DNA of 58,120 bases, taken from NCBI GenBank assembly GCA_913041415.1, contig CAJWHS010000006.1, forward strand, positions 1 to 58,120, given 5' to 3'. The notes beneath the pieces are model-generated. The model was given only the letters and a program-made list of their open reading frames with translations, was not told where the DNA came from and searched no databases. Numbering within the stretch: position 1 is the first letter of the stretch; the number at the start of each line of letters is the position of its first letter. Positions 1 to 58,120 of the stretch are shown here, piece after piece. Source of the stretch: an uncultured Acidimicrobiaceae bacterium. GTDB taxonomy: Bacteria > Actinomycetota > Acidimicrobiia > Acidimicrobiales > Aldehydirespiratoraceae. Made by a program: the position numbers and the translations under genes.

Positions 1-285
1 GGCTACGGGATCCTGATCCTGCCGACCACCGGCCGGTACTTCCAGGTGCCGTACAGTGCGATGGTCCCAAGCGACGGGGTTCGCAACCTCCTCGTGACTG
101 GTCGATCGATCGGCGGCGACCGGACCAGCCACGCTGCTGTTCGCAACATGATGTGCTGCACTGTCGCCGGTCAGGGTGCCGGCGTGGCCGCCGCTGTCGC
201 CGTGAAGACCGGGCGCGACGTCGCCGAGATCGACATCGCTGCGGTGCAGAACGAACTGAAGAGTCAGGACGTACGGCTGTGGTGA
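1..285 (+). CDS. FAD-dependent oxidoreductase, C-terminal fragment (5' truncated by window edge)
   Basis: Frame open from base 1; QVPYSAMVP..NLLVTGRSIGGD..AAVRNMMCCTVAGQGAGVAAA matches the C-terminus of this family. Confidence 0.8.
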   Translation, partial: GYGILILPTTGRYFQVPYSAMVPSDGVRNLLVTGRSIGGDRTSHAAVRNMMCCTVAGQGAGVAAAVAVKTGRDVAEIDIAAVQNELKSQDVRLW

Positions 286-321
286 CCACGCTCACGCAGG
301 GGTAGCGGTTGTCGTCGTCGA

Positions 322-963
322 TCAGTCGATCGATGCGAGCCAGTCTCGGGCGTCGACCATCATCTCAATCGTCTGGCTGTGGGCCATGTCGTAGGCGTGT
401 GCCTGTGTGTTCCATCCGCCGGCCTCGAGGGAAGCTGCGACCGCCTCGCCCCGATCGGTCGCGACGATCGGATCACGAGTACCCCATTGAACAAGAGCGG
501 GCCGACCGTCGCCGCCCGAGAGGTCGACGGGCACGGCGGCGAACTCGGGCAACCCGCAACAGATAGCCCAGACCCCGCCATACCGGGGAGCGTCGGCCTT
601 GCCCACGAGCGTGAGCGCCAGATACCCACCCTGGGAGAAACCGCCGACGTGGCACCGCTCAAGTGGAACATTCGCAGCAGCAGCCTCGTCGACGATCAGG
701 GCCTCCAACGCTTCGACCGAGGCCTGGAACTGGTCGAGGTCGTACTGCATCGTCTCGGCGTCGATCGACCACCACGAGGCGCCATCGGTGTCGCCGTTGG
801 GCAACGGCACCGGGCCGCGGGGCGCGATCGCACTGAAGCGCTCATCAGGGTCGACGAGCGGCACGTAGGACGCCAGGTGGTGTTGCTCGGCGGAGTAGCC
901 GTGCAGGAGGAACAGCAGCCGAGGAGCGCTGTCGCGGGTGATCCGGTAGGTGGTCAACGACAT
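322..963 (-). CDS. alpha/beta hydrolase (phospholipase/carboxylesterase family)
   Basis: LLHGY, GGFSQGG nucleophile elbow, GTRDPIV Asp, MAH His; start taken at ATG 963. Confidence 0.85.
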   Translation of the reverse strand: MSLTTYRITRDSAPRLLFLLHGYSAEQHHLASYVPLVDPDERFSAIAPRGPVPLPNGDTDGASWWSIDAETMQYDLDQFQASVEALEALIVDEAAAANVPLERCHVGGFSQGGYLALTLVGKADAPRYGGVWAICCGLPEFAAVPVDLSGGDGRPALVQWGTRDPIVATDRGEAVAASLEAGGWNTQAHAYDMAHSQTIEMMVDARDWLASID

Positions 964-1020
964 GGGTCGGAGTCTGGCACGAGTCGGCCCATCAGCGGGC
1001 ACCCCAATAGCCTTTGTCGC

Positions 1021-1569
1021 ATGGATCTGACGTGGGAGGACCGCCAACGGGCGTTCCAGGTGAAGGTGCTCACCGAGGGGGTGAGTGAGGAGTTCGCCAT
1101 CGGCGTCAGGCCGTACCGGACCTTCGTGGGCGCAGCCACCGGGGCGCCGCCACCGGCCGGTTCTCGTCTTGAGCGGGCGCTCGTCGTCATTATTGCGGGC
1201 GCTGCGATCGCCGCCACCCTTGTGCTGCTCGGCGGGCCCCGAACGATCGTGGCCGTCATCGCCGGTCTCACTGGCGGCCTGGCGATGTTTGCCGGTCTCG
1301 CCGGGCCCGACCCCCGGATCCGCCACGACCTTGACGAGCCGCTGCTGGCGATTTACGCCGACCGCGCTGGCATCGGCTCGGTGCCGATCTGTGTCACCGC
1401 CATCAGCGACGAGGAGCAGGTCCGGCTCGGCGCGGAAGGCTTCGGCAACGTCGTCGGCTCACCTCGACCTGGTGGGACGCTCGGCGTGTTCATCGATGAC
1501 TACCTCGTCTGGGCCCGCACTCCACCTCGCGGCAATCGCAAAGGTGATCCGAGCTTCGGTCAGATCTAG
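1021..1569 (+). CDS. hypothetical membrane protein (2 TM)
   Basis: ATG at 1021 preceded by TAGCCT -10-like hexamer; two hydrophobic segments. Confidence 0.65.
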   Translation: MDLTWEDRQRAFQVKVLTEGVSEEFAIGVRPYRTFVGAATGAPPPAGSRLERALVVIIAGAAIAATLVLLGGPRTIVAVIAGLTGGLAMFAGLAGPDPRIRHDLDEPLLAIYADRAGIGSVPICVTAISDEEQVRLGAEGFGNVVGSPRPGGTLGVFIDDYLVWARTPPRGNRKGDPSFGQI

Positions 1570-1579
1570 CCGACTTGAC

Positions 1580-2083
1580 TCAGTGGCCACCGCGGCGGAC
1601 ACCGCCGTATTTCATCCGGGTGTCGGTCATTGCGGCGGGACGCTTCTCGTCGTCAAGAATTGCGGCGTCGACCAGTTCACCGATGAACAGGGTGTGGCTG
1701 CCGAGGTCGTGAGCCTGACGGACCTCGCATTCCATCCAGGCGATCGCCTCGTCGAAGATCGGCGCTCCGGTCGCGCCGTCACGCACGGCACGGCCGTTGA
1801 GCGCTCCGTCTTCGAACACGGCGGGCTTGGAGAACTTCACGAACGGACGGGTCTCCTCGCTGTCCCAGAGGTTGACCGTGAACGAGCCACCTTGACTGAT
1901 CAGGCGATGGGTGACCGCCGAGTTGTCGATCCCGACGCCAATCAGCACCGGTTCCATCGAAAGCTGCGTGATCCAGCTCGTGGTCATGCCGTTGCGTTCG
2001 CCGTTCGCCGCGGAACCGACCAGGGCGAGGGCATTCGGGATCTTCCACGTGACGCGGTTGACGAGTTCGTCTTCGAGGGCCAT
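1580..2083 (-). CDS. flavin reductase family protein
   Basis: NGMTTSWITQLSMEP, FTVN, GAPI, ECEV..GSHTLFIGE motifs. Confidence 0.9.
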   Translation of the reverse strand: MALEDELVNRVTWKIPNALALVGSAANGERNGMTTSWITQLSMEPVLIGVGIDNSAVTHRLISQGGSFTVNLWDSEETRPFVKFSKPAVFEDGALNGRAVRDGATGAPIFDEAIAWMECEVRQAHDLGSHTLFIGELVDAAILDDEKRPAAMTDTRMKYGGVRRGGH

Positions 2084-2141
2084 GCCCCGAGAGTAGAGCG
2101 GGCCCACGTCCTTCGTGGGGGTGGCGAGCCGAAGCGAGTGA

Positions 2142-4142
2142 TCAGCCGAGGCCAGGACGGCCGGCTGCGACAGCGACAGCCATCCCCTCGACGAACAGCG
2201 GTCGCCCGTCGACCTCGATGACCTTCTCGATCCAGGTGATCTCGACCTCGAACTCTTTCGCACCGGCGGCCTGGACCTCTGCGACAGCGGCGGCTCGAGC
2301 CAGGTCCTCGGCTCGGGCCTGCGCCACGGGACGCTCCCACGTCGTCTCCGGTTCGCCACCAGCGTGAATCCGATAGACGCCCCGCCGCGGCGCGGTGACC
2401 GGGACTTCGGCGCGCACGCGGACCTTGCCGACCACGGCGCCGATGGCATTGGCGACATCGGCGTCGGCCGGAACCTCGACCTCGGTGCCGAGCAGATCTC
2501 CGATCGCCGGGTAGTAGATGGCCGCCGGGGCACCGAGCCCGACGAGCTTGGCGCCGAGTCCGATGTCGATTCGGGCAGAGCGCGACGTGCGATCGAGCGC
2601 AGCCGCGACGAGCGCGGAATGGGCAAGGACGTCGTCGAGGCCGTCGCGGTTGAGCGCAGCCGCAAGCAACGCCTCGGCCGATCGGCGCACGAGCGCAGCA
2701 ACGACGGCTTCGCTGATCTCCTCGGGGGTCCCGGCGATGTCGTTGCCGTATCGATCTCGACGGCGAGCGAACACGGCCGCACCCAACCGGGCGATCTCGG
2801 GGTCGTGGGTGGTTTGGTCGCCGAGCACATGGCTGGCATCGGTGGGTGTGAAGGCGGCGAGGCGCAGAATCGCGCAACTCACGAGCCGTCGCATCGCCCG
2901 CTCCTGGAGGCTTGTCGCGACCACCTGTGACACCGGGACGAGCGGCTTGTCGACTGCGTCGACGACCGCCTGTTCGTTGGGGTCGAGGACGGCACCCTGA
3001 GCCCGTGCCGTGCGTTGGAGAAACATGCCGTCGAACGCGCCAGGAATCTTGTCGTTGAGGCGCGCTCGGAGTTCGTCGCGGACGATGTCGCCATGCTGCT
3101 CCCCCATCAGGCTGAGCGGCACGACCCGACGAGGACCGACCTCGAGCTGGGCCCCGACGGCTCGGTCGGCGAGTCGGATCTCGCTGTCGCCACCGAGGCC
3201 GTGCGTGTGCATCAGCACCGCCTCGACCATCGTGCGGTGGCCGCCGACGGTGGCACCATTGGCCCCGAACGGCGGCAGGCCGTCGCGCACGACCGCAATG
3301 TCGGTGGTGGTGCCACCGATGTCAGCGATCACGGCATCGTCGGCGTCGGCGAGATGTGCCGCACCGACGAGACTGGCTGCCGGCCCCGAGAGGATCGTCT
3401 CGACCGGACGCTCCTTCACAAAGTCGACCGAAACGAGCGAGCCGTTGCCACGCACGATCATCATCGGGGCGTCGATCCCCCGTTCAGTGATACTCCCGCC
3501 GGTGGTGGCGACGAGATCGTCGATCATGGCGATGAGGCGGGCGTTGAGTAGGGCGGTAACGCCCCGCTTGGGGCCGCCGAGGCTGGCTGACAGCACATGG
3601 CTGCAGGTCACCGGCTTTCCCGTGCGTTCGCTAATGAGTTCGCGGGCGGCGAGCTCATGATCGGCGTTGCGCGTGGCGAACTGGGCGGTGACAGCGAAGC
3701 CATCAACCTGGTCAGCGATCTCGTCAACGCGAGCGGCAAGTTCGTCGAGGTCTAGAGGCTCAATCGGATCACCGTGGCTGTTGTGACCCCCACCTACGAC
3801 GATGACGGCGTCGTCGCCGATCGTTTCTCGCAGGCCATCACGATCGAGGGCGTCCTCGTCGAACCCGATCGTGACGAGGCACGCCGGACGGCCCGTGCCC
3901 TCGGCCAGGGCGTTGGTGGCGAGCGTGGTGGAAAGCGCTACCATCTTGATTGCCGACGGATCGACCGCAGCGTCGGACAAGGCCGCGTCGATCGCCCGAC
4001 CAATCCCGATTGCGAGCTCGTCGTGTGTGGTGGGCGACTTCGCCTTGGCGACGATCTCCCGAGCGCGCTCGTCGTACACGACGGCATCCGTGTACGTCCC
4101 CCCGGTGTCGACACCCAACGCGTAGCGGCGCGGCTCTGTCAT
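2142..4142 (-). CDS. hydantoinase/oxoprolinase family protein
   Basis: GVDTGGTYTD, STTLATNA, ETILSGPAAS, DIGGTTTD, ANAIGA motifs. Confidence 0.9.
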   Translation of the reverse strand: MTEPRRYALGVDTGGTYTDAVVYDERAREIVAKAKSPTTHDELAIGIGRAIDAALSDAAVDPSAIKMVALSTTLATNALAEGTGRPACLVTIGFDEDALDRDGLRETIGDDAVIVVGGGHNSHGDPIEPLDLDELAARVDEIADQVDGFAVTAQFATRNADHELAARELISERTGKPVTCSHVLSASLGGPKRGVTALLNARLIAMIDDLVATTGGSITERGIDAPMMIVRGNGSLVSVDFVKERPVETILSGPAASLVGAAHLADADDAVIADIGGTTTDIAVVRDGLPPFGANGATVGGHRTMVEAVLMHTHGLGGDSEIRLADRAVGAQLEVGPRRVVPLSLMGEQHGDIVRDELRARLNDKIPGAFDGMFLQRTARAQGAVLDPNEQAVVDAVDKPLVPVSQVVATSLQERAMRRLVSCAILRLAAFTPTDASHVLGDQTTHDPEIARLGAAVFARRRDRYGNDIAGTPEEISEAVVAALVRRSAEALLAAALNRDGLDDVLAHSALVAAALDRTSRSARIDIGLGAKLVGLGAPAAIYYPAIGDLLGTEVEVPADADVANAIGAVVGKVRVRAEVPVTAPRRGVYRIHAGGEPETTWERPVAQARAEDLARAAAVAEVQAAGAKEFEVEITWIEKVIEVDGRPLFVEGMAVAVAAGRPGLG

Positions 4143-4307
4143 TGCGGCACAGTCTGCCCTGGTCGCCGTGTACTGCGCGTCATCTCGGGCGCCGGTCATA
4201 ACAGCTTCACACGGATCCGAACGGTCGGGGGTGGCGGGGCTGACGGGCCCCGAGCAGGGGCGGGAGCGCCACTCGCTGATCGTGAGACCAAGGCGTCCGC
4301 TCCGAGG

Positions 4308-4970
4308 TCAGCTCTCTGGCGACCAGAGCGGCTCGTCGATCACGAAGCCGATGTCCTCGCCCCACGTATTGCGATACGCCACCTCGTGAACGGCATCACG
4401 CTTCGCCACCCCCCACGTGCCGGTCGGATACCCCATCGGGATACAGGCGGCCATCTTCCACCCCTTGTCCTCGGGCACACCGAGGATCTCGAAGGTCTCG
4501 CTGTTCTTGAACGCCAGGACGCTGGTGAGCGACGAGCCGACATCCTCAGCGCGGGCCGCAAGCATTGCGGACCAGATCGCCGGGAAGATCGAACCACCGC
4601 TGGAGTCGTTGCGGTCGAAGGCGAACAACAGCAGCGGATACGACGCAAAGTTGTCCTGGGCCCAACCCACCGACTTGATGATCTTGCGCATCTGGACGGT
4701 CTCTGGATCGGTGGAATCCGACTCCGCGTCGTCCATCTTGTCCTTGTAGATGGTCGCCCAGAGCAGGTCGATGCACACCTTGTAGAGCTCACTCAACTGC
4801 TCCCGTTTGGCCGGATCATCGACCAACATGAAGCGCCAGTTCTGATTGTTGCCGCCGCTGGGAGCCCGGATGGCGGCATCGAGGATTCGCATCTGCAGGT
4901 CCTCAGGGATCGGGTCGGGTTTGACCCGCCGCATCGCTCGGGTGGTGTACAGCGCTTCACGGATATCCAT
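4308..4970 (-). CDS. nitroreductase family protein
   Basis: TTRAMRR, AIRAPSGGNNQNWRF, MLAARA.DVGS, IPMGYP. Confidence 0.9.
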   Translation of the reverse strand: MDIREALYTTRAMRRVKPDPIPEDLQMRILDAAIRAPSGGNNQNWRFMLVDDPAKREQLSELYKVCIDLLWATIYKDKMDDAESDSTDPETVQMRKIIKSVGWAQDNFASYPLLLFAFDRNDSSGGSIFPAIWSAMLAARAEDVGSSLTSVLAFKNSETFEILGVPEDKGWKMAACIPMGYPTGTWGVAKRDAVHEVAYRNTWGEDIGFVIDEPLWSPES

Positions 4971-5055
4971 GCCACAAAGTCGATCACGGCTCGCGTCGAT
5001 GAGCAAAAAGACGGACAGCTCGGCATAGCGGAGCGCAGGCCCGTATCCTTCAGTC

Positions 5056-5943
5056 ATGACGAGCGCCTCCCGCCCCCCGCTCGAAGCCGTCCGCGACCGT
5101 CTTGGTCGCGGCATCCGCGAGATGCTCGCCGGTACACCTGACCAGGTGCACGAGTGGGATCCCGCCGCCGACCGCCGCTTCGCGCCCGACTCGGCGATGT
5201 GGGCCGTGCACACCGACGTCGCCATGCTCGTCGGCGGTCTGCGGGCATTGCTGCTGCAGACGCTGCACCCCCTCGCCCTTGCCGGAGTCGTCCAGCACTC
5301 GACCTACAAGACCGATCCACTCGGCCGGCTCCATCGCACCGGCGCCTTCGTCGGCACCACGACTTTCGGCACGGTCGAGGAATCCGATCAGATCATCGCC
5401 CAGGTCAAAGCGATCCACGCCCGGGTCAACGGCACCGCTCGCGACGGCCGTGAGTACTCCGCCCTCGATCCCCACCTGCTCATGTGGGTCCACTGCACCG
5501 AGGCTGACAGTTTCCTTCGGGCCCGAATGCGCTACGGCGCAACACCACTGCCCGAGGGAGTCGCCGACACCTATGTCGCCGAGATCGGTGAGATCGGCGC
5601 TGCGCTCGGCGTGATCGAACCCCCGCAGAACCAGGCCGAGCTCCGCGAGCGGCTGATCTCCTACCGACCCGAGCTGCAGGCCACCCGGGACACGCGCGAG
5701 ACCGTGCGTTTCCTCGTCGTGCCGCCGCTTCCCCTTGCCGCACGGCCGCCCTACGGCATCTTGTTCGGCGCGGCCACGGCGATGCTGCCCCGCTTCGCTC
5801 GCCGAATGCTCCTGCTGCCGGTCGCCCCCGGCGCCGAGTCGCTGGCCATCCGGCCCGCCGCCACCGCCTTGCTGCGCACGATGGGCTGGGCACTCGGCGA
5901 CCACCCCGCCGTCGAGGCCGCACGGGCCGCCGAAGCCGACTGA
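5056..5943 (+). CDS. oxygenase MpaB / DUF2236 family protein
   Basis: GGLRALLLQTLHP, GRLHRT, IHARVNG, YSALDPHLLMWVH. Confidence 0.85.
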   Translation: MTSASRPPLEAVRDRLGRGIREMLAGTPDQVHEWDPAADRRFAPDSAMWAVHTDVAMLVGGLRALLLQTLHPLALAGVVQHSTYKTDPLGRLHRTGAFVGTTTFGTVEESDQIIAQVKAIHARVNGTARDGREYSALDPHLLMWVHCTEADSFLRARMRYGATPLPEGVADTYVAEIGEIGAALGVIEPPQNQAELRERLISYRPELQATRDTRETVRFLVVPPLPLAARPPYGILFGAATAMLPRFARRMLLLPVAPGAESLAIRPAATALLRTMGWALGDHPAVEAARAAEAD

Positions 5944-5961
5944 CCGCCTAGCATCGAGGCC

Positions 5962-6213
5962 ATGGATCTGGCCGAGGTGCAGCGGTTGATGGACGAGCTC
6001 TACGGTGAGGCTGACCGCGCCCGTGGTGTGCCATCGACGGTCGCCTGGCTCGCCGAGGAGTTGGGCGAACTTGCCCAGGCCGTGCGCAAGGGAACTCGTG
6101 AGCAGCAAGTGCACGAGTTCGGCGACGTGCTCGCCTGGCTCGCATCGCTCGCCAACCAGATGGATATCGACCTCGACGATGCCATGCAGCGCTACGTCGA
6201 GAACCCGCCCTGA
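5962..6213 (+). CDS. MazG-like nucleotide pyrophosphohydrolase
   Basis: WLAEELGELAQA..HEFGDVLAW acidic EExxE..ExxD motif. Confidence 0.85.
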   Translation: MDLAEVQRLMDELYGEADRARGVPSTVAWLAEELGELAQAVRKGTREQQVHEFGDVLAWLASLANQMDIDLDDAMQRYVENPP

Positions 6214-6277
6214 GCGACGTTCGAGGATGTGATTTCGAGCGAATCAGGAGACGGAATCTGCGGCCTCGCCGCTCGAC

Positions 6278-7408
<1,131 letters not shown>

Positions 7409-8191
7409 TCAGCCGACGAGTTTGGCGTGGTACGCCTCGAGTCGAGCGAGCAGTTCGGCCTCGGGAAGCTCGCCTTCGCTGCGCTTGAGCTCGAGCAGCC
7501 AACTCATGATCTGCCCGACCTCCCGGCCCGGCCCGATGCCGAGGTGGGCCATCACCGCATCGCCGTCGATCTGGGGCCGCTCGGCATTCCGGCGATCCTC
7601 TTCTGCAAGCTCGGCGATACGGCGCTCGAGGTCGTCGATCGATTCCTGCAGCGCCCCGGCCTTCGCCCGGTTGCGGGTCGTGCAATCGGAGCGCACGAGC
7701 GCATTCAGGCGGCCAAGCAGCGGGCCAGCATCGCGGGCATAGCGTCGAACGGCAGCGTCGGACCAGCCGTCGGCGTAGCCCTTGAACCGGCCGCTCAGGC
7801 GAACCAGTTCGGCAACCTGATCGGTCACCGACTCGTCGTAGCCAAGCGCCGCCATGCGCTTGCTGGTCATCCGACCACCGACGACCTCGTGATGACGAAA
7901 GGTCACGCCACCGTGCTCGAAACTTCGGGTCTTGGGCTTGGCGATGTCGTGGAACAACGCCGCCAAGCGAACGACCAGATCGGCCGGGGTCTTGGCAACG
8001 ACGGCGACGGTATGGGACAGGACGTCCTTGTGACGATGGATCGGATCCTGCTCCATGCGCAGCGCTGGCAATTCGGGCACGAGCGCGTCGATGCGGCCGC
8101 TGTCGATCGCCACCCACAGAGAGGCGGCAACGTCGTCGGCCATCAGAATCTCATTGAGTCGTTCGGCTGGCGCCAGCTCGGTCGCAGACAT
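7409..8191 (-). CDS. HD-domain protein resembling the C-terminal half of actinobacterial CCA tRNA nucleotidyltransferase
   Basis: EQDPIHRHKDVLSHT, AALFHDIAKPKT, FRHHEVVG, WSDAAVRRY, DCTTRN; no N-terminal nucleotidyltransferase domain. Confidence 0.8.
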   Translation of the reverse strand: MSATELAPAERLNEILMADDVAASLWVAIDSGRIDALVPELPALRMEQDPIHRHKDVLSHTVAVVAKTPADLVVRLAALFHDIAKPKTRSFEHGGVTFRHHEVVGGRMTSKRMAALGYDESVTDQVAELVRLSGRFKGYADGWSDAAVRRYARDAGPLLGRLNALVRSDCTTRNRAKAGALQESIDDLERRIAELAEEDRRNAERPQIDGDAVMAHLGIGPGREVGQIMSWLLELKRSEGELPEAELLARLEAYHAKLVG

Positions 8192-8217
8192 CGCTCGCAA
8201 AGTCTACGGTTCAGCCC

Positions 8218-9006
8218 ATGATGCTCGACCGCTTTCGTCTCGATGATCGGGTTGCCATCGTCACCGGCGCCGGTCGAGGAATCGGCGCCGCCGTGGCAGC
8301 TGGTCTGGCCGAAGCCGGTGCCGATGTCGTCGCCGGCGCCCGTTCAGCCGACCAGCTCGCCAAAACCGCGGTGACGGTCGAGGCGAACGGACGCCGAGCG
8401 GTGACGGTCGCCGGCGACCTCTCGACCCGCGACGGCATGCGGGCGCTCGTCGACACCGCCATCGCCGAGTTCGGCCGGGTCGACGTTGTTGTCAACAACG
8501 TCGGCGGCGCCATGCCGTCGGCCCTCCTCGACACGAGCGAGCAGTCGTTCGACACCGCGCTGCGATTCAACGTCACCAGCGCCTTCAATCTGACCCAACT
8601 GGCCGTGCCGCATCTGCTCGAATCCGACGGCGCGTCCGTGGTGAACATCGCGTCGAGCGCTGGCCAGTTCGCGTTCCGGGGGATGAGCGCCTACGGCACC
8701 GCCAAGGCGGCCCTGATCCATCTCACCCGCGAACTCGCACAGGATCTCTCGCCGAAGGTGAGGGTCAACGCCGTGAGCCCAGGGGCGATTACGACCTCGG
8801 CGCTCGACATCGTGCTCCAGACCCCGGAGCTTCACGACGCCATGATCGAGGGCACACCGATGCGTCGCCTGGGTGACCCCGACGACATCGCCGCTGCCGT
8901 GCTCTTCCTTGCCTCGCCCGCTGCGAGCTATGTCACCGGCGAGGTGCTGGCCGTCAACGGCGGCATCCAGGGCTCGAACCTCGAACTCGGGCTCCCCGAT
9001 CTGTGA
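8218..9006 (+). CDS. short-chain dehydrogenase/reductase
   Basis: TGAGRGIG, NNVG, YGTAK catalytic motif, RVNAVSPG. Confidence 0.93.
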   Translation: MMLDRFRLDDRVAIVTGAGRGIGAAVAAGLAEAGADVVAGARSADQLAKTAVTVEANGRRAVTVAGDLSTRDGMRALVDTAIAEFGRVDVVVNNVGGAMPSALLDTSEQSFDTALRFNVTSAFNLTQLAVPHLLESDGASVVNIASSAGQFAFRGMSAYGTAKAALIHLTRELAQDLSPKVRVNAVSPGAITTSALDIVLQTPELHDAMIEGTPMRRLGDPDDIAAAVLFLASPAASYVTGEVLAVNGGIQGSNLELGLPDL

Positions 9007-9064
9007 GCTGAGCCACAACGGTGGTCGTCTGGGCCATCCGCCCCACCCGGTCTACGCTCGATCC

Positions 9065-9511
9065 ATGGGAGACGTTCAGGAACGCAACAAGGCCACCGCC
9101 GCTCGATATTGGGAGGCGCTGTACTCCCACAACTGGCAGGCCGTCGCTGGCTTCTTTTCCCCCACCGCCAACTATGTCGACAAGGGGCTGGGCGAATCCC
9201 TCGGTGGCGCCCACGGACCCGACGAGATCATCGCTCGACTCCGACTCGGGCTCGACCCGGTCGAGGCCCACAACCACATCGAGGGGACGATGATCGCCGA
9301 GGGCGACATCGTCGTCACTGAGCACGAAGAGGAGTGGGTGTTCCACACCGGTGAACGCATCCTCCATCCGTTCGCTTCAGTGATGGTGTTCGCCCCCGAC
9401 GGGAAGATCGAGCGCTGGTGGGACTATTCGAACCTCGGCAACCTGCTCGACAACGCGCCCGCCTGGTGGCTCGAACACATCGCTCAGGGGTACCGCTCCG
9501 CAGAGAAGTAG
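9065..9511 (+). CDS. NTF2/SnoaL-like protein (limonene epoxide hydrolase-like)
   Basis: GDIVVTEHEE.W..PFASV..DGKIERWWDY pattern; 3' end overlaps the convergent TetR gene by 28 bp. Confidence 0.75.
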   Translation: MGDVQERNKATAARYWEALYSHNWQAVAGFFSPTANYVDKGLGESLGGAHGPDEIIARLRLGLDPVEAHNHIEGTMIAEGDIVVTEHEEEWVFHTGERILHPFASVMVFAPDGKIERWWDYSNLGNLLDNAPAWWLEHIAQGYRSAEK

Positions 9512-10119
9512 CGAGTCTCGATCCCATCAAGCACGGTTTCGAGGCCTTCGGCGAAGCGTTCTTCGCGACTCAGGTTCACCAACAGCTCCCGCCTGAAAGT
9601 CGCGACTCGGACAAATTCCCCGTCGGGAGCAAGATTCGGCACGTCGCTTGCCGAACTTGCCTGCTGCACGAGTGTGCCGACCACCCAGTTCGCCACGACA
9701 CTGAAGGCGAGGGCGGCGACGCGGAGATTGTCGGTGGTGTCGTCGAAGATCGCAACGACCCGGTCGAGAAAGCGTTGCTCACCGCGAGAGACGGGCGGAC
9801 GGCCGACCAGTAACGGGAACGCATTGGGGTGCGCTGCTGCGACCGAGACATAGCTGAGAGCCATCTCGGCGGCCCGCACCCGCCAGGGTCCATCAGGTTC
9901 GGTGTAGGCATCGAGGATGTGCTCGTACAGGCGGTCAGCGACCGCATCGAGCAGGTCGTCCTTATTGTCGACATGGTTATAAAGCGACATCGCCTCAACC
10001 CCAAGCTCGGCGCCCAGCTTGCGCATACTCAGTTGATCGAGCCCGCGCTCGTCGATCAGCGACAGCGCAGTCTCGGCGATCAGTGCCCGATTGAGGGGCG
10101 CACGCTCGGTGACCGTCAT
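9484..10119 (-). CDS. TetR family transcriptional regulator
   Basis: HTH LSMRKLGAELGVEAMSLYNHVDNKDDLL; TetR_C-like tail FAEGLETVLDG. Confidence 0.92.
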   Translation of the reverse strand: MTVTERAPLNRALIAETALSLIDERGLDQLSMRKLGAELGVEAMSLYNHVDNKDDLLDAVADRLYEHILDAYTEPDGPWRVRAAEMALSYVSVAAAHPNAFPLLVGRPPVSRGEQRFLDRVVAIFDDTTDNLRVAALAFSVVANWVVGTLVQQASSASDVPNLAPDGEFVRVATFRRELLVNLSREERFAEGLETVLDGIETRYFSAERYP

Positions 10120-10190
10120 CCCGAGAGTGTAGGGCGAGTGGGGGTTCCGTCTGCGAGCTGTGTCGGCACCGGCCATGCCTGCGGGTCGGT

Positions 10191-11255
10191 TCACGGCGAT
10201 GGGGCAGGTCGCCTCACTTGGCTCGGCCAGCTGACGACGAGAAACGAGCCCATCCCGGCAGGATCGAGCAGGGCACCCGCCTCGGTGAGCCGACTCCGTG
10301 CCCGAAGCGCAGCGAGGTCACCGACGTGGGCCGAAGCCTCCCAAGCACGGCGGCCTTCCTCGACGAGCGCATCGATACCGTACCGGCGCAGGAACGCTGC
10401 CTGCGTCTCGATGACCGGCGATCCGATCGCCGCTAGTTGCTCGGTCGGCACGTCGATCGTGATGTCGCACCGACCGGGCTCAGCGAGCCAATCGACAACT
10501 CGGTCATGACCTCGATAGGCACGCAGCCACTCACCTTCGCGTTCGAGCAAGGCACTCGTCGGCGCGGCGTAATCGAGCACGACAAGGAGGGCCCCGGGGA
10601 AGCGGTGCCGCCGCTCACTCACCCAGTCGGTCGCCGGCCCGATGACGGGCAGCACGCTCCCTGCGGGGGCGTCGTCAACGCCGGCCGGTGTCGCCGTCGG
10701 CGAGCCACCAACCAGCGCGAAGCCGGTGTCGCCGGTGCCGACCCGCAGCTCGAACCAACCCGACTCGCCACGCTGAACAATGTCGAAGGCGAGATTGTCA
10801 AGAAGTTCGTTGGCGAACACGACATCAACCTGATCGAGCGAACGGTCGTCGGCCACCGACCGCAAATGATCACCCTCAGGATGCTGGAGCCGTTGGCTAT
10901 CGGACCGCTCGACCATCACCCACTTGAGCGCGCCCGCCGCGAGGCACGCGCCGGCGGCAGCGGTGACGGTGCGGGCAAGGGTGCCCGGACCAGCGCCGTG
11001 CTCAGCGACGACAAAGCGATTCGGCTCCCCAGCCTCCCGCCACCATGCATCGACAGCGTTGCTGACAACCGCACCGAAGAGCGGCCCCACTTCAGGGGCG
11101 GTGATGAAATCACCGCGACGGCCCGCCTGACCAACGGCTGCGTAGAAGCCCTCCGCCTCGTCGTACAGGGCCGCATCGACAAAATCGGACACGGCGATGG
11201 GCCCATCGGCCGCGATGCGCGCTCGGAGTCGATCGGCCAGCGATGTGGCCGCCAT
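10191..11255 (-). CDS. MidA/NDUFAF7 family SAM-dependent methyltransferase
   Basis: GFY..GRRGDFITAPEVGPLFG, EHGAGPGTLA, ANELLDNL, DY, DIT..V, TQAAFL..GI, MGSF; 4 bp downstream of nuoN. Confidence 0.88.
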   Translation of the reverse strand: MAATSLADRLRARIAADGPIAVSDFVDAALYDEAEGFYAAVGQAGRRGDFITAPEVGPLFGAVVSNAVDAWWREAGEPNRFVVAEHGAGPGTLARTVTAAAGACLAAGALKWVMVERSDSQRLQHPEGDHLRSVADDRSLDQVDVVFANELLDNLAFDIVQRGESGWFELRVGTGDTGFALVGGSPTATPAGVDDAPAGSVLPVIGPATDWVSERRHRFPGALLVVLDYAAPTSALLEREGEWLRAYRGHDRVVDWLAEPGRCDITIDVPTEQLAAIGSPVIETQAAFLRRYGIDALVEEGRRAWEASAHVGDLAALRARSRLTEAGALLDPAGMGSFLVVSWPSQVRRPAPSP

Positions 11256-11259
11256 GAGA

Positions 11260-12765
11260 TCAGCCGCCGAGGCCGCCGGCCAACAGCGTGACGTCGAACT
11301 CGCTCACCAGCGGCGGGTAGACGCCGAAGGCGATGGTGAGGGCGGCCGTGATGGCCAATGCCGACACGAGCGACGCCGGGACACGGATCGGTGTCGTGTC
11401 GCCGTTGGGGGCATCCTCCGCCCACATGCCGAGGCCAATGCGGGCGTAGTAGTAGAGCGCGATCACCGAGTTAACGGCGACGAAGACACCGAGCACCACA
11501 CCGGATGCACTCTCGGCCTCGATCACGGCCTCCATGACTCGGAACTTTGCCCACCAACCGCCGAGCGGCGGAATGCCGGCGAGCGAGAACAGGAAGACGC
11601 TCATCGCAATGGTCAGGCCCGGGGCGTAACCGAACAGACCCTTGAACGAGTCGATCTCGGCGGAGCGGGTCTTGCGAGCAACCGCCAGCACGATGGCGAA
11701 GGCGCCGAGGTTCATAGCGGCGTACACCAGGAGATACGTGACCGTGGCGGTGAGGGCGGCGTCACCGACATCGCTGGCGACCGCAAGGGGCGCCAGCATG
11801 TAACCGGCTTGGGCGACACCGGAGTAGGCGAGCATGCGGACCAGGTTGGTCTGACGGAGGGCGACAAGGTTGCCGACGGTCATCGAGGCCGCGGCGAGAA
11901 TCCAGATCAACGGTTCGTACACGTCGTCCCGGCCGAAGAAGCCGACGAAGAGCAGATTGAGCAACGCTACGAAGCCGGCCGCCTTCGACGCGACCGAGAG
12001 GAAGGCCGTAACCGGCGTAGGGGCACCCTCGTAGGTGTCTGGTGCCCAGGTGTGGAACGGGAACGCCGAGACCTTGAAGGCGAAACCGATGATCACGAAG
12101 ATCACGCCCACGACGACAATGGCAGACGGCGAACCATCGACGCTGACGGCTTCGTTGATGTCGGCCAGCAGGGTCGAGCCGGCGCCGCCGTAGAGCAGCG
12201 ACATGCCGTAAAGCATGATCGCAGAAGCGAACACGCCCATCAGGTAGTACTTCAGGCCCGCCTCGTTGCTCTTGAGATCACGCTTGCGCCAGGTCGCGAG
12301 CATGTAGGCGGGGATCGAAAGCAGCTCGAGCGCAACGAAGACCGTGATGAGATCACGGGCCGACGCCATCAGGACCATGCCGAGGATCGAACTCAACAGC
12401 AGGCCGTAGTACTCGCTCTCCCAGTAGTCGCCTTCGGCGACATAATTGGTCGACAAGAGGACGACCACATAGCCGGCGACCAAGAACATCGCCTTCATCA
12501 CGAGGGCGTAGTTGTCGACGACAAAGGCTCCGCCGAACATCACGCGATCCTCACCGTCGAGGGCGAGGGTGACGATCGGGATCATGGTGACCAGCAAGGC
12601 GATCGAGGCGACCGACGAGGTCAGACGACGGCCCCGCTCGAGCCAGACGATGTCCATCACAGTGACAAGCGCGCCGAACGCGAGCAGCGTGAGCTCCGGC
12701 GCGACGGCATGCCAGTCGATGGCGGGTCGAACGAAATCGACCTCTTGGGCGAGCAGGGCGAGCAT
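11260..12765 (-). CDS. nuoN: NADH-quinone oxidoreductase subunit N (11-subunit cluster)
   Basis: FVALELLS, EAGLKYY, FKVSAFPFHTWAPDTYEGAPTP, SLAGIPPLGG. Confidence 0.95.
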   Translation of the reverse strand: MLALLAQEVDFVRPAIDWHAVAPELTLLAFGALVTVMDIVWLERGRRLTSSVASIALLVTMIPIVTLALDGEDRVMFGGAFVVDNYALVMKAMFLVAGYVVVLLSTNYVAEGDYWESEYYGLLLSSILGMVLMASARDLITVFVALELLSIPAYMLATWRKRDLKSNEAGLKYYLMGVFASAIMLYGMSLLYGGAGSTLLADINEAVSVDGSPSAIVVVGVIFVIIGFAFKVSAFPFHTWAPDTYEGAPTPVTAFLSVASKAAGFVALLNLLFVGFFGRDDVYEPLIWILAAASMTVGNLVALRQTNLVRMLAYSGVAQAGYMLAPLAVASDVGDAALTATVTYLLVYAAMNLGAFAIVLAVARKTRSAEIDSFKGLFGYAPGLTIAMSVFLFSLAGIPPLGGWWAKFRVMEAVIEAESASGVVLGVFVAVNSVIALYYYARIGLGMWAEDAPNGDTTPIRVPASLVSALAITAALTIAFGVYPPLVSEFDVTLLAGGLGG

Positions 12766-12770
12766 CAGGT

Positions 12771-14360
12771 TCAGCCTCCGAGGGCGGCCGTGGTGGCGTC
12801 GGCGACACCGTCACAACCGTTCTCAAACTGCAGACAGTTGTTGAGCGACTCGACGACGGCCGGGTCGGTGACTTCGAAGATCAGGCCGGGGGCCACGCCG
12901 AAAAGCACGATGAGTAAGAGGAAGGGTGTCCACGACACCCACTCCAGCGGCGTGACATCGACGATCTCGGGATCGTTGGCGAACTCCTCAGGGGGCTCGC
13001 CCATCGCGGTTCGCTGGAGCAGCCACAGGAGATAGCCGGCGGCGAGCACCGTACCGACAGCGGCGACGACCATGTAGCCGCGGAACGTCTCGACAGGGAG
13101 ACCATTGGCGGGCTGATAGGCCGACAAGATCGCCGGGAACTCACCCCAGAAGCCGGCGAGGCCAGGCAGGCCAAGCGACGCCATCGACGTGAAGCCGAGA
13201 ATCCAACCGAGACGCGGCGCCTGGATGAGCATGCCGCCGAGACGGCCAATCTCGAGGGTGTGATAGCGGTCCTTCACCGAACCGGCGATGAAGAACAGCA
13301 TGCCGGTGATAAGACCGTGGGCCACCATGCCGAAGATGGCGGCGTTGATGCCGAAGTCGGTGAGGGTCGAGATGCCGAGCATCACGAACCCCATGTGCGC
13401 CACCGACGAGAACGCGATCAGGCGCTTCATGTCGGTCTGGGCAAGACAGCCGAGGGCGCCGTAAATGATGCCGATGACGGCAAGCAGGCCGATCACCGGG
13501 GCCCAGGCCTCGGCGGCTTCGGGAAGCATCGGGATCGAGATGCGGATGAAGCCATACGTGCCGAGCTTGAGCAGCACCGCAGCCAGGATTACCGAACCCT
13601 GCGTGGGCGCCTGCGTGTGGGCATCGGGCAACCAGGTGTGGAACGGGAACATTGGCACCTTGACGCCGAAGCCGATGAACATGCCACCGAAGATCAGCAA
13701 CTGGCTGCTGCGGGCGATGCCGGCGCCGGCGGTGTCGGTGAGCTCTCGCATGTCGAAGGTGCGCAGGAACTCGCCGGTGACGGGATCCTTGGCGAGGAAG
13801 AACAGCGCCAGGAAGCCGAGCAGCATCAGGGCCGAACCGAACAGCGTGTAGAGGAAGAACTTCAGCGAGGCATAGCGGCGGTCGTCGCCACCCCACACCG
13901 CGATCATGAAGAACATCGGGAGCAAGACGACCTCGAAGAAGACGAAGAAGAGGATGAGGTCCTGCGCCACGAAGGTGCCGATCATGCCGGTCTCGAGGAT
14001 CAGCATGAGGATGAGGAACGACTTGGTGTTGCCCGGCGACGGGATGTGGCTCCACGAGTAGAGGAAGACCAACGGCATCACCAGCACGGTGAGTGCGATG
14101 AGCGGCAGCGACATGCCGTCGACGCCGAGCGTGTACCCGGCGCCGATGACGTCGATCCACGGCTCATCGACCACCCACTGAAGTTGACCAGCCTGGTCGT
14201 AGTTGAAGTCGAACAACATCGCGATGCCGAGACCGAAGGCGACGAGGCTGACCGCAAGCGCCCAGCGCTTATGGAGTTCGTCGTCGTTCGGCATCGCCAT
14301 GGCGATGACGGCACCGAGGAGCGGTACGAACGTGACAGCGGTGAGGATCCAAGAGTCCAT
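12771..14360 (-). CDS. nuoM: NADH-quinone oxidoreductase subunit M (11-subunit cluster)
   Basis: FFVFFE, KFFLYT, VKVPMFPFHTWLPDAHTQAPT, LLKLGTYG, GLPGLAGFWGE. Confidence 0.95.
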   Translation of the reverse strand: MDSWILTAVTFVPLLGAVIAMAMPNDDELHKRWALAVSLVAFGLGIAMLFDFNYDQAGQLQWVVDEPWIDVIGAGYTLGVDGMSLPLIALTVLVMPLVFLYSWSHIPSPGNTKSFLILMLILETGMIGTFVAQDLILFFVFFEVVLLPMFFMIAVWGGDDRRYASLKFFLYTLFGSALMLLGFLALFFLAKDPVTGEFLRTFDMRELTDTAGAGIARSSQLLIFGGMFIGFGVKVPMFPFHTWLPDAHTQAPTQGSVILAAVLLKLGTYGFIRISIPMLPEAAEAWAPVIGLLAVIGIIYGALGCLAQTDMKRLIAFSSVAHMGFVMLGISTLTDFGINAAIFGMVAHGLITGMLFFIAGSVKDRYHTLEIGRLGGMLIQAPRLGWILGFTSMASLGLPGLAGFWGEFPAILSAYQPANGLPVETFRGYMVVAAVGTVLAAGYLLWLLQRTAMGEPPEEFANDPEIVDVTPLEWVSWTPFLLLIVLFGVAPGLIFEVTDPAVVESLNNCLQFENGCDGVADATTAALGG

Positions 14361-14390
14361 TGCAGTGTGTTCCCGTTACTGAGGTGAGAG

Positions 14391-16730
14391 CTAGAGGGCC
14401 AGAAGGAGGACGAAGGCGCCGGCCAGGATGGCCGCACCGGCGAACATGATCGCCGCGTAGTTCTGCACGCGGCCGGTGTTGATGTGTCGGAGTTCTTCGC
14501 CGATCGCGTCGGATGTGCGACCGGAGGCATTGATGGCGCCGTCGACGACGCCTTGATCGATCTTTTCGTAGACGAGTTTGCCGCTCTGCACGGCGGTGCG
14601 CCCGGCACCGTCGACCGTGCCGTCGAGCACGTTCTGGTTCACCCAGTATGCGGCCTTTGCGATCGGGCCCTTCGTGCCACCGGCGATGATGCCGGTGTAG
14701 AGGTGATCGAGGTAGTACTTGTTCACCAGCAGCTTGTGGCCGGCTCGGGCCAACGCATTCGTGGTGGTGACACCGTTGGGAAGCCCCACGAGGTGCTCGC
14801 CGGTGCGCTGCGCCAGACGATCGACCTTCACGAAGTAGTAGGTGAACGCAGCGCCTGCGCCGGCGACGGCGACCAGCGAGGCCACGATCGCAAGCCACCA
14901 GCTCGGCGTGGCGTGGCCGACAGCCGGGAAATACGACGAGCCCGCTGGCTCGATGAAGTGCAAGAAGCGTTCCTGCCAACCCGCAGGATCCTTCTTCGAG
15001 CCGGTGAGGAAACCGGGCGGGAGGTTGGCGAAGCCGACAAGGATCGAGAACGCCGACAGGATGTAGAGCGGGTAAAGGATCCGCGGGCCCGACTCGTGCG
15101 GCTCGCCGTGATGGCCGTGGTCGTCGGCATGATCCTCAGCGTGATCGTCGTGGTGGCCGCCGCGGTACTCACCGTGGAAGGTCAGGTAGACGCAACGAGT
15201 CATGTAGGCAGCGGTGAGGGCCGCGCCGATCATGCCCATGACGAAGTGGAAGGTGTAGCTGCCCGGCGCTGAGCCGCTGCCACCAAGGATGCCCCAGCCA
15301 CCGGTGTTGACGAGGATCTCGTCCTTGGACCAGAAGCCGGCGAGCGGGAAGAGACCGGCGAGCGCAAGCGAGCCGATGACGAACGTGACATAGGTCTTCG
15401 GCATGAATTTGCGCATGCCGCCCATGTCCTTCTTCATGTCGAAGCTGTGCACGGCGTGGGCGACCGAGCCCGAACCGAGGAAGAGGTTGGCCTTGAAGAA
15501 GGCGTGGGTGAAGAGGTGGAAGACCGCCGCCGTCCAGGCGCCGACGCCGAGCGCCATCGCCATGTACCCGAGCTGCGAGACGGTCGAGTAGGCGAGCACC
15601 TTCTTGATGTCGTCTTGAACGAAGGCGAGAAGGCCCGCACCGACGAGGGTCACGGCACCGACCGTGGCGAGGAAGTTGATGCTCGAGCCGTCGATCTGCA
15701 TCCCCTCCCAGAAGACAGGGAAGAGGCGGGCGACCATGTAGATGCCGGCGACGACCATCGTGGCAGCGTGGATGAGCGCCGAGACCGGCGTGGGCCCGGC
15801 CATGGCGTCGGGCAGCCAGGTGTGTAGCACAAACTGGCCTGACTTCGACATCACGGCGATCGTGAGGCAGGCCGCTGCGACCACGAGTGCGGTGTGGCTC
15901 ACACCGCCCTGGAGGATGTTCTCGTTAATCGTGATCGTGTCGAAGGTCATGCCCTTGCCAGCGGCGAAGAACAGCGTGATCATGCCGACGAGAAGGCCAA
16001 CATCCCCGACACGGTTGGTGATGAACGCCTTCAGTGCGGCGTCGCTGTTGGGCTTCTCTTCCCACCAGTGACCGATCAGGGCGAACGAACACACGCCGAC
16101 GAGTTCCCAACCGACGATCATCTGGAGAATGTTGTCGCTAAGGACAAAGAAAAGCATCGAGGAGGTGAACAGCGACAAGAACGCAAAGAAGTGCGTGTAG
16201 CGGCGATCGCCACCGACGTAATCCGTCGAGTAGATGTGCACCAGCAACGAGATCATCGTGACGACGAACAGCATCATCACACTGAGGCCGTCGACCATGA
16301 TGCCGGCGTTGAACTCCACACCGCCGGACTGCAACCACTGGGTGGTCTTCTGCACGGCCACATAGGCCTGACCGTCGCCCCCAGCAGCTTCCGCTGCGGT
16401 GCCCGCGGCAAGGGTCACGTTGTCGACAGCGGAACCCGTGCCGTCGTCGACAAGGACGGCAGCCTTCTCTCCATACGTGTCGAGCGTGAAGTTGTCGCGG
16501 TGGTCCATCCAGGCAGCACCAGTGAGGATCGCGAGGATGAAGCTGATCGAGACGGCAGTGATGCCGAACTCGGCGCCCTTGAAGGGCATCTTCTTGCCGA
16601 AGAAGAGGATGAGGACAAACGAGATTGCCGGCAACAGGGCGATCAACCACGCGTTCTCCAGGAGCCAGTTGGCCTCGTTGGTAACGGTGGAGACTTCGGA
16701 AACCGCGCCAGCGGCGAGATGGGGGAACAC
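14391..16730 (-). CDS. nuoL: NADH-quinone oxidoreductase subunit L (11-subunit cluster)
   Basis: GWELVG, KAFITNRVGD, KSGQ..WLPDAMAGPTPVSALIHAATMV, HAFFKA, GFWSKDEI. Confidence 0.95.
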   Translation of the reverse strand: MFPHLAAGAVSEVSTVTNEANWLLENAWLIALLPAISFVLILFFGKKMPFKGAEFGITAVSISFILAILTGAAWMDHRDNFTLDTYGEKAAVLVDDGTGSAVDNVTLAAGTAAEAAGGDGQAYVAVQKTTQWLQSGGVEFNAGIMVDGLSVMMLFVVTMISLLVHIYSTDYVGGDRRYTHFFAFLSLFTSSMLFFVLSDNILQMIVGWELVGVCSFALIGHWWEEKPNSDAALKAFITNRVGDVGLLVGMITLFFAAGKGMTFDTITINENILQGGVSHTALVVAAACLTIAVMSKSGQFVLHTWLPDAMAGPTPVSALIHAATMVVAGIYMVARLFPVFWEGMQIDGSSINFLATVGAVTLVGAGLLAFVQDDIKKVLAYSTVSQLGYMAMALGVGAWTAAVFHLFTHAFFKANLFLGSGSVAHAVHSFDMKKDMGGMRKFMPKTYVTFVIGSLALAGLFPLAGFWSKDEILVNTGGWGILGGSGSAPGSYTFHFVMGMIGAALTAAYMTRCVYLTFHGEYRGGHHDDHAEDHADDHGHHGEPHESGPRILYPLYILSAFSILVGFANLPPGFLTGSKKDPAGWQERFLHFIEPAGSSYFPAVGHATPSWWLAIVASLVAVAGAGAAFTYYFVKVDRLAQRTGEHLVGLPNGVTTTNALARAGHKLLVNKYYLDHLYTGIIAGGTKGPIAKAAYWVNQNVLDGTVDGAGRTAVQSGKLVYEKIDQGVVDGAINASGRTSDAIGEELRHINTGRVQNYAAIMFAGAAILAGAFVLLLAL

Positions 16731-16737
16731 GACCTGC

Positions 16738-17037
16738 TCAGCCCTTCAGCAGGTCGGCCTGGGTTAGGTCGATACTGCGGCGGTTGCGGTACATGAGGAG
16801 CACAATGGCGAGACCGATGCCGACTTCGGCAGCGGCCACAGCGATCGTGAACAGGGCGAACACCGAACCACCGACGTCGGCGCGGAACGCACCAAACGCC
16901 ACGAGGTTGATGTTGACGGCGTTGAGAATCAACTCGACCGACATGAGCACGAGCATGCCGTTCTTTCGGGCGAGCACGCCATACACGCCGAGACAGAACA
17001 AGACGGCGCTGAGGAGCAGGAACTGGTTCAGCAGCAT
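16738..17037 (-). CDS. nuoK: NADH-quinone oxidoreductase subunit K (11-subunit cluster)
   Basis: [21 protein letters not shown], 3 TM. Confidence 0.95.
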
Positions 17038-17045
17038 GGTGATCC

Positions 17046-17576
17046 TCAGTCTTTCCGGGCTACGACGATGGCCCCGATGAGGGCGGCGAGCAGAAGCACC
17101 GACACCGCTTCGAAGGGGACGATGTACTGGCTGAAGATGGCGTCGGACACCTCGACGACGCCCTGCGGTCCGTCAATATCGACCCGGGTGTCCTCGAAGG
17201 AGTCGACCAAGGCCACCGCCATCACGGCGAACAACAACACGCCGACGATCGCAGCCATCGCCCGCTTCTCGCCGGCAACGGTCTCGTCGTCGCCCATCGA
17301 CGCACGCGTGAGCATGACGCCGAACAGAAACAACACGATCACAGCACCGATGTAGACGAGCACTTGCGTGACCGCAACGAATTCAGCACCGAGGAAGAGG
17401 AACTGCACCGCAACGCCGGCCAGCACGACGACCAGCCAGAGCGCAGCGTGCACGACGTTGGCGGTCGTGACCACCCGGAACGCCGCGTAGATCATCGTCC
17501 CCGCGATCACCGCGAAGAAGATGTTCTGTGCCACATAGAGATCGGTCTCCGAGGAGACCTGGGCCAACAACTGCAT
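17046..17576 (-). CDS. nuoJ: NADH-quinone oxidoreductase subunit J (11-subunit cluster)
   Basis: [25 protein letters not shown]; ATG overlaps the nuoI stop (TGATG). Confidence 0.93.
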
Positions 17577-18118
17577 CACGTCGAGGGAACCTTCTTGACT
17601 TTGGCTTCCGAACCCGCCTCGTAGGGCTCGAACTCCGGCACCGTCTCCATCCACTCCGCTAGGCGCGACTTGTCGTGAAGGAGATCAGCGATTCGAGGCT
17701 CGGAAAACTCATACTCCGGGCTCCAGAACAGCGCCTCGAACGGGCAGACCTCGACACAGATGCCGCAGTACATGCACAGAGCAAAATCGATGTCGAAGCG
17801 ATCGAGGGCGTTGACCTGGCGGGGCTTACCGCCAGCACGGCGCGGCGGCGCCTTTTCCTTATGGCCCTCGATGTAGATGCACCAGTCCGGGCACTCACGA
17901 GCGCAGAGCATGCACGCCGTGCAGTTCTCCTCGTGCAGGGCGATCACACCGCGGGCACGGGCGGGCGGCGCTTCCTTCTCGTGCGGGTACTGCACGGTGT
18001 CGGCGCCCTTGACCGGGTTGGGGATCGGCTTCTTGGGGTCCGGGAAGATCGTGCGGAGCATGGTGCCACCGGTGACACCGAGGCCCTTGACGATTCCGGT
18101 CGGTAGGTAACGTCCCAT
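17576..18118 (-). CDS. nuoI: NADH-quinone oxidoreductase subunit I (11-subunit cluster)
   Basis: [17 protein letters not shown] and [12 protein letters not shown] 2x[4Fe-4S] motifs. Confidence 0.95.
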
Positions 18119-18127
18119 GACTGGCTC

Positions 18128-19171
18128 CTAGAAGACGATCTTGAGAACGGCGGTGACCACAATGTTGGCCAGCGACAGCGGGATGAGCACCTTCCAGGCC
18201 AGCTGCTGGAGCTGATCCTCTCGGAAGCGGGGTAGCGAGAACCGGGCCCAGAAGATGATGAAGGTGAGGACGACCACCTTGGTGACCAAGACGAGCGGAC
18301 CCAGAAGATTCCAGACATTGTCGTCGAACCCGAGGCCCGGGATCGGCGCCCACCAACCACCGAGGAACAACACCGACGCAATGGCGCTGAAGACGCCGGC
18401 GGTGGCGAACTCACCAATGAAGAAAAGCAGGAAGCGCATGCCCGAGTACTCGGTCATGTAGCCGGTGACCAACTCGGACTCTGCGATCGGCATGTCGAAC
18501 GGGGTCTGGGTGAGTTCGGCCTGCATCGCGATCATGAAGATCACAAAGGCGACAAACTGGGTGAGGATATACGGGTTACCGATGCCGCCCCAGCCGAAGA
18601 TCTCGCCATCGGCTTGGGCCTGCACGATGCCCTGCATGTTCATCGTCTCGGCCTGGATGACCACACCCATGACGGCGAGGATCAGCGGGAGTTCGTAGGC
18701 GATGAGCTGGCCCGTGGCGCGCAGGCCACCGAGCAGCGAGTACTTCGAGGCCGAGCCCCAGCCGGCCATGAGGATGCCGATGACCGACACCGACGACACC
18801 GCCATGGCGAGGTAGATGCCGAGCTCGGAGTTGATGAACCAGGCGTCGGGACCGCCGGGCACGACGACGACCAACAGGAACGTCGACATGAGCACGACGA
18901 ACGGGGCGGCGGCGAAGACGAACCGGTCAGCCTTGCGCGGGAAGATGTCTTCCTTCTGGAGGAACTTGCCGACCTCGGCCAGCAGCTGCAGCGAGCCGAA
19001 CGGGCCAGCCTCCATCGGGCCGAGCCGGCTCTGCATGAACGACACCAGCTTGAACAGGTGCACATACACCAGGGTGCCCGCGACCAGCAGCACCGCAGCG
19101 AGGCCGACGCCAACACGGATACCGGTCTGTTGCCAGTACGCGAGCTCCCCCAGGATCGCGACGTCGGTCAT
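18128..19171 (-). CDS. nuoH: NADH-quinone oxidoreductase subunit H (11-subunit cluster)
   Basis: MQSRLGP, KYSLLGGLR..YE, PFDMPIAESELVTGYMTEYSG, PRFREDQL. Confidence 0.95.
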   Translation of the reverse strand: MTDVAILGELAYWQQTGIRVGVGLAAVLLVAGTLVYVHLFKLVSFMQSRLGPMEAGPFGSLQLLAEVGKFLQKEDIFPRKADRFVFAAAPFVVLMSTFLLVVVVPGGPDAWFINSELGIYLAMAVSSVSVIGILMAGWGSASKYSLLGGLRATGQLIAYELPLILAVMGVVIQAETMNMQGIVQAQADGEIFGWGGIGNPYILTQFVAFVIFMIAMQAELTQTPFDMPIAESELVTGYMTEYSGMRFLLFFIGEFATAGVFSAIASVLFLGGWWAPIPGLGFDDNVWNLLGPLVLVTKVVVLTFIIFWARFSLPRFREDQLQQLAWKVLIPLSLANIVVTAVLKIVF

Positions 19172-20340
19172 CTGTCGATGTCCCCCAAGATGAAGTAGAG
19201 CGACCCCAGGATCGTGACGATATCGGGCACGTAGACGCCCTTGAGCAGCCAGGGCGTGATCGAGATGTTGTTGAACGACGCCGAACGGATCTTCACCCGG
19301 TACGGGGTGAGATCACCCTTCGAGACAACGTAGTACCCCATGACCCCCAGCGGGTTCTCGGTCTCCACATAGGCCTCACCAGCCGGCACCTTGATGATGC
19401 GCGGGACCTTGGCCATGACCGGGCCACTCGGCAGCCCGTCACAGAGCTGGTCGACCATCTTGGTGCTCTCACGTACCTCCTGGAGGCGCACCCAGAAGCG
19501 GGCGAAGGAGTCGCCATCAGGATGGGTCCAGACCTTCCAGTCGAGTTCGCTGTGCACGAGTCCGCACGGATTGTCGCGGCGGGTGTCCCAGTTGACACCC
19601 GAGGCGCGGATGTTCGCGCCCGACAGGCCATAGCTCAGACCGACGTCGGCAGGGATCACACCGATGCCGCGGCAACGAGCCTCAAAGATCTCGTTGCCCT
19701 GAAGCAGCCCTTCGATCTCATCGCAGAAGCTGCGAATCTTCTTCATCGCCCGCTTGGTCTCCGCGATCCAGCCTGCGGGCAGATCGTCCTTGAGGCCGCC
19801 GATGCGGTCGAAGTTGGGGTGGAAGCGGCCACCGGTGGCCGCCTCGATCTGGTTGAGCACATGCTCGCGGTCGCGGAAGGCGAAGAAGGCCGGCGTGACC
19901 GCACCGACCTGCAGGCCCATGTCGCCGAGGAACAGCGAGATGTTTGCGATACGGCTCATCTCGAAGAGGATCGTGCGAATCCAGGCGGCGCGTGGCGGCG
20001 CCTCGACATCCATCAATTTCTCCGCTGCGAGGATGAAGGGCACCTCATTGGCGAAGCTGCCCACCCAGTCGATGCGGTTGATCAGCGTGGTGACCTGCGG
20101 GTAGGTGCGGACCTCGGCAAGCTTCTCGTAGCCGCGGTGCATGTAGCCCATGATCGGATCGGCAGCGATGACCTGCTCGCCATCGAGCCTTGCGACGATG
20201 CGCAGCGTGCCGTGGGTGGCGGGGTGCTGGGGACCGATGTTGAGGGTCATGCCCTCGGTTTCGATCTCCACGTTGACGCGGGCATCGGCCGCCTGGGCGG
20301 CGATATAGCCCAGCTGCTCGCGATCGGAGATGGCGGTCAT
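19168..20340 (-). CDS. nuoD: NADH-quinone oxidoreductase subunit D (11-subunit cluster)
   Basis: NIGPQHPATHG, GYMHRGYEK, C-terminal GDIDR; no NiFe CxxC ligands. Confidence 0.93.
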   Translation of the reverse strand: MTAISDREQLGYIAAQAADARVNVEIETEGMTLNIGPQHPATHGTLRIVARLDGEQVIAADPIMGYMHRGYEKLAEVRTYPQVTTLINRIDWVGSFANEVPFILAAEKLMDVEAPPRAAWIRTILFEMSRIANISLFLGDMGLQVGAVTPAFFAFRDREHVLNQIEAATGGRFHPNFDRIGGLKDDLPAGWIAETKRAMKKIRSFCDEIEGLLQGNEIFEARCRGIGVIPADVGLSYGLSGANIRASGVNWDTRRDNPCGLVHSELDWKVWTHPDGDSFARFWVRLQEVRESTKMVDQLCDGLPSGPVMAKVPRIIKVPAGEAYVETENPLGVMGYYVVSKGDLTPYRVKIRSASFNNISITPWLLKGVYVPDIVTILGSLYFILGDIDR

Positions 20341-21047
20341 TCGGCTTCCTCCGTGGTCTCAGCGGCATCTGCCGGGTCGTCGTCGCCGGGCATCTGCTCG
20401 ACGTCGACGATGCCGGGCCATGGCTTCAGACGTCGGGCCAGCAGCGGGTAGTCCTTGCGCAGCGGATTGCCTTCGAATCCGGCCGGCAGATAGATGTGGC
20501 GCAGGCCGGGATGACCCTCGAAGGAGATGCCGAACATCTCCCAGCACTCACGCTCGTGCCAGTTGGCGCCGCTGTAAACCGGGACCCAACTGTCGATCGA
20601 TAGATCGTCGTCGGGGACATCGGCCTTCAGCGTGACGCCGCGGCCGTTGACGATGTCGTTGACCCGGGCGAACACCTGGAAACGGGTGTCACCGCCGGCG
20701 ACGCCCTGCTCGATGGCCATGTCGATCTCGGAGGCCTCGTCGTGACCGAGGCTGAGATCGACCTGGGCGTCCATGTCCCGGCCGAAGGGCGAGGGCTTCC
20801 AGTCGATGGCCGACAAGAAGTTGAAGTACTCGAAGCCGAGGCCGGTCTTGAGATAGGCGCCAGCGGCGGCCCAGGCGCTTCGGTCGACGCGGACCCATAG
20901 GTCGTCGCCGGGCGCGAGGTGGGAGCCGACGACGGCATCGCCGAATTCGGTCTGGATCTTGGCGAGTAGCGCTTTGCGGGCCTCGTCGGACTCGACGACC
21001 TCGGTCTCTCCTTCGACGGGAGTGTCAGTCGACGACAATCGGCTCAC
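20337..21047 (-). CDS. nuoC: NADH-quinone oxidoreductase subunit C (11-subunit cluster; true start may be TTG at 21038)
   Basis: [29 protein letters not shown]. Confidence 0.92.
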
Positions 21048-21525
21048 CCTTCCAACGCTCGGCCATATCCTCGTTCTGGATGCGCTCCTGCAGCAAAACG
21101 ATGCCCTCGAGCAGTGCTTCGGGACGGGGCGGGCAGCCAGGGACGTAGACGTCGACCGGGATGATCTGATCGACGCCCTTCGTCACGGAGTAAGAGTCCC
21201 AGTACGGGCCGCCGCAATTGGCGCACGAACCCATTGAGATCACGTACTTGGGTTCGGGCATCTGTTCGTATAGACGCTTGACCGACGGCACCATCTTGTC
21301 GGTGACGGTGCCGGAGATGACCACGAGGTCGGCCTGGCGAGGCGAGGCGGGCAGCGGGATGACACCGAGGCGCATCACGTCGTAGCGGGGCGACGCAAAC
21401 GCCGCGCCCATCTCGATCGCGCAGCAGGCAAGGCCCCACTGGTACACCCACATCGAGTACTTGCGGCTCATGTTGAGCAGCGACGTGATCGGCTTGGGGA
21501 TCTTCCCCGATTCGACTAGGCCCAC
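21025..21525 (-). CDS. nuoB: NADH-quinone oxidoreductase subunit B (11-subunit cluster)
   Basis: [29 protein letters not shown]. Confidence 0.96.
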
Positions 21526-21881
21526 TTGAGTACTCCCTTGCGCCAGGCGTACAGAAGGCCTAGCAAGAGGATGAAGATGAAGATCGCCATCTCGATCAGG
21601 CCGAAGGTTCCGTAAGCCTCAAGGCGGGTTGCCCACGGGAAGATGAAGACGGCCTCAACGTCGAACATGACGAAAAGCAGCGCAAACACGTAGTACCGGA
21701 TGTTGGCCTGGGACCACATGTCGCCGGTCGGCTCGACACCGGACTCGTAGGCCTCGGTCTTGGCCAGCGTGGGCTTGTTAGGGCGCAAGATCTTGCCCAG
21801 CCCAAGGAACACACCGACGAGCGCGACCCCGATGAGGCCAAAGATGCCAACCGTCAGGTAGCTACGAAGAAAATCCGACAC
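21516..21881 (-). CDS. nuoA: NADH-quinone oxidoreductase subunit A (11-subunit cluster)
   Basis: [27 protein letters not shown]. Confidence 0.95.
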
Positions 21882-22058
21882 GAGGGATGACCCTACCGTT
21901 GGGGTTTCGGGCAGAACAAAGCCGGGAAGTGCACGTTCCCAGCCCGGGCGAGGCTACCTGCGTACCACCCGATTCGAAGGGATTGAGGACGATTTCCGCA
22001 GCGAGATTCCGTCGTTTCTTCGCGCTGTGGCAGGCATCACCAACTACCGTCATCGTCA

Positions 22059-22511
22059 TCAATCATCGAACGGGACGACCCTCGATGCCAGCCAACGGCC
22101 GGTGCCGGCCAGCAACAGGGCCGGGAGCGAGCGACCGAAGATTGACTCGAGGCGTCCGAGCACACCCGTGCCCGAGACCCGCCAGAGGTCGAGCAGGATC
22201 GCAGCACCTGCCTGCAAGGTGACGGCCCACGCGATCGCGACCGTCGCCGTGCGCAGCGACGGCACCAGATCGACTTGCGGTGTCGTGGCGACGAGCACGG
22301 CCGCCCCGATCACCATGAGTCCGGTGGTGGGCGAGGCGTTGCGGGTGAGTTCGGCTAGATCGTCGCTGAACACCCCCCAGCGTTCGTCGATGAAACCCGA
22401 CAGGGGGCCGAGCATCCGAAGCACGGCGCAGACGAGCAGGACGACGATGAGGGCCTCGCGCGCCTCGTCCCAGCTGACCGGGGGCGCCGAGGACTCGGTG
22501 TCGCCGCTCAT
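22059..22511 (-). CDS. hypothetical membrane protein between the two nuo clusters
   Basis: 150 aa with about 4 hydrophobic segments, starts 10 bp after the nuoN stop. Confidence 0.65.
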   Translation of the reverse strand: MSGDTESSAPPVSWDEAREALIVVLLVCAVLRMLGPLSGFIDERWGVFSDDLAELTRNASPTTGLMVIGAAVLVATTPQVDLVPSLRTATVAIAWAVTLQAGAAILLDLWRVSGTGVLGRLESIFGRSLPALLLAGTGRWLASRVVPFDD

Positions 22512-22521
22512 CGGGGCCCGG

Positions 22522-24210
22522 TCAGCCTGCGGCGATCAGAACAGGGATGGCGTCTCGGGTGATGTCGTCGAGTTCGCCCGGAACGAGGCCGAAGCCGACC
22601 GTGATCACGAGGGCCACGATGATCGCGAGACCAGCGGCGCGCGGCACACGGATCGTCGGAGCATCGTCCTCGGCCTGACCGAGGTACATCGACAAGATGA
22701 TGCGCAAGTATAGGAACGCCGATACGACCGCCGTGACCATGGCAGCGATCGCAAGCCAGTACGAGCGGGCCTCGACTGCAGCGCCAATCACAGCGAACTT
22801 GGCGACGAAGCCCGAAGTCAGCGGCACCCCAGCCTGAGCGAGCAGGAAGACGGTCAGGGCGAGCGCCAGGGCTGGCCGACGAGTGCTGAGGCCGTCGAGG
22901 TGATCGAGGCTCGTGCCACGATCGCCCTCGCCCGAAACGATGCTCAACACGCCGAAGCTGCCGATCACGAGAAAGGTGTAGGCGACGGCATAGAACAGCA
23001 CCGACGAGACGCCTTCGTTCGAGGCGGCCTGGACGCCGACAAGGATGAAGCCTGCGTGGCTGATCGAGGAGTAGGCGAGCATGCGCTTCGCATCACGCTG
23101 CACGATCGCCATGAACGAGCCGACCACGAGGGTGAGGATCGCGAGGGCGTAGACCGCAGGCTGCCAGTCGTCGGCGTGGTCTGCAAACGTCGTGACGAAG
23201 ACCCGGACCAACGCCGCAAAGCCGGCCGCCTTGACCGCCGAGGCCATGAAGGCGACCACCGGGGTGGGCGCACCCTGGTAGACGTCGGGGGTCCAGGCGT
23301 GGAACGGGGCCGCCGCGACCTTGAAACCCAGCCCGACGAGAAGCATCGCCATGCCCGCCATCAGCAGACCGTCCTCGACAAGTCGGTTCTGCTCGAGGAA
23401 ATCAGCGATCACGATCAGGTTCGTGGAGCCGACGGCGCCGTAGGTCAAGGCGATGCCGTACAGCAGGAACGCCGAGGAGAAGGCGCCGAGAACGAAGTAC
23501 TTGAGACCGGCCTCTTGGCTCTCGGAGCGACGCATGTGCATCGCCGCCATCACGTACACCGCGATGCTCAGCGTCTCGAGGGCGAGGAACAACACGATGA
23601 GGTCGTTCGCGCTCGCCATGACGGCACCACCAGCGCCCGAGAACAGCATCAGGACGTACATGTCGGCACCGGCCATGCCTTCACGTTCGAGGTAGTCGTC
23701 GAGGAGCAGGGCGACGAGCACGATGGCGCTGGCAATGACACCGGTGATCACCAGCGAGAAGCCATCGGCACCGAGCTGATCGCCGACAAGGCCGAAGGCG
23801 CCGTCGATCTCGTATCGGTCGGTCCACACCCCCCACGTGGCGGCGAGGCTGGTGAGCCCGATCATGACCGTCAGCGCGGCGTCGACGCTGAGCCGCAAGT
23901 ACTGGGCAAACCAGCCGCCGAGGCCGACCATGATCAGGAGACCGAGGAAGAAGACGGGGTCGCCGAGGCCGTCACGGAGGCCGGCAAGCGGCACGTCGGT
24001 GCCCGCGAAGCCGCCGACGACCCACATGGCGATCACGGTGACACCACCGATGACGGGCACGGCCTGATCGGCAGCCGCCTTCGGCAGTTGCTTCATCAGC
24101 GACCGGAAGAGCACCAGCAGCAGGGCACCGACGCCGAGAGTCAGGATCGGCAGCAGGCCGTCCCAAGTGATCTCGGGGCGGGCGACCGTGGAATCGAGCT
24201 GCGCGATCAT
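22522..24210 (-). CDS. nuoN: NADH-quinone oxidoreductase subunit N (14-subunit cluster)
   Basis: FLALETLS, EAGLKYFVLG, FKVAAAPFHAWTPDVYQGAPTP, GFVAK. Confidence 0.95.
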   Translation of the reverse strand: MIAQLDSTVARPEITWDGLLPILTLGVGALLLVLFRSLMKQLPKAAADQAVPVIGGVTVIAMWVVGGFAGTDVPLAGLRDGLGDPVFFLGLLIMVGLGGWFAQYLRLSVDAALTVMIGLTSLAATWGVWTDRYEIDGAFGLVGDQLGADGFSLVITGVIASAIVLVALLLDDYLEREGMAGADMYVLMLFSGAGGAVMASANDLIVLFLALETLSIAVYVMAAMHMRRSESQEAGLKYFVLGAFSSAFLLYGIALTYGAVGSTNLIVIADFLEQNRLVEDGLLMAGMAMLLVGLGFKVAAAPFHAWTPDVYQGAPTPVVAFMASAVKAAGFAALVRVFVTTFADHADDWQPAVYALAILTLVVGSFMAIVQRDAKRMLAYSSISHAGFILVGVQAASNEGVSSVLFYAVAYTFLVIGSFGVLSIVSGEGDRGTSLDHLDGLSTRRPALALALTVFLLAQAGVPLTSGFVAKFAVIGAAVEARSYWLAIAAMVTAVVSAFLYLRIILSMYLGQAEDDAPTIRVPRAAGLAIIVALVITVGFGLVPGELDDITRDAIPVLIAAG

Positions 24211-25853
24211 CCTGCGCCCCCTTCGACCAAGGCCGACTCATCGGTGGCTTTCGAGTCCTTCTTCTTGCCGAGATCCTTCAGGTCGTCGACGTCGAGGTCC
24301 TCGCCTTGGTCGGCGTCGGCCTCGTCGAAGTCCTCCACATTGCCCTCGATATGTTCGATCAAGGCGTCGACCGCAGGCTCCATGCGTTCAAGCACGGGCG
24401 CCGGGTACAGGCCCATGACGAAAATGGCGGCAAGGAACGGCACCATGATCGCCCCTTCGGACCAGGTGAGATCCTTCATCTCGGCGTTGTCGCCCTCGGC
24501 GGGGCCGTGGAAGACCCGCTGGTAGGCCCACAGCAGGTATAGGGCGGCGATGACGACACCGGTGGCGGCGACGATCGCCCACCAGCGATGCGCCGCGAAA
24601 GCACCAAGCAGCGCGAGGAACTCCCCAACGAAGCCATTAAGGCCGGGCAGACCGACTGAGCTCAACATCACGACCATGAAGACGGCCGCGAAGACCGGTG
24701 CCGGCTTCTGGAGGCCGCCGAGTTCGGCGATCAGACGGGTGTGGCGGCGGTCGTAGATCCAACCGACGAGCAAGAACAGCGCGCCGGTCGAGATGCCGTG
24801 GTTGACCATCTGCAACAGGCCGCCGGACAGGCCCTCGGTGTTGAGGGCAAAGGTGCCGATCACGATGAAGCCGAGGTGGGCGACCGAGGAGTAGGCAACG
24901 AGACGCTTGAGGTCTTTCTGCATCGTCGCCGCAATCGCACCGTAGATAATGCCGATCGTGCCGAGGGCGACGAGCGCCGGCGCGAAGTACACGGACGCCT
25001 CGGGGAAGAGATAGATGCCGAAGCGCAGGAGGCCGTAGGTGCCAAGTTTGAGCATGACGCCAGCCAGGATCACCGAGCCCGCCGTGGGCGCGTTGGTGTG
25101 GGCGTCGGGCAGCCAGGTGTGGACCGGGAACAGCGGAACTTTCACCGCAAACGCGACGGCAAAGCTCAGGAAGATCCAGCGGGCCGTCGTGGTGGCAAGC
25201 GCCTGTTCCTCGGCGAGGTAAACGAGATCGAACGACACGGCGTTGCCGGTCTCGGCTGCGGTGAGGAACGCCGTGGCGAGGATGCCGACGAGCATGAACG
25301 CCGAACCGAACATCGTGTACACGAAGAACTTGGTCGCGGCGTAGGCCCGGGCTCCGTGACCCCACTGGCCGATGAGGAAGTACATCGGTACCAGCACGAT
25401 CTCGAAGAACACGAAGAAGGCGAAAAGGTCGAGTGCGAGGAACACGCCCATGACCCCTGCCTCCAGTAGAAGCAGCCAGGCGTAGTACGCCTTCGGGGTG
25501 TGCTCGGCCTCGATCGCAAGAATGGTGAGCGGGAAGAGGGCGGCCGTGAGTACGACCAACCAGAGCGAGATGCCGTCGAGACCCAGGGTCCACGAGATGC
25601 CGAGGCCGGCGATCCATTCGGCAGAGTCAACGAACTGGAACTCGTCGGCGGTGTGCTTGTCGAACTCAACCATGACCCAGGCGGTCATGCCGGCAACGGC
25701 ACCGCTAACGAGGAAGGCCACCTGCTTGAAGTACTCGGGCCGCCCGTTGGGCAACACGAGCATCAGCAGTGCCCCGAGGAACGGGGTCACCACCAGGGCG
25801 CTGAGGATCGGGAACGGCACGTCGGCCGACGAAGCTGCGAGCAGAGAAGACAT
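24207..25853 (-). CDS. nuoM: NADH-quinone oxidoreductase subunit M (14-subunit cluster)
   Basis: FFVFFE, VKVPLFPVHTWLPDAHTNAPT, GLPGLNGFVGE; acidic C-terminal tail. Confidence 0.95.
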   Translation of the reverse strand: MSSLLAASSADVPFPILSALVVTPFLGALLMLVLPNGRPEYFKQVAFLVSGAVAGMTAWVMVEFDKHTADEFQFVDSAEWIAGLGISWTLGLDGISLWLVVLTAALFPLTILAIEAEHTPKAYYAWLLLLEAGVMGVFLALDLFAFFVFFEIVLVPMYFLIGQWGHGARAYAATKFFVYTMFGSAFMLVGILATAFLTAAETGNAVSFDLVYLAEEQALATTTARWIFLSFAVAFAVKVPLFPVHTWLPDAHTNAPTAGSVILAGVMLKLGTYGLLRFGIYLFPEASVYFAPALVALGTIGIIYGAIAATMQKDLKRLVAYSSVAHLGFIVIGTFALNTEGLSGGLLQMVNHGISTGALFLLVGWIYDRRHTRLIAELGGLQKPAPVFAAVFMVVMLSSVGLPGLNGFVGEFLALLGAFAAHRWWAIVAATGVVIAALYLLWAYQRVFHGPAEGDNAEMKDLTWSEGAIMVPFLAAIFVMGLYPAPVLERMEPAVDALIEHIEGNVEDFDEADADQGEDLDVDDLKDLGKKKDSKATDESALVEGGAG

Positions 25854-28156
25854 CAGAAGGTCGTCCTCACGAGGAACCACGCGATGAGACCCACCGCACC
25901 AACCGCCACGAGTGCGGCATAACTACGAACCAAACCGGTCTGCAGGGTTCGGAGCCTCCCGCCAGCCGTGCGCACCAGACGACCGGTGCCGTTGACGATC
26001 CCGTCGACGATCGTGGCATCGAACCAGGCCACCAGGTCAAAGCCCTTGCGACCGGGCCCGCCCATGAAATCAGTGACCGCTTCGTCATAGCGCCAGCCCC
26101 GAGCAAGGATGGCCAACTCGACCTTCTCAGCCGGGATGCGCTTCTGGAGATAGATCGCGACCGCTGCGGCGATGCCGACCGCTCCGATGACCACGGCGAT
26201 GGTCGCCAGGATCCACAGCTCACCGCCGGAGAGGCCGAGCTTGTGTTTGTTGCCGTACAGCGTGGGTTCCAACCATTTCTCGAGGAAGTGAAGGTCCTTG
26301 CTGAACGGGAGGTTCATGACACCGGCGATAATCGCCGCGCCCGAGAGCAGGATGAGCGGAACCGTCATCTGCCACGGCGACTCGTGGGGATGGAATTCAC
26401 GACGTTCCTTGACGGCTGCGGGCAGATCGTCGTCGCTGATCCCCTCGAGGTCATCGCCTGCGCTTGCCGCTGCGGCGAGCACCGTCTCGACATTTGCACG
26501 GGCCGTGTCGACCCCTGCTCGGGCGGCGTCGACCGACACGGTGACCTCATCGACGGTCTCTTGGGCCTTGACGACGCCTTCCTTGGCCTTCTCGAGGTTC
26601 TTGGTGGCCTTGTCGAAGGCTTTTTCGTCGGACTCGTCAGCCTCAGCCATTTCGGCTTCGCGCTGCTCGAGCTTCTCAGCGGCCTTGTCGAGCTTCTCCT
26701 GGGCCTTCACGATGCCGTCTTCGGCAACACCGATACCGGCCTCCGCCTCGGCCACGGCGGCCTCAGCGGTGGCGAACCGGGTATCCCAGATCTCGGAGAT
26801 CTCCTCGGGACGCACGTCGGCATAGCGGTACTCGCCGAAGAAGGTCATGAAGACCTGCCGGCTCATGTAGAACGCCGTGAGTAACGCCGTGATCAGCCCG
26901 ATGACCCACAGCACCGGGTTGACGTCGTAGGCGTAGGCCAGGATTTCGTCTTTCGACCAGAAGCCCGAGAACGGCGGCACACCGGCGATTGCGAGCCAGC
27001 CCACAATGAAGGTGGCCGAGGTGATCGGCATCAGCTTCTGCAGACCGCCGTAATGGCGCATGTCCTGGTCGTGATGCATGCCATGGATGACCGATCCCGA
27101 ACCAAGGAACAGCAGCGCCTTGAAGAAGGCGTGGGTGATCATGTGGAAGATGGCGGCGATGTAGGCGCCGATGCCGACGGCGAGGAACATATAGCCGAGC
27201 TGGCTGACCGTCGAGTAAGCCAGCACCTTCTTGATGTCGTTCTGTGCGACGGCGATGGTGGCGGCGAACAGCGCCGTGAGCGCACCCACCCACGCGATTA
27301 GGTCGGTGGACCACGAGGCGGCTTCGGCCAGCACCGGGTTGACCCGGGTGAGCAGGTAGATGCCCGACGTCACCATGGTGGCGGCGTGGATGAGCGCGGA
27401 GACCGGGGTCGGCCCCGCCATCGCGTCGGGCAGCCAAAGGTAGAGCGGGAACTGGGCTGACTTGCCAGCGGCGCCGATCAGCAACAGAACGGTGATCCAG
27501 GTGGCGGTGCTCTCGCTGATGTGACCACCCTCGGCGTTCCCGATGATGTCGACGTACTCGATCGAGCCGATCGTCACGAAGATCAGGAAGGTGGCGACCA
27601 TGAAGCCCCAGTCGCCGATGCGGTTGGTCACGAAGGCCTTCTTGCCGGCGGTGGCGTTGGCCTCCTCGGTGAACCAGAACGAGATGAGGAAGTACGAACA
27701 GGCGCCCACGCCCTCCCAGCCGAGGAAGGTGAGCAACAGGTTGTCGCCGAGCACGAGCATCAGCATCGAGAAGGCGAACAGGTTCAGGTAAAGGAAGAAC
27801 TTTGAGAAGTTCTCATCACCGTGCATGTACCCGATCGAATAAAGGTGGATCAGCGCACCGACACCGGTGATGAACAGGGTCATCGTGATCGACAGCGGAT
27901 CGACGAGGAAGCCGATGTCTACGGAAAAGTCGCCGACCGGCACCCACTCCCACAGGGTCTGGACGTGGCGTCGCTCGTCGGCGTCCTCGCCGAGGAGACC
28001 GAGGAACACGGCCGCGGCGGCTGCGAACGATCCACCCATCGCCATCGTGGCGACCCAGCCGGCACCGGGCTCCCCGAGCCGACGGCCGGCCACGAGGATC
28101 ACGAGGAACCCGAGCAGAGGGAACGCCGGAATCAGAAATGCAAGATCAAGCAACAC
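25853..28156 (-). CDS. nuoL: NADH-quinone oxidoreductase subunit L (14-subunit cluster) with large coiled-coil insertion
   Basis: GWEGVG, KKAFVTNRIGD, KSAQFPLYLWLPDAMAGPTP, GFWSKDEI. Confidence 0.95.
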   Translation of the reverse strand: MLLDLAFLIPAFPLLGFLVILVAGRRLGEPGAGWVATMAMGGSFAAAAAVFLGLLGEDADERRHVQTLWEWVPVGDFSVDIGFLVDPLSITMTLFITGVGALIHLYSIGYMHGDENFSKFFLYLNLFAFSMLMLVLGDNLLLTFLGWEGVGACSYFLISFWFTEEANATAGKKAFVTNRIGDWGFMVATFLIFVTIGSIEYVDIIGNAEGGHISESTATWITVLLLIGAAGKSAQFPLYLWLPDAMAGPTPVSALIHAATMVTSGIYLLTRVNPVLAEAASWSTDLIAWVGALTALFAATIAVAQNDIKKVLAYSTVSQLGYMFLAVGIGAYIAAIFHMITHAFFKALLFLGSGSVIHGMHHDQDMRHYGGLQKLMPITSATFIVGWLAIAGVPPFSGFWSKDEILAYAYDVNPVLWVIGLITALLTAFYMSRQVFMTFFGEYRYADVRPEEISEIWDTRFATAEAAVAEAEAGIGVAEDGIVKAQEKLDKAAEKLEQREAEMAEADESDEKAFDKATKNLEKAKEGVVKAQETVDEVTVSVDAARAGVDTARANVETVLAAAASAGDDLEGISDDDLPAAVKERREFHPHESPWQMTVPLILLSGAAIIAGVMNLPFSKDLHFLEKWLEPTLYGNKHKLGLSGGELWILATIAVVIGAVGIAAAVAIYLQKRIPAEKVELAILARGWRYDEAVTDFMGGPGRKGFDLVAWFDATIVDGIVNGTGRLVRTAGGRLRTLQTGLVRSYAALVAVGAVGLIAWFLVRTTF

Positions 28157-28164
28157 AGGTCAGC

Positions 28165-28485
28165 TCATCCCCTCAAGAGCGACACGTCGTCGGCGGTGGC
28201 ATCAGAGCGACGACGGTTGATCGCGACCACCAGGGCGAGGCCGACGACAACCTCCACCGCAGCGACCACGAGAACGAAGAACACGGAGATCTGGCCACCC
28301 ACATCGTTGAGGTCGGCACCGAAGGCGACGAACGAGATGTTCACGCCGTTGAGCATCAGCTCGACGCACATGAACATCACGAGTGGGTTGCGGCGGATCA
28401 ACAGGCCCGTCGCGCCGGTGGCGAACAGCAAGGCCGACAGCACGAGGTAGTAGGGCGAGGTGAGCGCAAGCTCGGCGAGAATCAC
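28165..28485 (-). CDS. nuoK: NADH-quinone oxidoreductase subunit K (14-subunit cluster)
   Basis: CVELMLN, AAVEVVVGLA. Confidence 0.95.
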   Translation of the reverse strand: MILAELALTSPYYLVLSALLFATGATGLLIRRNPLVMFMCVELMLNGVNISFVAFGADLNDVGGQISVFFVLVVAAVEVVVGLALVVAINRRRSDATADDVSLLRG

Positions 28486-29117
28486 GATGCGTCCTCCTCG
28501 ACCGTGTCGACATGGTGTTCGTCGTTGGCCCCCTCGGGCGCCAGCGACGGGAGGTCCACCGATGCCGGCGCAAGATCATCGAGCTGGTCAGCCGACGACT
28601 GTGACCGGGTGAGCACGACGGCACCGATCACGCCGATGGTGAGCAGGGCGGCGGTGAGCTGGAACGCGACTGCGTACTCGGTGAACAGGACCCGGCCGAT
28701 GCGCTCGATATCCGTAATGCCGGAATCGAGCTGTCGTTCGGGGTCGCCAGAGCCAACGCCGGTAGCGCCATCAGTGGCGACGAGCACGAACGTGATCGCC
28801 GTGGCGAGCAGTGAGGCGCCAAGCACAACCGCAAGCGGCTTTTGGCCGGCGATCGGTTCGACACCGAGATCCTCGGCCTTGTCGACACCGAGCAACATGA
28901 TCACGAAGAGGAACACGATCACGATTGCGCCGGCGTACACGACAATCTGCACCGCCGCGAGGAAGTGTGCTTCCTGCACGACAAAGATCACCGCGACACC
29001 GAGCAGGGTCTGGATCAAGAAGAGTGCCGAGTGCACGGCGTTGCGCGCGACGACGACGCCGATCGCCCCGGCGAGGATGATCGCCGCTCCGAAGAAGAAC
29101 GTGATGAATTCAGCCAT
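28482..29117 (-). CDS. nuoJ: NADH-quinone oxidoreductase subunit J (14-subunit cluster)
   Basis: NAVHSALF, QIVVYAGAI. Confidence 0.94.
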   Translation of the reverse strand: MAEFITFFFGAAIILAGAIGVVVARNAVHSALFLIQTLLGVAVIFVVQEAHFLAAVQIVVYAGAIVIVFLFVIMLLGVDKAEDLGVEPIAGQKPLAVVLGASLLATAITFVLVATDGATGVGSGDPERQLDSGITDIERIGRVLFTEYAVAFQLTAALLTIGVIGAVVLTRSQSSADQLDDLAPASVDLPSLAPEGANDEHHVDTVEEDAS

Positions 29118-29790
29118 GCTCGACGCTCGATGCTGCCGGTCGAGCTCCCTCGTCGTCGTTCGCCTCTGCGCTCTGCCCCGTTTCGGGGTCGCGTAAGCCG
29201 TAGCCCAGCTCGCCCGCCCAGTGGACGACGCCTTCGTAACGATGGTCGCCGGCCGGCGAGGTGGCCCGCATCCAGCCCGAGGTCATGGTGTCTTCGCCGT
29301 CGCGCCAGTCTTCCCACGGCAACTGCTGAGGCTTGCCGTCGTCGCCGACGAGCAGTTCGTTCTTGGTGTAGATCGCATCGCTGCGGTTGGTGAACGAGAA
29401 CTCGAACAGCTTCGACTCGGTGATGGCCTGCGTGGGGCATGCCTCGACGCACAGATCGCAGTGGATGCAGCGCAGGTAGTTGATCTCGTAGACGTAGCCG
29501 AAGCGCTCCCCTGGCGAGGTCGGTGCTTCGGGATTGTTATCGGCGCCGCGAACATAGATGCACTTGGCGGGGCACACGCCGGCACACAGCTCACAGCCGA
29601 TGCACTTCTCCATGCCGTCCTCGTACCGATTGAGGACGTGGCGGCCGTGGAGTCGGTCGGCCTTGGGGCGCTTCTCGTCGGGCTTGCCCTTCTCGAGGCC
29701 CTTGCCACCGCGGTAATCGCCGGTCACACGGTCTTCGAAGAGCTTCTTGAACGTGACGCCGAAGCCCTTGAGGTAGGAACCGTCAGCCAT
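29110..29790 (-). CDS. nuoI: NADH-quinone oxidoreductase subunit I (14-subunit cluster)
   Basis: HGRH, CIGCELCAGVCP, CIHCDLCVEACP; long C-terminal extension. Confidence 0.95.
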   Translation of the reverse strand: MADGSYLKGFGVTFKKLFEDRVTGDYRGGKGLEKGKPDEKRPKADRLHGRHVLNRYEDGMEKCIGCELCAGVCPAKCIYVRGADNNPEAPTSPGERFGYVYEINYLRCIHCDLCVEACPTQAITESKLFEFSFTNRSDAIYTKNELLVGDDGKPQQLPWEDWRDGEDTMTSGWMRATSPAGDHRYEGVVHWAGELGYGLRDPETGQSAEANDDEGARPAASSVEHG

Positions 29791-31030
29791 GGGCATCCTC
29801 CATCTCTTCGATGCGTTCGTTGCGGGCGTTGCGGATCGCAAGGGTCAACATGCCGGCAAGGGCCAAGAAGACGGCCGCAAGACCCACACCGAGGCCGACG
29901 AACTGGGCGGTGCTCCAGGCTTCGTCGCGGCCGACCTGAATGAACGCCAACAAGATGAACCAACCGAGCGACAGCGGGATCAACAGCTTCCAGCCAAAGT
30001 CCATGAGTTGGTCGTAACGGAAGCGGGGCAAGGTGGCTCGCACCCACACGAGTAGGAACAAGAAGCCCATCAGCTTCACGAAGAACCAGAAGACGCCGAT
30101 CCACCAGCCCTCGGGAAAGAAGAACGCCGGGCCGTTGGGGCCGCCGAGGAAGAGCGTGACAAGCAGGGCGCCCATCGTGATCTGGTTCATGAACTCGGCG
30201 AGGAAGAAGAGTGCGAATCGGATCGAGGAATACTCGGTGTGGAAGCCACCGACGATCTCCTGCTCGGCTTCGACGAGGTCGAAGGGCGGATGGTTGAGCT
30301 CGGCCGTGCCGGCGATGATGAACACGACGAAGGGCACGATGCCGACCGGCAGGAGGTACCAGGCCGGAAGGATGTTCTCGATTCCGAGGAACGCAGGGCC
30401 CTCACCCGACTGGTCGATGACCATGGCATGGGTGGACAAGGTGCCCGAAACGAGAAGCACCGATGCAAGGGCGAGGCCGAGGGCCGCTTCGTAGGACACC
30501 ATCTGGGCCGAAGCACGCACGGAGCCGATGAGCGGGTACTTCGAGCCCGAGCTCCAGCCGGCAAGCATCACGCCATAGATCGCGAGCGATGACATGGCGA
30601 GGAACCACAGGACACCGACCGGCGGGTCGGCGACCTGAAGGAGCGTGTCGTGACCGAAGATGCTGACGACACCGTCGCCGTCGTCGCCATTGAAATCGCC
30701 GCCGATCGGGATGATCGCAAAGACGAGGAAGGCGGGCACAAGAGACAGATAAGGCGCCAGCTTGAAGGCGAAGCGATCCGAGTTCTCGGGGATCAGATCT
30801 TCCTTGAAGAAGAGCTTGATGCCGTCGGCCAGACTTTGGAGGATGCCCCACCGACCAGCCGTGTTGGGGCCGATGCGGTTCTGGAAGTCGGAGATGACCT
30901 TGCGCAGGAACCAGATGTTGAGCATCACCGCAACGAGCAAGAATGCAAACGCGACCAGCACCTTGAGGCCGGCGATCAGCGCATCGCCGAGCCAGTCGCC
31001 GGCGTAGAGCGGGTCTTGAGCAAACATCAT
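29783..31030 (-). CDS. nuoH: NADH-quinone oxidoreductase subunit H (14-subunit cluster)
   Basis: QNRIGPN, QSLADGIKLFFKED, PFDLVEAEQEIVGGFHTEYS, PRFRYDQL. Confidence 0.96.
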   Translation of the reverse strand: MMFAQDPLYAGDWLGDALIAGLKVLVAFAFLLVAVMLNIWFLRKVISDFQNRIGPNTAGRWGILQSLADGIKLFFKEDLIPENSDRFAFKLAPYLSLVPAFLVFAIIPIGGDFNGDDGDGVVSIFGHDTLLQVADPPVGVLWFLAMSSLAIYGVMLAGWSSGSKYPLIGSVRASAQMVSYEAALGLALASVLLVSGTLSTHAMVIDQSGEGPAFLGIENILPAWYLLPVGIVPFVVFIIAGTAELNHPPFDLVEAEQEIVGGFHTEYSSIRFALFFLAEFMNQITMGALLVTLFLGGPNGPAFFFPEGWWIGVFWFFVKLMGFLFLLVWVRATLPRFRYDQLMDFGWKLLIPLSLGWFILLAFIQVGRDEAWSTAQFVGLGVGLAAVFLALAGMLTLAIRNARNERIEEMEDAHG

Positions 31031-33489
31031 GCGCGTTCCACCCGAACGTCGGTGACCGACGCCGAAGCATCGATCAGCGTGTTGACGTTGGACCCCGGCG
31101 CATTGGTCGGGATCATGGCCGAACCAGCGGGTACACCGAAGTCGGCGGCGAGTGGCGCCATCAGCTCACCTCGACCCGAGATCACCTTGACGACGGTGCC
31201 GGCGTCAAGGCCAAGCTTTTCGAAATCGGTGGGATTGAGCGTGACCTTCACCGAGGCGGCGAGGCCGGCGCTGGACGCGCTGGCCTGCAGCATCGTGCCG
31301 TTGTCGTACATGCGGCGAGCGGCCACGAGGCGCAGGGAATAGGCGTCGTTGGCTGGGGTGGTCGAGCCCGAAGCGGTAGGCGCTTCGATCGACGAGCCGC
31401 TGATCAGGACGCCCTCGACACGGCCATCGGCCAGCGCAGTCTCCGTGAGCTTGGCGTGAACCGGCGACACGACGGCGATCTCGGCCCGGATCGATTCGGG
31501 GGACTCGACGCCGAGGTCGGCACCGAGGCGCAAGGCCAGCTCGGCGGCGATCATCCAGTCGGCACGGGCGGTGCCGGGAGGGGTGACCTTCTGCTCGGCG
31601 ACACTCACGCGCCCCTCGAGGTTGGTGAAGGTCCCGTCGACTTCGGTCGGCGCTGCAGCGGGCAGGACGAGGTCGGCGTGGGTAAGGGTCGAGGCGTTGG
31701 GCAACATCTCGACGGCGATCACGGTGCCGGCGCCGGCGAGGCCACGCTCGGCCAGATCGGCATCGGGCACGTCGCTCAGTGGATCGCTGCCGAGCAGGAC
31801 GAGCACGTCGAGATCACCGGAGGCAGCCGCCTCCAGCATGGCGATGGTGTCCATGCCCACCTCGGTGGGCACCTGGTCGAAGGCGTCGCAACCGGCGCGC
31901 AGCGGCACTCGGCCGGGGAGCAGGCCCGGGGCCATGCCCATGTCGAGGGCGCCGTGCACATTGCCACGACGCAGCGCCGACAAGAAGCCGACCCCTTCGA
32001 GCTGGCTGAGGGCGATGGCTGCATCTACGGTGACCGCAGCGGACTCGGCGACCGAGGCTCGGCCGAGTACCACCGTGACCGGACCTGAGATCGAGGCAGC
32101 CGCAGCGGCGATGGCGTTGGCCGGCACACCGGCAGCATCGTGGGCGTCGCCCGATACGGCGTCGACGAGCGCAGCGGCCAGGAGGTCGACCTCACCCGGC
32201 TTCGGATGCAGCGAGTGAGCGGCGATCGTGCTGAGACCGGTGCGGGTCGGGGTCAACTCGATCAGCGTGGTGCCGTCGTTGACGACGGCATGGCGCAGGC
32301 GAAGGAAGAGCGCACCGAGGTCTTCCTTGGGGTCGGGACCGACGAGGATGACAGTGCGGCCCGGGGTGCAAGCCTGGTTGATCGTGGCGCGAGGCAGACC
32401 CAACACCGCCTCGACCGGAAGGCCATCGCCGAGTTGGGCGTCGACATTGTCGGTGCCGAGCACACCCTTGGCGAGCTTGGTCCAGGCGTACTGCGACTCA
32501 TTGGTGAGGCGCGCGCCGCCGATCACGCCGATGCGGGCCGGGTCGACATCGCGCAAGGCGTCGGTGGCCGCAGCAAGGGCGGGGGCCCAACCTGTGGCCT
32601 CAAGGCGACCATCGACACGGACCATCGGCGCAGTGAGACGGTCCTCGCTGTTGAGGGCCTCGAAGCCGAAGCGTTCCTTGTCGGAGAGCCAACCCCAGTT
32701 GACGCTGTCGGCGTCGACACCGAGCAGGCGCAGGACCTGGTTGCGGCTTGACTGGATGGTGACACGCGAACCAACCGAGTCGATCCACGCCGTGGAGATC
32801 GTCTCTTCGAGATCCCACGGGCGGGCCTTAAATCGATACGGCTTGGCGGTGAGCGCACCGACCGGGCAGATCTGGACCGTATTGCCCGAGAAGTAAGAGG
32901 CGAACGGCTCATCGGGGAACGTGTTGACCTGGGTGCTGTTGCCCCGGTCCATGAAGTGGATCAGCGTGTCGCCGGCGACATCGTCGGCGAAGCGGGTACA
33001 GCGATCACAGAGAATGCAGCGCTCACGGTCGAGGTAGACGGTGTCGCTGATCGGGATCGGCTTCTCGTAGTGCCGCTTCTCCTCGACGAAGCGGGACTCG
33101 CCAGGGCCGAAGGCTACGGTCTGATCCTGCAGCGGACACTCGCCACCCTTGTCGCACACCGGGCAGTCGAGCGGGTGGTTAATGAGCAGGAACTCGAGCA
33201 CACCATCCTGGGCCTTCTTGGTGGCCTCGGACTCGGTGTCGACGGTCATGCCCTCGCCCACCGGAATCATGCAGCTCGGCTGCAGTGCCGGACCACGGCC
33301 CGAGTCGACCTCGACCAGGCACATCCGGCACATGCCGACCGACTTCATGCGCGAGTGGTAGCAGAACCGCGGAATGTAGGTGCCGTGACGCTCGGCGGCG
33401 TCGATGAGCAGTTCACCCGGGTTGGCCTCAATCTCGACACCGTTCAGCGTGACGGTGACTGTGGACTTCTCGTTCTCGACCGCGGTCAT
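31027..33489 (-). CDS. nuoG: NADH-quinone oxidoreductase subunit G
   Basis: FCY..CRMC..C (N1b), HPLDCPVCDKGGEC (N5), CILCDRC..CPVGAL (N4). Confidence 0.95.
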   Translation of the reverse strand: MTAVENEKSTVTVTLNGVEIEANPGELLIDAAERHGTYIPRFCYHSRMKSVGMCRMCLVEVDSGRGPALQPSCMIPVGEGMTVDTESEATKKAQDGVLEFLLINHPLDCPVCDKGGECPLQDQTVAFGPGESRFVEEKRHYEKPIPISDTVYLDRERCILCDRCTRFADDVAGDTLIHFMDRGNSTQVNTFPDEPFASYFSGNTVQICPVGALTAKPYRFKARPWDLEETISTAWIDSVGSRVTIQSSRNQVLRLLGVDADSVNWGWLSDKERFGFEALNSEDRLTAPMVRVDGRLEATGWAPALAAATDALRDVDPARIGVIGGARLTNESQYAWTKLAKGVLGTDNVDAQLGDGLPVEAVLGLPRATINQACTPGRTVILVGPDPKEDLGALFLRLRHAVVNDGTTLIELTPTRTGLSTIAAHSLHPKPGEVDLLAAALVDAVSGDAHDAAGVPANAIAAAAASISGPVTVVLGRASVAESAAVTVDAAIALSQLEGVGFLSALRRGNVHGALDMGMAPGLLPGRVPLRAGCDAFDQVPTEVGMDTIAMLEAAASGDLDVLVLLGSDPLSDVPDADLAERGLAGAGTVIAVEMLPNASTLTHADLVLPAAAPTEVDGTFTNLEGRVSVAEQKVTPPGTARADWMIAAELALRLGADLGVESPESIRAEIAVVSPVHAKLTETALADGRVEGVLISGSSIEAPTASGSTTPANDAYSLRLVAARRMYDNGTMLQASASSAGLAASVKVTLNPTDFEKLGLDAGTVVKVISGRGELMAPLAADFGVPAGSAMIPTNAPGSNVNTLIDASASVTDVRVERA

Positions 33490-34913
33490 CAGCCAACCTC
33501 GACGGGGTCAGACGACATCGGGGCGGCCATCACCGGGATGGAATCCCGCTTGGTGATCTTGGCTTCGTACTCATGACGGAAGCGACGAATCGTCGACGTG
33601 ATCGGTGCGACCGACGATGGGCCCAGCGGGCAAATGGTGGTCTGCTTCGGCGGGAACGGCACGGCGTCAAGGCCCTGGGACGGGTCGGCCGCGACCGGGT
33701 AGGGGCCGGGCGAGATGTTGTCGGCGATGTCGAGCAGCTTGTCGATGTCGCTGGGACGACCTTCACCGTCGAGAATGCGCTGCAAGATGCGCTCTTCCCA
33801 AGTGGTGCCCTCCCGGCACGGGGTGCACTTGCCGCACGACTCACGGGCGTAGAACCGCACGAGTCGCAGCGCGGCCTTGACGGCATCGGTTGTCTCGTCC
33901 ATCACCATGATGGCGCCCGAGCCAAGCATCGAACCTTCCGCACCGACGGTGCGACCCTCAAGGGGAAGGTCGAGTTGCTCTGGGAAGAACCAGGGGGCCG
34001 AACCGCCGCCCGGCACGAACATCTTGAGTTCGTTGTCGTTGCGAATCCCGCGACAGAAGTTGTCTCCGTAGAGGAGGTCGCGGAAGGTCGTGACGCCCTG
34101 CTCAATCTCGTACACGCCGGGACGGTTCACGTGACCCGACACGGCGACCATCCGCGAGCCGGGCGAAGCCTCCGAGCCGTGCGCCTTGTACTGCTCGAAG
34201 CCGTTGACGAGCAGCCAGGGAAGGTTGCTCAGCGTCTCGACATTGTTGACGATCGTGGGCTGGCCATAGAGGCCGATTGCGGCTGGGAAGAACGGCGGCT
34301 TGAGGCGCGGCATCCCGCGGTTGCCCTCGAGCGACTCGATCAGTGCCGTCTCCTCGCCGACGATGTAGGCGCCGGCGCCCCAGGTCAGCGTGATGTCGAC
34401 GCTGAACTCCGTACCCATGATGTTCTTGCCGACATAGCCCTTGGCGTAGGCCTCGTTAAGCGCTTGGGCGAGATTCTCCTGGGCGGCGGGCATTTCGCCT
34501 CGTACGTAGAGGAAGCACTGGCTGAGACCGAGCGCGTAGCAGGTGATGAGGCAGCCCTCAATCAACTGGTGAGGGTCGCGCTCCATGAGGAGGCGATCCT
34601 TGTAGGTGCCGGGCTCGGACTCGTCGCCGTTGACGACCAGGTAGTACGGGAACTTGCCGGGAGGCATGAAGCCCCACTTCACGCCCGCCGGGAAGCCGGC
34701 GCCACCACGGCCGAGCACGACGGCGTCGCGGACCTCTTCGTGGACATCGGCCGGAGTGCGGTCAAGGGCGCGGCGCAAACCCTCGTAACCGTTGGTGGCC
34801 TCGTAGCGCTCGAGGGTGTGGGAGTCCTCATGGACGAAGCGGCTGGTGACGATCTTGGGCCCGTCGTTGTCGACATAGCCGGGCGCATGGGGGACATAGT
34901 CGTACGTCGGCAT
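33489..34913 (-). CDS. nuoF: NADH-quinone oxidoreductase subunit F
   Basis: GRGGAGFP, DESEPGTYKDR, GAGAYIVGEETAL, ESCGKCTPCREG..CPLG. Confidence 0.97.
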   Translation of the reverse strand: MPTYDYVPHAPGYVDNDGPKIVTSRFVHEDSHTLERYEATNGYEGLRRALDRTPADVHEEVRDAVVLGRGGAGFPAGVKWGFMPPGKFPYYLVVNGDESEPGTYKDRLLMERDPHQLIEGCLITCYALGLSQCFLYVRGEMPAAQENLAQALNEAYAKGYVGKNIMGTEFSVDITLTWGAGAYIVGEETALIESLEGNRGMPRLKPPFFPAAIGLYGQPTIVNNVETLSNLPWLLVNGFEQYKAHGSEASPGSRMVAVSGHVNRPGVYEIEQGVTTFRDLLYGDNFCRGIRNDNELKMFVPGGGSAPWFFPEQLDLPLEGRTVGAEGSMLGSGAIMVMDETTDAVKAALRLVRFYARESCGKCTPCREGTTWEERILQRILDGEGRPSDIDKLLDIADNISPGPYPVAADPSQGLDAVPFPPKQTTICPLGPSSVAPITSTIRRFRHEYEAKITKRDSIPVMAAPMSSDPVEVG

Positions 34914-35542
34914 CAGCCTTCTCTTCCTTCAGCGGCAGCGTCATTTCGGGCGAGCCAGACCGGGCGTTCGGTGGCCTGCTCCGGCGCCACGATGCCCGCA
35001 CCGGCGCCGGCCGGGATGTGCTGACGGACTAGGCCGAGCGTGCCGTGCTCCGGGATGTCGGTCGCCCGACCGTTGCGGATGTCGTCGATGAGCTGATCGA
35101 GATCGTCGGCGGTGAGCCGCAGCTTGTAGCGGTAGTTGACTTGTAGGCACGGGGCCTCGGTGCACGCTGCGATGCACTCGACGTCTTCGATGGTGAACAT
35201 GCCGTCGGCGGTGGTGCCGCCGGCCTTGATCCCCAGCGACTCTTCGGCATGGGCGAGGAGTTCCTCACCGCCAAGCAGCTGGCAGGCGAGATTGGTGCAC
35301 ACATTGATCATGTACGCGCCCACCGGGTGGAACTTGAACATCTCGTAGAACGAGCCGGTGCCCTTCACCTCGGCGGGCGTGGTGTCGGCGAGCTCGGCGA
35401 TCTGGCGCATGGCGTTGTCGGTGACCCAGCCCTCCTGCTCCTGTGCAAGATGCAGCAGCGGGATGAGCGCCGACTTCTTGCGCGGGTAGCGCGAGATGAT
35501 CTCGTGCGCAGTCTCGAGGTTTTCAGCGGTGAAGTAGCTCAT
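34913..35542 (-). CDS. nuoE: NADH-quinone oxidoreductase subunit E
   Basis: CTNLAC..CIAAC [2Fe-2S] motif. Confidence 0.95.
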   Translation of the reverse strand: MSYFTAENLETAHEIISRYPRKKSALIPLLHLAQEQEGWVTDNAMRQIAELADTTPAEVKGTGSFYEMFKFHPVGAYMINVCTNLACQLLGGEELLAHAEESLGIKAGGTTADGMFTIEDVECIAACTEAPCLQVNYRYKLRLTADDLDQLIDDIRNGRATDIPEHGTLGLVRQHIPAGAGAGIVAPEQATERPVWLARNDAAAEGREG

Positions 35543-36840
35543 CGATCGACCTCACCCATGATCGGGTCGACGCTGGAGATGATCGCCACGGCGTCGGCGA
35601 TGAGGCTTTCGCGCATGAGGTGCGGCATGGTCTGGACATTGATGAACGACGGACCCCGCACATGCATGCGGTAGGGCGTCGAGCTGCCGTCAGAAACCAT
35701 GTAGATGCCGAGCTCGCCACGGGGTGACTCGACACACGCATAGGCCTCCCCCTCGGGAACCTTGAAGCCCTCGGTGAAGATCTTGAAATGGTGGATGAGC
35801 GCTTCCATCGATTGATCGATGCGAATGCGAGGCGGCGGGGTGACCTTCTTGTCCTGCACCCGGTAATCGCCCAACGGCATTTTGTCGAGAATCTGTTCGA
35901 CGATGCGCATCGACTCTCGGATCTCGTTGAGACGGATCGCGTAGCGGTCGTAGCAGTCACCGTATGTGCCGACGATGACGTCGAAATCGACCTCGTCGTA
36001 AGCGAGGTAGGGCTGATCGCGACGGAGGTCCCAGGCATAGCCGGTGGAGCGAAGGATCGGACCGGTAGCCGACAAGGCGAGCGCCTCGTCGGTGTTCAGC
36101 GTGCCGACACCCTGCAGGCGTTCACGCCAAATCGGCTGCCCGGTCATGAGGACGTCGTACTCCTCGAGGCGAGGCGGCAGCAGTTCGAGCAACGCCTCGA
36201 TCTCACCCTTCCAGCCGTCGGGAAGATCAGCGGCGACGCCACCGGGGCGGATGTAGTTGTGGTTCATCCGCAGACCCGTGACCTTTTCGAAGAAGCGGAG
36301 GACCTCTTCGCGTTCACGCCAGCCGTAGATCATCATCGACACCGCACCGAGATCCATGCCGTTGGTGGCCATGAACAACAGATGGGAGCTGATGCGGTTG
36401 AGCTCGCTCATCAGCATGCGGATCCAGACCGCACGCTCGGGCACCTCGATATCGAGGAGCTTCTCGGTGGCGAGGCTGAACGCCAGTTCGGTGAAGAACG
36501 GCGAGGCGTAGTCCATGCGGGTGACGTTGGTGCACCCCTGCAGGAAGGTCAGCTGCTCTGCCTGCTTCTCCATACCGGTGTGCAGGTAGCCCACGACCGG
36601 CTTGGAACGAATGACGGTCTCGCCCTCCATCTCCAACATGAGGCGCAACACGCCGTGGGTCGACGGATGCGACGGGCCCATGTTAAGCAGGACCCGCTCG
36701 TCGTCGTCAGGGGTGGTGGCGTCGGTGCCGATCGCGGCGGCTTGGGCCTCGCTGAGGCGCAGGACCGCAGCATCATCGCCACGCTGGCGGACACGTGCGG
36801 CGCCGTCGACCGTCTCGGGGGTTTCGTCGGTGATCGTCAT
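35539..36840 (-). CDS. nuoD: NADH-quinone oxidoreductase subunit D (14-subunit cluster)
   Basis: NMGPSHPSTHGVLR, GYLHTGMEK, RMDY, MEALIHHFK, GEVDR. Confidence 0.97.
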   Translation of the reverse strand: MTITDETPETVDGAARVRQRGDDAAVLRLSEAQAAAIGTDATTPDDDERVLLNMGPSHPSTHGVLRLMLEMEGETVIRSKPVVGYLHTGMEKQAEQLTFLQGCTNVTRMDYASPFFTELAFSLATEKLLDIEVPERAVWIRMLMSELNRISSHLLFMATNGMDLGAVSMMIYGWREREEVLRFFEKVTGLRMNHNYIRPGGVAADLPDGWKGEIEALLELLPPRLEEYDVLMTGQPIWRERLQGVGTLNTDEALALSATGPILRSTGYAWDLRRDQPYLAYDEVDFDVIVGTYGDCYDRYAIRLNEIRESMRIVEQILDKMPLGDYRVQDKKVTPPPRIRIDQSMEALIHHFKIFTEGFKVPEGEAYACVESPRGELGIYMVSDGSSTPYRMHVRGPSFINVQTMPHLMRESLIADAVAIISSVDPIMGEVDR

Positions 36841-37373
36841 CGTTCGTTGCTCGCTGCCTTGAACTGGACGGGGATGGCGCCGACGGCATAGTCCTTGCGG
36901 AGAGGGTGCCCGACCCAGTCCTCGGGCATGAGGACTCGGCTCATGTCGGGGTGGTCGGAAAAGGTGATGCCGAACATGTCGAACGCCTCACGTTCGAGGT
37001 ACTCGCTGCCGGGCCACAGGTCGAAGAGGCTTGGAATGGTCGGTTCGTCAGCGCTCACCTGGGTGCGGATACGGATCCGTTCGCGGCGGACATGGTTGAT
37101 CAGCGACGTGACCACCTCGAAGCGTTCTGGGGTGAGCCCGCCCGGGAGCGCGCGCTCGCCGGCGTACGTGAGATAGTCGACGGCAGTGAGGTCGATCAGT
37201 TGGTCGAACCCGTCAGCGCGAGCCTCGCTGCAGACCTCGAGGTAGGTCTCGACCGAGGCGTGCAACACAACATCGCCGTGGGACTTGCTCACGACTGCGC
37301 CGAAGCGCAGATCGACAGCAGCTTCCTCGGCGACGGCCTCCGCCTCTTCGGCGGCTGCGGTCTCGTCACTCAT
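36837..37373 (-). CDS. nuoC: NADH-quinone oxidoreductase subunit C (14-subunit cluster)
   Basis: EREAFDMFGI, GHPLRKDY. Confidence 0.95.
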   Translation of the reverse strand: MSDETAAAEEAEAVAEEAAVDLRFGAVVSKSHGDVVLHASVETYLEVCSEARADGFDQLIDLTAVDYLTYAGERALPGGLTPERFEVVTSLINHVRRERIRIRTQVSADEPTIPSLFDLWPGSEYLEREAFDMFGITFSDHPDMSRVLMPEDWVGHPLRKDYAVGAIPVQFKAASNER

Positions 37374-37374
37374 G

Positions 37375-37968
37375 TCAGCCCCCGATCGTCAGGCCAGCGG
37401 TCTGTCCGTCGCGCTGTTCGATGGTGATACCGGCGCCGCCGCCATTCGCCTCGCGGCGTTGGACAAGCTCGCCGGACTCGATCTTGGTGTGCAGGGTGAA
37501 GATCGAGTGCAGGAGGGTTTCCGGCCCGGGCGGGCAGCCTGGTGCGTAGACATCGACCGGCACGATCTGGTCGACGCCTTGCACGATCGCGTAGTTGTTG
37601 AACATGCCGCCGCTCGAGGCGCACACGCCCATGGAGATCACCCACTTGGGTTCCATCATCTGGTCGTAGACCTGACGGAGAACCGGAGCCATCTTCTGGC
37701 TCACCCGGCCGGCAACGATCATTAGGTCAGCCTGCCGAGGCGATGCCCGGAAGGTCTCCATGCCGTAGCGGGCGAGGTCGTAGTGGGCCGTGCCCGACGC
37801 CATCATCTCGATTGCGCAGCACGCGAGACCGAACGTGGCCGGCCAGAGGCTGCGGGACCGCGCCCAGCTGACCAGGTTCTCGACATTGCCGGTGAGGAAG
37901 TTGTGATCCATCCCCTCCAGGCCGTTGTCGGCGATCGACTGGCTTTCACCGAGCCCTGGAATCCTCAC
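37375..37968 (-). CDS. nuoB: NADH-quinone oxidoreductase subunit B (14-subunit cluster)
   Basis: [29 protein letters not shown]. Confidence 0.96.
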
Positions 37969-38435
37969 GCTGCCGTCTCCTCCGCAATCGGCCGGTTCTC
38001 GAGACCGACACGGCGAATGGTGGATTCAGCGGTTCGTTCCGGCGAGACGGCGCCGGACGGGCGAGCCACCTGCTTGAGCGGGCCCCATTCGAGTGCGCCG
38101 TTGCTGATCAGGTACACGAACGACTCGAAGACGGCGAACGTAAATACCATGATCATCGCCAGGCCGAACACGCCGAGACTCCCGTAGGCCAAAGCGTACG
38201 GGTAGAAGAAGATGATCTCGATGTCGAAGACGATGAAGATCATGGCGACCAGGAAGAACTTCACCGGGAAGCGTTCCGGGGTCTCCTTGGTCGGGACGAT
38301 GCCGCACTCATACGCAGCTCGCTTGGCGTACGTCGGGTTGCGCGGGGCCAGGAGGCCCGATGCGATGAAGCTGCCGGCGGCGAAGAGCACCGCTAGCCCA
38401 AACAGCATCAGCAGGGGCAGGTACTGGCCGAGCAT
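37965..38435 (-). CDS. nuoA: NADH-quinone oxidoreductase subunit A (14-subunit cluster)
   Basis: [23 protein letters not shown]. Confidence 0.95.
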
Positions 38436-38438
38436 GGG

Positions 38439-39578
38439 TTACGCCGCCTTTTCGAACTCAGCTCGCCGAGCCATGACGACCTTGTCGCGTTCGTGGAGCA
38501 TGTAACACAGCGACAAGAAGATGAGTAGCGAACCGATGGTGAAGAACGCCGGCACCTGACGCAGGTTGCCCAGGTTGCGGATCATCACGACCGAGACGAT
38601 CGGCTCGTCTTGGTCGACCACCGGGATAAGCGGAGCGTTACCCGGCAGGTTGGTCAACGACTCCTCCGTGACCTGCTGCACCTGGATGATGCCGTAGCGG
38701 GTCGGGTGGCTGATCTGCGCAGTCTGGCGGATCCTGGTCCAGACCCGGTCGAGGACGTTCGGGTCATCGGGCAGGCCTTCCTTGCCGCCGATGGTGTAGG
38801 CGTCAAGGAGCTTGAACTGGCTCTGGTCGGCGAAGGAGAAATCGTCGGACTCGAGCAGCATGGCGATGGCCGAGGCCTGCGCCTCGCCCGCTTCGGCGGT
38901 GGACAGAAGTGTCCAGCCTCCGAGGTTCGCATTGTCAGGATCAATCAGACCGGGGGTGACTGCAGCGAGTTCGGACCAGGTGGTCGCCTCGTTGCGACTC
39001 TGCTCTGCGGCGACGAGTGCGTCGATCTTCGCCAGCGACAGGCCCTCGACCTGGTCGGGCGTGAGGCGCTCAGCGACGACGATGCCGAATTCCGCGTCGG
39101 CAATCTGGATCTCGACGAGACGATCGGCAGCGTCATTGCTGAGGCCGGCCGAATCCATAGTTCGCCAGTCGGCGCCGAACTCGGCCTCGGCAGCCTCGGC
39201 AGCCGCAACGACCGCCTCATGCGCCGACGGCAGAGATTCGGTGCGAAGCAGGTTGGCCTCGTCGAGCGCGGCGAAGGTCAGGTGGCCTTCCGTCTCGGTG
39301 CCCTCGACGATCTCGACTTCGTCCCATACCGGGCCGTCACCAGCCCAACCGATGCCATAGAGCCACCAGATCGAACCCATAATGGTCAACCAGGCAAAGA
39401 GGCCCGCCAGGGACAGCAGGGTGCCGAGGCGGACGCCGTTGTTGCTGGACACGATGATCCAGACGGAGCCCATCCAGACACAGAAGCCCGCGAAGACCGC
39501 AAGGAAGCCGCGGACATGGGGATCCCACTCAAGCCCGTCGATCCAGTCGAGGACGCCGATCAGTTCGACCATTTCCAT
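38439..39578 (-). CDS. hypothetical membrane protein linking the cytochrome bc and nuo genes
   Basis: 2 N-terminal TMs, large acidic domain, 1 C-terminal TM; ATG overlaps the cytochrome c stop; ends 3 bp before nuoA. Confidence 0.8.
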   Translation of the reverse strand: MEMVELIGVLDWIDGLEWDPHVRGFLAVFAGFCVWMGSVWIIVSSNNGVRLGTLLSLAGLFAWLTIMGSIWWLYGIGWAGDGPVWDEVEIVEGTETEGHLTFAALDEANLLRTESLPSAHEAVVAAAEAAEAEFGADWRTMDSAGLSNDAADRLVEIQIADAEFGIVVAERLTPDQVEGLSLAKIDALVAAEQSRNEATTWSELAAVTPGLIDPDNANLGGWTLLSTAEAGEAQASAIAMLLESDDFSFADQSQFKLLDAYTIGGKEGLPDDPNVLDRVWTRIRQTAQISHPTRYGIIQVQQVTEESLTNLPGNAPLIPVVDQDEPIVSVVMIRNLGNLRQVPAFFTIGSLLIFLSLCYMLHERDKVVMARRAEFEKAA

Positions 39579-41071
39579 CAAAGAGTCCTCTCAAACGCCA
39601 CGATGGCATCGATCTGCTCGTCGGTGAGCAGGGCCGGATACTCGAAGACGATGCCGGAGCCGGGGCCCATACCTGGGCCCACCGGATTGGCTTCCGTCAG
39701 TGCGCCGAAGCCAGGCATCTGGCCGTTGCCGCCCGAACCACCACGACCGTAAGTCTGACCGATGGCTTGGCCTCGCGTGATGAAGGCCGACTGGCCGATG
39801 GCGGTCTCGAACTGCGAAAGGGTTGAGCCGCCGGTCAGGTTGGGGCCGAAGAAGCCACCGGCAGTGACGTACCCGTCGGCGAGCTCGGGAATCGGACCGT
39901 CGCGGCCGTTCTCCTCGAGCACATAGTCGGATGCGCCGTCGAAGCTCCAGCCATAGGTGTGGCAGCGGGCGCAGCTGTACGTGCCGGCGGCCGCCGTGTT
40001 GCTGAAGAGGATCTCGCCCCACTGGAGGTACGCCTCCTGACCCTCGAACGCATCGAGGGTCGAAAGAATTTCGAGCGCAGCGGCTCGGAGGTCGTCCTCA
40101 TTGCCCTCATCGGCGAGCGACGGGTCGGCCTCGATCACAAGGGCATCGGCCGTGGCCTTCGCCGCCGAGACCTGATCGAACCAGGTGGACACCGCCGCAT
40201 CAAGCGGTTCGACCGCAGCCTCGTTCGCTGCGGTGAGACGGGCGTTGGCCTCGTCGAGTGCCAGGCACTCGCTGGCGTCGTCGGAGCACTCGAAGTCGAA
40301 GTCGGCCCGACCGAGCAACCGAACGGCCATGGCGGCGTCGGCCTGGGCGGCTTCCGCGGCCCGGACCTCGACCGCCCACGCCTCATCGCTGGTCTCGAGG
40401 ATCAGCGCCTTGGCACCGGCCTCGACACCACTGTCGACCTGTGAGCGGATCTCATCTTCGGAGATCTGAACGCTGCGGAGATAGAAGATGATCTCTTCGA
40501 GCTGCTGATCGGTGAGCGGACCGCCGCCACCGGAACCCCAGGCCGGCATGACACCGTTTCGGCCGTAGTTGAGCACGTGGAGAATCTCGTCCTCGGTGTG
40601 GCGCGACATCAGCGTGTTGAGGGCTGGCGCCTTCCAGTTGACCTGGGCCACAAACTCGCCGGACGACGAGGTGATGGCGGTGTTGACGACACCACCGGCG
40701 CCCTCAGGGCCGTGACAGTTCACGCACTGCGCACCCTCGAGATAGATCTCCTCGCCACGGTTGGTGGAGATTCGCCACGTGTCGAGATCCCGGCCTTCGT
40801 GACGCCCCGGCTCACCGAGCCAGTAAAGCGGCAAGGTGATGGCCACGATCGTCAGCAGCACCAGGCTCGAGCCAAGCGCAAGATCGAGCTTCTTGCCCTC
40901 GAGATCCTCGTCGGAGAGATACGGCTTGCGGTTCGAGGCGAGCTCAATCTCCGAGCCGACTTCGTTGCGAGCCGAGCGGATGTTGAAGTAGATGTAGACG
41001 ATCCCACCGAGGACGACGATCGCCAAGATGACGAGTCCGATGGTTCGTTGTGTGGAGGCGGCGAGCAACAT
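39578..41071 (-). CDS. membrane-anchored diheme cytochrome c (QcrC-like subunit of the Rieske/cytochrome b complex)
   Basis: CVNCH..MPAWG and CARCH..MPGFG; two N-terminal TMs. Confidence 0.88.
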   Translation of the reverse strand: MLLAASTQRTIGLVILAIVVLGGIVYIYFNIRSARNEVGSEIELASNRKPYLSDEDLEGKKLDLALGSSLVLLTIVAITLPLYWLGEPGRHEGRDLDTWRISTNRGEEIYLEGAQCVNCHGPEGAGGVVNTAITSSSGEFVAQVNWKAPALNTLMSRHTEDEILHVLNYGRNGVMPAWGSGGGGPLTDQQLEEIIFYLRSVQISEDEIRSQVDSGVEAGAKALILETSDEAWAVEVRAAEAAQADAAMAVRLLGRADFDFECSDDASECLALDEANARLTAANEAAVEPLDAAVSTWFDQVSAAKATADALVIEADPSLADEGNEDDLRAAALEILSTLDAFEGQEAYLQWGEILFSNTAAAGTYSCARCHTYGWSFDGASDYVLEENGRDGPIPELADGYVTAGGFFGPNLTGGSTLSQFETAIGQSAFITRGQAIGQTYGRGGSGGNGQMPGFGALTEANPVGPGMGPGSGIVFEYPALLTDEQIDAIVAFERTL

Positions 41072-41128
41072 GCGAGTGTCGGGTGGTCGAGAACTCTCTG
41101 AGATGGGAACGGACGGAGGCTACCGGGC

Positions 41129-42010
41129 CTAGTGCGACGACTGACCGATGCAGTTGGGGCCCTCGGCCTCCTGCCCGGTGGTGTTCGTACCGATCGGCGG
41201 GCCCTGGATGATCGTGCCGGTGTCGACGGTGAGAACACCATCAGCCGAGACGCTCATGGCGAAACGGTCCATGCCGCGTGGGGCCGGGCCACCACGCTTT
41301 TCGCCGACACGGTTGTACTGGGAACCGTGGCAGGGGCACTCGAACCACTGGGAGGTGACGCACTCGGGCACACGGCAGCCAAGGTGCGGGCACTTCTGGT
41401 AGATGGCGATGACACCACCGTCGAGCCCCAGTGCGAGACCAGCTTCCATGCCGGTGAGTTCGTTCGCCGAGTAGGCGGCACGGGCCTTCTCGACCGCACC
41501 GTTTGGGTATTCGGTGATCCACATGCGGCCGTCCGCCCGGTAGAGGAAGCCGTTGGCGCCGCGGACCTCGCTGAGCACGTCGCTCACGAGGCCGACTCGA
41601 ATGGCCGAGCCAAAGCCGCCACCGAGCTGGGGCCACAGGAAGGCGATCGACGCTAGGCCGAAGCCGCCGAGACCGATCTGCATCATGAGGATGATGGTGC
41701 GGTTGAAGAACTGGCGACGTGAGACGCCGATGACCTCGGGATCCGGCGGCACATAGGGAGCCGGCGGCGCACTCTGGCGGGCAGCGAGGACGAGTTCCTT
41801 GCTGGCGGCCTTGCGCTCGAGGACTTGGGCCCGCTCGACCTGCTTGCCCGTGAGGGCGTCCTCGTTGCCGAGAACGGTCGATTCACGGTCGCGTGCCTTG
41901 GTTTCCCGAGAGAGGATGCCGACGGCCCCGTCGGCATCGCGACTCTTGAGCGCGGAGAAAACGGCGACGGCGGCCAGCAGGGCGATGACGACGATGGCTG
42001 CAATGAGCAT
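41129..42010 (-). CDS. Rieske iron-sulfur subunit (QcrA/PetC-like)
   Basis: CPHLGC and CPCHGSQY boxes, GPAPR, internal Tat motif SRRQFF. Confidence 0.93.
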   Translation of the reverse strand: MLIAAIVVIALLAAVAVFSALKSRDADGAVGILSRETKARDRESTVLGNEDALTGKQVERAQVLERKAASKELVLAARQSAPPAPYVPPDPEVIGVSRRQFFNRTIILMMQIGLGGFGLASIAFLWPQLGGGFGSAIRVGLVSDVLSEVRGANGFLYRADGRMWITEYPNGAVEKARAAYSANELTGMEAGLALGLDGGVIAIYQKCPHLGCRVPECVTSQWFECPCHGSQYNRVGEKRGGPAPRGMDRFAMSVSADGVLTVDTGTIIQGPPIGTNTTGQEAEGPNCIGQSSH

Positions 42011-42028
42011 TGGTGTTTCCTCCTTGCC

Positions 42029-42808
42029 TTACAGCTCGAAGAACAAGCCGGCTTCCCACGGGAAGACGAAGTTGAATCCGGGTCCTCGGAAGAACGAGCC
42101 GATCATGGTCAGCACAGCCCAGAACATAAGGTGGACAGTCATCAACGAAACCGCGAACTTACGATCCTCGGGCTTCGCCGACGGGTTTCGGTCGATGTAG
42201 GGAATAAACATCAAGAAGAACAGGCCGATACCCGGAATGGTCACGCCGGCGACCATCGGGTGGAACACCGTGAGGAGTTCCTGCAGGCCGAGGAAGTACC
42301 ACGGGGCCTTCGACGGGTTCGGCGTCTCGTTGAAGTTGGCGAGCTCCAGCAGCGGAGCGTTGACGAAGATCGAGAAGATCAAGGTGAACGCAAGCGCAAA
42401 CAGAGCGGCGCCGAACTCGACCACGAGCAGGTGAGGCCAGGTGTGGACCTTGTCCTGCGGGACGGCCTTGACGTCTTGGATCGAGCCCGACTTCACAACG
42501 GTGAGCAGGCGCTGGGTGTGACCACCGGGCCCGGTCGGCACCGGGGCGCCCGACGCAGCAGCGGGGGCGGCTGCGGCGGGAGCCGTGGCGACGGCGGTTC
42601 CGGTGGCGGTACCGCCGGCGGCCTTCGCCTTGGCGGCCTTGGAGCGCTCGAGCAGGTGCGCCGGGATCTTCGACGCAGCCTCTTGCTGTTCGGCGCTGAG
42701 TTCCTGGGCGGGCGCCTCGGCCGGAGCGTCGGCGGCAGCCTTGGCCGCAGCGGCCTTGGCTCGGGCCTCTTCGGCCCGCTTGCGGAGGTGTTCGGGGACT
42801 TCGGTCAT
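42029..42808 (-). CDS. cytochrome b subunit IV (PetD-like C-terminal part of a split cytochrome b)
   Basis: TWPHLL, ANFNETPNPSKAPWYFLGLQ, PYID; long Ala-rich N-terminal extension. Confidence 0.88.
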   Translation of the reverse strand: MTEVPEHLRKRAEEARAKAAAAKAAADAPAEAPAQELSAEQQEAASKIPAHLLERSKAAKAKAAGGTATGTAVATAPAAAAPAAASGAPVPTGPGGHTQRLLTVVKSGSIQDVKAVPQDKVHTWPHLLVVEFGAALFALAFTLIFSIFVNAPLLELANFNETPNPSKAPWYFLGLQELLTVFHPMVAGVTIPGIGLFFLMFIPYIDRNPSAKPEDRKFAVSLMTVHLMFWAVLTMIGSFFRGPGFNFVFPWEAGLFFEL

Positions 42809-42829
42809 GTCCTTCTTCTCCTTTTTGCC

Positions 42830-43624
42830 TTAGAGCGGACCCGAGATGCCGCCGTCCTTGCGCACTCGCCAAAAGTGGATCGCCATGAAGATGACGAGCA
42901 CGAACGGCAGGAGCAAGACGTGCAACACGTACCATCGGAGCAGCGTGTCGGTGCCGATCTCCACGCCGCCGAGCAGCACGAAGCGGACTTGTTCTCCGAA
43001 CACCGGGGTGTACCCCATCATGTTGGTACCCACCGTCACCGCCCAGAGGGCCAGCTGGTCCCAGGGCAGGAGGTAGCCGGTGAACGAGAGGAGCAGGGTG
43101 AACTGCAAGAGGTTGACGCCGATCACCCAGTTGAACTCACGGGGCGCCTTGTACGCACCGTGGTAGAAGACGCGGGCCATGTGGAGGAACACCGAAAGCA
43201 CCATCAAGTGGGCTGCCCATCGATGCATGTTCCTGACCAGCAGGCCGAAGGTCACGCTGTTTTGCAGCGTGTAGATGTCGTCCCAGGCCGCCGCAGCGGT
43301 CGGCCGGTAGAAGAACATTAAAAAGATGCCGGTGACCGTCAGCAAGATGAACAGGAAGAAGGACAGACCGCCGAGGCACAGCGTGTAGCTGACCTTGACT
43401 GCGTGACGCTTCACCTTTACCGGGTGCAGGTGGTACAACACTGAGTTCATGATCACGTAGGACCGGTTTCGAGGGCTGTCGGTGTAACCCTTCCGGAAGA
43501 TCGAGCCAGGTCGGAAGATCGAGTTCCAGGCCTGAGAGGACTGGGTCGCGTCGACTAGCTGGGTTGCTTGGTCCTGCAGCCGCTGCGGCAGGGGCTTCTT
43601 CGCGTCTTCGTCAGTGTTCGCCAT
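42830..43624 (-). CDS. cytochrome b6-like subunit (PetB-like N-terminal part of a split cytochrome b)
   Basis: CLGG, HRWAAH..LHMARV, GYLLPWDQ, four heme His, ends GISGPL. Confidence 0.93.
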   Translation of the reverse strand: MANTDEDAKKPLPQRLQDQATQLVDATQSSQAWNSIFRPGSIFRKGYTDSPRNRSYVIMNSVLYHLHPVKVKRHAVKVSYTLCLGGLSFFLFILLTVTGIFLMFFYRPTAAAAWDDIYTLQNSVTFGLLVRNMHRWAAHLMVLSVFLHMARVFYHGAYKAPREFNWVIGVNLLQFTLLLSFTGYLLPWDQLALWAVTVGTNMMGYTPVFGEQVRFVLLGGVEIGTDTLLRWYVLHVLLLPFVLVIFMAIHFWRVRKDGGISGPL

Positions 43625-43656
43625 AGATCTTTGTTTCGTGTCAGGGCACTCCGGCG

Positions 43657-44073
43657 TCAGCCGAGGCGCATGCCGTATCCGTAACCGTGGGTATTCGTTC
43701 GCTGGTGGGCATCACCGTCGGCCGGCGGGTCGCCAATCTTGCCGAGGATGATCACACCCGTGGGGCACCGGTCGACGCAGAGAGCGCACCGGGTGCACAC
43801 GTCGTCGTCGATGGTGAAAATCACATTGTCGTTGGGGTCGCTGCCCGGGAGTTCCGTACCGATCGCTTCGTCGATCGCGTCGGGACGCACCATGTGGATG
43901 CACTTCCACGGGCAGATGTCAACACAGCCCTCGCACATGATGCACTCGGACTGGTCAATGTGGATGAACTGCTTCGGCTTGACCTGGGCGGTGAGCCAGG
44001 CTGCGTCGACCTGCTGGAGGATGTAGTCGTCGCGGAACTCGGGAAGCGGCGGATTCGCGTCGGTGGTCGCCAT
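43657..44073 (-). CDS. 2x[4Fe-4S] dicluster ferredoxin
   Basis: CIMCEGCVDICP and CTRCALCVDRCP. Confidence 0.9.
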   Translation of the reverse strand: MATTDANPPLPEFRDDYILQQVDAAWLTAQVKPKQFIHIDQSECIMCEGCVDICPWKCIHMVRPDAIDEAIGTELPGSDPNDNVIFTIDDDVCTRCALCVDRCPTGVIILGKIGDPPADGDAHQRTNTHGYGYGMRLG

Positions 44074-44077
44074 GAAG

Positions 44078-44527
44078 TCAGGCACCTTCCTTAACGAGCG
44101 GACGGCCGAAGGTCGAGCGTTCGGGAGTCTTCTCTGCGTTCTGCTTCTCGCCGCGCTTTTGCCAGGCGGCCCACATCCAGATGTTGCCGGCGAGCGCAAC
44201 GACATAGATGCCAACAGCGATGAGGTCGCGTAACACAACATAGTTGACACGAATTGGCGACCAGCCACCGTCCTGCTGCGACTTGAGCAGGTCAAACGGG
44301 CCGAAAAGGATCTTGTCGGAACGCCAGTTGAGCTCATTGTCGGCCCAGGACAGGAACTGGTGCGGCACGACGCCATAGACCCAGAACATCAAGAAGAAGA
44401 CGATCATTGAGCCGAGCATCGCCTCGCCCCAGGTCACGACCTGATCGGCGGGACGGCGCTTCTGGTAGGTGAGGATTCCGCCAACGATCAAGGCGGTGAC
44501 GATGATCGACGACACGAAAGCGACCAC
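44078..44527 (-). CDS. hypothetical membrane protein (3 TM), first gene of the respiratory block
   Basis: GTG start with AGGAG RBS; three hydrophobic segments; ends 4 bp before the ferredoxin. Confidence 0.8.
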   Translation of the reverse strand: MVAFVSSIIVTALIVGGILTYQKRRPADQVVTWGEAMLGSMIVFFLMFWVYGVVPHQFLSWADNELNWRSDKILFGPFDLLKSQQDGGWSPIRVNYVVLRDLIAVGIYVVALAGNIWMWAAWQKRGEKQNAEKTPERSTFGRPLVKEGA

Positions 44528-44564
44528 GCTGCGACTCCTGGAGAACGGACGCGTTTCACGAACT

Positions 44565-44582
44565 TCGTGAAACCATGCACAA
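44565..44582 (-). promoter_or_regulatory. putative Rex operator abutting a TAGACT -10 element (44587-44582)
   Basis: Minus strand TTGTGCA-TGGT-TTCACGA vs Rex consensus TTGTGAA-N4-TTCACAA; arms nearly identical to the site upstream of rex. Confidence 0.75.
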
Positions 44583-44831
44583 GTCTAAACCGGAGGCGCT
44601 GCGACCCCCGGATTGGTGCCTGGTTTATCACGATGCCTTTCGATTCCCCCCATCCGGCGCTGGGGAAAATCGGGTGTTGCGCGATTGTCCGAAATTCGGG
44701 GGGAGGATTCTGCTTCGGCTTGTTCGGACGTGCGACACTGCCCCTATCCTCAGGGGGCGTGGTCGGCGTAATCCTGCCTCTGCCGCTCCACCCGCCAGTC
44801 CGCTGTCCGATCGATCCGCCGGAGACCAACG

Positions 44832-45680
44832 GTGACCGAAGTACCTGAGCACCTCCTGAAGAAGGCCGCCGAAGCCCGTGCCCGCCTCAGTGGGCAGGCC
44901 CCAACCAACGCGGGCGATAGCGCCGCTCCGAGCAGCGAGCCGGCGGGCGAGGCCGCTCCGGTTCCGGCCACGACGGCTGCCCCGGTCCCGGCCGTCCCCG
45001 AGGAGCCCGCTGCTCCCGAGCCCGTCGCCCCCTATGTCGAGGCCGCCGAGACCCGCAAGAAGGTCCCGGTCTGGATCGTTCCGGTCCTGATTTTCCTTCC
45101 CTTCTGGGCGATTTTCTACGTCGGCTATCTCGAGAACCCGCCCGCCGCTCCCGAGGGTCTCGCCTATGAAGGTACCGAGATCTATAGCGGCCAGTGCGCC
45201 GGCTGCCAGGGTGGCGGTGGCGGTGGCGGCTCCGGCCGCCAACTCAACGGCGGCGAGGTCCTGCTCACCTTCCCGTCGCTCGCTTCAGGCGCCGCCTACG
45301 ACGGCCTCGCCGGCCACCTGCACTGGGTCGCCAACGGCACCGCCGGCTCACAGGCCGAGGGCCTTCTCGTCTACGGCGATCCCGATCGGCCCGGTGGGGC
45401 CCACGTACCCGGCTCGTACGGCCAGATGGCCGGCTTCGGCAACCTCTCGCCCGAGCAGTTGGTGGCGGTCGTCTACCACGTCCGCCACGCGTTCGGTGCC
45501 GACCAGATCACTCCGGAAGGCGACGAGAGAGAGCTCCACGTGCTCGACGAGCTCTACCACCTGATGGAAGAAGAGGGCGTCATGACCTTCGAAGGCGCCA
45601 CGCTGCCGGAGATCCAGGTCTGGGTCGACGCCGCTCGCATAAAGGTCGACGAAGAGTACGGCGAACTCGCCGCGGAGTAA
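44832..45680 (+). CDS. membrane-anchored cytochrome c-like protein with CxxCQ motif
   Basis: GGAGA RBS; one TM, then G.EIY..QCAGCQG, distal QMAGFG and LSPEQLVAVVYH class I cytochrome c pattern. Confidence 0.75.
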   Translation: MTEVPEHLLKKAAEARARLSGQAPTNAGDSAAPSSEPAGEAAPVPATTAAPVPAVPEEPAAPEPVAPYVEAAETRKKVPVWIVPVLIFLPFWAIFYVGYLENPPAAPEGLAYEGTEIYSGQCAGCQGGGGGGGSGRQLNGGEVLLTFPSLASGAAYDGLAGHLHWVANGTAGSQAEGLLVYGDPDRPGGAHVPGSYGQMAGFGNLSPEQLVAVVYHVRHAFGADQITPEGDERELHVLDELYHLMEEEGVMTFEGATLPEIQVWVDAARIKVDEEYGELAAE

Positions 45681-45707
45681 CCCACTCCCCCACCAGACGC
45701 AGAACGT

Positions 45708-45765
45708 CGAACATGGGACCGCAGGGTCCGGCTGTTCGGCGTCCGAACCGGCGAACATGGGACCG
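45708..45765 (+). repeat. 14-bp direct repeat CGAACATGGGACCG (45708-45721, 45752-45765)
   Basis: Exact repeat with a 44-bp period; second copy ends on the first base of the pgi GTG. Confidence 0.8.
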
Positions 45766-47396
45766 TGGATCCCTCGCTCACCAAATCCTGGCGCGCCCTC
45801 CAGGACCATGCCGCCTCCTTCGACGATCTCGACCTACGCGGGCTCTTCGACGACGACCCTGGTCGAGTCGATCGCATGACGCTTACGGTCGCCGACCTCA
45901 CGGTCGACCTGTCCAAACACCGCGTGTCGCCTGCGGTTCTCGACGACCTCATCGCCCTCGCGAACGAGGTCGGGCTCGCTGACCGCTTCGCCGCGATGAT
46001 TGATGGCGAGCGAATCAACTCGACCGAGGATCGCGCCGTGCTCCACACCGCGCTGCGAGCACCGGTCGGGGTCGAGGTGCTTGAGGACGGTGAGAATGTC
46101 GTACCCGCCGTCCACGAGATGCTCGGCCGAATGGGCGCGTTCGCCGACCGAGTCCGGTCCGGCGACTGGGTCGGCGCCACCGGGGCACCGATCGAGACGG
46201 TGATCAACATCGGGATCGGTGGCTCCGACCTCGGTCCGGTCATGGCATACGAAGCGCTCGCCGCGTTTCGTCACGAACGGATTCGCTGCCGCTTCGTCAG
46301 CAATGTCGACGGCAGCGACCTGATCGCTGCCGTCCGCGACCTCGACCCGGCGACGACCCTGTTCGTGATCTCGTCGAAGACCTTCACCACCCAGGAGACG
46401 CTCACGAACGCCCAGTCGGCACAGGCATGGCTCACCGCGTCGCTTGGCGCCGATGCCGTGGCAAAGCACTTCGTTGCCGTGTCCACCAACGCCACCGAAG
46501 TCGCAGCGTTCGGGATCGACACCGACAACATGTTTGGCTTCTGGGATTGGGTCGGCGGGCGCTACTCGATGGACTCCGCCATCGGGCTGTCCCTCATGAT
46601 CGCGATCGGTCCCGACGCGTTCGCCGAGATGCTCACCGGTTTCCGGGCGATCGACGAACACATGGCGGCGACCCCGATCGCCGAGAACGCGCCGGCCCTG
46701 CTCGGACTGATCGAGGTCTGGTATCGCACCTTCTGCGACCTGCCAAGCCGCGCCGTGCTCCCCTACTCGCAGGCGCTCCATCGCTTCCCCGCCTATCTCC
46801 AGCAGCTCGACATGGAGTCGAACGGAAAGCGAATCCGTATCGACGGCGAGCCCGTCACCTACGAGACCGGACCGGTGATCTGGGGAGAACCCGGCACCAA
46901 CGGGCAACACTCGTTCCACCAGCTTCTCCACCAAGGCAGCACGGTGATCCCCGCCGACTTCATCGTGTTCGGTGCGCCCGAGAACGCCGAGTTCGAGGGG
47001 GCTGACGCCCACCACGATCTCCTCGTGGCCAACTGTTTCGCCCAGAGTCAGGCCCTCGCATTCGGCAGGACCGCCGAGGAGGTCGCCGAGACCGAGACGG
47101 ACCCGCTGCTGGTCTCACACCGGACCTTCCCGGGCAACCGGCCCTCGACCACGATCATGGCGCCCGCCCTCACCCCATCGGTGCTCGGACAGCTCGTCGC
47201 CCTCTACGAACACCAGGTGTTCACCCAGGGCGTCGTCTGGGGGCTCAACAGCTTCGACCAGTGGGGGGTGGAACTCGGCAAGGTCCTCGCCTCGGCGATC
47301 ATCGGTAAACTGAGGGACGACGGCACGCCCGACCTCCGCCACGACGCGTCGACGAATGCGCTGATCCAGCGCTACCGCTCGATGCGCGGTCGGTGA
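45765..47396 (+). CDS. pgi: glucose-6-phosphate isomerase
   Basis: IGIGGSDLGP, SKTFTTQET, WDWVGGRYS, QQLDMESNGK, FDQWGVELGK. Confidence 0.98.
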   Translation: MDPSLTKSWRALQDHAASFDDLDLRGLFDDDPGRVDRMTLTVADLTVDLSKHRVSPAVLDDLIALANEVGLADRFAAMIDGERINSTEDRAVLHTALRAPVGVEVLEDGENVVPAVHEMLGRMGAFADRVRSGDWVGATGAPIETVINIGIGGSDLGPVMAYEALAAFRHERIRCRFVSNVDGSDLIAAVRDLDPATTLFVISSKTFTTQETLTNAQSAQAWLTASLGADAVAKHFVAVSTNATEVAAFGIDTDNMFGFWDWVGGRYSMDSAIGLSLMIAIGPDAFAEMLTGFRAIDEHMAATPIAENAPALLGLIEVWYRTFCDLPSRAVLPYSQALHRFPAYLQQLDMESNGKRIRIDGEPVTYETGPVIWGEPGTNGQHSFHQLLHQGSTVIPADFIVFGAPENAEFEGADAHHDLLVANCFAQSQALAFGRTAEEVAETETDPLLVSHRTFPGNRPSTTIMAPALTPSVLGQLVALYEHQVFTQGVVWGLNSFDQWGVELGKVLASAIIGKLRDDGTPDLRHDASTNALIQRYRSMRGR

Positions 47397-47778
47397 CCCG
47401 ACGACTGTTCCGACCAGGCCAGGCAGCATCAACGCGACTCGAACTCGACCTGGCGGATCCGATGGCTCTGTCGCCCGACCCACACCCTCGGCGGCGTTTA
47501 CTGCGACAAGGACGCCTGCGTTCCCTCGATGTCGTGGAGCGCGACGCGATCGGCTGTGAGCCGCGCGCCAATCACCATCGTCTGCCCGTGGTCGTCCGGC
47601 AGGGGTACCACCACGCGGTACGCGACCGTCGGATCCGCCGGTGCCGGAAAGCACGAGTTGAAGGGCGACGATCAAGCCGAAGACCAACGTCTCACCTCGG
47701 CTCGGTCACCGAAGCCCGGGGATGGCGAAAAGCGCGCCGGGGCGCTCGAGGTCTTCGACCTTCACCTCGGCCACGGGC

Positions 47779-48876
47779 TCAGCGCATCTCTGGGGAAAGG
47801 TCGTGGGCACCAATAAGTTCCCATGCCTCGTGTTCGACGTAGGCGTCGAGGGTGCGGGTGATGATGCGTTCGAAGAGTTCTTCACCCCGCTGAGTGGTCT
47901 CTCCCTTCGTCACCGAGTTGTGGAGCCAGGCGCTCAGCCAGAAGTTGAGCGTCAGCTTGTAGGCGTTCATTAGATCGTAGAGGTGGACGTAGCCGGCGTC
48001 CATCGTCTCGAGGGTGTCTTGGTAGAGGTCGATGAGGTCGGACTCGTGCGCGCGCCGGAGCGCCGGGTCGAGGTTGCACGTCAAGAACGGCACGACATCA
48101 CCCATGCCGTCGCCACGGCCGAGGAGCTGCCAGTCGATCAGGACGAGTTCGTCGTCGTCGAAGAACATGTTGTCGAGCCGGAAGTCGTTATGGGTCAGGG
48201 TCCGGCTCGACCCGCCGAACGAGGCGAACATGTCGCTGACCGTCGGAAGGTAGGACTCGAGCCGGGCGACGACCTCGGCGCCGAGTTGTTCGCCGTGCTG
48301 GTCGACCACCATTGGCCAGCTCGACTCGAACATTCCCTGCAAGCCCATGTTGAGCGGGCTGTCGATCGGTGGCACCCAGTCGAACTGGTCGACCTGGTTC
48401 CACCAGCGGCCGTGCACCCCGGCGGCCGCGACCACAGCGGCGCGCGCCTGCTCGAGCGTCGCCCCCGTATGATGATCACCGGACGCGTAGCCGCCGACAT
48501 CTTCCAAAACGAGGCAGTACGCCAGAGACTCGTCGTCGCCAACATTGAGGTAGGCCTGCGGCGTGCGGACCTTCATCTGCGACAGGAGATTCGCATAGGC
48601 CCGGTGCTCACGTCCGTAGACGTCGAGCAGGTCGCCGATCGGCTTGAGCCCCGAGTCGGTGGTTGGGATCTTTGCGATCGCCGTCGCAGGCCCGGTGCCG
48701 GCCGAGTAGTCGAGCGTCAGGCGAGCGAGCTCACCTAGGAAGCCCTCGCCGATTGCGATGCGCTCCGCCGACACCGAGGACACCGCGACCTCGTCGAATC
48801 CGCTCGACTGGAGCGCATCGGTCATCATCTCGGCGGTGATCTGATCGAGTGACGTCGGAACGTGATGTTGGGCCAT
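47779..48876 (-). CDS. aminoglycoside phosphotransferase / choline-ecdysteroid kinase-like protein
   Basis: GEGFLG loop, LVLEDV, LTHNDFRLDNMFF, LIDWQ. Confidence 0.85.
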   Translation of the reverse strand: MAQHHVPTSLDQITAEMMTDALQSSGFDEVAVSSVSAERIAIGEGFLGELARLTLDYSAGTGPATAIAKIPTTDSGLKPIGDLLDVYGREHRAYANLLSQMKVRTPQAYLNVGDDESLAYCLVLEDVGGYASGDHHTGATLEQARAAVVAAAGVHGRWWNQVDQFDWVPPIDSPLNMGLQGMFESSWPMVVDQHGEQLGAEVVARLESYLPTVSDMFASFGGSSRTLTHNDFRLDNMFFDDDELVLIDWQLLGRGDGMGDVVPFLTCNLDPALRRAHESDLIDLYQDTLETMDAGYVHLYDLMNAYKLTLNFWLSAWLHNSVTKGETTQRGEELFERIITRTLDAYVEHEAWELIGAHDLSPEMR

Positions 48877-48919
48877 CGACCGAGGGTAGAGCCCCGCTTC
48901 GAGTTGTGTCGACGGGGTC

Positions 48920-49675
48920 TCAGCCCTTGGCGACGATGAGCTGGAACTCGATGATGCCGCTCTCGTCGATCGAGACGACAATCGGCGCGTTCGGCGGGGT
49001 CACGCCGAAGTCCTCCCACGTGATCGTGGCCGAACCGGTGATGACACCGAATCCGTCGTCGCGAAGGAGGGCATCGATCGTGAACGTCGCCTCGTTGGTG
49101 GTGCCTGCAACGGTGAGGTCGCCCGCGGCATCGACCGTGACCGTCTCGCCGTCGGCGAGACCGGCGGGCAAGTCAACCGGTGTGGTCAACACGAAGGTGG
49201 CGGTCGGGAACTCGTTGGCCATTACAGCCCTGCGGATCGGGAACTCACGACGGGAGTCGTTCGACGTAATCGACCCCATGTCGACGGTGACGTCGGTGCC
49301 GGTCAACCGGCCCCCGTCGATCGTGACCGTGCCGCTCACGCCGCCGGTTCGACCTACGGCGACGACATCGCCGTAGGGGACGGTGAGCTCCTCGTCGACT
49401 CGGAAGCCGGCGAAGCTCCCACTCGCGGTCTCGAAATCGAATTCGCCGATCTCGTCGTCGACCAGCCACGTGGCGTTGATGTCGCCGTCGAACGGGTCGG
49501 GCGCAGCGGCCGGAGCGTCGTCGGTGGCCACCGCCAGGTCGACGTCGAGTTGGGCATTGGCGGCATCGACATCGACGGCCTCGGGCGTGTCACCCCAGAA
49601 GAACAGCCACCACACGGCGGCGATCAACACGGCGAGGGCGATTCCGACCCCGATGGCCAGCTTCTTGATGGTCAT
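48920..49675 (-). CDS. YceI family (polyisoprenoid-binding) membrane-anchored protein
   Basis: AGFRVDEEL, AVGRT, FPTATF, GDLTVAG, WEDFGV; N-terminal TM. Confidence 0.85.
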   Translation of the reverse strand: MTIKKLAIGVGIALAVLIAAVWWLFFWGDTPEAVDVDAANAQLDVDLAVATDDAPAAAPDPFDGDINATWLVDDEIGEFDFETASGSFAGFRVDEELTVPYGDVVAVGRTGGVSGTVTIDGGRLTGTDVTVDMGSITSNDSRREFPIRRAVMANEFPTATFVLTTPVDLPAGLADGETVTVDAAGDLTVAGTTNEATFTIDALLRDDGFGVITGSATITWEDFGVTPPNAPIVVSIDESGIIEFQLIVAKG

Positions 49676-49760
49676 TGCAGCTCCAAGTTCTCACGAGCAC
49701 TACCGGGTGCATACGGACGAAACCCGGTGTGTGGTTCCAAAATGCTCCAAAAAAGTCGGG

Positions 49761-51020
49761 TCAGAGGGTCGCAGCAACCTCGGCGCAGGCAGCGATGGTG
49801 GCTTCGATCTCCTCATCGCCGTGGGCGAGCGAGGGGAAAATCGCCTCGTAGGCACCAGGCGCGAGGGCGATGCCACGGTCAAGCATCCCGTGGAAGAACC
49901 GGGGGTAGACGCCGTTGTCGGCAGCGGCCTTAGCCGAATCAAAATCGTGCGGCGCAGTATCGGTGAAGAAGATGCCCAGCAGCGGGCCGACCCTAGGGAG
50001 CACGGCCGCAACGCAGGCGGCGTCGAACGCCGCCTGCATGCCCTCTTGGAGGCGCACGGCCCGGTCGGTGAGGGCGGCGTACGCCCCGACCGTGAGGTGC
50101 TCGAGGGCCGCCAGGCCTGCAGCCGTCGCGAGCGGATTCCCCGACAACGTGCCGGCCTGATAGACGCCTCCGAGCGGTGCCACATTGCTCATGATCTCGA
50201 GGCTCGCGCCGTAGGCGCCCATGGGCAGGCCACCGCCGATGACCTTGCCAAAGCACCACACATCGGGCTGCACTCCGAACCACTCGGCTGCGCCACCGTG
50301 GCACAGACGAAAACCGGTGATGACTTCGTCGAAGAGCAGCATCGCCCCGGCGGCGTCGCAGGCTTCGCGAAGTCCCTCGAGGAAGCCGGGCGCAGGAGGC
50401 ACCAACCCCATGTTCGCTGCGATCGGTTCGACACAGACCACGGCGATCGACTCGTCGATCTCGGGGACAACGTTGTACGGCGCCACGATCGTGTCCTCGA
50501 TCGCGCCCGGCGTCACGCCCTCGGAACCCTTGAGGCCCTGTTGAGCGATGCCCGACCCGCCGGCGACGAGCAGGGCGTCGGTGTGACCGTGGTAGTTGCC
50601 AGCGAACTTCAAAATCTTGCTGCGGCCGGTTGCGCCGCGAGCGAGCCGGATCGCCGACATCGCCGCTTCGGTGCCGGACGAAACGAGTCGCATCATCTCC
50701 AGCCCCTCGACCCGACTGGTCATCTCTTCGGCGATGCGCACCTCGTTCTCGGTGGGGGCGCCATAGCTCGTGCCGCGGGTGGCGGCATCCCGGATCGCAG
50801 CGATGACGTCGGGATGGGCATGGCCGAGGATCGACGGGCCGTAGCTCTGGACGTAGTCGATGTAGCAGCGACCCTCAACGTCGAAGACGAATGGCCCTTC
50901 CGCTCGTTCGACAAAGTACGGCGTCCCACCGACCGAGCCGAAGGCCCGCACCGGCGAGTTCACACCGCCGGGGATAACGGCTTGACCGCGCTCGAACAGG
51001 GATGCGTTCGTGTTGCTCAC
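49761..51020 (-). CDS. hemL: glutamate-1-semialdehyde 2,1-aminomutase
   Basis: PGGVNSPVRAF, SGTEA, FDEVITGFR, FGKVIGGG, GTLSGNP. Confidence 0.97.
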   Translation of the reverse strand: MSNTNASLFERGQAVIPGGVNSPVRAFGSVGGTPYFVERAEGPFVFDVEGRCYIDYVQSYGPSILGHAHPDVIAAIRDAATRGTSYGAPTENEVRIAEEMTSRVEGLEMMRLVSSGTEAAMSAIRLARGATGRSKILKFAGNYHGHTDALLVAGGSGIAQQGLKGSEGVTPGAIEDTIVAPYNVVPEIDESIAVVCVEPIAANMGLVPPAPGFLEGLREACDAAGAMLLFDEVITGFRLCHGGAAEWFGVQPDVWCFGKVIGGGLPMGAYGASLEIMSNVAPLGGVYQAGTLSGNPLATAAGLAALEHLTVGAYAALTDRAVRLQEGMQAAFDAACVAAVLPRVGPLLGIFFTDTAPHDFDSAKAAADNGVYPRFFHGMLDRGIALAPGAYEAIFPSLAHGDEEIEATIAACAEVAATL

Positions 51021-51046
51021 ATGGCGAGGCTACCCACCGAGATGGG

Positions 51047-51694
51047 TCAGAACCCGAAGTGAGCGAACGGGAAGTCGACGAGCGATTCGAGCACGATCTC
51101 GGCGTCGGGGTGGACGTCGTGCACCGTGACTGCGTTGGGAACGACCACACAGCGCATCCCCGCCGCTCGGGCTGCCGCAAAGCCGTGTCGCGAGTCCTCG
51201 ATGACGAGCATGTCGGCCGGGTCGAGACGCAGCCGGGCCGCTGCGAGGAGGAACAGGTCGGGGGCAGGTTTGCCTCGGTCGACCTGGTCACGCGTGCTGA
51301 GGTGGTCAAAGTGATCGACGAGCCCGAGCCGGGTGAGGTGCGGCTCGACCCAGTCGATCGGCGAGCTGCTTGCGATCGCGAGCCGGCGGTCGTGCGACTT
51401 GGCGACTGCGATCAGGTCTTCCACACCCGGCAGCACCGGGACGTTCTTGCGTGCGTGACAGTGCCGTTCCTCGGCCCGGGCCATCACGTCGGCATCCGGG
51501 GCGCGACCGAGCGCGTCCCTGAGGCGCTCGGCCAACGGCTTGTTGTCGGCGGTGCCGACGATCTCGATCCACCTCGTCATGGGAAGATCGAGGCCATGCT
51601 CATCGTGAGCGATCCGAGCGGCCTCGTACACGGGGGTCTCGGTGTCGGCGATAGTGCCGTCGAAGTCGAAGATGACGGCGGCAGGCGGGTTCAC
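51047..51694 (-). CDS. HAD-superfamily phosphatase (IA type)
   Basis: DFDGTIADT, ASSS, KPAPD, EDS..G..AA; GGAGG RBS before GTG 51694. Confidence 0.9.
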   Translation of the reverse strand: MNPPAAVIFDFDGTIADTETPVYEAARIAHDEHGLDLPMTRWIEIVGTADNKPLAERLRDALGRAPDADVMARAEERHCHARKNVPVLPGVEDLIAVAKSHDRRLAIASSSPIDWVEPHLTRLGLVDHFDHLSTRDQVDRGKPAPDLFLLAAARLRLDPADMLVIEDSRHGFAAARAAGMRCVVVPNAVTVHDVHPDAEIVLESLVDFPFAHFGF

Positions 51695-51725
51695 GACGTG
51701 GACCTCCGACCGCAACGCTGTTGGG

Positions 51726-52964
51726 TCAATCGAGTGCTCGTTCGAAGAAGTGGGTGGCGTGCGGGTCGTCATTGAATCGATCGACGGCACCGAAGCCGGA
51801 CGACTCGTAGAGCGCGATCGCCTCGACGAGCGTCTCGTTGGTGTCGAGCCGGACTCGATCGACACCCAGCGACCGGGCCTCGTCCATGAGATGGCCGAGC
51901 AGCGCGCGGCCGAGCCCCCGACCGCGTACGTCGGAACGCAGCCACATCCGTTTGATGTCGATCACCGCAGGGTCGGAACGTTTGAGCGCGCCGCACCCCA
52001 CCGGGTGACCGTCGAGACGGATGACGACGAAGAGTCCGTTCGGTGGCGAGACCTCCTCGACGTTGGTGGACTGCACCGTGCCACGATCGAGGCCGTAAAC
52101 GAAACGGGTGTCGAGTTCGGCGTAGTACTGCTCGAGACACCACTGGGCGTCAGCGCTCCCTGCGGGCTCACGATGCAGCACAGGACGGTCGGCAACGTGG
52201 GCGACGAGGGCATCGACAAGGCCAGGGATCGTGTGGGGATCGGCTTCGACGTGGACATCGAAGCCACGCTCGGCAGCGACGGCAGAGGTCGCCGGACCGA
52301 TCGACGCAACGATCTTCGGGAGCCCGTCGACACCGATGGCGTCGACGAGCGAATCGACCGCCGAACCGGAGGTGAAGACGGCGGCATCCGCCGCAGCGCA
52401 GGCGAGATGACCGCTGTCGTCGATGTCGGTAGAGACCGTGCGGTAGGCGATGACCTCGTCAACGTTCCAACCCATCATCCGCAGATGGATCGGCAGGGTC
52501 TCGCGGGCAACCTCGGCTCGGGCGAGCACGACCCGACCACCGGCAATCGGCGGTGCGGGGAACGCAGCAGCGAGACCCTCGGCGATTGCGTCGGCAGGCA
52601 CGAGGTCGACGGGGAGACCGAGCGACTCGGCCCGATCGCGGGTTCCAGGACCGACCACGGCGACTCGAACGCCATCGGCGAGTGGGCGCTCACCAAGCGC
52701 CTCGGCCACCTTTGCGGCACCGTTGGGCGAGGTGACCGCAACCCAATCGCCATTGCGCAGGACCCGCAAAGCCGTGCGAAGTCCGACACCGCCATCGAGC
52801 GGATCGGTGATCTCGATGACCGGAACCGATACCGCTTCGGCGCCCTGCGCCTCCAGTGCCTCGACGAGCGATGCCGCCTGGTCGCGAGGTCGGGTGACCA
52901 CGATGCGGAGCCCGCAGAGCGGGCCGGCAATGACAGGTTCGGGCGGCGGAGTCATCGCCGTCAT
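51726..52964 (-). CDS. hemD: uroporphyrinogen-III synthase fused to a C-terminal GNAT acetyltransferase
   Basis: VVTRPRDQA, VTSPNG, VGPGT, AYRT, FTSGS, SIGPATS; then VGCGALK..IKRMW..RGRGLG..LDTN..AIALYE..GF. Confidence 0.88.
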   Translation of the reverse strand: MTAMTPPPEPVIAGPLCGLRIVVTRPRDQAASLVEALEAQGAEAVSVPVIEITDPLDGGVGLRTALRVLRNGDWVAVTSPNGAAKVAEALGERPLADGVRVAVVGPGTRDRAESLGLPVDLVPADAIAEGLAAAFPAPPIAGGRVVLARAEVARETLPIHLRMMGWNVDEVIAYRTVSTDIDDSGHLACAAADAAVFTSGSAVDSLVDAIGVDGLPKIVASIGPATSAVAAERGFDVHVEADPHTIPGLVDALVAHVADRPVLHREPAGSADAQWCLEQYYAELDTRFVYGLDRGTVQSTNVEEVSPPNGLFVVIRLDGHPVGCGALKRSDPAVIDIKRMWLRSDVRGRGLGRALLGHLMDEARSLGVDRVRLDTNETLVEAIALYESSGFGAVDRFNDDPHATHFFERALD

Positions 52965-52974
52965 CGTGCCGCGC

Positions 52975-53871
52975 TCAGCGGAGATCGGCCAGCAGGTCGC
53001 GGCCACCGCGTTCGTCGAGCAGGAAGCGGGCGACCGCCCGACCGAGTTGATCGGGATTGGTGCCGACCCGGCGTTCACGGATCAGGACCCGGCCATCAAG
53101 CGACGCCAGCATGCCGGTGATCTCGATGCCGTCACCACCAAGGGTTGCGTGTGCACCGGCGGGGAGATCGCAGTCGCCGTCGAGTTCGTGAAGAAAGGCC
53201 CGCTCAGCGTCGACGACACGCCGGGTGTCGACATGTTGGATCGCACGCAGCACAGCGATCGTCTCGGTGTCGTCCGCACGGCACTCGATGGCGAGGGCGC
53301 CCTGGGCGACCTGCGGGAGCATGATCGACGGGTCGAGCCGGTCGACTGGGGTCGAAAGGTCGAGCTCAAGACGGTCGATCGCTGCGGCCGCCATCACGAT
53401 CGCGTCGAAACCGCCGGACTCGAGCTTCTCCAGCCGAGTCTGAATGTTGCCGCGCAGCTCGGAGAAGATGAGGTCGGGTCGATGCCAAGCCAGCTGGGCC
53501 CGGCGACGAACCGAGCCAGTAGCGATGTGCGCACCGGGAGGCAGCGACGCCCAGAATGCGCCGACGAGCGCGTCGCGTGCATCGGCTCGGGCCGGTACGC
53601 AGACGAGCACGAGACCATCGGGCGTAACCGCTGGGAGGTCCTTCCCAGAGTGCACGGCGAAGTCGGCTCGACCGTCGAGCACGGCGGCCTGAACCTCCTT
53701 AACGAACACGCCCTTGCCACCCATCGAGTGGATCGGCACGTCGGTGTTGCGGTCGCCGACGGTCGAGACGATGACCTCGTCGATCTCACACTCGAGCTGC
53801 GAAGCCACGTAACTCGTCTGCCACAAGGCCAACGCACTCCCGCGCGTGGCTGCTCGCAACTGCATCCCCAT
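52975..53871 (-). CDS. hemC: hydroxymethylbilane synthase (porphobilinogen deaminase)
   Basis: ATRGSALALWQ, GKGVFVKE, VHSGKD, SVRRRAQ, RGNIQTR, LDGDC. Confidence 0.96.
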   Translation of the reverse strand: MGMQLRAATRGSALALWQTSYVASQLECEIDEVIVSTVGDRNTDVPIHSMGGKGVFVKEVQAAVLDGRADFAVHSGKDLPAVTPDGLVLVCVPARADARDALVGAFWASLPPGAHIATGSVRRRAQLAWHRPDLIFSELRGNIQTRLEKLESGGFDAIVMAAAAIDRLELDLSTPVDRLDPSIMLPQVAQGALAIECRADDTETIAVLRAIQHVDTRRVVDAERAFLHELDGDCDLPAGAHATLGGDGIEITGMLASLDGRVLIRERRVGTNPDQLGRAVARFLLDERGGRDLLADLR

Positions 53872-53881
53872 GAGCGCCGAC

Positions 53882-55144
53882 TCAATCGAGGTCGAAGAGA
53901 TCGCGAAGCGAGTCGGCAAGGCGATCGCCCCGAGCGTGACCGGCGGCATCCTTGAGCCGGATGGTGGGCTCGTGCAGCAGCTTGTTCACGATGCCCCGAG
54001 CCATTGCCTCAACGGCTTCGCGCTGCGACGCATCGAGATCGGAGAGCTTGCCGTCGAACCGGGCGAGTTCGACGTCAGCGATGTCGCTGCCCCGCGTGCG
54101 GAGCTGGGCGATGAGCGGCGCCACCTCACGAGCGGAGGTGACGGTGCGATAGCGATCGACCTCTTCACCGACGATCGTCTCGACGTTGCCGACGACGCGG
54201 GTCCGGGAGGCCATTTGCTGCTCGACGAATACACCGATGTCGTCCATGTCGAGGAGCGTGACGCCGGGCAGTTCGCCCGCGCGGGGGTCGACGTCGCGCG
54301 GAACAGCAACATCGACGATCACGAGTTCGCGACCATTGCGGCTCGAGATGAAACCGGCGATCTCGCCGCTCTCGAGGATGAGCTGCTGGGCACCCGTGGT
54401 CGTGACGAGCATATCGACGGCGACGAGGGCGTCGCCCACGGCATCGAGACTCACGGCGGTGCCACCGCACGCCTCGGCGAGCGCCACGGCGTTCTCCCAG
54501 GTGCGGTTGGCGACGAAGACGTCGGAGGTGCCGGCCGCAGCCAGCGACTTGACGGTTCCCTCGGCCATCTCGCCGGCACCGAGCACGAACACGGTGCGGC
54601 CGTCGAGGCCGCCGAGTTGCTCGGCGGCGAGGGCGACGGCAGCTTGGCTGACCGACGCGATGCCGCGACCGATCGCCGTATCGGTGCGGGCCCGCTTCCC
54701 TGTCTCGACTGCGTGACGGAAGAGCGGGCCGAGCGTGGAGCCGACCGTGCCGTGTTCGGCCGAACGCTCCCAGGCGGTGCGAACCTGCCCGAGGATCTCG
54801 TGCTCGCCGATCACGGCGGAGTCAAGACCGGCGGTCACCGAGAACAGATGGCGGATCGCTTCGGTGTCGTGGAGTGCGTAGAGGTGGTCGTTGACGTCTT
54901 CGGGAGCAAGCCCAGCATGCCGTCCGAAGTACTCGCGGATGTCCTGGTAGCCACCGTGGAACTTCTCGGCATAGGCGTAGATCTCGACCCGGTTGCAGGT
55001 CGATAACACGATTACCTCACTCAGGTGATCGGCGGATCCGAGGTCGGCGAGCGCCTTGGGGATGTCGTCGGGCGCGATCGTCATCCGCTCGAGAATCGAG
55101 AGCGGGGTCGACCGGTGGTTACAACCGATGGCGACGATCGACAC
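53882..55144 (-). CDS. hemA: glutamyl-tRNA reductase
   Basis: LSTCNRVE, GLDSAVIGEHEILGQV, GAGEM, DVAVPRD, KLLHEP. Confidence 0.97.
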   Translation of the reverse strand: MSIVAIGCNHRSTPLSILERMTIAPDDIPKALADLGSADHLSEVIVLSTCNRVEIYAYAEKFHGGYQDIREYFGRHAGLAPEDVNDHLYALHDTEAIRHLFSVTAGLDSAVIGEHEILGQVRTAWERSAEHGTVGSTLGPLFRHAVETGKRARTDTAIGRGIASVSQAAVALAAEQLGGLDGRTVFVLGAGEMAEGTVKSLAAAGTSDVFVANRTWENAVALAEACGGTAVSLDAVGDALVAVDMLVTTTGAQQLILESGEIAGFISSRNGRELVIVDVAVPRDVDPRAGELPGVTLLDMDDIGVFVEQQMASRTRVVGNVETIVGEEVDRYRTVTSAREVAPLIAQLRTRGSDIADVELARFDGKLSDLDASQREAVEAMARGIVNKLLHEPTIRLKDAAGHARGDRLADSLRDLFDLD

Positions 55145-55307
55145 GGGACAAGTACTCCAAGGGCAAAGCCGACGGCCCAGGGCAGCAGGGCCAATACCAG
55201 AACGCTATCGGACATCCACCCCAGAAACCGGATCGGGCGACGGGTGTCACGACGGGCATACTCGCTCGCTTCGCGGCGCCGATGACGGAGGAACCTGGCG
55301 GCTGGGG

Positions 55308-55955
55308 TCAGGAGTCTTCGGCGATCCGAACGCGGTGCAGATGGAAACCGAGAATCTGGAGTTCGGTGACGAGATCGACCGATCTGATCTCGACCTCGTC
55401 AGGCGCCGAGAGCACCGTCGGGGCGAAGCTCATGATCGACGTGACACCTGCGGCCACCAACGCATCAGCGGTGCCCTGGGCAGCTTCGGGCGGGGTCGAG
55501 ATCACGCCGATGGCGACGTTGAGGCGGTGGACGATGTCGCCGAGTTCGCCGGGCGCGTGCACCGGGACGCCGTCGACGACCGTGCCGATCTTGTCCAGGT
55601 CGGAATCGGTGGCCGCCACCACGGGGAAGCCGCAATCCGTGAAGCCGATGTGGTTGGCAAGCGCCCGTCCGAGGTTGCCCATGCCGCATACGACAACGGG
55701 CCAGACGTTGGCGACGCCAAGCGCCTGACTTATCTGGAACCGAAGGAAAGCGGAGTCATAGCCTACGCCCCGAGTGCCGTAGGTGCCGAGGTGTGACAGG
55801 TCCTTGCGAACCTTGGCGGCGTTGACGCCGGCGAGATCGGCGAGTTCGTCGGACGACACCGTTGCCGTCACCCCGACGGGGAACGCGTCGAGGCCCCGCA
55901 GGTAAAGCGGGAGTCGAGCCACGGTGGCTTCAGGGATCCGACCAAGGGGCGCCAT
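55308..55955 (-). CDS. rex: redox-sensing transcriptional repressor Rex
   Basis: IPEATVARLPLY, KVRKDLS..GTRGVGY, GMGNLGRAL, FAP. Confidence 0.96.
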   Translation of the reverse strand: MAPLGRIPEATVARLPLYLRGLDAFPVGVTATVSSDELADLAGVNAAKVRKDLSHLGTYGTRGVGYDSAFLRFQISQALGVANVWPVVVCGMGNLGRALANHIGFTDCGFPVVAATDSDLDKIGTVVDGVPVHAPGELGDIVHRLNVAIGVISTPPEAAQGTADALVAAGVTSIMSFAPTVLSAPDEVEIRSVDLVTELQILGFHLHRVRIAEDS

Positions 55956-55973
55956 CGCCCCACGCTAGACACC

Positions 55974-56011
55974 TTGTGCATCAGTTCACAAGAGTCTTCA
56001 CAAGTTCACAA
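55974..56011. promoter_or_regulatory. Rex operator TTGTGCATCAGTTCACAA (55974-55991) plus two extra TTCACAA half-sites
   Basis: One mismatch to TTGTGAA-N4-TTCACAA, just upstream of a TAGCGT -10 (55967-55962) that lies 6 nt before the rex ATG. Confidence 0.85.
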
Positions 56012-56997
56012 GTGAGCGACAGCGATCCCCGATTCACCCTCGACCGCGAAGAACAGCCACCACGTCCCGTCGCCGGGATCGCAGAACAGGCACGGACCGC
56101 GTAGCTGATTGACCGGCTCGTTGACGGCGCCACAGATCGACGGCACACGGCTCGTCGGCCCCTCATGGGCATTTTCGCGGGGCAGCACCTCGACCGGCTC
56201 GTCGATCTCGCGCCAGCGCTCCCACGGCCCCGCGATCGACACGCGCGAGCGCACGATGCGATCGGGTGCGTCACCGACCCGAGTCTAGGACACCTCGAGT
56301 TCGGCGCCGGCAGCTCCTTCGACGACCCGCACTGCACTGTGGCGCATGTCGGGCCCAAACAGTGTGAGCCCCTCCTCGAACCCGGTACGGCCATCACGGG
56401 ACCGGAAGAACCGGCCCGGCATGGCGAGGGCATGCCAACAGCCGTTGTGACGAAAGCACCGAAAGTACGACGGGCCGTGGGTCTCAGGAGCCGCCTGGAA
56501 GTGGGTCCCGTCGCTCGACACGGCCACCCGCGTTCGCTGATCACCGAGCGCCTCGGAACCGTGCAGGTACATCACGATCTCGTGCCGGTCATCGTCGACG
56601 TGCACGTCAGGCGAGGCGATGTGGGCGGTGAGAAGGTCATCGCGCAGCGAGGCCGGCATCTGATCATCGAGCGCCTCGCGATAGCGGGTTGTTATCCGCT
56701 CAAACGTCTCGGCATCGATCACGAGATCCTCAACGAGGAAGCCGGAGTCGACCAGCTGCAGCGAGCCAGGCTCGTGGATGATCCGCGGCCCCTCGATTGC
56801 GTCGCCATGGGCGAGCCGGTGAAGGAGCCCTTGCGGTCGGCGAAGTAGCAGAGGCACCGACCGAGCGGACCGACCAGCCACGCAGGCGCACGGATGACCG
56901 ATGGACCCTGAATGTTGATGCCGATGCTGGGATGACTGGCTGGCGTCATGATCGGGGCGTCGCCGACGCACTCGACCCGAACATCCCGCTCGCTCAC
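56006..56997 (-). pseudogene. disrupted beta-propeller glycoside-hydrolase-like gene
   Basis: NIQGPSVIR..PLGR..YFAD.KGS, frameshift near 56820, HIASPDVHVD, in-frame TAG at 56287-56285, same frame continues TRVGDAP..QLRGP..GESGIAVAHL. Confidence 0.75.
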
Positions 56998-58120
56998 GCG
57001 CCGAGTTCTCGCCGGATGATCTTGCCGCCAAGCCCCCGAGGGATCTCGTCGACGAGGTCGATCTTGGTCGGGCACTTGTAACGGGCGAGCTCGGTGGCGC
57101 ACCACTCGATCAGGTCGTCCTCTTCGAGGACTCGACCCGGCTCGGCCGCGATGAATGCCTTGACCGACTCGCCGGTGTGCGGGTGGGGCACGCCGACGAC
57201 ACCCGATTCGACGACGCCCGGGTGGGCGTTGAGCACCCGCTCGACCTCCGCAGGGAAGACGTTGAAGCCCGACACGATGATGAGGTCCTTGGCCCGGTCG
57301 ACGATGTAGACGAACCCGTCGTCGTCGACCACGGCAATGTCCCCGGTGTGCAACCAGCCCTGCGGATCGATCGCCCGAGCGGTGGCCTCTGGGTCGTCAA
57401 GGTAGCCAGCGAAGACATTGTCACCGCGAACGAGGACCTCACCTTCGTCGCCGATGTAGGCATCGTCGCCTGCGGCATCGACGATGCGGACTTCCATGCC
57501 GGCCATGGGGCGGCCGATCGACCCGATCGGGGTGCCGTCGTCGGTTGCGCGGGTGACGCCTGGGGCGGCTTCGGTCAGGCCGTAGCCCTCGAGGATCCGC
57601 ACGCCGAAACGACCCGCCACTTCCTCAACGACCCGATTGGGCAGCATGGCGGCACCCGACACGGCGATGCGGATGGTCTTCAGCGCATCGTCGGCGACGA
57701 GGTCGACCTGACTCAGCGCAGCCCACATCGTGGGCGGACCGACCAGCACCGAGATCTGCTCGTCGGCGATCGTCTCGAAGACGGTCATTGGGTCGAAACG
57801 CTCCTGCAGCACCAGGGTGGCCCCCGCATAGAGGCTCAGGTTAAGGATCGAGTTGAGCCCCATGATGTGAAAGAGCGGCAGGACACACAGACCGATGTCG
57901 TCGGGGCGGACGACCTTGCCGCTGGTCGCCATGTTCTGACGGAGGTTGGCGCCCAGGTTGCCGTGGGTGAGCATGGCGGCCTTCGGTGCGCCGGCGGTAC
58001 CGCTGGTGAACATGAGGCAGGCGAGATCGCCATCAGCGCGCTCGACCATCGGGGCCGTTGCCCGGCGGCAGCCAGCACAGTCCAGATAAGCTGCTGATGG
58101 TGCGTGTGCGAGAGAGATAG
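56994..58120 (-). CDS. long-chain acyl-CoA synthetase (AMP-binding), 5' truncated by window edge
   Basis: FTSGTAGAPK, EGYGLTE, WLHTGD, RAKDLIIVSGFNVFPAEVE, GKI. Confidence 0.92.
   Translation of the reverse strand, partial: ISLAHAPSAAYLDCAGCRRATAPMVERADGDLACLMFTSGTAGAPKAAMLTHGNLGANLRQNMATSGKVVRPDDIGLCVLPLFHIMGLNSILNLSLYAGATLVLQERFDPMTVFETIADEQISVLVGPPTMWAALSQVDLVADDALKTIRIAVSGAAMLPNRVVEEVAGRFGVRILEGYGLTEAAPGVTRATDDGTPIGSIGRPMAGMEVRIVDAAGDDAYIGDEGEVLVRGDNVFAGYLDDPEATARAIDPQGWLHTGDIAVVDDDGFVYIVDRAKDLIIVSGFNVFPAEVERVLNAHPGVVESGVVGVPHPHTGESVKAFIAAEPGRVLEEDDLIEWCATELARYKCPTKIDLVDEIPRGLGGKIIRRELGA

Follow-up and report, generated by a model that had tools for sequence, protein, structure and literature searches.

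The run of respiratory genes described here, about 35 kb long in a marine Acidimicrobiales genome, is best explained as three respiratory units, each conserved separately, that have been compacted together, and not as one dedicated ferredoxin-linked system, an explanation to which we give, as a whole, a probability of about 60%. The first unit would be a seven-gene b6c-type menaquinol:cytochrome c reductase (the quinone in this organism is presumably menaquinone, as for the class). The second would be a canonical NADH-oxidising nuoA-N complex I, joined head-to-tail to the first in Acidimicrobiales. The third would combine an EFG-less nuo set and a methyltransferase of the NDUFAF7 family; it is loosely linked and, in this marine genus with its compact 2.7 Mb genome, probably a chance neighbour. 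The Rieske/cytochrome b complex serves the organism as its housekeeping complex III, and a small ferredoxin-like gene in its module hints at an undescribed extra electron port on it.

Gene chain and comparison set

Within the window (the whole stretch of 58,120 nucleotides analysed), positions 10191-44527 form an unbroken minus-strand chain of 34 co-directional genes, 35 with the TetR-family regulator. Pfam scans agree with the 34 consecutive genes of the preliminary description. Its complex III genes are present, but their actual order is ferredoxin-like gene, cytochrome b6, subunit IV, Rieske protein and cytochrome c, and the chain, real as described, has a methyltransferase and the TetR regulator as its last genes. 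The 239-aa ferredoxin reading frame proposed there was over-extended into a real 149-aa membrane gene; its true length is 138 aa, from the ATG at 44073. In the order of transcription the features are as follows.

44565..44582, no strand: inverted repeat resembling a Rex operator (2 mismatches to TTGTGAANNNNTTCACAA), 37 bp before the start of memS149
44078..44527, minus: memS149, membrane protein of 149 aa, 3 hydrophobic segments
43657..44073, minus: ferredoxin-like 2x[4Fe-4S] protein, 138 aa (Fer4 families)
42830..43624, minus: cytochrome b6, four-helix N-terminal half of cytochrome b (PF00033, 152.7 bits)
42029..42808, minus: subunit IV, C-terminal half of cytochrome b, Qo motif APWY (PF00032)
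41129..42010, minus: Rieske [2Fe-2S] protein, CPHLGC and CPCHGS boxes (PF00355)
39578..41071, minus: dihaem cytochrome c, membrane-anchored, CVNCH at 116 and CARCH at 367 (PF00034, PF13442)
38439..39581, minus: orf380, 380-aa membrane protein, TM segments at both termini
37965..38435, minus: nuoA set 1 (PF00507)
37375..37968, minus: nuoB set 1 (PF01058)
36837..37373, minus: nuoC set 1 (PF00329)
35539..36840, minus: nuoD set 1 (PF00346; NF004739, 552.8 bits)
34913..35542, minus: nuoE (PF01257)
33489..34913, minus: nuoF (PF01512, PF10589)
31027..33489, minus: nuoG (PF00384, PF22117, PF13510, PF10588)
29783..31030, minus: nuoH set 1 (PF00146)
29110..29841, minus: nuoI set 1 (Fer4 families), true start codon probably later
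28482..29117, minus: nuoJ set 1 (PF00499)
28165..28485, minus: nuoK set 1 (PF00420)
25853..28156, minus: nuoL set 1, 767 aa (PF00361, PF00662, PF01010)
24207..25880, minus: nuoM set 1 (PF00361)
22522..24210, minus: nuoN set 1 (PF00361)
22059..22511, minus: orf150, small membrane protein between the nuo sets
21516..21881, minus: nuoA set 2 (PF00507)
21025..21525, minus: nuoB set 2 (PF01058)
20337..21047, minus: nuoC set 2 (PF00329)
19168..20340, minus: nuoD set 2 (PF00346; NF004739, 382.9 bits against a cut-off of 360)
18128..19171, minus: nuoH set 2 (PF00146)
17576..18118, minus: nuoI set 2 (Fer4 families)
17046..17654, minus: nuoJ set 2 (PF00499), true start codon probably later
16738..17037, minus: nuoK set 2 (PF00420)
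14391..16730, minus: nuoL set 2, 779 aa as called (PF00361, PF00662)
12771..14360, minus: nuoM set 2 (PF00361, PF01059)
11260..12765, minus: nuoN set 2 (PF00361)
10191..11255, minus: Methyltransf_28 methyltransferase (PF02636, 90 bits), 4 nt after nuoN2
9484..10194, minus: TetR-family regulator (PF00440, PF02909), start overlapping the methyltransferase stop by 4 nt

Set 1 comprises 14 genes (38435-22522) and set 2, nuoABCDHIJKLMN, 11 genes (21881-11260). As had been claimed, the genes overlap or lie close together: the spacers given by the coordinates do not exceed 57 nt, with the sole exception of 177 nt between orf150 and nuoA2. The reported coupling of cytochrome c to an orphan membrane gene in front of nuoA is likewise borne out, the cytochrome c stop and the orf380 start overlapping by 4 nt and orf380 ending 3 nt before nuoA. 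Gene order was compared with 20 relatives in the order and 20 genomes of other orders or classes, i.e. 40 regions, or 41 with the window, and phyletic distribution was followed in a sample of 151 genomes of the phylum Actinomycetota.

The complex III module and its ferredoxin-like protein

The seven-gene module is complete in each of the 40 other regions compared, all from Actinomycetota, and the succession of ferredoxin-like gene, cytochrome b6, subunit IV and Rieske gene is kept in 20/20 relatives of the order and in 20/20 genomes of other orders or classes. A memS149 homologue stands immediately 5' of the ferredoxin gene in the 40/40 regions with upstream DNA. Since an orf380 homologue directly follows cytochrome c in 41/41 regions, orf380 is part of the complex III module. 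Pfam and NCBIfam assigned no family to orf380, and none above cut-off to memS149. Cytochrome b6 passes the NCBIfam equivalog cytb_ExtP (305 bits against a cut-off of 290) and carries a CxGG motif (LCLGG) whose C83, G85 and G86 are invariant in the alignment; its closest solved relatives are the cyanobacterial and chloroplast b6 (E about 4e-47). Subunit IV has a low-complexity N-terminal tail and the KAPWYF motif, invariant in 34/34 sequences. An internal twin-arginine motif, RRQFF, is read from the Rieske sequence, and the cytochrome c has two CxxCH motifs and TM segments.

A genome search found no cytochrome b other than that of the module, and an accessory role of the complex was rejected on this ground. 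Two COX1 genes lie on another contig (C3), and no cytochrome bd was found in the genome, which is 96.85% complete. The claim that the block lacks terminal oxidase genes stands, no haem-copper oxidase gene being present in the window, and only means that the oxidase genes sit on another contig. The complex must feed the haem-copper oxidases encoded there and must serve ordinary aerobic respiration.

No signal peptide or TM segment was found in the ferredoxin-like protein, and the domain scan returned no flavin, NAD(P) or nucleotide domain. Its eight cluster cysteines are invariant in 34/34 sequences and both termini are conserved. Strong orthologues, 63-100% identical across the order, occur in 37/41 genomes of the order. 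Among the remaining four, the b6 gene of G036 is truncated by the end of its contig; the other three, G024, G031 and G038, are also devoid of a b6-type cytochrome b. In the phylum sample, the ferredoxin-like gene was detected in 68 genomes and b6 in 70; 70 of the 73 ferredoxin matches share the strand of b6 and precede it by 0-700 bp, and one further match overlaps b6 by 4 nt. Outside the order, the ferredoxin-like gene, memS149 and orf380 remain with cytochrome b6 in 20/20 genomes. Because the ferredoxin-like gene stays beside the complex III genes, it belongs with complex III and not with the EFG-less complex I.

We infer that the ferredoxin-like protein belongs to the b6c complex as a component on its cytoplasmic (n) side. 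Through its two [4Fe-4S] clusters, electrons would pass to or from the low-potential chain of haem bH and haem ci on the quinone-reduction side. The direction we favour is inward: a low-potential donor in the cytoplasm, for example reduced ferredoxin, would deliver electrons to menaquinone at Qi. Such a path would amount to a hard-wired version of the ferredoxin-to-haem-cn route that has long been proposed for cytochrome b6f. A ferredoxin-reducing enzyme family (POR_N) is represented in the genome by a 2-oxoacid:ferredoxin oxidoreductase-type gene. Whether for entry or for exit of electrons, a ferredoxin-type port on a complex of the haem-ci type is a live and interesting possibility. No description of it was found in the accessible literature, although the surveys Dibrova 2013 and ten Brink 2013 may mention the gene. 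No reliable fusion of the ferredoxin-like protein with b6 was found, four of the five fused database entries inspected carrying frameshift-like junk.

Alternatively, the protein may be a co-expressed assembly or maturation factor, for example one needed to insert cofactors into the b6/haem-ci module, or a free soluble ferredoxin that serves another client, and neither a subunit nor a port of the mature enzyme. Its lack of TM segment and signal peptide would fit such a role, no solved complex was found to contain a homologue, and the two other family-less membrane proteins of the module could be assembly factors too. We nevertheless consider this unlikely: position and sequence are very stable across the order, termini included, and the protein strictly co-occurs, and is lost, with the b6-type cytochrome b. 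Such a pattern is more typical of a stoichiometric partner, while compatible with a dedicated assembly factor.

Relation to known Rieske/cytochrome b complexes

The APWY clade comprises, in the available parts of the sources, complexes of Ilumatobacter coccineum, Geobacter (ExtOPQ; PMC5877670), Chloroflexi, Planctomycetes and Nitrospirales (Kao and Hunte 2014, PMC4122944). I. coccineum (Acidimicrobidae) is listed there among the actinobacterial split cytochromes b, in the APWY or the PEWY-cyt c clade (PMC4122944). The module resembles these complexes in its cytochrome b split into b6 and subunit IV, its APWY Qo motif, its CxGG haem-ci motif and its cytb_ExtP match. It differs in the 2x[4Fe-4S] gene, memS149 and orf380, partners that go unmentioned in the available portions of the descriptions; the Geobacter cluster is described there with multihaem cytochromes and a porin instead (PMC5877670). 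The complex is here the sole complex III of an aerobe and no extra copy.

For the ferredoxin arrangement, the closest analogue would be the anammox Rieske/cytochrome b complexes with cytoplasmic FeS-flavoprotein subunits, such as Kuste4569-4574 and Kustd1480-1485 of Kuenenia (PMC12954380). As far as the accessible text of that source goes, both arrangements have a four-helix b6-like cytochrome b, a subunit IV and an added iron-sulfur protein, there on the cytoplasmic side, and electrons were proposed to pass between the chain of low-potential haems and the cytoplasmic FeS clusters (PMC12954380). The anammox subunit appears there as a large NAD(P) oxidoreductase with FAD, in contrast to the 138-aa two-cluster protein, and the p-side partners are hexa- or octahaem cytochromes in place of a dihaem cytochrome c. 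In cytochrome b6f, an n-side ferredoxin/FNR donor to haem cn is associated with cyclic electron flow in the portions available (PMC7908018, PMC5600118). The CxGG motif is shared with that complex, and so is the idea that a ferredoxin-type donor on the n-side completes quinone reduction. The b6f ferredoxin is, however, a free [2Fe-2S] protein encoded apart from the complex, whereas the 2x[4Fe-4S] gene lies within the module, and the window bears no sign of photosynthesis. With the canonical QcrCAB/ctaE of the same phylum, the module shares a dihaem cytochrome c; the Rieske proteins of both have extra TM segments and a twin-arginine motif that lies internally. Its cytochrome b is split and not fused, its gene order differs and no cta genes are adjacent; NCBIfam scores stay far from the cut-offs (bc1_QcrB_actin 119.7 against 500, bc1_QcrA_actin 22.5 against 275).

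Junctions between the units and their proposed regulation

The expectation that gene order would be conserved in relatives was confirmed at the complex III/nuoA-N junction, nuoA lying 0-156 bp 3' of the orf380 homologue in 20/20 genomes of the order. Among the regions compared, the two abut only within this order: in 18/20 genomes outside it no nuo gene was found in the 17 kb downstream of the module, nuoA1 starts about 7 kb downstream in G087, and nuoA/B are upstream on the opposite strand in G116.

With the Rex operator (ROP) consensus TTGTGAANNNNTTCACAA from PMC5355995, two sites were found in the window against 0.59 expected. One precedes memS149; the other is in front of a rex gene, behind which come hemA, hemC and hemD. 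A site at the same position as the former occurs in 15/20 genomes of the order and 6/20 of other orders or classes, and is absent at up to 3 mismatches from 5/20 and 14/20, respectively. There is neither a ROP-like site nor a sizeable intergenic region before nuoA1. RNA-library contigs from four studies span cytochrome c/orf380, and contigs from two of these span orf380/nuoA; they derive from relatives 93-95% identical, the libraries can contain DNA and a two-gene contig is no proof of one transcript. Terminator-like signals did not exceed shuffle expectation, and a sigma-70 promoter scan, with a model ill-suited to this phylum, found nothing. The first two units would be read from one promoter with a Rex operator, and a rise in NADH/NAD+ would thereby induce complexes I and III together. 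The Streptomyces Rex regulon comprises nuoA1-N1, rex-hemACD, cyd and atp (PMC5355995). It shares with the window a rex-hemA-hemC-hemD cluster with an upstream ROP-like site and such a site ahead of a nuoA-N operon, but the predicted operator precedes here a complex III module fused in front of nuoA.

In set 2, nuoD is directly followed by nuoH; E, F and G, i.e. the NADH module, are missing. The two sets are 30-48% identical, which marks them as old paralogues and led to the rejection of a recent duplication. Set 2 lies 1-15 kb away in eight other genomes, and nuoD2 and nuoD1 are 15-61 kb apart in G016, G017, G018, G116 and G087. In G027, G033 and G037, where set 2 stands apart, a separate ROP-like site precedes nuoA2. 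The methyltransferase, of a family (PF02636) that we take to be NDUFAF7/MidA, comes after nuoN2 in 10 regions, the window among them; G037 has fragments of it. Family searches (Pfam, NCBIfam) returned none for orf150, and its homologues occur in only 7/41 regions.

The preliminary description saw in the whole block a single ferredoxin-linked complex I-complex III system, possibly with cyclic or reverse flow, the ferredoxin serving the EFG-less complex I and perhaps complex III, and orf380 and orf150 acting as dedicated coupling subunits. All units are indeed adjacent and co-directional here and in close relatives, set 2 has no NADH module, a 2-oxoacid:ferredoxin oxidoreductase-type gene exists, and the haem-ci motif accompanies APWY, which Kao and Hunte connect, in the part available, with reverse operation (PMC4122944). 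We regard such a system as quite improbable. The ferredoxin-like gene, memS149 and orf380 track cytochrome b6 with no nuo set adjacent in 20/20 genomes outside the order, set 2 is 1-61 kb off in other families (15-61 kb in five genomes of the class) and has its own ROP-like site in three, orf150 is rare, and the sole cytochrome b has aerobic respiration to serve. Pure juxtaposition of three independent housekeeping operons, kept in order by inertia with a coincidental Rex-like site and RNA bridging, accords with the unlinked units outside the order, the uninformative promoter scan and RNA contigs that may include DNA, but has little to recommend it, since a ROP-like site precedes the module at a conserved position with none before nuoA1, and the cytochrome c/orf380/nuoA junction, with its 4-nt overlap and 3-nt spacer, is tight in 20/20 genomes of the order.

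Gene chain and conserved module

The host metagenome-assembled genome (MAG) is 2.68 Mb in size and 96.85% complete, and the window is all of its contig C6. From memS149 to a TetR regulator gene, Pfam and NCBIfam scans and direct reading of the sequence delimit an unbroken chain of minus-strand genes. The 34 co-directional genes that the preliminary description had placed between 10191 and 44587 were all confirmed in this way, and the TetR gene brings the count to 35. Neighbouring genes overlap or are separated by no more than 57 nt, with the sole exception of 177 nt before nuoA2, the first gene of the second complex I set.

Members of the minus-strand gene chain (coordinates in the window, strand, identity and basis)
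44527-44078, minus: memS149, membrane protein of no named family, 149 aa, three hydrophobic segments
44073-43657, minus: Fd, 2x[4Fe-4S] ferredoxin-like protein, 138 aa (Pfam/NCBIfam scan, sequence reading)
43624-42830, minus: cytochrome b6, 264 aa (PF00033)
42808-42029, minus: subunit IV, C-terminal half of cytochrome b (PF00032)
42010-41129, minus: Rieske protein (PF00355; boxes CPHLGC and CPCHGS)
41071-39578, minus: membrane-anchored dihaem cytochrome c (Pfam/NCBIfam scan)
39581-38439, minus: orf380, membrane protein of no named family (chain member)
38435-22522, minus: nuoA-N, complex I set 1 (all 14 Pfam families)
22511-22059, minus: orf150, membrane protein of no named family (chain member)
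21881-11260, minus: nuoABCDHIJKLMN, complex I set 2 (A-D and H-N)
11255-10191, minus: Methyltransf_28 protein (PF02636)
10194-9484, minus: TetR regulator (Pfam/NCBIfam scan)

The true start of Fd is the ATG at 44073, 4 nt past the memS149 stop, and the 239-aa "ferredoxin" reading frame is an over-extension of this gene. The regions were compared with those of 40 other genomes, 20 of the same order and 20 further ones of the phylum, of which four share the class and 16 belong to other classes. The order memS149, Fd, b6, subunit IV, Rieske was found in 20/20 genomes of the same order, memS149 being absent from one of them (G032) because the contig stops there, and in 20/20 nuoA begins 0-156 bp after the orf380 homologue. 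Outside the order, 20/20 genomes have Fd immediately ahead of b6, subunit IV and Rieske, cytochrome c comes next in 19/20 (tblastn), and 18/20 are without any nuo gene in the 17 kb examined downstream. In G087, nuoA1 starts about 7 kb downstream, and in G116 nuoA/B are found upstream on the opposite strand. The conserved unit is the seven-gene module running from memS149 to orf380. The adjacency that had suggested a single respiratory supercluster is real, but it is largely due to genome compaction and the units are separate in other genomes.

The two membrane-protein genes at the ends of the module were followed by iterative profile search among the ORFs of the 41 regions. A memS149 homologue directly precedes Fd in all 40 regions with upstream DNA, and an orf380 homologue directly follows cytochrome c in 41/41; orf380 is not a gene that couples the module to complex I. 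The E-values are relative to this small set of ORFs, and the constant position is a stronger argument than they are. Both proteins are candidate complex III subunits, and neither gene is described in the literature searched. The idea that memS149 could be a haem-ci assembly factor of the CCB1 type was dropped, as Pfam gives only a sub-threshold match to DUF996.

The association between Fd and b6 extends to the phylum. Among 151 evenly drawn genomes, Fd was detected in 68 and b6 in 70, and 70 of the 73 Fd matches are 0-700 bp upstream of a b6 match on the same strand; one further match overlaps b6 by 4 nt and the other two are at possible contig breaks. These counts include six unpublished genomes, none with its region fetched, and become 62/145, 64/145 and 64 of 67 matches when the six are left out. 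The b6 matches without Fd consist of one cut at a contig end and eight divergent paralogues (51-57% identity). In the order, four genomes lack a strong Fd match: in G036 b6 is cut at the contig end, and in G024, G031 and G038 the b6-type cytochrome b is absent altogether. Fd is missing where the b6-type protein is missing, and gain and loss of the two therefore go together. Fd is present in at least 596 species-level genomes, and among the lineages concerned are groups that are cultured and that abound in the sea, in freshwater and in activated sludge. The divergent b6 paralogues (genome:contig G043:C16, G080:C25, G091:C41, G095:C4/C5, G105:C78, G161:C350, G169:C80, G172:C20) are mostly without a ferredoxin gene, the exception being G095:C4 with a Fer4 match directly upstream.

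A b6-type complex III and its ferredoxin-like protein

The genome encodes one cytochrome b only and two COX1 genes, both on contig C3, and no cytochrome bd was found in the 96.85%-complete assembly. The module therefore encodes the housekeeping complex III, on which the haem-copper oxidases must depend for reduced cytochrome c. As in b6-type split complexes, a four-helix b6 (PF00033) is encoded separately from a subunit IV with the Qo motif (PF00032), and the Rieske protein has the CxH...CxxH pattern of PF00355 in its two boxes. Actinobacterial QcrCAB has a fused eight-helix QcrB, whereas here cytochrome b is made of two genes. The QcrB model NF050120 gives 119.7 bits for a cut-off of 500; both actinobacterial models of NCBIfam, QcrB and QcrA, score far under their cut-offs. 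The complex is therefore not the canonical actinobacterial QcrCAB.

The Qo motif of subunit IV is APWY, within a KAPWYF segment that is invariant in 34/34 aligned sequences. The CxGG haem-ci motif of b6 (LCLGG) is likewise invariant in 34/34, and its cysteine is the predicted covalent site of haem ci (cn). The b6 protein passes the NCBIfam equivalog cytb_ExtP (305 bits for a cut-off of 290), and its best solved relatives are cyanobacterial and chloroplast b6 (E ~4e-47). The APWY and CxGG motifs and the cytb_ExtP score therefore make the complex a putative member of the "APWY clade" (Kao and Hunte, PMC4122944), an assignment made by motif and score. In that paper, the split cytochrome b of Ilumatobacter coccineum is among the actinobacterial sequences in the APWY or PEWY-cyt c clade, and no APWY complex is said to have been characterised at that time; from an Acidimicrobidae species, a split cytochrome b of the APWY type is already known (PMC4122944).

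Some peculiarities of the cytochromes were observed. The b6 protein (42830-43624, minus; residues about 30-77) has an N-terminal extension of ~48 residues relative to cyanobacterial b6 and a stretch rich in basic residues and His that hardly varies, FRPGS..KGY.DSPRNRSY...YHLHPVKVKRH. A possible parallel is the haem predicted for anammox complexes, which would lie between the monomers on the cytoplasmic side with an N-terminal histidine as ligand (PMC12954380). Upstream of the chain and divergent from it, 44832-45680 (plus) encodes a membrane-anchored monohaem cytochrome c. It shares with subunit IV (42029-42808, minus) the N-terminal motif MTEVPEHL(R/L)K(R/K)A..ARA, which is kept across the order, and the Ala/Lys-rich cytoplasmic tail of subunit IV holds a repeat of a similar IPAHLLERSKAAKAKA segment. 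The haem motif of the divergent cytochrome c is CAGCQ here and CAGCH, CASCH or CSACH in 16/16 matching relatives, including two at 93% identity; this His-to-Gln change is either real in the MAG or an assembly error.

Fd has two CxxCxxCxxxCP motifs, whose eight cysteines are invariant in 34/34 sequences (30-100% identity), and N- and C-terminal tails that are conserved within the order. Neither a signal peptide nor a hydrophobic segment is present, which points to a location in the cytoplasm. The closest families are NuoI-type subunits and polyferredoxins, every one under its cut-off. ESM Atlas searches returned only unnamed or generic actinobacterial clusters. Only Fer4-type domains were found on the 138 aa of Fd, without the FAD/NAD(P) domains of the anammox-type subunit. 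Among solved structures, none has an Fd homologue bound to a cytochrome bc complex. Complex prediction was run with b6, subunit IV residues 95-259, memS149 and Fd as partner. The median score of 0.43 (controls: 0.00 in two with the partner replaced, 0.38 with cytochrome b6 replaced) gives no verdict and is counted neither for nor against binding.

Fd-b6 fusion proteins were rejected as evidence, being frameshift-like or found on a single short contig. About 20 singleton Fer4 plus cytochrome b entries occur among 70 longer proteins (E 1e-15 or better). Five were inspected: in the database proteins P0121, P0135, P0151 and P0159 the linkers or tails look like junk, as is typical when an assembly contains frameshifts, and P0152 is clean-looking but comes from one short contig. 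In genome G106, a fusion was ruled out by a stop codon between the genes. The public "ferredoxin-cytochrome b" singletons appear to be frameshifted gene calls that stem from error-prone assemblies, and they would mislead domain-architecture surveys.

Fd is probably an n-side redox partner of the complex, a reading given somewhat better than even odds (roughly 0.55-0.6) because it is strictly tied, both in position and in phyletic distribution, to a cytochrome b6 of the haem-ci type. The main rivals to this reading are that Fd is a dedicated assembly factor of the complex, or an unrelated ferredoxin that is merely co-expressed with it. If Fd is the redox partner, the preferred direction would be from a low-potential cytoplasmic donor through Fd to menaquinone reduction at Qi; a 2-oxoacid:ferredoxin oxidoreductase-type enzyme is encoded in the genome. 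In the opposite direction, bifurcation would drive the reduction of a low-potential acceptor, as PMC12954380 proposes for anammox complexes.

A more tentative generalisation, which we consider rather doubtful as a whole, is that the sole complex III of most Actinomycetota outside the class Actinomycetes could be a three-port enzyme, co-transcribed with complex I under Rex in the Acidimicrobiales. Its ports would be a quinol site, a cytochrome c site and a hard-wired cytoplasmic 2x[4Fe-4S] subunit. In an inward mode, low-potential electrons would enter menaquinone reduction at the haem-ci site, as in a ferredoxin:menaquinone reductase or a cyclic mode. In an outward mode, electrons would leave via Fd, driven by bifurcation as proposed for anammox.

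The finding is solid at the level of the module and is experimentally tractable. Whether ferredoxin electrons can enter complexes of the cytochrome b6f type at haem cn has been a matter of debate for decades. To our knowledge, a cytoplasmic FeS partner that is genetically encoded has its sole precedent in the anammox system, which is uncultivable in pure form. A two-cluster protein beside b6, co-occurring and co-lost with it across hundreds of actinobacterial species, is a simple test case, and if the redox reading is true it would be a natural, non-photosynthetic and genetically defined version of this long-debated route. Anammox b6-type complexes with cytoplasmic FeS-flavoprotein partners are described in PMC5600118 (section 9) and PMC12954380. 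In the literature searched, the coverage of which is incomplete, no paper was found to describe an actinobacterial Rieske/cytochrome b operon with a ferredoxin gene, and the term "4Fe-4S" is absent from the first 300,000 characters of PMC7908018, the portion searched. The novelty of the Fd gene is relative to this literature and an earlier description may exist.

Rex-operator-like sites and transcription

A rex gene (55308-55955, minus) with the Rex domains PF06971 and PF02629 is found upstream of the chain. On the same strand, 49761-55991 comprises rex, hemA, hemC, a hemD-GNAT fusion, a HAD hydrolase and a class-III aminotransferase (hemL-like), a layout similar to that of the rex-hemACD operon in Streptomyces. 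Both nuo and hem operons are known to be under Rex control, and the Rex operator precedes nuoA1 in Streptomyces (PMC5355995). With the operator consensus from that paper, a scan at up to 3 mismatches found two Rex operator (ROP)-like sites in the window, for 0.59 expected. One (55974-55991, 1 mismatch) is 18 bp upstream of rex and the other (44565-44582, 2 mismatches) is 37 bp upstream of memS149. The window thus contains, as a putative Rex regulon should, both a ROP inverted repeat in a promoter region and a rex gene. A ROP-like site within about 100 bp upstream of memS149 is found in 15/20 genomes of the order (window counted) and in 6/20 others. Three genomes in which set 2 is separated (G027, G033, G037) have a ROP-like site with 2 mismatches 41-57 bp before nuoA2; in the window, the 177-nt gap at this position contains none at up to 3 mismatches.

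In the window, no separate intergenic region precedes nuoA1. On the simplest reading, the complex III module of Acidimicrobiales would form one Rex-controlled transcription unit together with nuoA-N. Complexes I and III in one probable operon across a whole order bear on the control of respiratory stoichiometry, and no description of such an order-wide head-to-tail complex III-complex I gene fusion was found in the literature searched.

Contigs assembled from marine metatranscriptomes (four runs, four studies) match the window at 93-95% identity. The cytochrome c/orf380 junction is bridged by four of these RNA-library contigs (X1 record 7, X3 record 16, X8 record 22, X9 record 32) and the orf380/nuoA junction by two (X1 record 6, X9 record 31). 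They lend weak support to co-transcription, because DNA may be present in an RNA library and an assembled contig does not equal a transcript. The matching libraries have small word shares (0.12-0.21). Genes cannot be ranked by depth, and no inference was drawn from the little or no RNA cover of bin 22068-22734 (orf150/nuoN1 end) in the four runs. The promoter scans, with one and zero promoter-like sites and thus fewer than the shuffle expectation, were uninformative, as were the terminator scans (16 sites for 10.5 expected and 9 for 9.6, taken as no excess over shuffled sequence, with none at unit boundaries).

The EFG-less complex I set and its methyltransferase

Set 1 is a complete NADH-type nuoA-N including EFG, its 14 Pfam families being in order. 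Set 2 has A-D and H-N only: nuoD2 is followed directly by nuoH2, with which it shares 4 nt, and E, F and G are missing from between them. Second nuo sets without EFG are already known in actinobacteria. At 30-48% identity, set 2 is by its sequence an old paralogue of set 1. It abuts set 1 only in the genus of the window and its nearest relatives; it is 1-15 kb further in G019, G023, G027, G030, G032, G033, G035 and G037, and in G016, G017, G018, G116 and G087 it is found on the same strand at a distance of 15-61 kb. No donor module is encoded near set 2. NuoD2 passes the generic NuoD model, and identification of set 2 as cyanobacterial NDH-1 or Fpo was dropped because both models stay under their cut-offs (NdhH 338 for a cut-off of 583, FpoD 315.8 for 600).

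The methyltransferase gene (10191-11255, minus) starts 4 nt after nuoN2 and its product matches PF02636 with 90 bits for a cut-off of 23.3. A PF02636 gene follows nuoN2 in 10 regions including that of the window, with fragments in G037. We take PF02636 (Methyltransf_28) to be the NDUFAF7/MidA family. NDUFAF7 methylates an arginine of mitochondrial NDUFS2, presumably equivalent, as Arg85, to the arginine of the HG(V/T)LR motif, which reads HGVLR in NuoD1 (35539-36840) and HGTLR in NuoD2 (19168-20340). The linkage may represent a bacterial forerunner of the NDUFAF7 assembly step. It is a case of genetic linkage between a methyltransferase of the NDUFAF7 type and an EFG-less complex I in bacteria. 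No description of a methyltransferase linked to an EFG-less nuo set was found in the literature searched. The TetR gene (9484-10194, minus), whose start overlaps the methyltransferase stop by 4 nt, is the last gene of the 35-gene chain, and a TetR gene also follows the methyltransferase in the compared genomes G005, G007, G008, G009 and G012.

What the first reader, a model, noticed from the sequence alone, without database searches (positions are those of the whole stretch)
42620..44888. Shared N-terminal TEVPEHL helix motif, three copies in two unrelated respiratory proteins
Seen: subunit IV starts MTEVPEHLRKRAEEARAKA and has a second copy SKIPAHLLERSKAAKAKA (about 42620-42673). The divergent cytochrome c starts MTEVPEHLLKKAAEARARL. 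Each copy precedes a long Ala/Pro linker ahead of the first TM. Codons differ at silent sites (gtc/gta, ccc/cct, gaa/gag), so conservation is at protein level rather than a recent DNA duplication. Inference: a tethered cytoplasmic docking, oligomerisation or His-metal-ligating module that recruits the cytochrome c to the bc complex or links both to a third partner. I know of no named domain for it.
Basis: partly seen in the sequence, partly recalled or inferred. Interest (0 to 1): 0.75.

Follow-up and report, generated by a model that had tools for sequence, protein, structure and literature searches.

The report
Shared tethered helix on respiratory proteins
Two respiratory membrane proteins of this marine Acidimicrobiia bacterium carry the same short, conserved, uncatalogued helix on a floppy cytoplasmic leash, and it looks like a docking tag whose binding partner is still unknown.

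Summary
The subunit IV gene (42029-42808, minus strand) encodes the helix twice, and the divergent cytochrome c gene (44832-45680, plus strand) encodes it once. A profile of the helix finds only these three sites in the 2.68 Mb genome (E about 1e-10; next best 0.33).

The helix is kept in orthologues: both copies in 119 of 120 subunit IV homologues, and 108 of 120 cytochrome c homologues. It is almost confined to class Acidimicrobiia: 251 of 301 class genomes, against 2 weak hits in 370 other Actinomycetota. Pfam and PDB sequence searches name no family for it.

- Relatives have a longer helix-turn-helix form.
- It also occurs on a 2-oxoacid:ferredoxin oxidoreductase alpha subunit and on a small Nfu_N-domain protein.
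- One protein carries up to seven copies.
- The histidine is replaced by Ser, Tyr, Ala, Leu or Asp in some lineages, which argues against metal ligation.

My best reading is a modular docking tag that acts at the cytoplasmic face of the ferredoxin-containing b6-type complex. The partner was not identified.

Earlier sessions of this scan found the same module on other genomes. I found no description of it in four literature searches.

The parts
42743..42808 (-). Tag copy 1: the N-terminal 22 residues of subunit IV
   Evidence: Translation. Profile hit at E 7.4e-10. AF2 helix at residues 6-25.
42677..42742 (-). Linker 1: Ala/Pro-rich, with a short acidic helix just before copy 2
   Evidence: Composition. 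AF2 gives pLDDT below 50 for residues 27-38 and a helix at 39-46. The stretch before copy 2 is conserved in the alignment.
42611..42676 (-). Tag copy 2: subunit IV residues 45-66
   Evidence: Profile hit at E 7.0e-10. AF2 helix at 50-64. Both copies present in 119 of 120 homologues.
42509..42610 (-). Linker 2: Gly/Ala/Pro/Thr-rich, ending before the conserved pre-TM segment
   Evidence: AF2 pLDDT below 50 for residues 65-109. Length varies in the alignment. One RNA-library contig of a relative carries a 12-nt in-frame insertion behind 42610.
42029..42808 (-). Subunit IV (PetD-like) gene of a split b6-type cytochrome b, 259 aa
   Evidence: Pfam Cytochrom_B_C, E 9.9e-08. TM helices at 127-145, 184-202 and 218-236.
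44832..44897 (+). Tag copy on the membrane-anchored cytochrome c, residues 1-22, GTG start
   Evidence: Profile hit at E 1.9e-11. 106 of 120 homologues carry it, plus 2 with Tyr for His.
44898..45068 (+). Ala/Pro-rich linker of the cytochrome c, ending in basic residues before the TM helix
   Evidence: Composition. Sequence.
45069..45125 (+). Single TM anchor of the cytochrome c, residues 80-98
   Evidence: Hydropathy scan.
44832..45680 (+). Monohaem cytochrome c gene, 282 aa. The haem motif reads Cys-x-x-Cys-Gln in this assembly.
   Evidence: Homologues carry Pfam cytochrome c families. 118 of 120 homologues have CxxCH where the window has Gln at nt 45207-45209.
44528..44831 (.). Divergent intergenic region between the bc operon and the cytochrome c gene
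   Evidence: ORF layout. Tag-bearing genes lie 2.0-2.4 kb apart on opposite strands in 20 of 20 tag-bearing same-order genomes.
43657..44076 (-). 2x[4Fe-4S] ferredoxin gene of the operon. It is a candidate partner, not shown to bind.
   Evidence: Pfam Fer4 families. Found in 57 of 61 class genomes at E <= 1e-20. Net charge -12.
42830..43624 (-). Cytochrome b6 gene
   Evidence: Pfam Cytochrome_B, E 1.4e-44.
44078..44527 (-). 149-aa membrane protein, the first gene of the operon
   Evidence: ORF. No Pfam family above cut-off.

Best explanation
The motif is the short, one-helix form of a small cytoplasmic module. It has an N-cap (Glu, Val or Ile, Pro), a hydrophobic pair and a basic helix, and it ends in Gly. 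It is held on a disordered Ala/Pro leash.

I read it as a portable protein-docking tag. Its home is the N-terminus of subunit IV of the ferredoxin-containing b6-type Rieske/cytochrome b complex. Copies moved onto other proteins would bring them to the same cytoplasmic-side partner. Those proteins are this window's membrane-anchored cytochrome c and, in relatives, a 2-oxoacid:ferredoxin oxidoreductase alpha subunit and an Nfu_N-domain protein.

Shown here: sequence conservation, class-wide distribution, helix-on-tether architecture, and portability between unrelated proteins and between termini.

Inferred: that it docks to a partner, and which partner. My preferred partner is the cytoplasmic face of the complex itself, in particular its acidic 2x[4Fe-4S] ferredoxin subunit. 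I put that at about one chance in four within this reading.
For: Specificity and conservation:
- Three profile hits in the genome at E about 1e-10; the next best is 0.33.
- 119 of 120 subunit IV homologues keep both copies.
- 106 of 120 cytochrome c homologues keep it, plus 2 with Tyr for His. The other 12 begin downstream of the tag position.
- 251 of 301 class genomes have a match.
- Across a sample of the phylum, 31 of 401 genomes match. Only 2 of 370 outside the class do, and both are weak and in frames that do not look like genes.
- Five same-order genomes without the motif also gave no subunit IV match.

Architecture:
- AF2 gives helices 6-25 and 50-64, with linkers below pLDDT 50.
- Ala+Pro fraction is 0.43-0.44.
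- The N-terminus of subunit IV lies on the n (cytoplasmic) side. This rests on established knowledge of PetD.
- Basic residues precede the cytochrome c TM helix.

Portability:
- A long helix-turn-helix form sits on subunit IV in five genomes of about 1 Mb from one genus.
- In four of those genomes it also sits on the oxidoreductase alpha subunit. It is N-terminal in two and C-terminal in two (Pfam POR, POR_N and PFOR_II).
- It forms the C-terminal tail of an Nfu_N-fold protein in 10 of the 16 orthologues aligned.
- One representative protein has up to 7 copies.

Link to the complex:
- The ferredoxin is in 57 of 61 class genomes and carries net charge -12.
- Nine subunit IV proteins from other Actinomycetota classes also have N-extensions of 116-134 aa, beginning with different basic helices.
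- In 5 of 5 of those genomes checked, the ferredoxin gene lies just upstream.
Against: - No partner was identified by any test here.
- A profile-profile comparison gives no support for homology between the Acidimicrobiia tag and the N-terminal helices of other classes (probability 1.2%). The phylum-wide argument therefore rests on architecture alone.
- A cytochrome c with a periplasmic haem domain, and a TIR-domain protein that carries the tag (P0316), have no evident need for a ferredoxin.
- Many tag-bearing proteins in the representative search are frameshifted or truncated subunit IV calls. The range of real carriers is narrower than the 618 hits suggest.
- The tags are only mildly basic: net charge +1, +4 and +1.
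Confidence: 0.55

Rival explanations
1. Self-association. The tags bind one another, pairing the acidic N-cap of one helix with the basic body of another. Any tag-bearing protein would then stick to subunit IV, and multi-tag proteins would cluster complexes in the membrane.
For: - Copying the tag is the simplest way to gain affinity for a self-binding tag.
- One protein has up to 7 copies. Subunit IV has two copies and the cytochrome c one.
- The long form pairs a basic helix with an acidic helix in the same chain.
- Short acidic helices precede copy 2 of subunit IV and the Nfu_N tail. Helix-helix pairing is therefore part of the module's design.
Against: - One family has a single detectable copy per genome at E <= 1e-4. 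A diverged second copy could have been missed.
- Each tag type keeps its own sequence across genomes and does not converge within a genome.
- No direct test was made.
Confidence: 0.2
2. Metal or haem ligation by the conserved histidine.
For: - His is invariant in the 21-row alignment built mostly from the window's own order.
- It has Glu neighbours one turn away.
- A His-to-Tyr change could still ligate iron.
Against: - His is Ser in three subunit IV proteins of one family and in one cytochrome c.
- It is Ala, Leu or Asp in three Nfu_N tails.
- In all of these the rest of the module is kept.
Confidence: 0.05
3. A membrane-surface amphipathic helix that binds anionic lipids and sets localisation or curvature.
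For: Basic residues on a helix close to the membrane. The tag also occurs on soluble proteins, which such a helix could bring to the membrane.
Against: - The hydrophobic moment is low (0.20-0.34) and mean hydrophobicity is negative (-0.15 to -0.56).
- The near-invariant Pro and Leu pattern is stricter than lipid binding needs.
- Leashes of 25-100 residues are not needed for proteins already in the membrane.
Confidence: 0.07
4. A biogenesis or turnover signal, such as a targeting, insertion or protease-recognition tag.
For: It sits at the extreme N-terminus of two membrane proteins whose cytoplasmic tails are long.
Against: It also occurs internally, at C-termini of soluble proteins, and in arrays of up to seven. 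That does not fit a co-translational targeting signal.
Confidence: 0.06

Closest known systems
Peripheral-subunit-binding domain (PSBD, Pfam E3_binding PF02817) of 2-oxoacid dehydrogenase E2 chains
   Same: A module of about 20-35 residues with a basic helix, set on Ala/Pro-rich flexible linkers. It serves as a docking site for partner enzymes. One of its carriers here also belongs to 2-oxoacid metabolism.
   Different: The PF02817 model finds only the two genuine E2 proteins of this genome (three domain hits) and not the tags. The tag helix is longer and lacks the second loop-helix unit. The carriers are respiratory membrane proteins, not E2 cores. It works like a PSBD, but membership is not supported.
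N-terminus of chloroplast and cyanobacterial cytochrome b6f subunit IV (PetD) as a stromal-side interaction site
   Same: The carrier is a PetD-type subunit IV, whose N-terminus faces the n side. In chloroplasts that face takes part in regulatory contacts. I saw only the abstract of bioRxiv 10.1101/2023.08.08.552398 in the listing; the PetD detail is recalled.
   Different: PetD has no extension of about 120 residues and no such helix. Here the module is duplicated and shared with other proteins.
N-terminal extensions of subunit IV in other Actinomycetota with the ferredoxin-b6-subunit IV gene order
   Same: Extensions of 116-134 aa that start with helices, including a basic one, followed by Ala/Pro linkers (9 of 9 inspected). 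The ferredoxin gene lies upstream in 5 of 5 checked.
   Different: The sequences differ, the tag profile does not match them, and hhalign gives 1.2% probability. I did not see them copied onto other proteins.
APWY clade of split cytochrome b (Kao and Hunte 2014, PMC4122944; passages read)
   Same: The carrier complex is of this kind. The paper places a split cytochrome b of an Acidimicrobidae strain in this or a neighbouring clade.
   Different: The passages shown to me do not mention the N-terminal tag or a shared motif. I did not read the whole paper or its supplements.

Membership tests
PSBD / E3_binding (PF02817) | Match to the Pfam model | tested here: not met
   Searching the window's own genome with PF02817 gave three hits, all in two E2-like frames (C39, C10). 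None fell at the tag sites.
PSBD / E3_binding (PF02817) | Position between the lipoyl and catalytic domains of an E2 chain | tested here: not met
   The carriers are subunit IV, a cytochrome c, an oxidoreductase alpha subunit and an Nfu_N protein.
PSBD / E3_binding (PF02817) | Binds E1 or E3 through a basic helix | not testable with these tools
Cytochrome b6f subunit IV (PF00032), for the carrier protein | Match to the Cytochrom_B_C model and a three-TM core downstream of a split cytochrome b6 | tested here: met
   32.6 bits against a cut-off of 20.7. Three TM helices. The b6 gene lies directly upstream.
Class I c-type cytochrome, for the second carrier | CxxCH haem-binding motif | tested here: not met
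   The window reads Gln in place of His. 118 of 120 homologues have CxxCH. Pfam gave no hit for the window's own protein. This may be an assembly error or a strain variant.
Nfu_N domain (PF08712), for the small carrier protein in relatives and its untagged orthologue in this genome | Match to the Pfam model, and the fold | tested here: met
   The genome's 109-aa orthologue scores 29.5 bits against a cut-off of 27. The AF2 model of a tagged orthologue matches 2FFM (E 8.7e-05, TM 0.74) and 2LTM (E 3.9e-04).
Any solved structure, by sequence | Profile match of the long-form module to a PDB chain | tested here: not met
   The best matches were designed repeat proteins, through a generic helix-turn junction, at E 0.06 or weaker.

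The most novel reading that the evidence does not exclude
The tag is an address label that builds a cytoplasmic electron-input station on a b6-type complex. In this reading, the tags of subunit IV hold or recruit the complex's own 2x[4Fe-4S] ferredoxin. Copies of the tag dock a 2-oxoacid:ferredoxin oxidoreductase and an Fe-S maturation factor to the same site. Low-potential electrons would then enter the quinone pool through the n-side haem. That would be a bacterial counterpart of the long-debated ferredoxin-to-b6f route of cyclic electron flow.
Probability: 0.15. Interest if true: 0.85.

Novelty: new variant of a known kind. Interest (0 to 1): 0.6.

Why it matters
Whether and how ferredoxin-type donors dock on the inner face of b6-type complexes is an old open question in bioenergetics. 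Here a large and abundant group of marine and freshwater actinobacteria offers a complex with its own ferredoxin gene. The complex also carries a sharply conserved, portable tag, and in relatives that tag sits on a ferredoxin-reducing enzyme. The tag gives an easy experimental handle: peptide pull-downs, tag deletions, and cryo-EM of the native complex. If it proves to be only a structural tail, it is still an uncatalogued module found in most of the class, and it deserves a family entry.

Tried and rejected
- Complex prediction of the genome's Nfu_N protein with subunit IV residues 1-75 gave no verdict (score 0.00, mark 0.32). It counts neither for nor against binding.
- PF02817 gave no hit on the tags.
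- A PDB profile search with the long form found nothing real.
- hhalign of the tag against the N-termini of other classes gave probability 1.2%.
- I could not establish the taxon of the non-respiratory carriers (P0381, P0361 and others). The genome-contig scan returned only the tag part in Acidimicrobiia MAGs. A viral scan with the C-terminal domain of P0381 found nothing. A homologue search found only the protein itself.
- A viral scan with the tag alignment gave 39 pattern matches and none confirmed. By my rough estimate that is about the number expected by chance.
- A wider profile that included the degenerate tags, to be run over this genome, was not built. Degenerate extra copies in this genome therefore cannot be excluded.
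- Laid reads did not settle the Gln-for-His difference in the haem motif. The position is not among the differences shown.
- A joint that skips 102 nt in the linker rests on one RNA contig of depth 2.9 with a 20-letter side. I disregard it.
- The AF2 model of subunit IV alone is of low confidence overall (mean pLDDT 55.9). It supports secondary structure only.
- The high pLDDT of the tag helix on the Nfu_N protein (84-91) could mean that it docks back on the domain. I had no coordinates to check, so I make no claim.
Full report
**What is there.**

On the minus strand the window holds, in this order:
- a 149-aa membrane protein (44078-44527);
- a 2x[4Fe-4S] ferredoxin (43657-44076);
- cytochrome b6 (42830-43624);
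- subunit IV (42029-42808);
- a Rieske protein (41129-42010);
- a 497-aa cytochrome c (39578-41071);
- a 380-aa membrane protein (38439-39581);
- nuoA (37965-38435).

A 282-aa cytochrome c with one TM anchor is read divergently from 44832.

Subunit IV begins with the motif, at residues 1-22, and repeats it at residues 45-66. The divergent cytochrome c begins with it. The coordinates in the finding are right.

**Is it more than chance?**
- A strict regex over all six frames of the 2.68 Mb genome gave four hits. Three are these sites. The fourth is internal to an unrelated 634-aa frame.
- A 22-column profile gave the three sites at E 1.9e-11 to 7.4e-10. The next best hit was 0.33.
- Subunit IV copy 1 and the cytochrome c copy share 43 of 66 nt. 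Of 13 identical residues, 5 use different codons.

**Conservation.**
- Of 120 subunit IV homologues, 119 match the core pattern twice and one matches once.
- Of 120 cytochrome c homologues, 106 carry the motif. It is at the N-terminus in 105, and at residue 87 in one protein with a longer called start. Two more have Tyr for His. The remaining 12 start downstream of it.
- In a sample of 401 genomes of the phylum, 31 have a match at E <= 1e-3. These are the window's genome, 20 of 22 others of its order, 8 of 8 others of its class, and 2 of 370 outside the class.
- The two outside hits are weak. They lie in a 72-aa frame and in an Arg-rich 374-aa frame that does not look like a gene. The second is in a genome flagged as unpublished.
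- In a class-wide sample, 251 of 301 genomes match at E <= 1e-4. One family scores 0 of 13.
- Five motif-less genomes of the same order gave no subunit IV match either. Absence of the motif therefore goes with the complex not being found.
- In all 20 tag-bearing same-order genomes, two tag-bearing frames lie 2.0-2.4 kb apart on opposite strands, as in the window.
- Record titles from a separate scan name Ilumatobacteraceae, Acidimicrobiales and similar MAGs.
- The tallies include genomes flagged as unpublished.

**Anatomy.**
- AF2 on subunit IV (40-row alignment) is of low confidence overall (mean pLDDT 55.9).
- It places helices at 6-25, 39-46 and 50-64. Residues 27-38 and 65-109 fall below pLDDT 50.
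- The Ala+Pro fraction of the tails is 0.43-0.44.
- In other orders of the class the module is longer. The basic helix is followed by a Gly turn and a second, acidic helix, about 32 residues in all.
- In the window's order that second helix is missing. A short acidic helix instead precedes copy 2, and likewise precedes the tail of the Nfu_N proteins.
- The histidine is not universal:
  - Ser in three subunit IV proteins of one family and in one cytochrome c;
  - Tyr in two cytochrome c homologues;
  - Ala, Leu or Asp in three Nfu_N tails.

**Who else carries it.**
- A search of 1.84 billion representatives gave 618 proteins at E <= 1e-3 and 73 at E <= 1e-10, with up to seven copies in one protein.
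- I scanned 60 of the 150 listed proteins with Pfam:
  - four hit the subunit IV family (one of them weakly);
  - three hit cytochrome c families;
  - one hit TIR_2;
  - five had single marginal or probably spurious hits;
  - the remaining 47 hit nothing.
- Many of the unassigned ones are frameshifted or truncated subunit IV calls. One ends in a known assembly artefact.
- P0256 (three copies) and P0243 (seven) end in similar four-TM regions. P0256's aligns weakly with the start of the window's 380-aa protein (27% over 55 residues, E 1e-06 for the single comparison).
- In five genomes of about 1 Mb and 36-39% G+C from one genus, the long form sits on subunit IV in all five.
- In four of them it also sits on the alpha subunit of a 2-oxoacid:ferredoxin oxidoreductase. 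It is N-terminal in two and C-terminal in two, between acidic Glu/Pro/Val linkers (Pfam POR, POR_N and PFOR_II).
- In one family of the window's order, a small soluble protein ends in the tag after a disordered linker. This holds for 10 of the 16 orthologues aligned.
- That protein is an Nfu_N-domain protein:
  - the untagged 109-aa orthologue in this genome scores 29.5 bits against a cut-off of 27;
  - the AF2 model (mean pLDDT 80.5) matches SAV1430 (2FFM) and the N-domain of human NFU1 (2LTM).
- With one query at E <= 1e-5, this protein was found in 22 of 401 phylum genomes, all in the class. Weaker full-length hits (E 0.002-0.006) occur in three more class genomes.

**Wider frame.**
- The TM core of subunit IV is found in 138 of 301 phylum genomes. 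Of these, 118 are among the 279 genomes outside the class.
- Nine such proteins all have N-extensions of 116-134 aa. Each begins with helices, one of them basic, followed by Ala/Pro linkers.
- In 5 of 5 of those genomes checked, the ferredoxin gene lies 1.2-1.6 kb upstream on the same strand.
- The tag profile does not match these N-termini, and hhalign gives 1.2% probability.
- So a tethered basic helix on subunit IV looks like a general trait of this ferredoxin-bearing complex. Only the Acidimicrobiia version is shown here to be one family and to have spread to other proteins.
- The ferredoxin is in 57 of 61 class genomes at E <= 1e-20. Its net charge is -12.

**Reading.**

Four features fit a portable docking module:
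- a sharply conserved face (Pro, the Leu pair and the basic residues);
- a disordered leash;
- occurrence at either end of unrelated proteins;
- copy numbers from one to seven.

The tag's universal carrier is subunit IV. Two of the secondary carriers are tied to ferredoxin or Fe-S chemistry. I therefore favour a partner on the cytoplasmic face of the complex, with the acidic ferredoxin subunit as first candidate.

The rivals, in order of weight:
- Self-association of the tags is the main rival, and nothing here excludes it.
- Metal ligation is disfavoured by the histidine replacements.
- Lipid binding is disfavoured by the low hydrophobic moment, 0.20-0.34.
- A targeting or turnover signal is disfavoured by the internal, C-terminal and tandem copies.

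**Expression and habitat.**
- The best holders of this DNA are marine and seawater metagenomes.
- Contigs from two metatranscriptome runs of one study cover the subunit IV tags. They also cover the cytochrome c gene from 44825 onward, at 90-99% likeness. They leave 44604-44727 uncovered, where DNA runs continue.
- This is a weak hint of transcription in related strains and no more.
- One such contig has a 12-nt in-frame insertion just behind copy 2. That fits a linker tolerant of changes in length.

**Literature.**
- Four searches returned nothing on this motif: on Acidimicrobiia respiratory complexes, on the oxidoreductase and Actinomarina, and find-in-paper on two reviews.
- I saw listings and abstracts, and passages only of PMC5600118 and PMC4122944. 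I did not see their supplements.
- I could not search for the motif letters themselves.

**Earlier notes of this scan.** They describe the same module on other genomes, as a docking tag with unknown partner and with PSBD as the analogue. My results agree with them.

- the oxidoreductase and Nfu_N carriers;
- the histidine replacements;
- the analogous extensions outside the class.

Noticed in passing
window 45195-45209 (+): The haem-binding motif of the divergent cytochrome c reads Cys-x-x-Cys-Gln in this assembly. 118 of 120 homologues, including those 94% identical, have Cys-x-x-Cys-His. It is a single-base difference, so it could be an assembly error or a strain variant that cannot bind haem normally.
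   Followed up: partly
G000:C1:49243-49569 (-), locus L044 1486-1812: This genome has an untagged 109-aa Nfu_N-domain protein (Pfam 29.5 bits). With a single query it was found only in Acidimicrobiia (22 of 401 phylum genomes). Its orthologues in one family of the order carry the tag at their C-terminus.
   Followed up: yes
loci L049, L051, L052, L056 (genomes G418, G449, G425, G440): In genomes of about 1 Mb and low G+C from one genus, the alpha subunit of a 2-oxoacid:ferredoxin oxidoreductase carries the long form of the module. It is N-terminal in some species and C-terminal in others, between long acidic Glu/Pro/Val repeats.
   Followed up: yes
window 38439-39581 (-): The N-terminal TM region of the 380-aa unassigned membrane protein, the last gene of the bc cluster before nuoA, is weakly similar to the C-terminal membrane domain of P0256, which carries three tag copies. 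P0243, with seven copies, ends in a similar four-TM region.
   Followed up: partly
loci L210, L212-L216, L221, L223, L224: Subunit IV of other Actinomycetota classes also has an N-extension of 116-134 aa, with its own conserved N-terminal helices and, in one family, a second repeat of a Pro-Glu-initiated basic helix. No name exists for these either.
   Followed up: partly
proteins P0304, P0306, P0321, P0326, P0338, P0356 (representative library): Many public protein calls that begin with the tag are frameshifted subunit IV genes from high-G+C metagenome contigs. Their C-terminal parts are the wrong frame of the conserved core. Counts of carrier families from protein databases are inflated by this.
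   Followed up: partly
protein P0316: A 244-aa protein starts with two subunit-IV-type tags and ends in a TIR_2 domain (E 5.4e-16). Its organism is unknown, and I cannot rule out a chimeric contig.
   Followed up: no
window 43657-44076 (-) and loci L167-L195: The operon ferredoxin is strongly conserved across the class (54-80% identity). It keeps an aromatic and Gly-rich C-terminal tail ending in Arg plus a hydrophobic residue.
   Followed up: no
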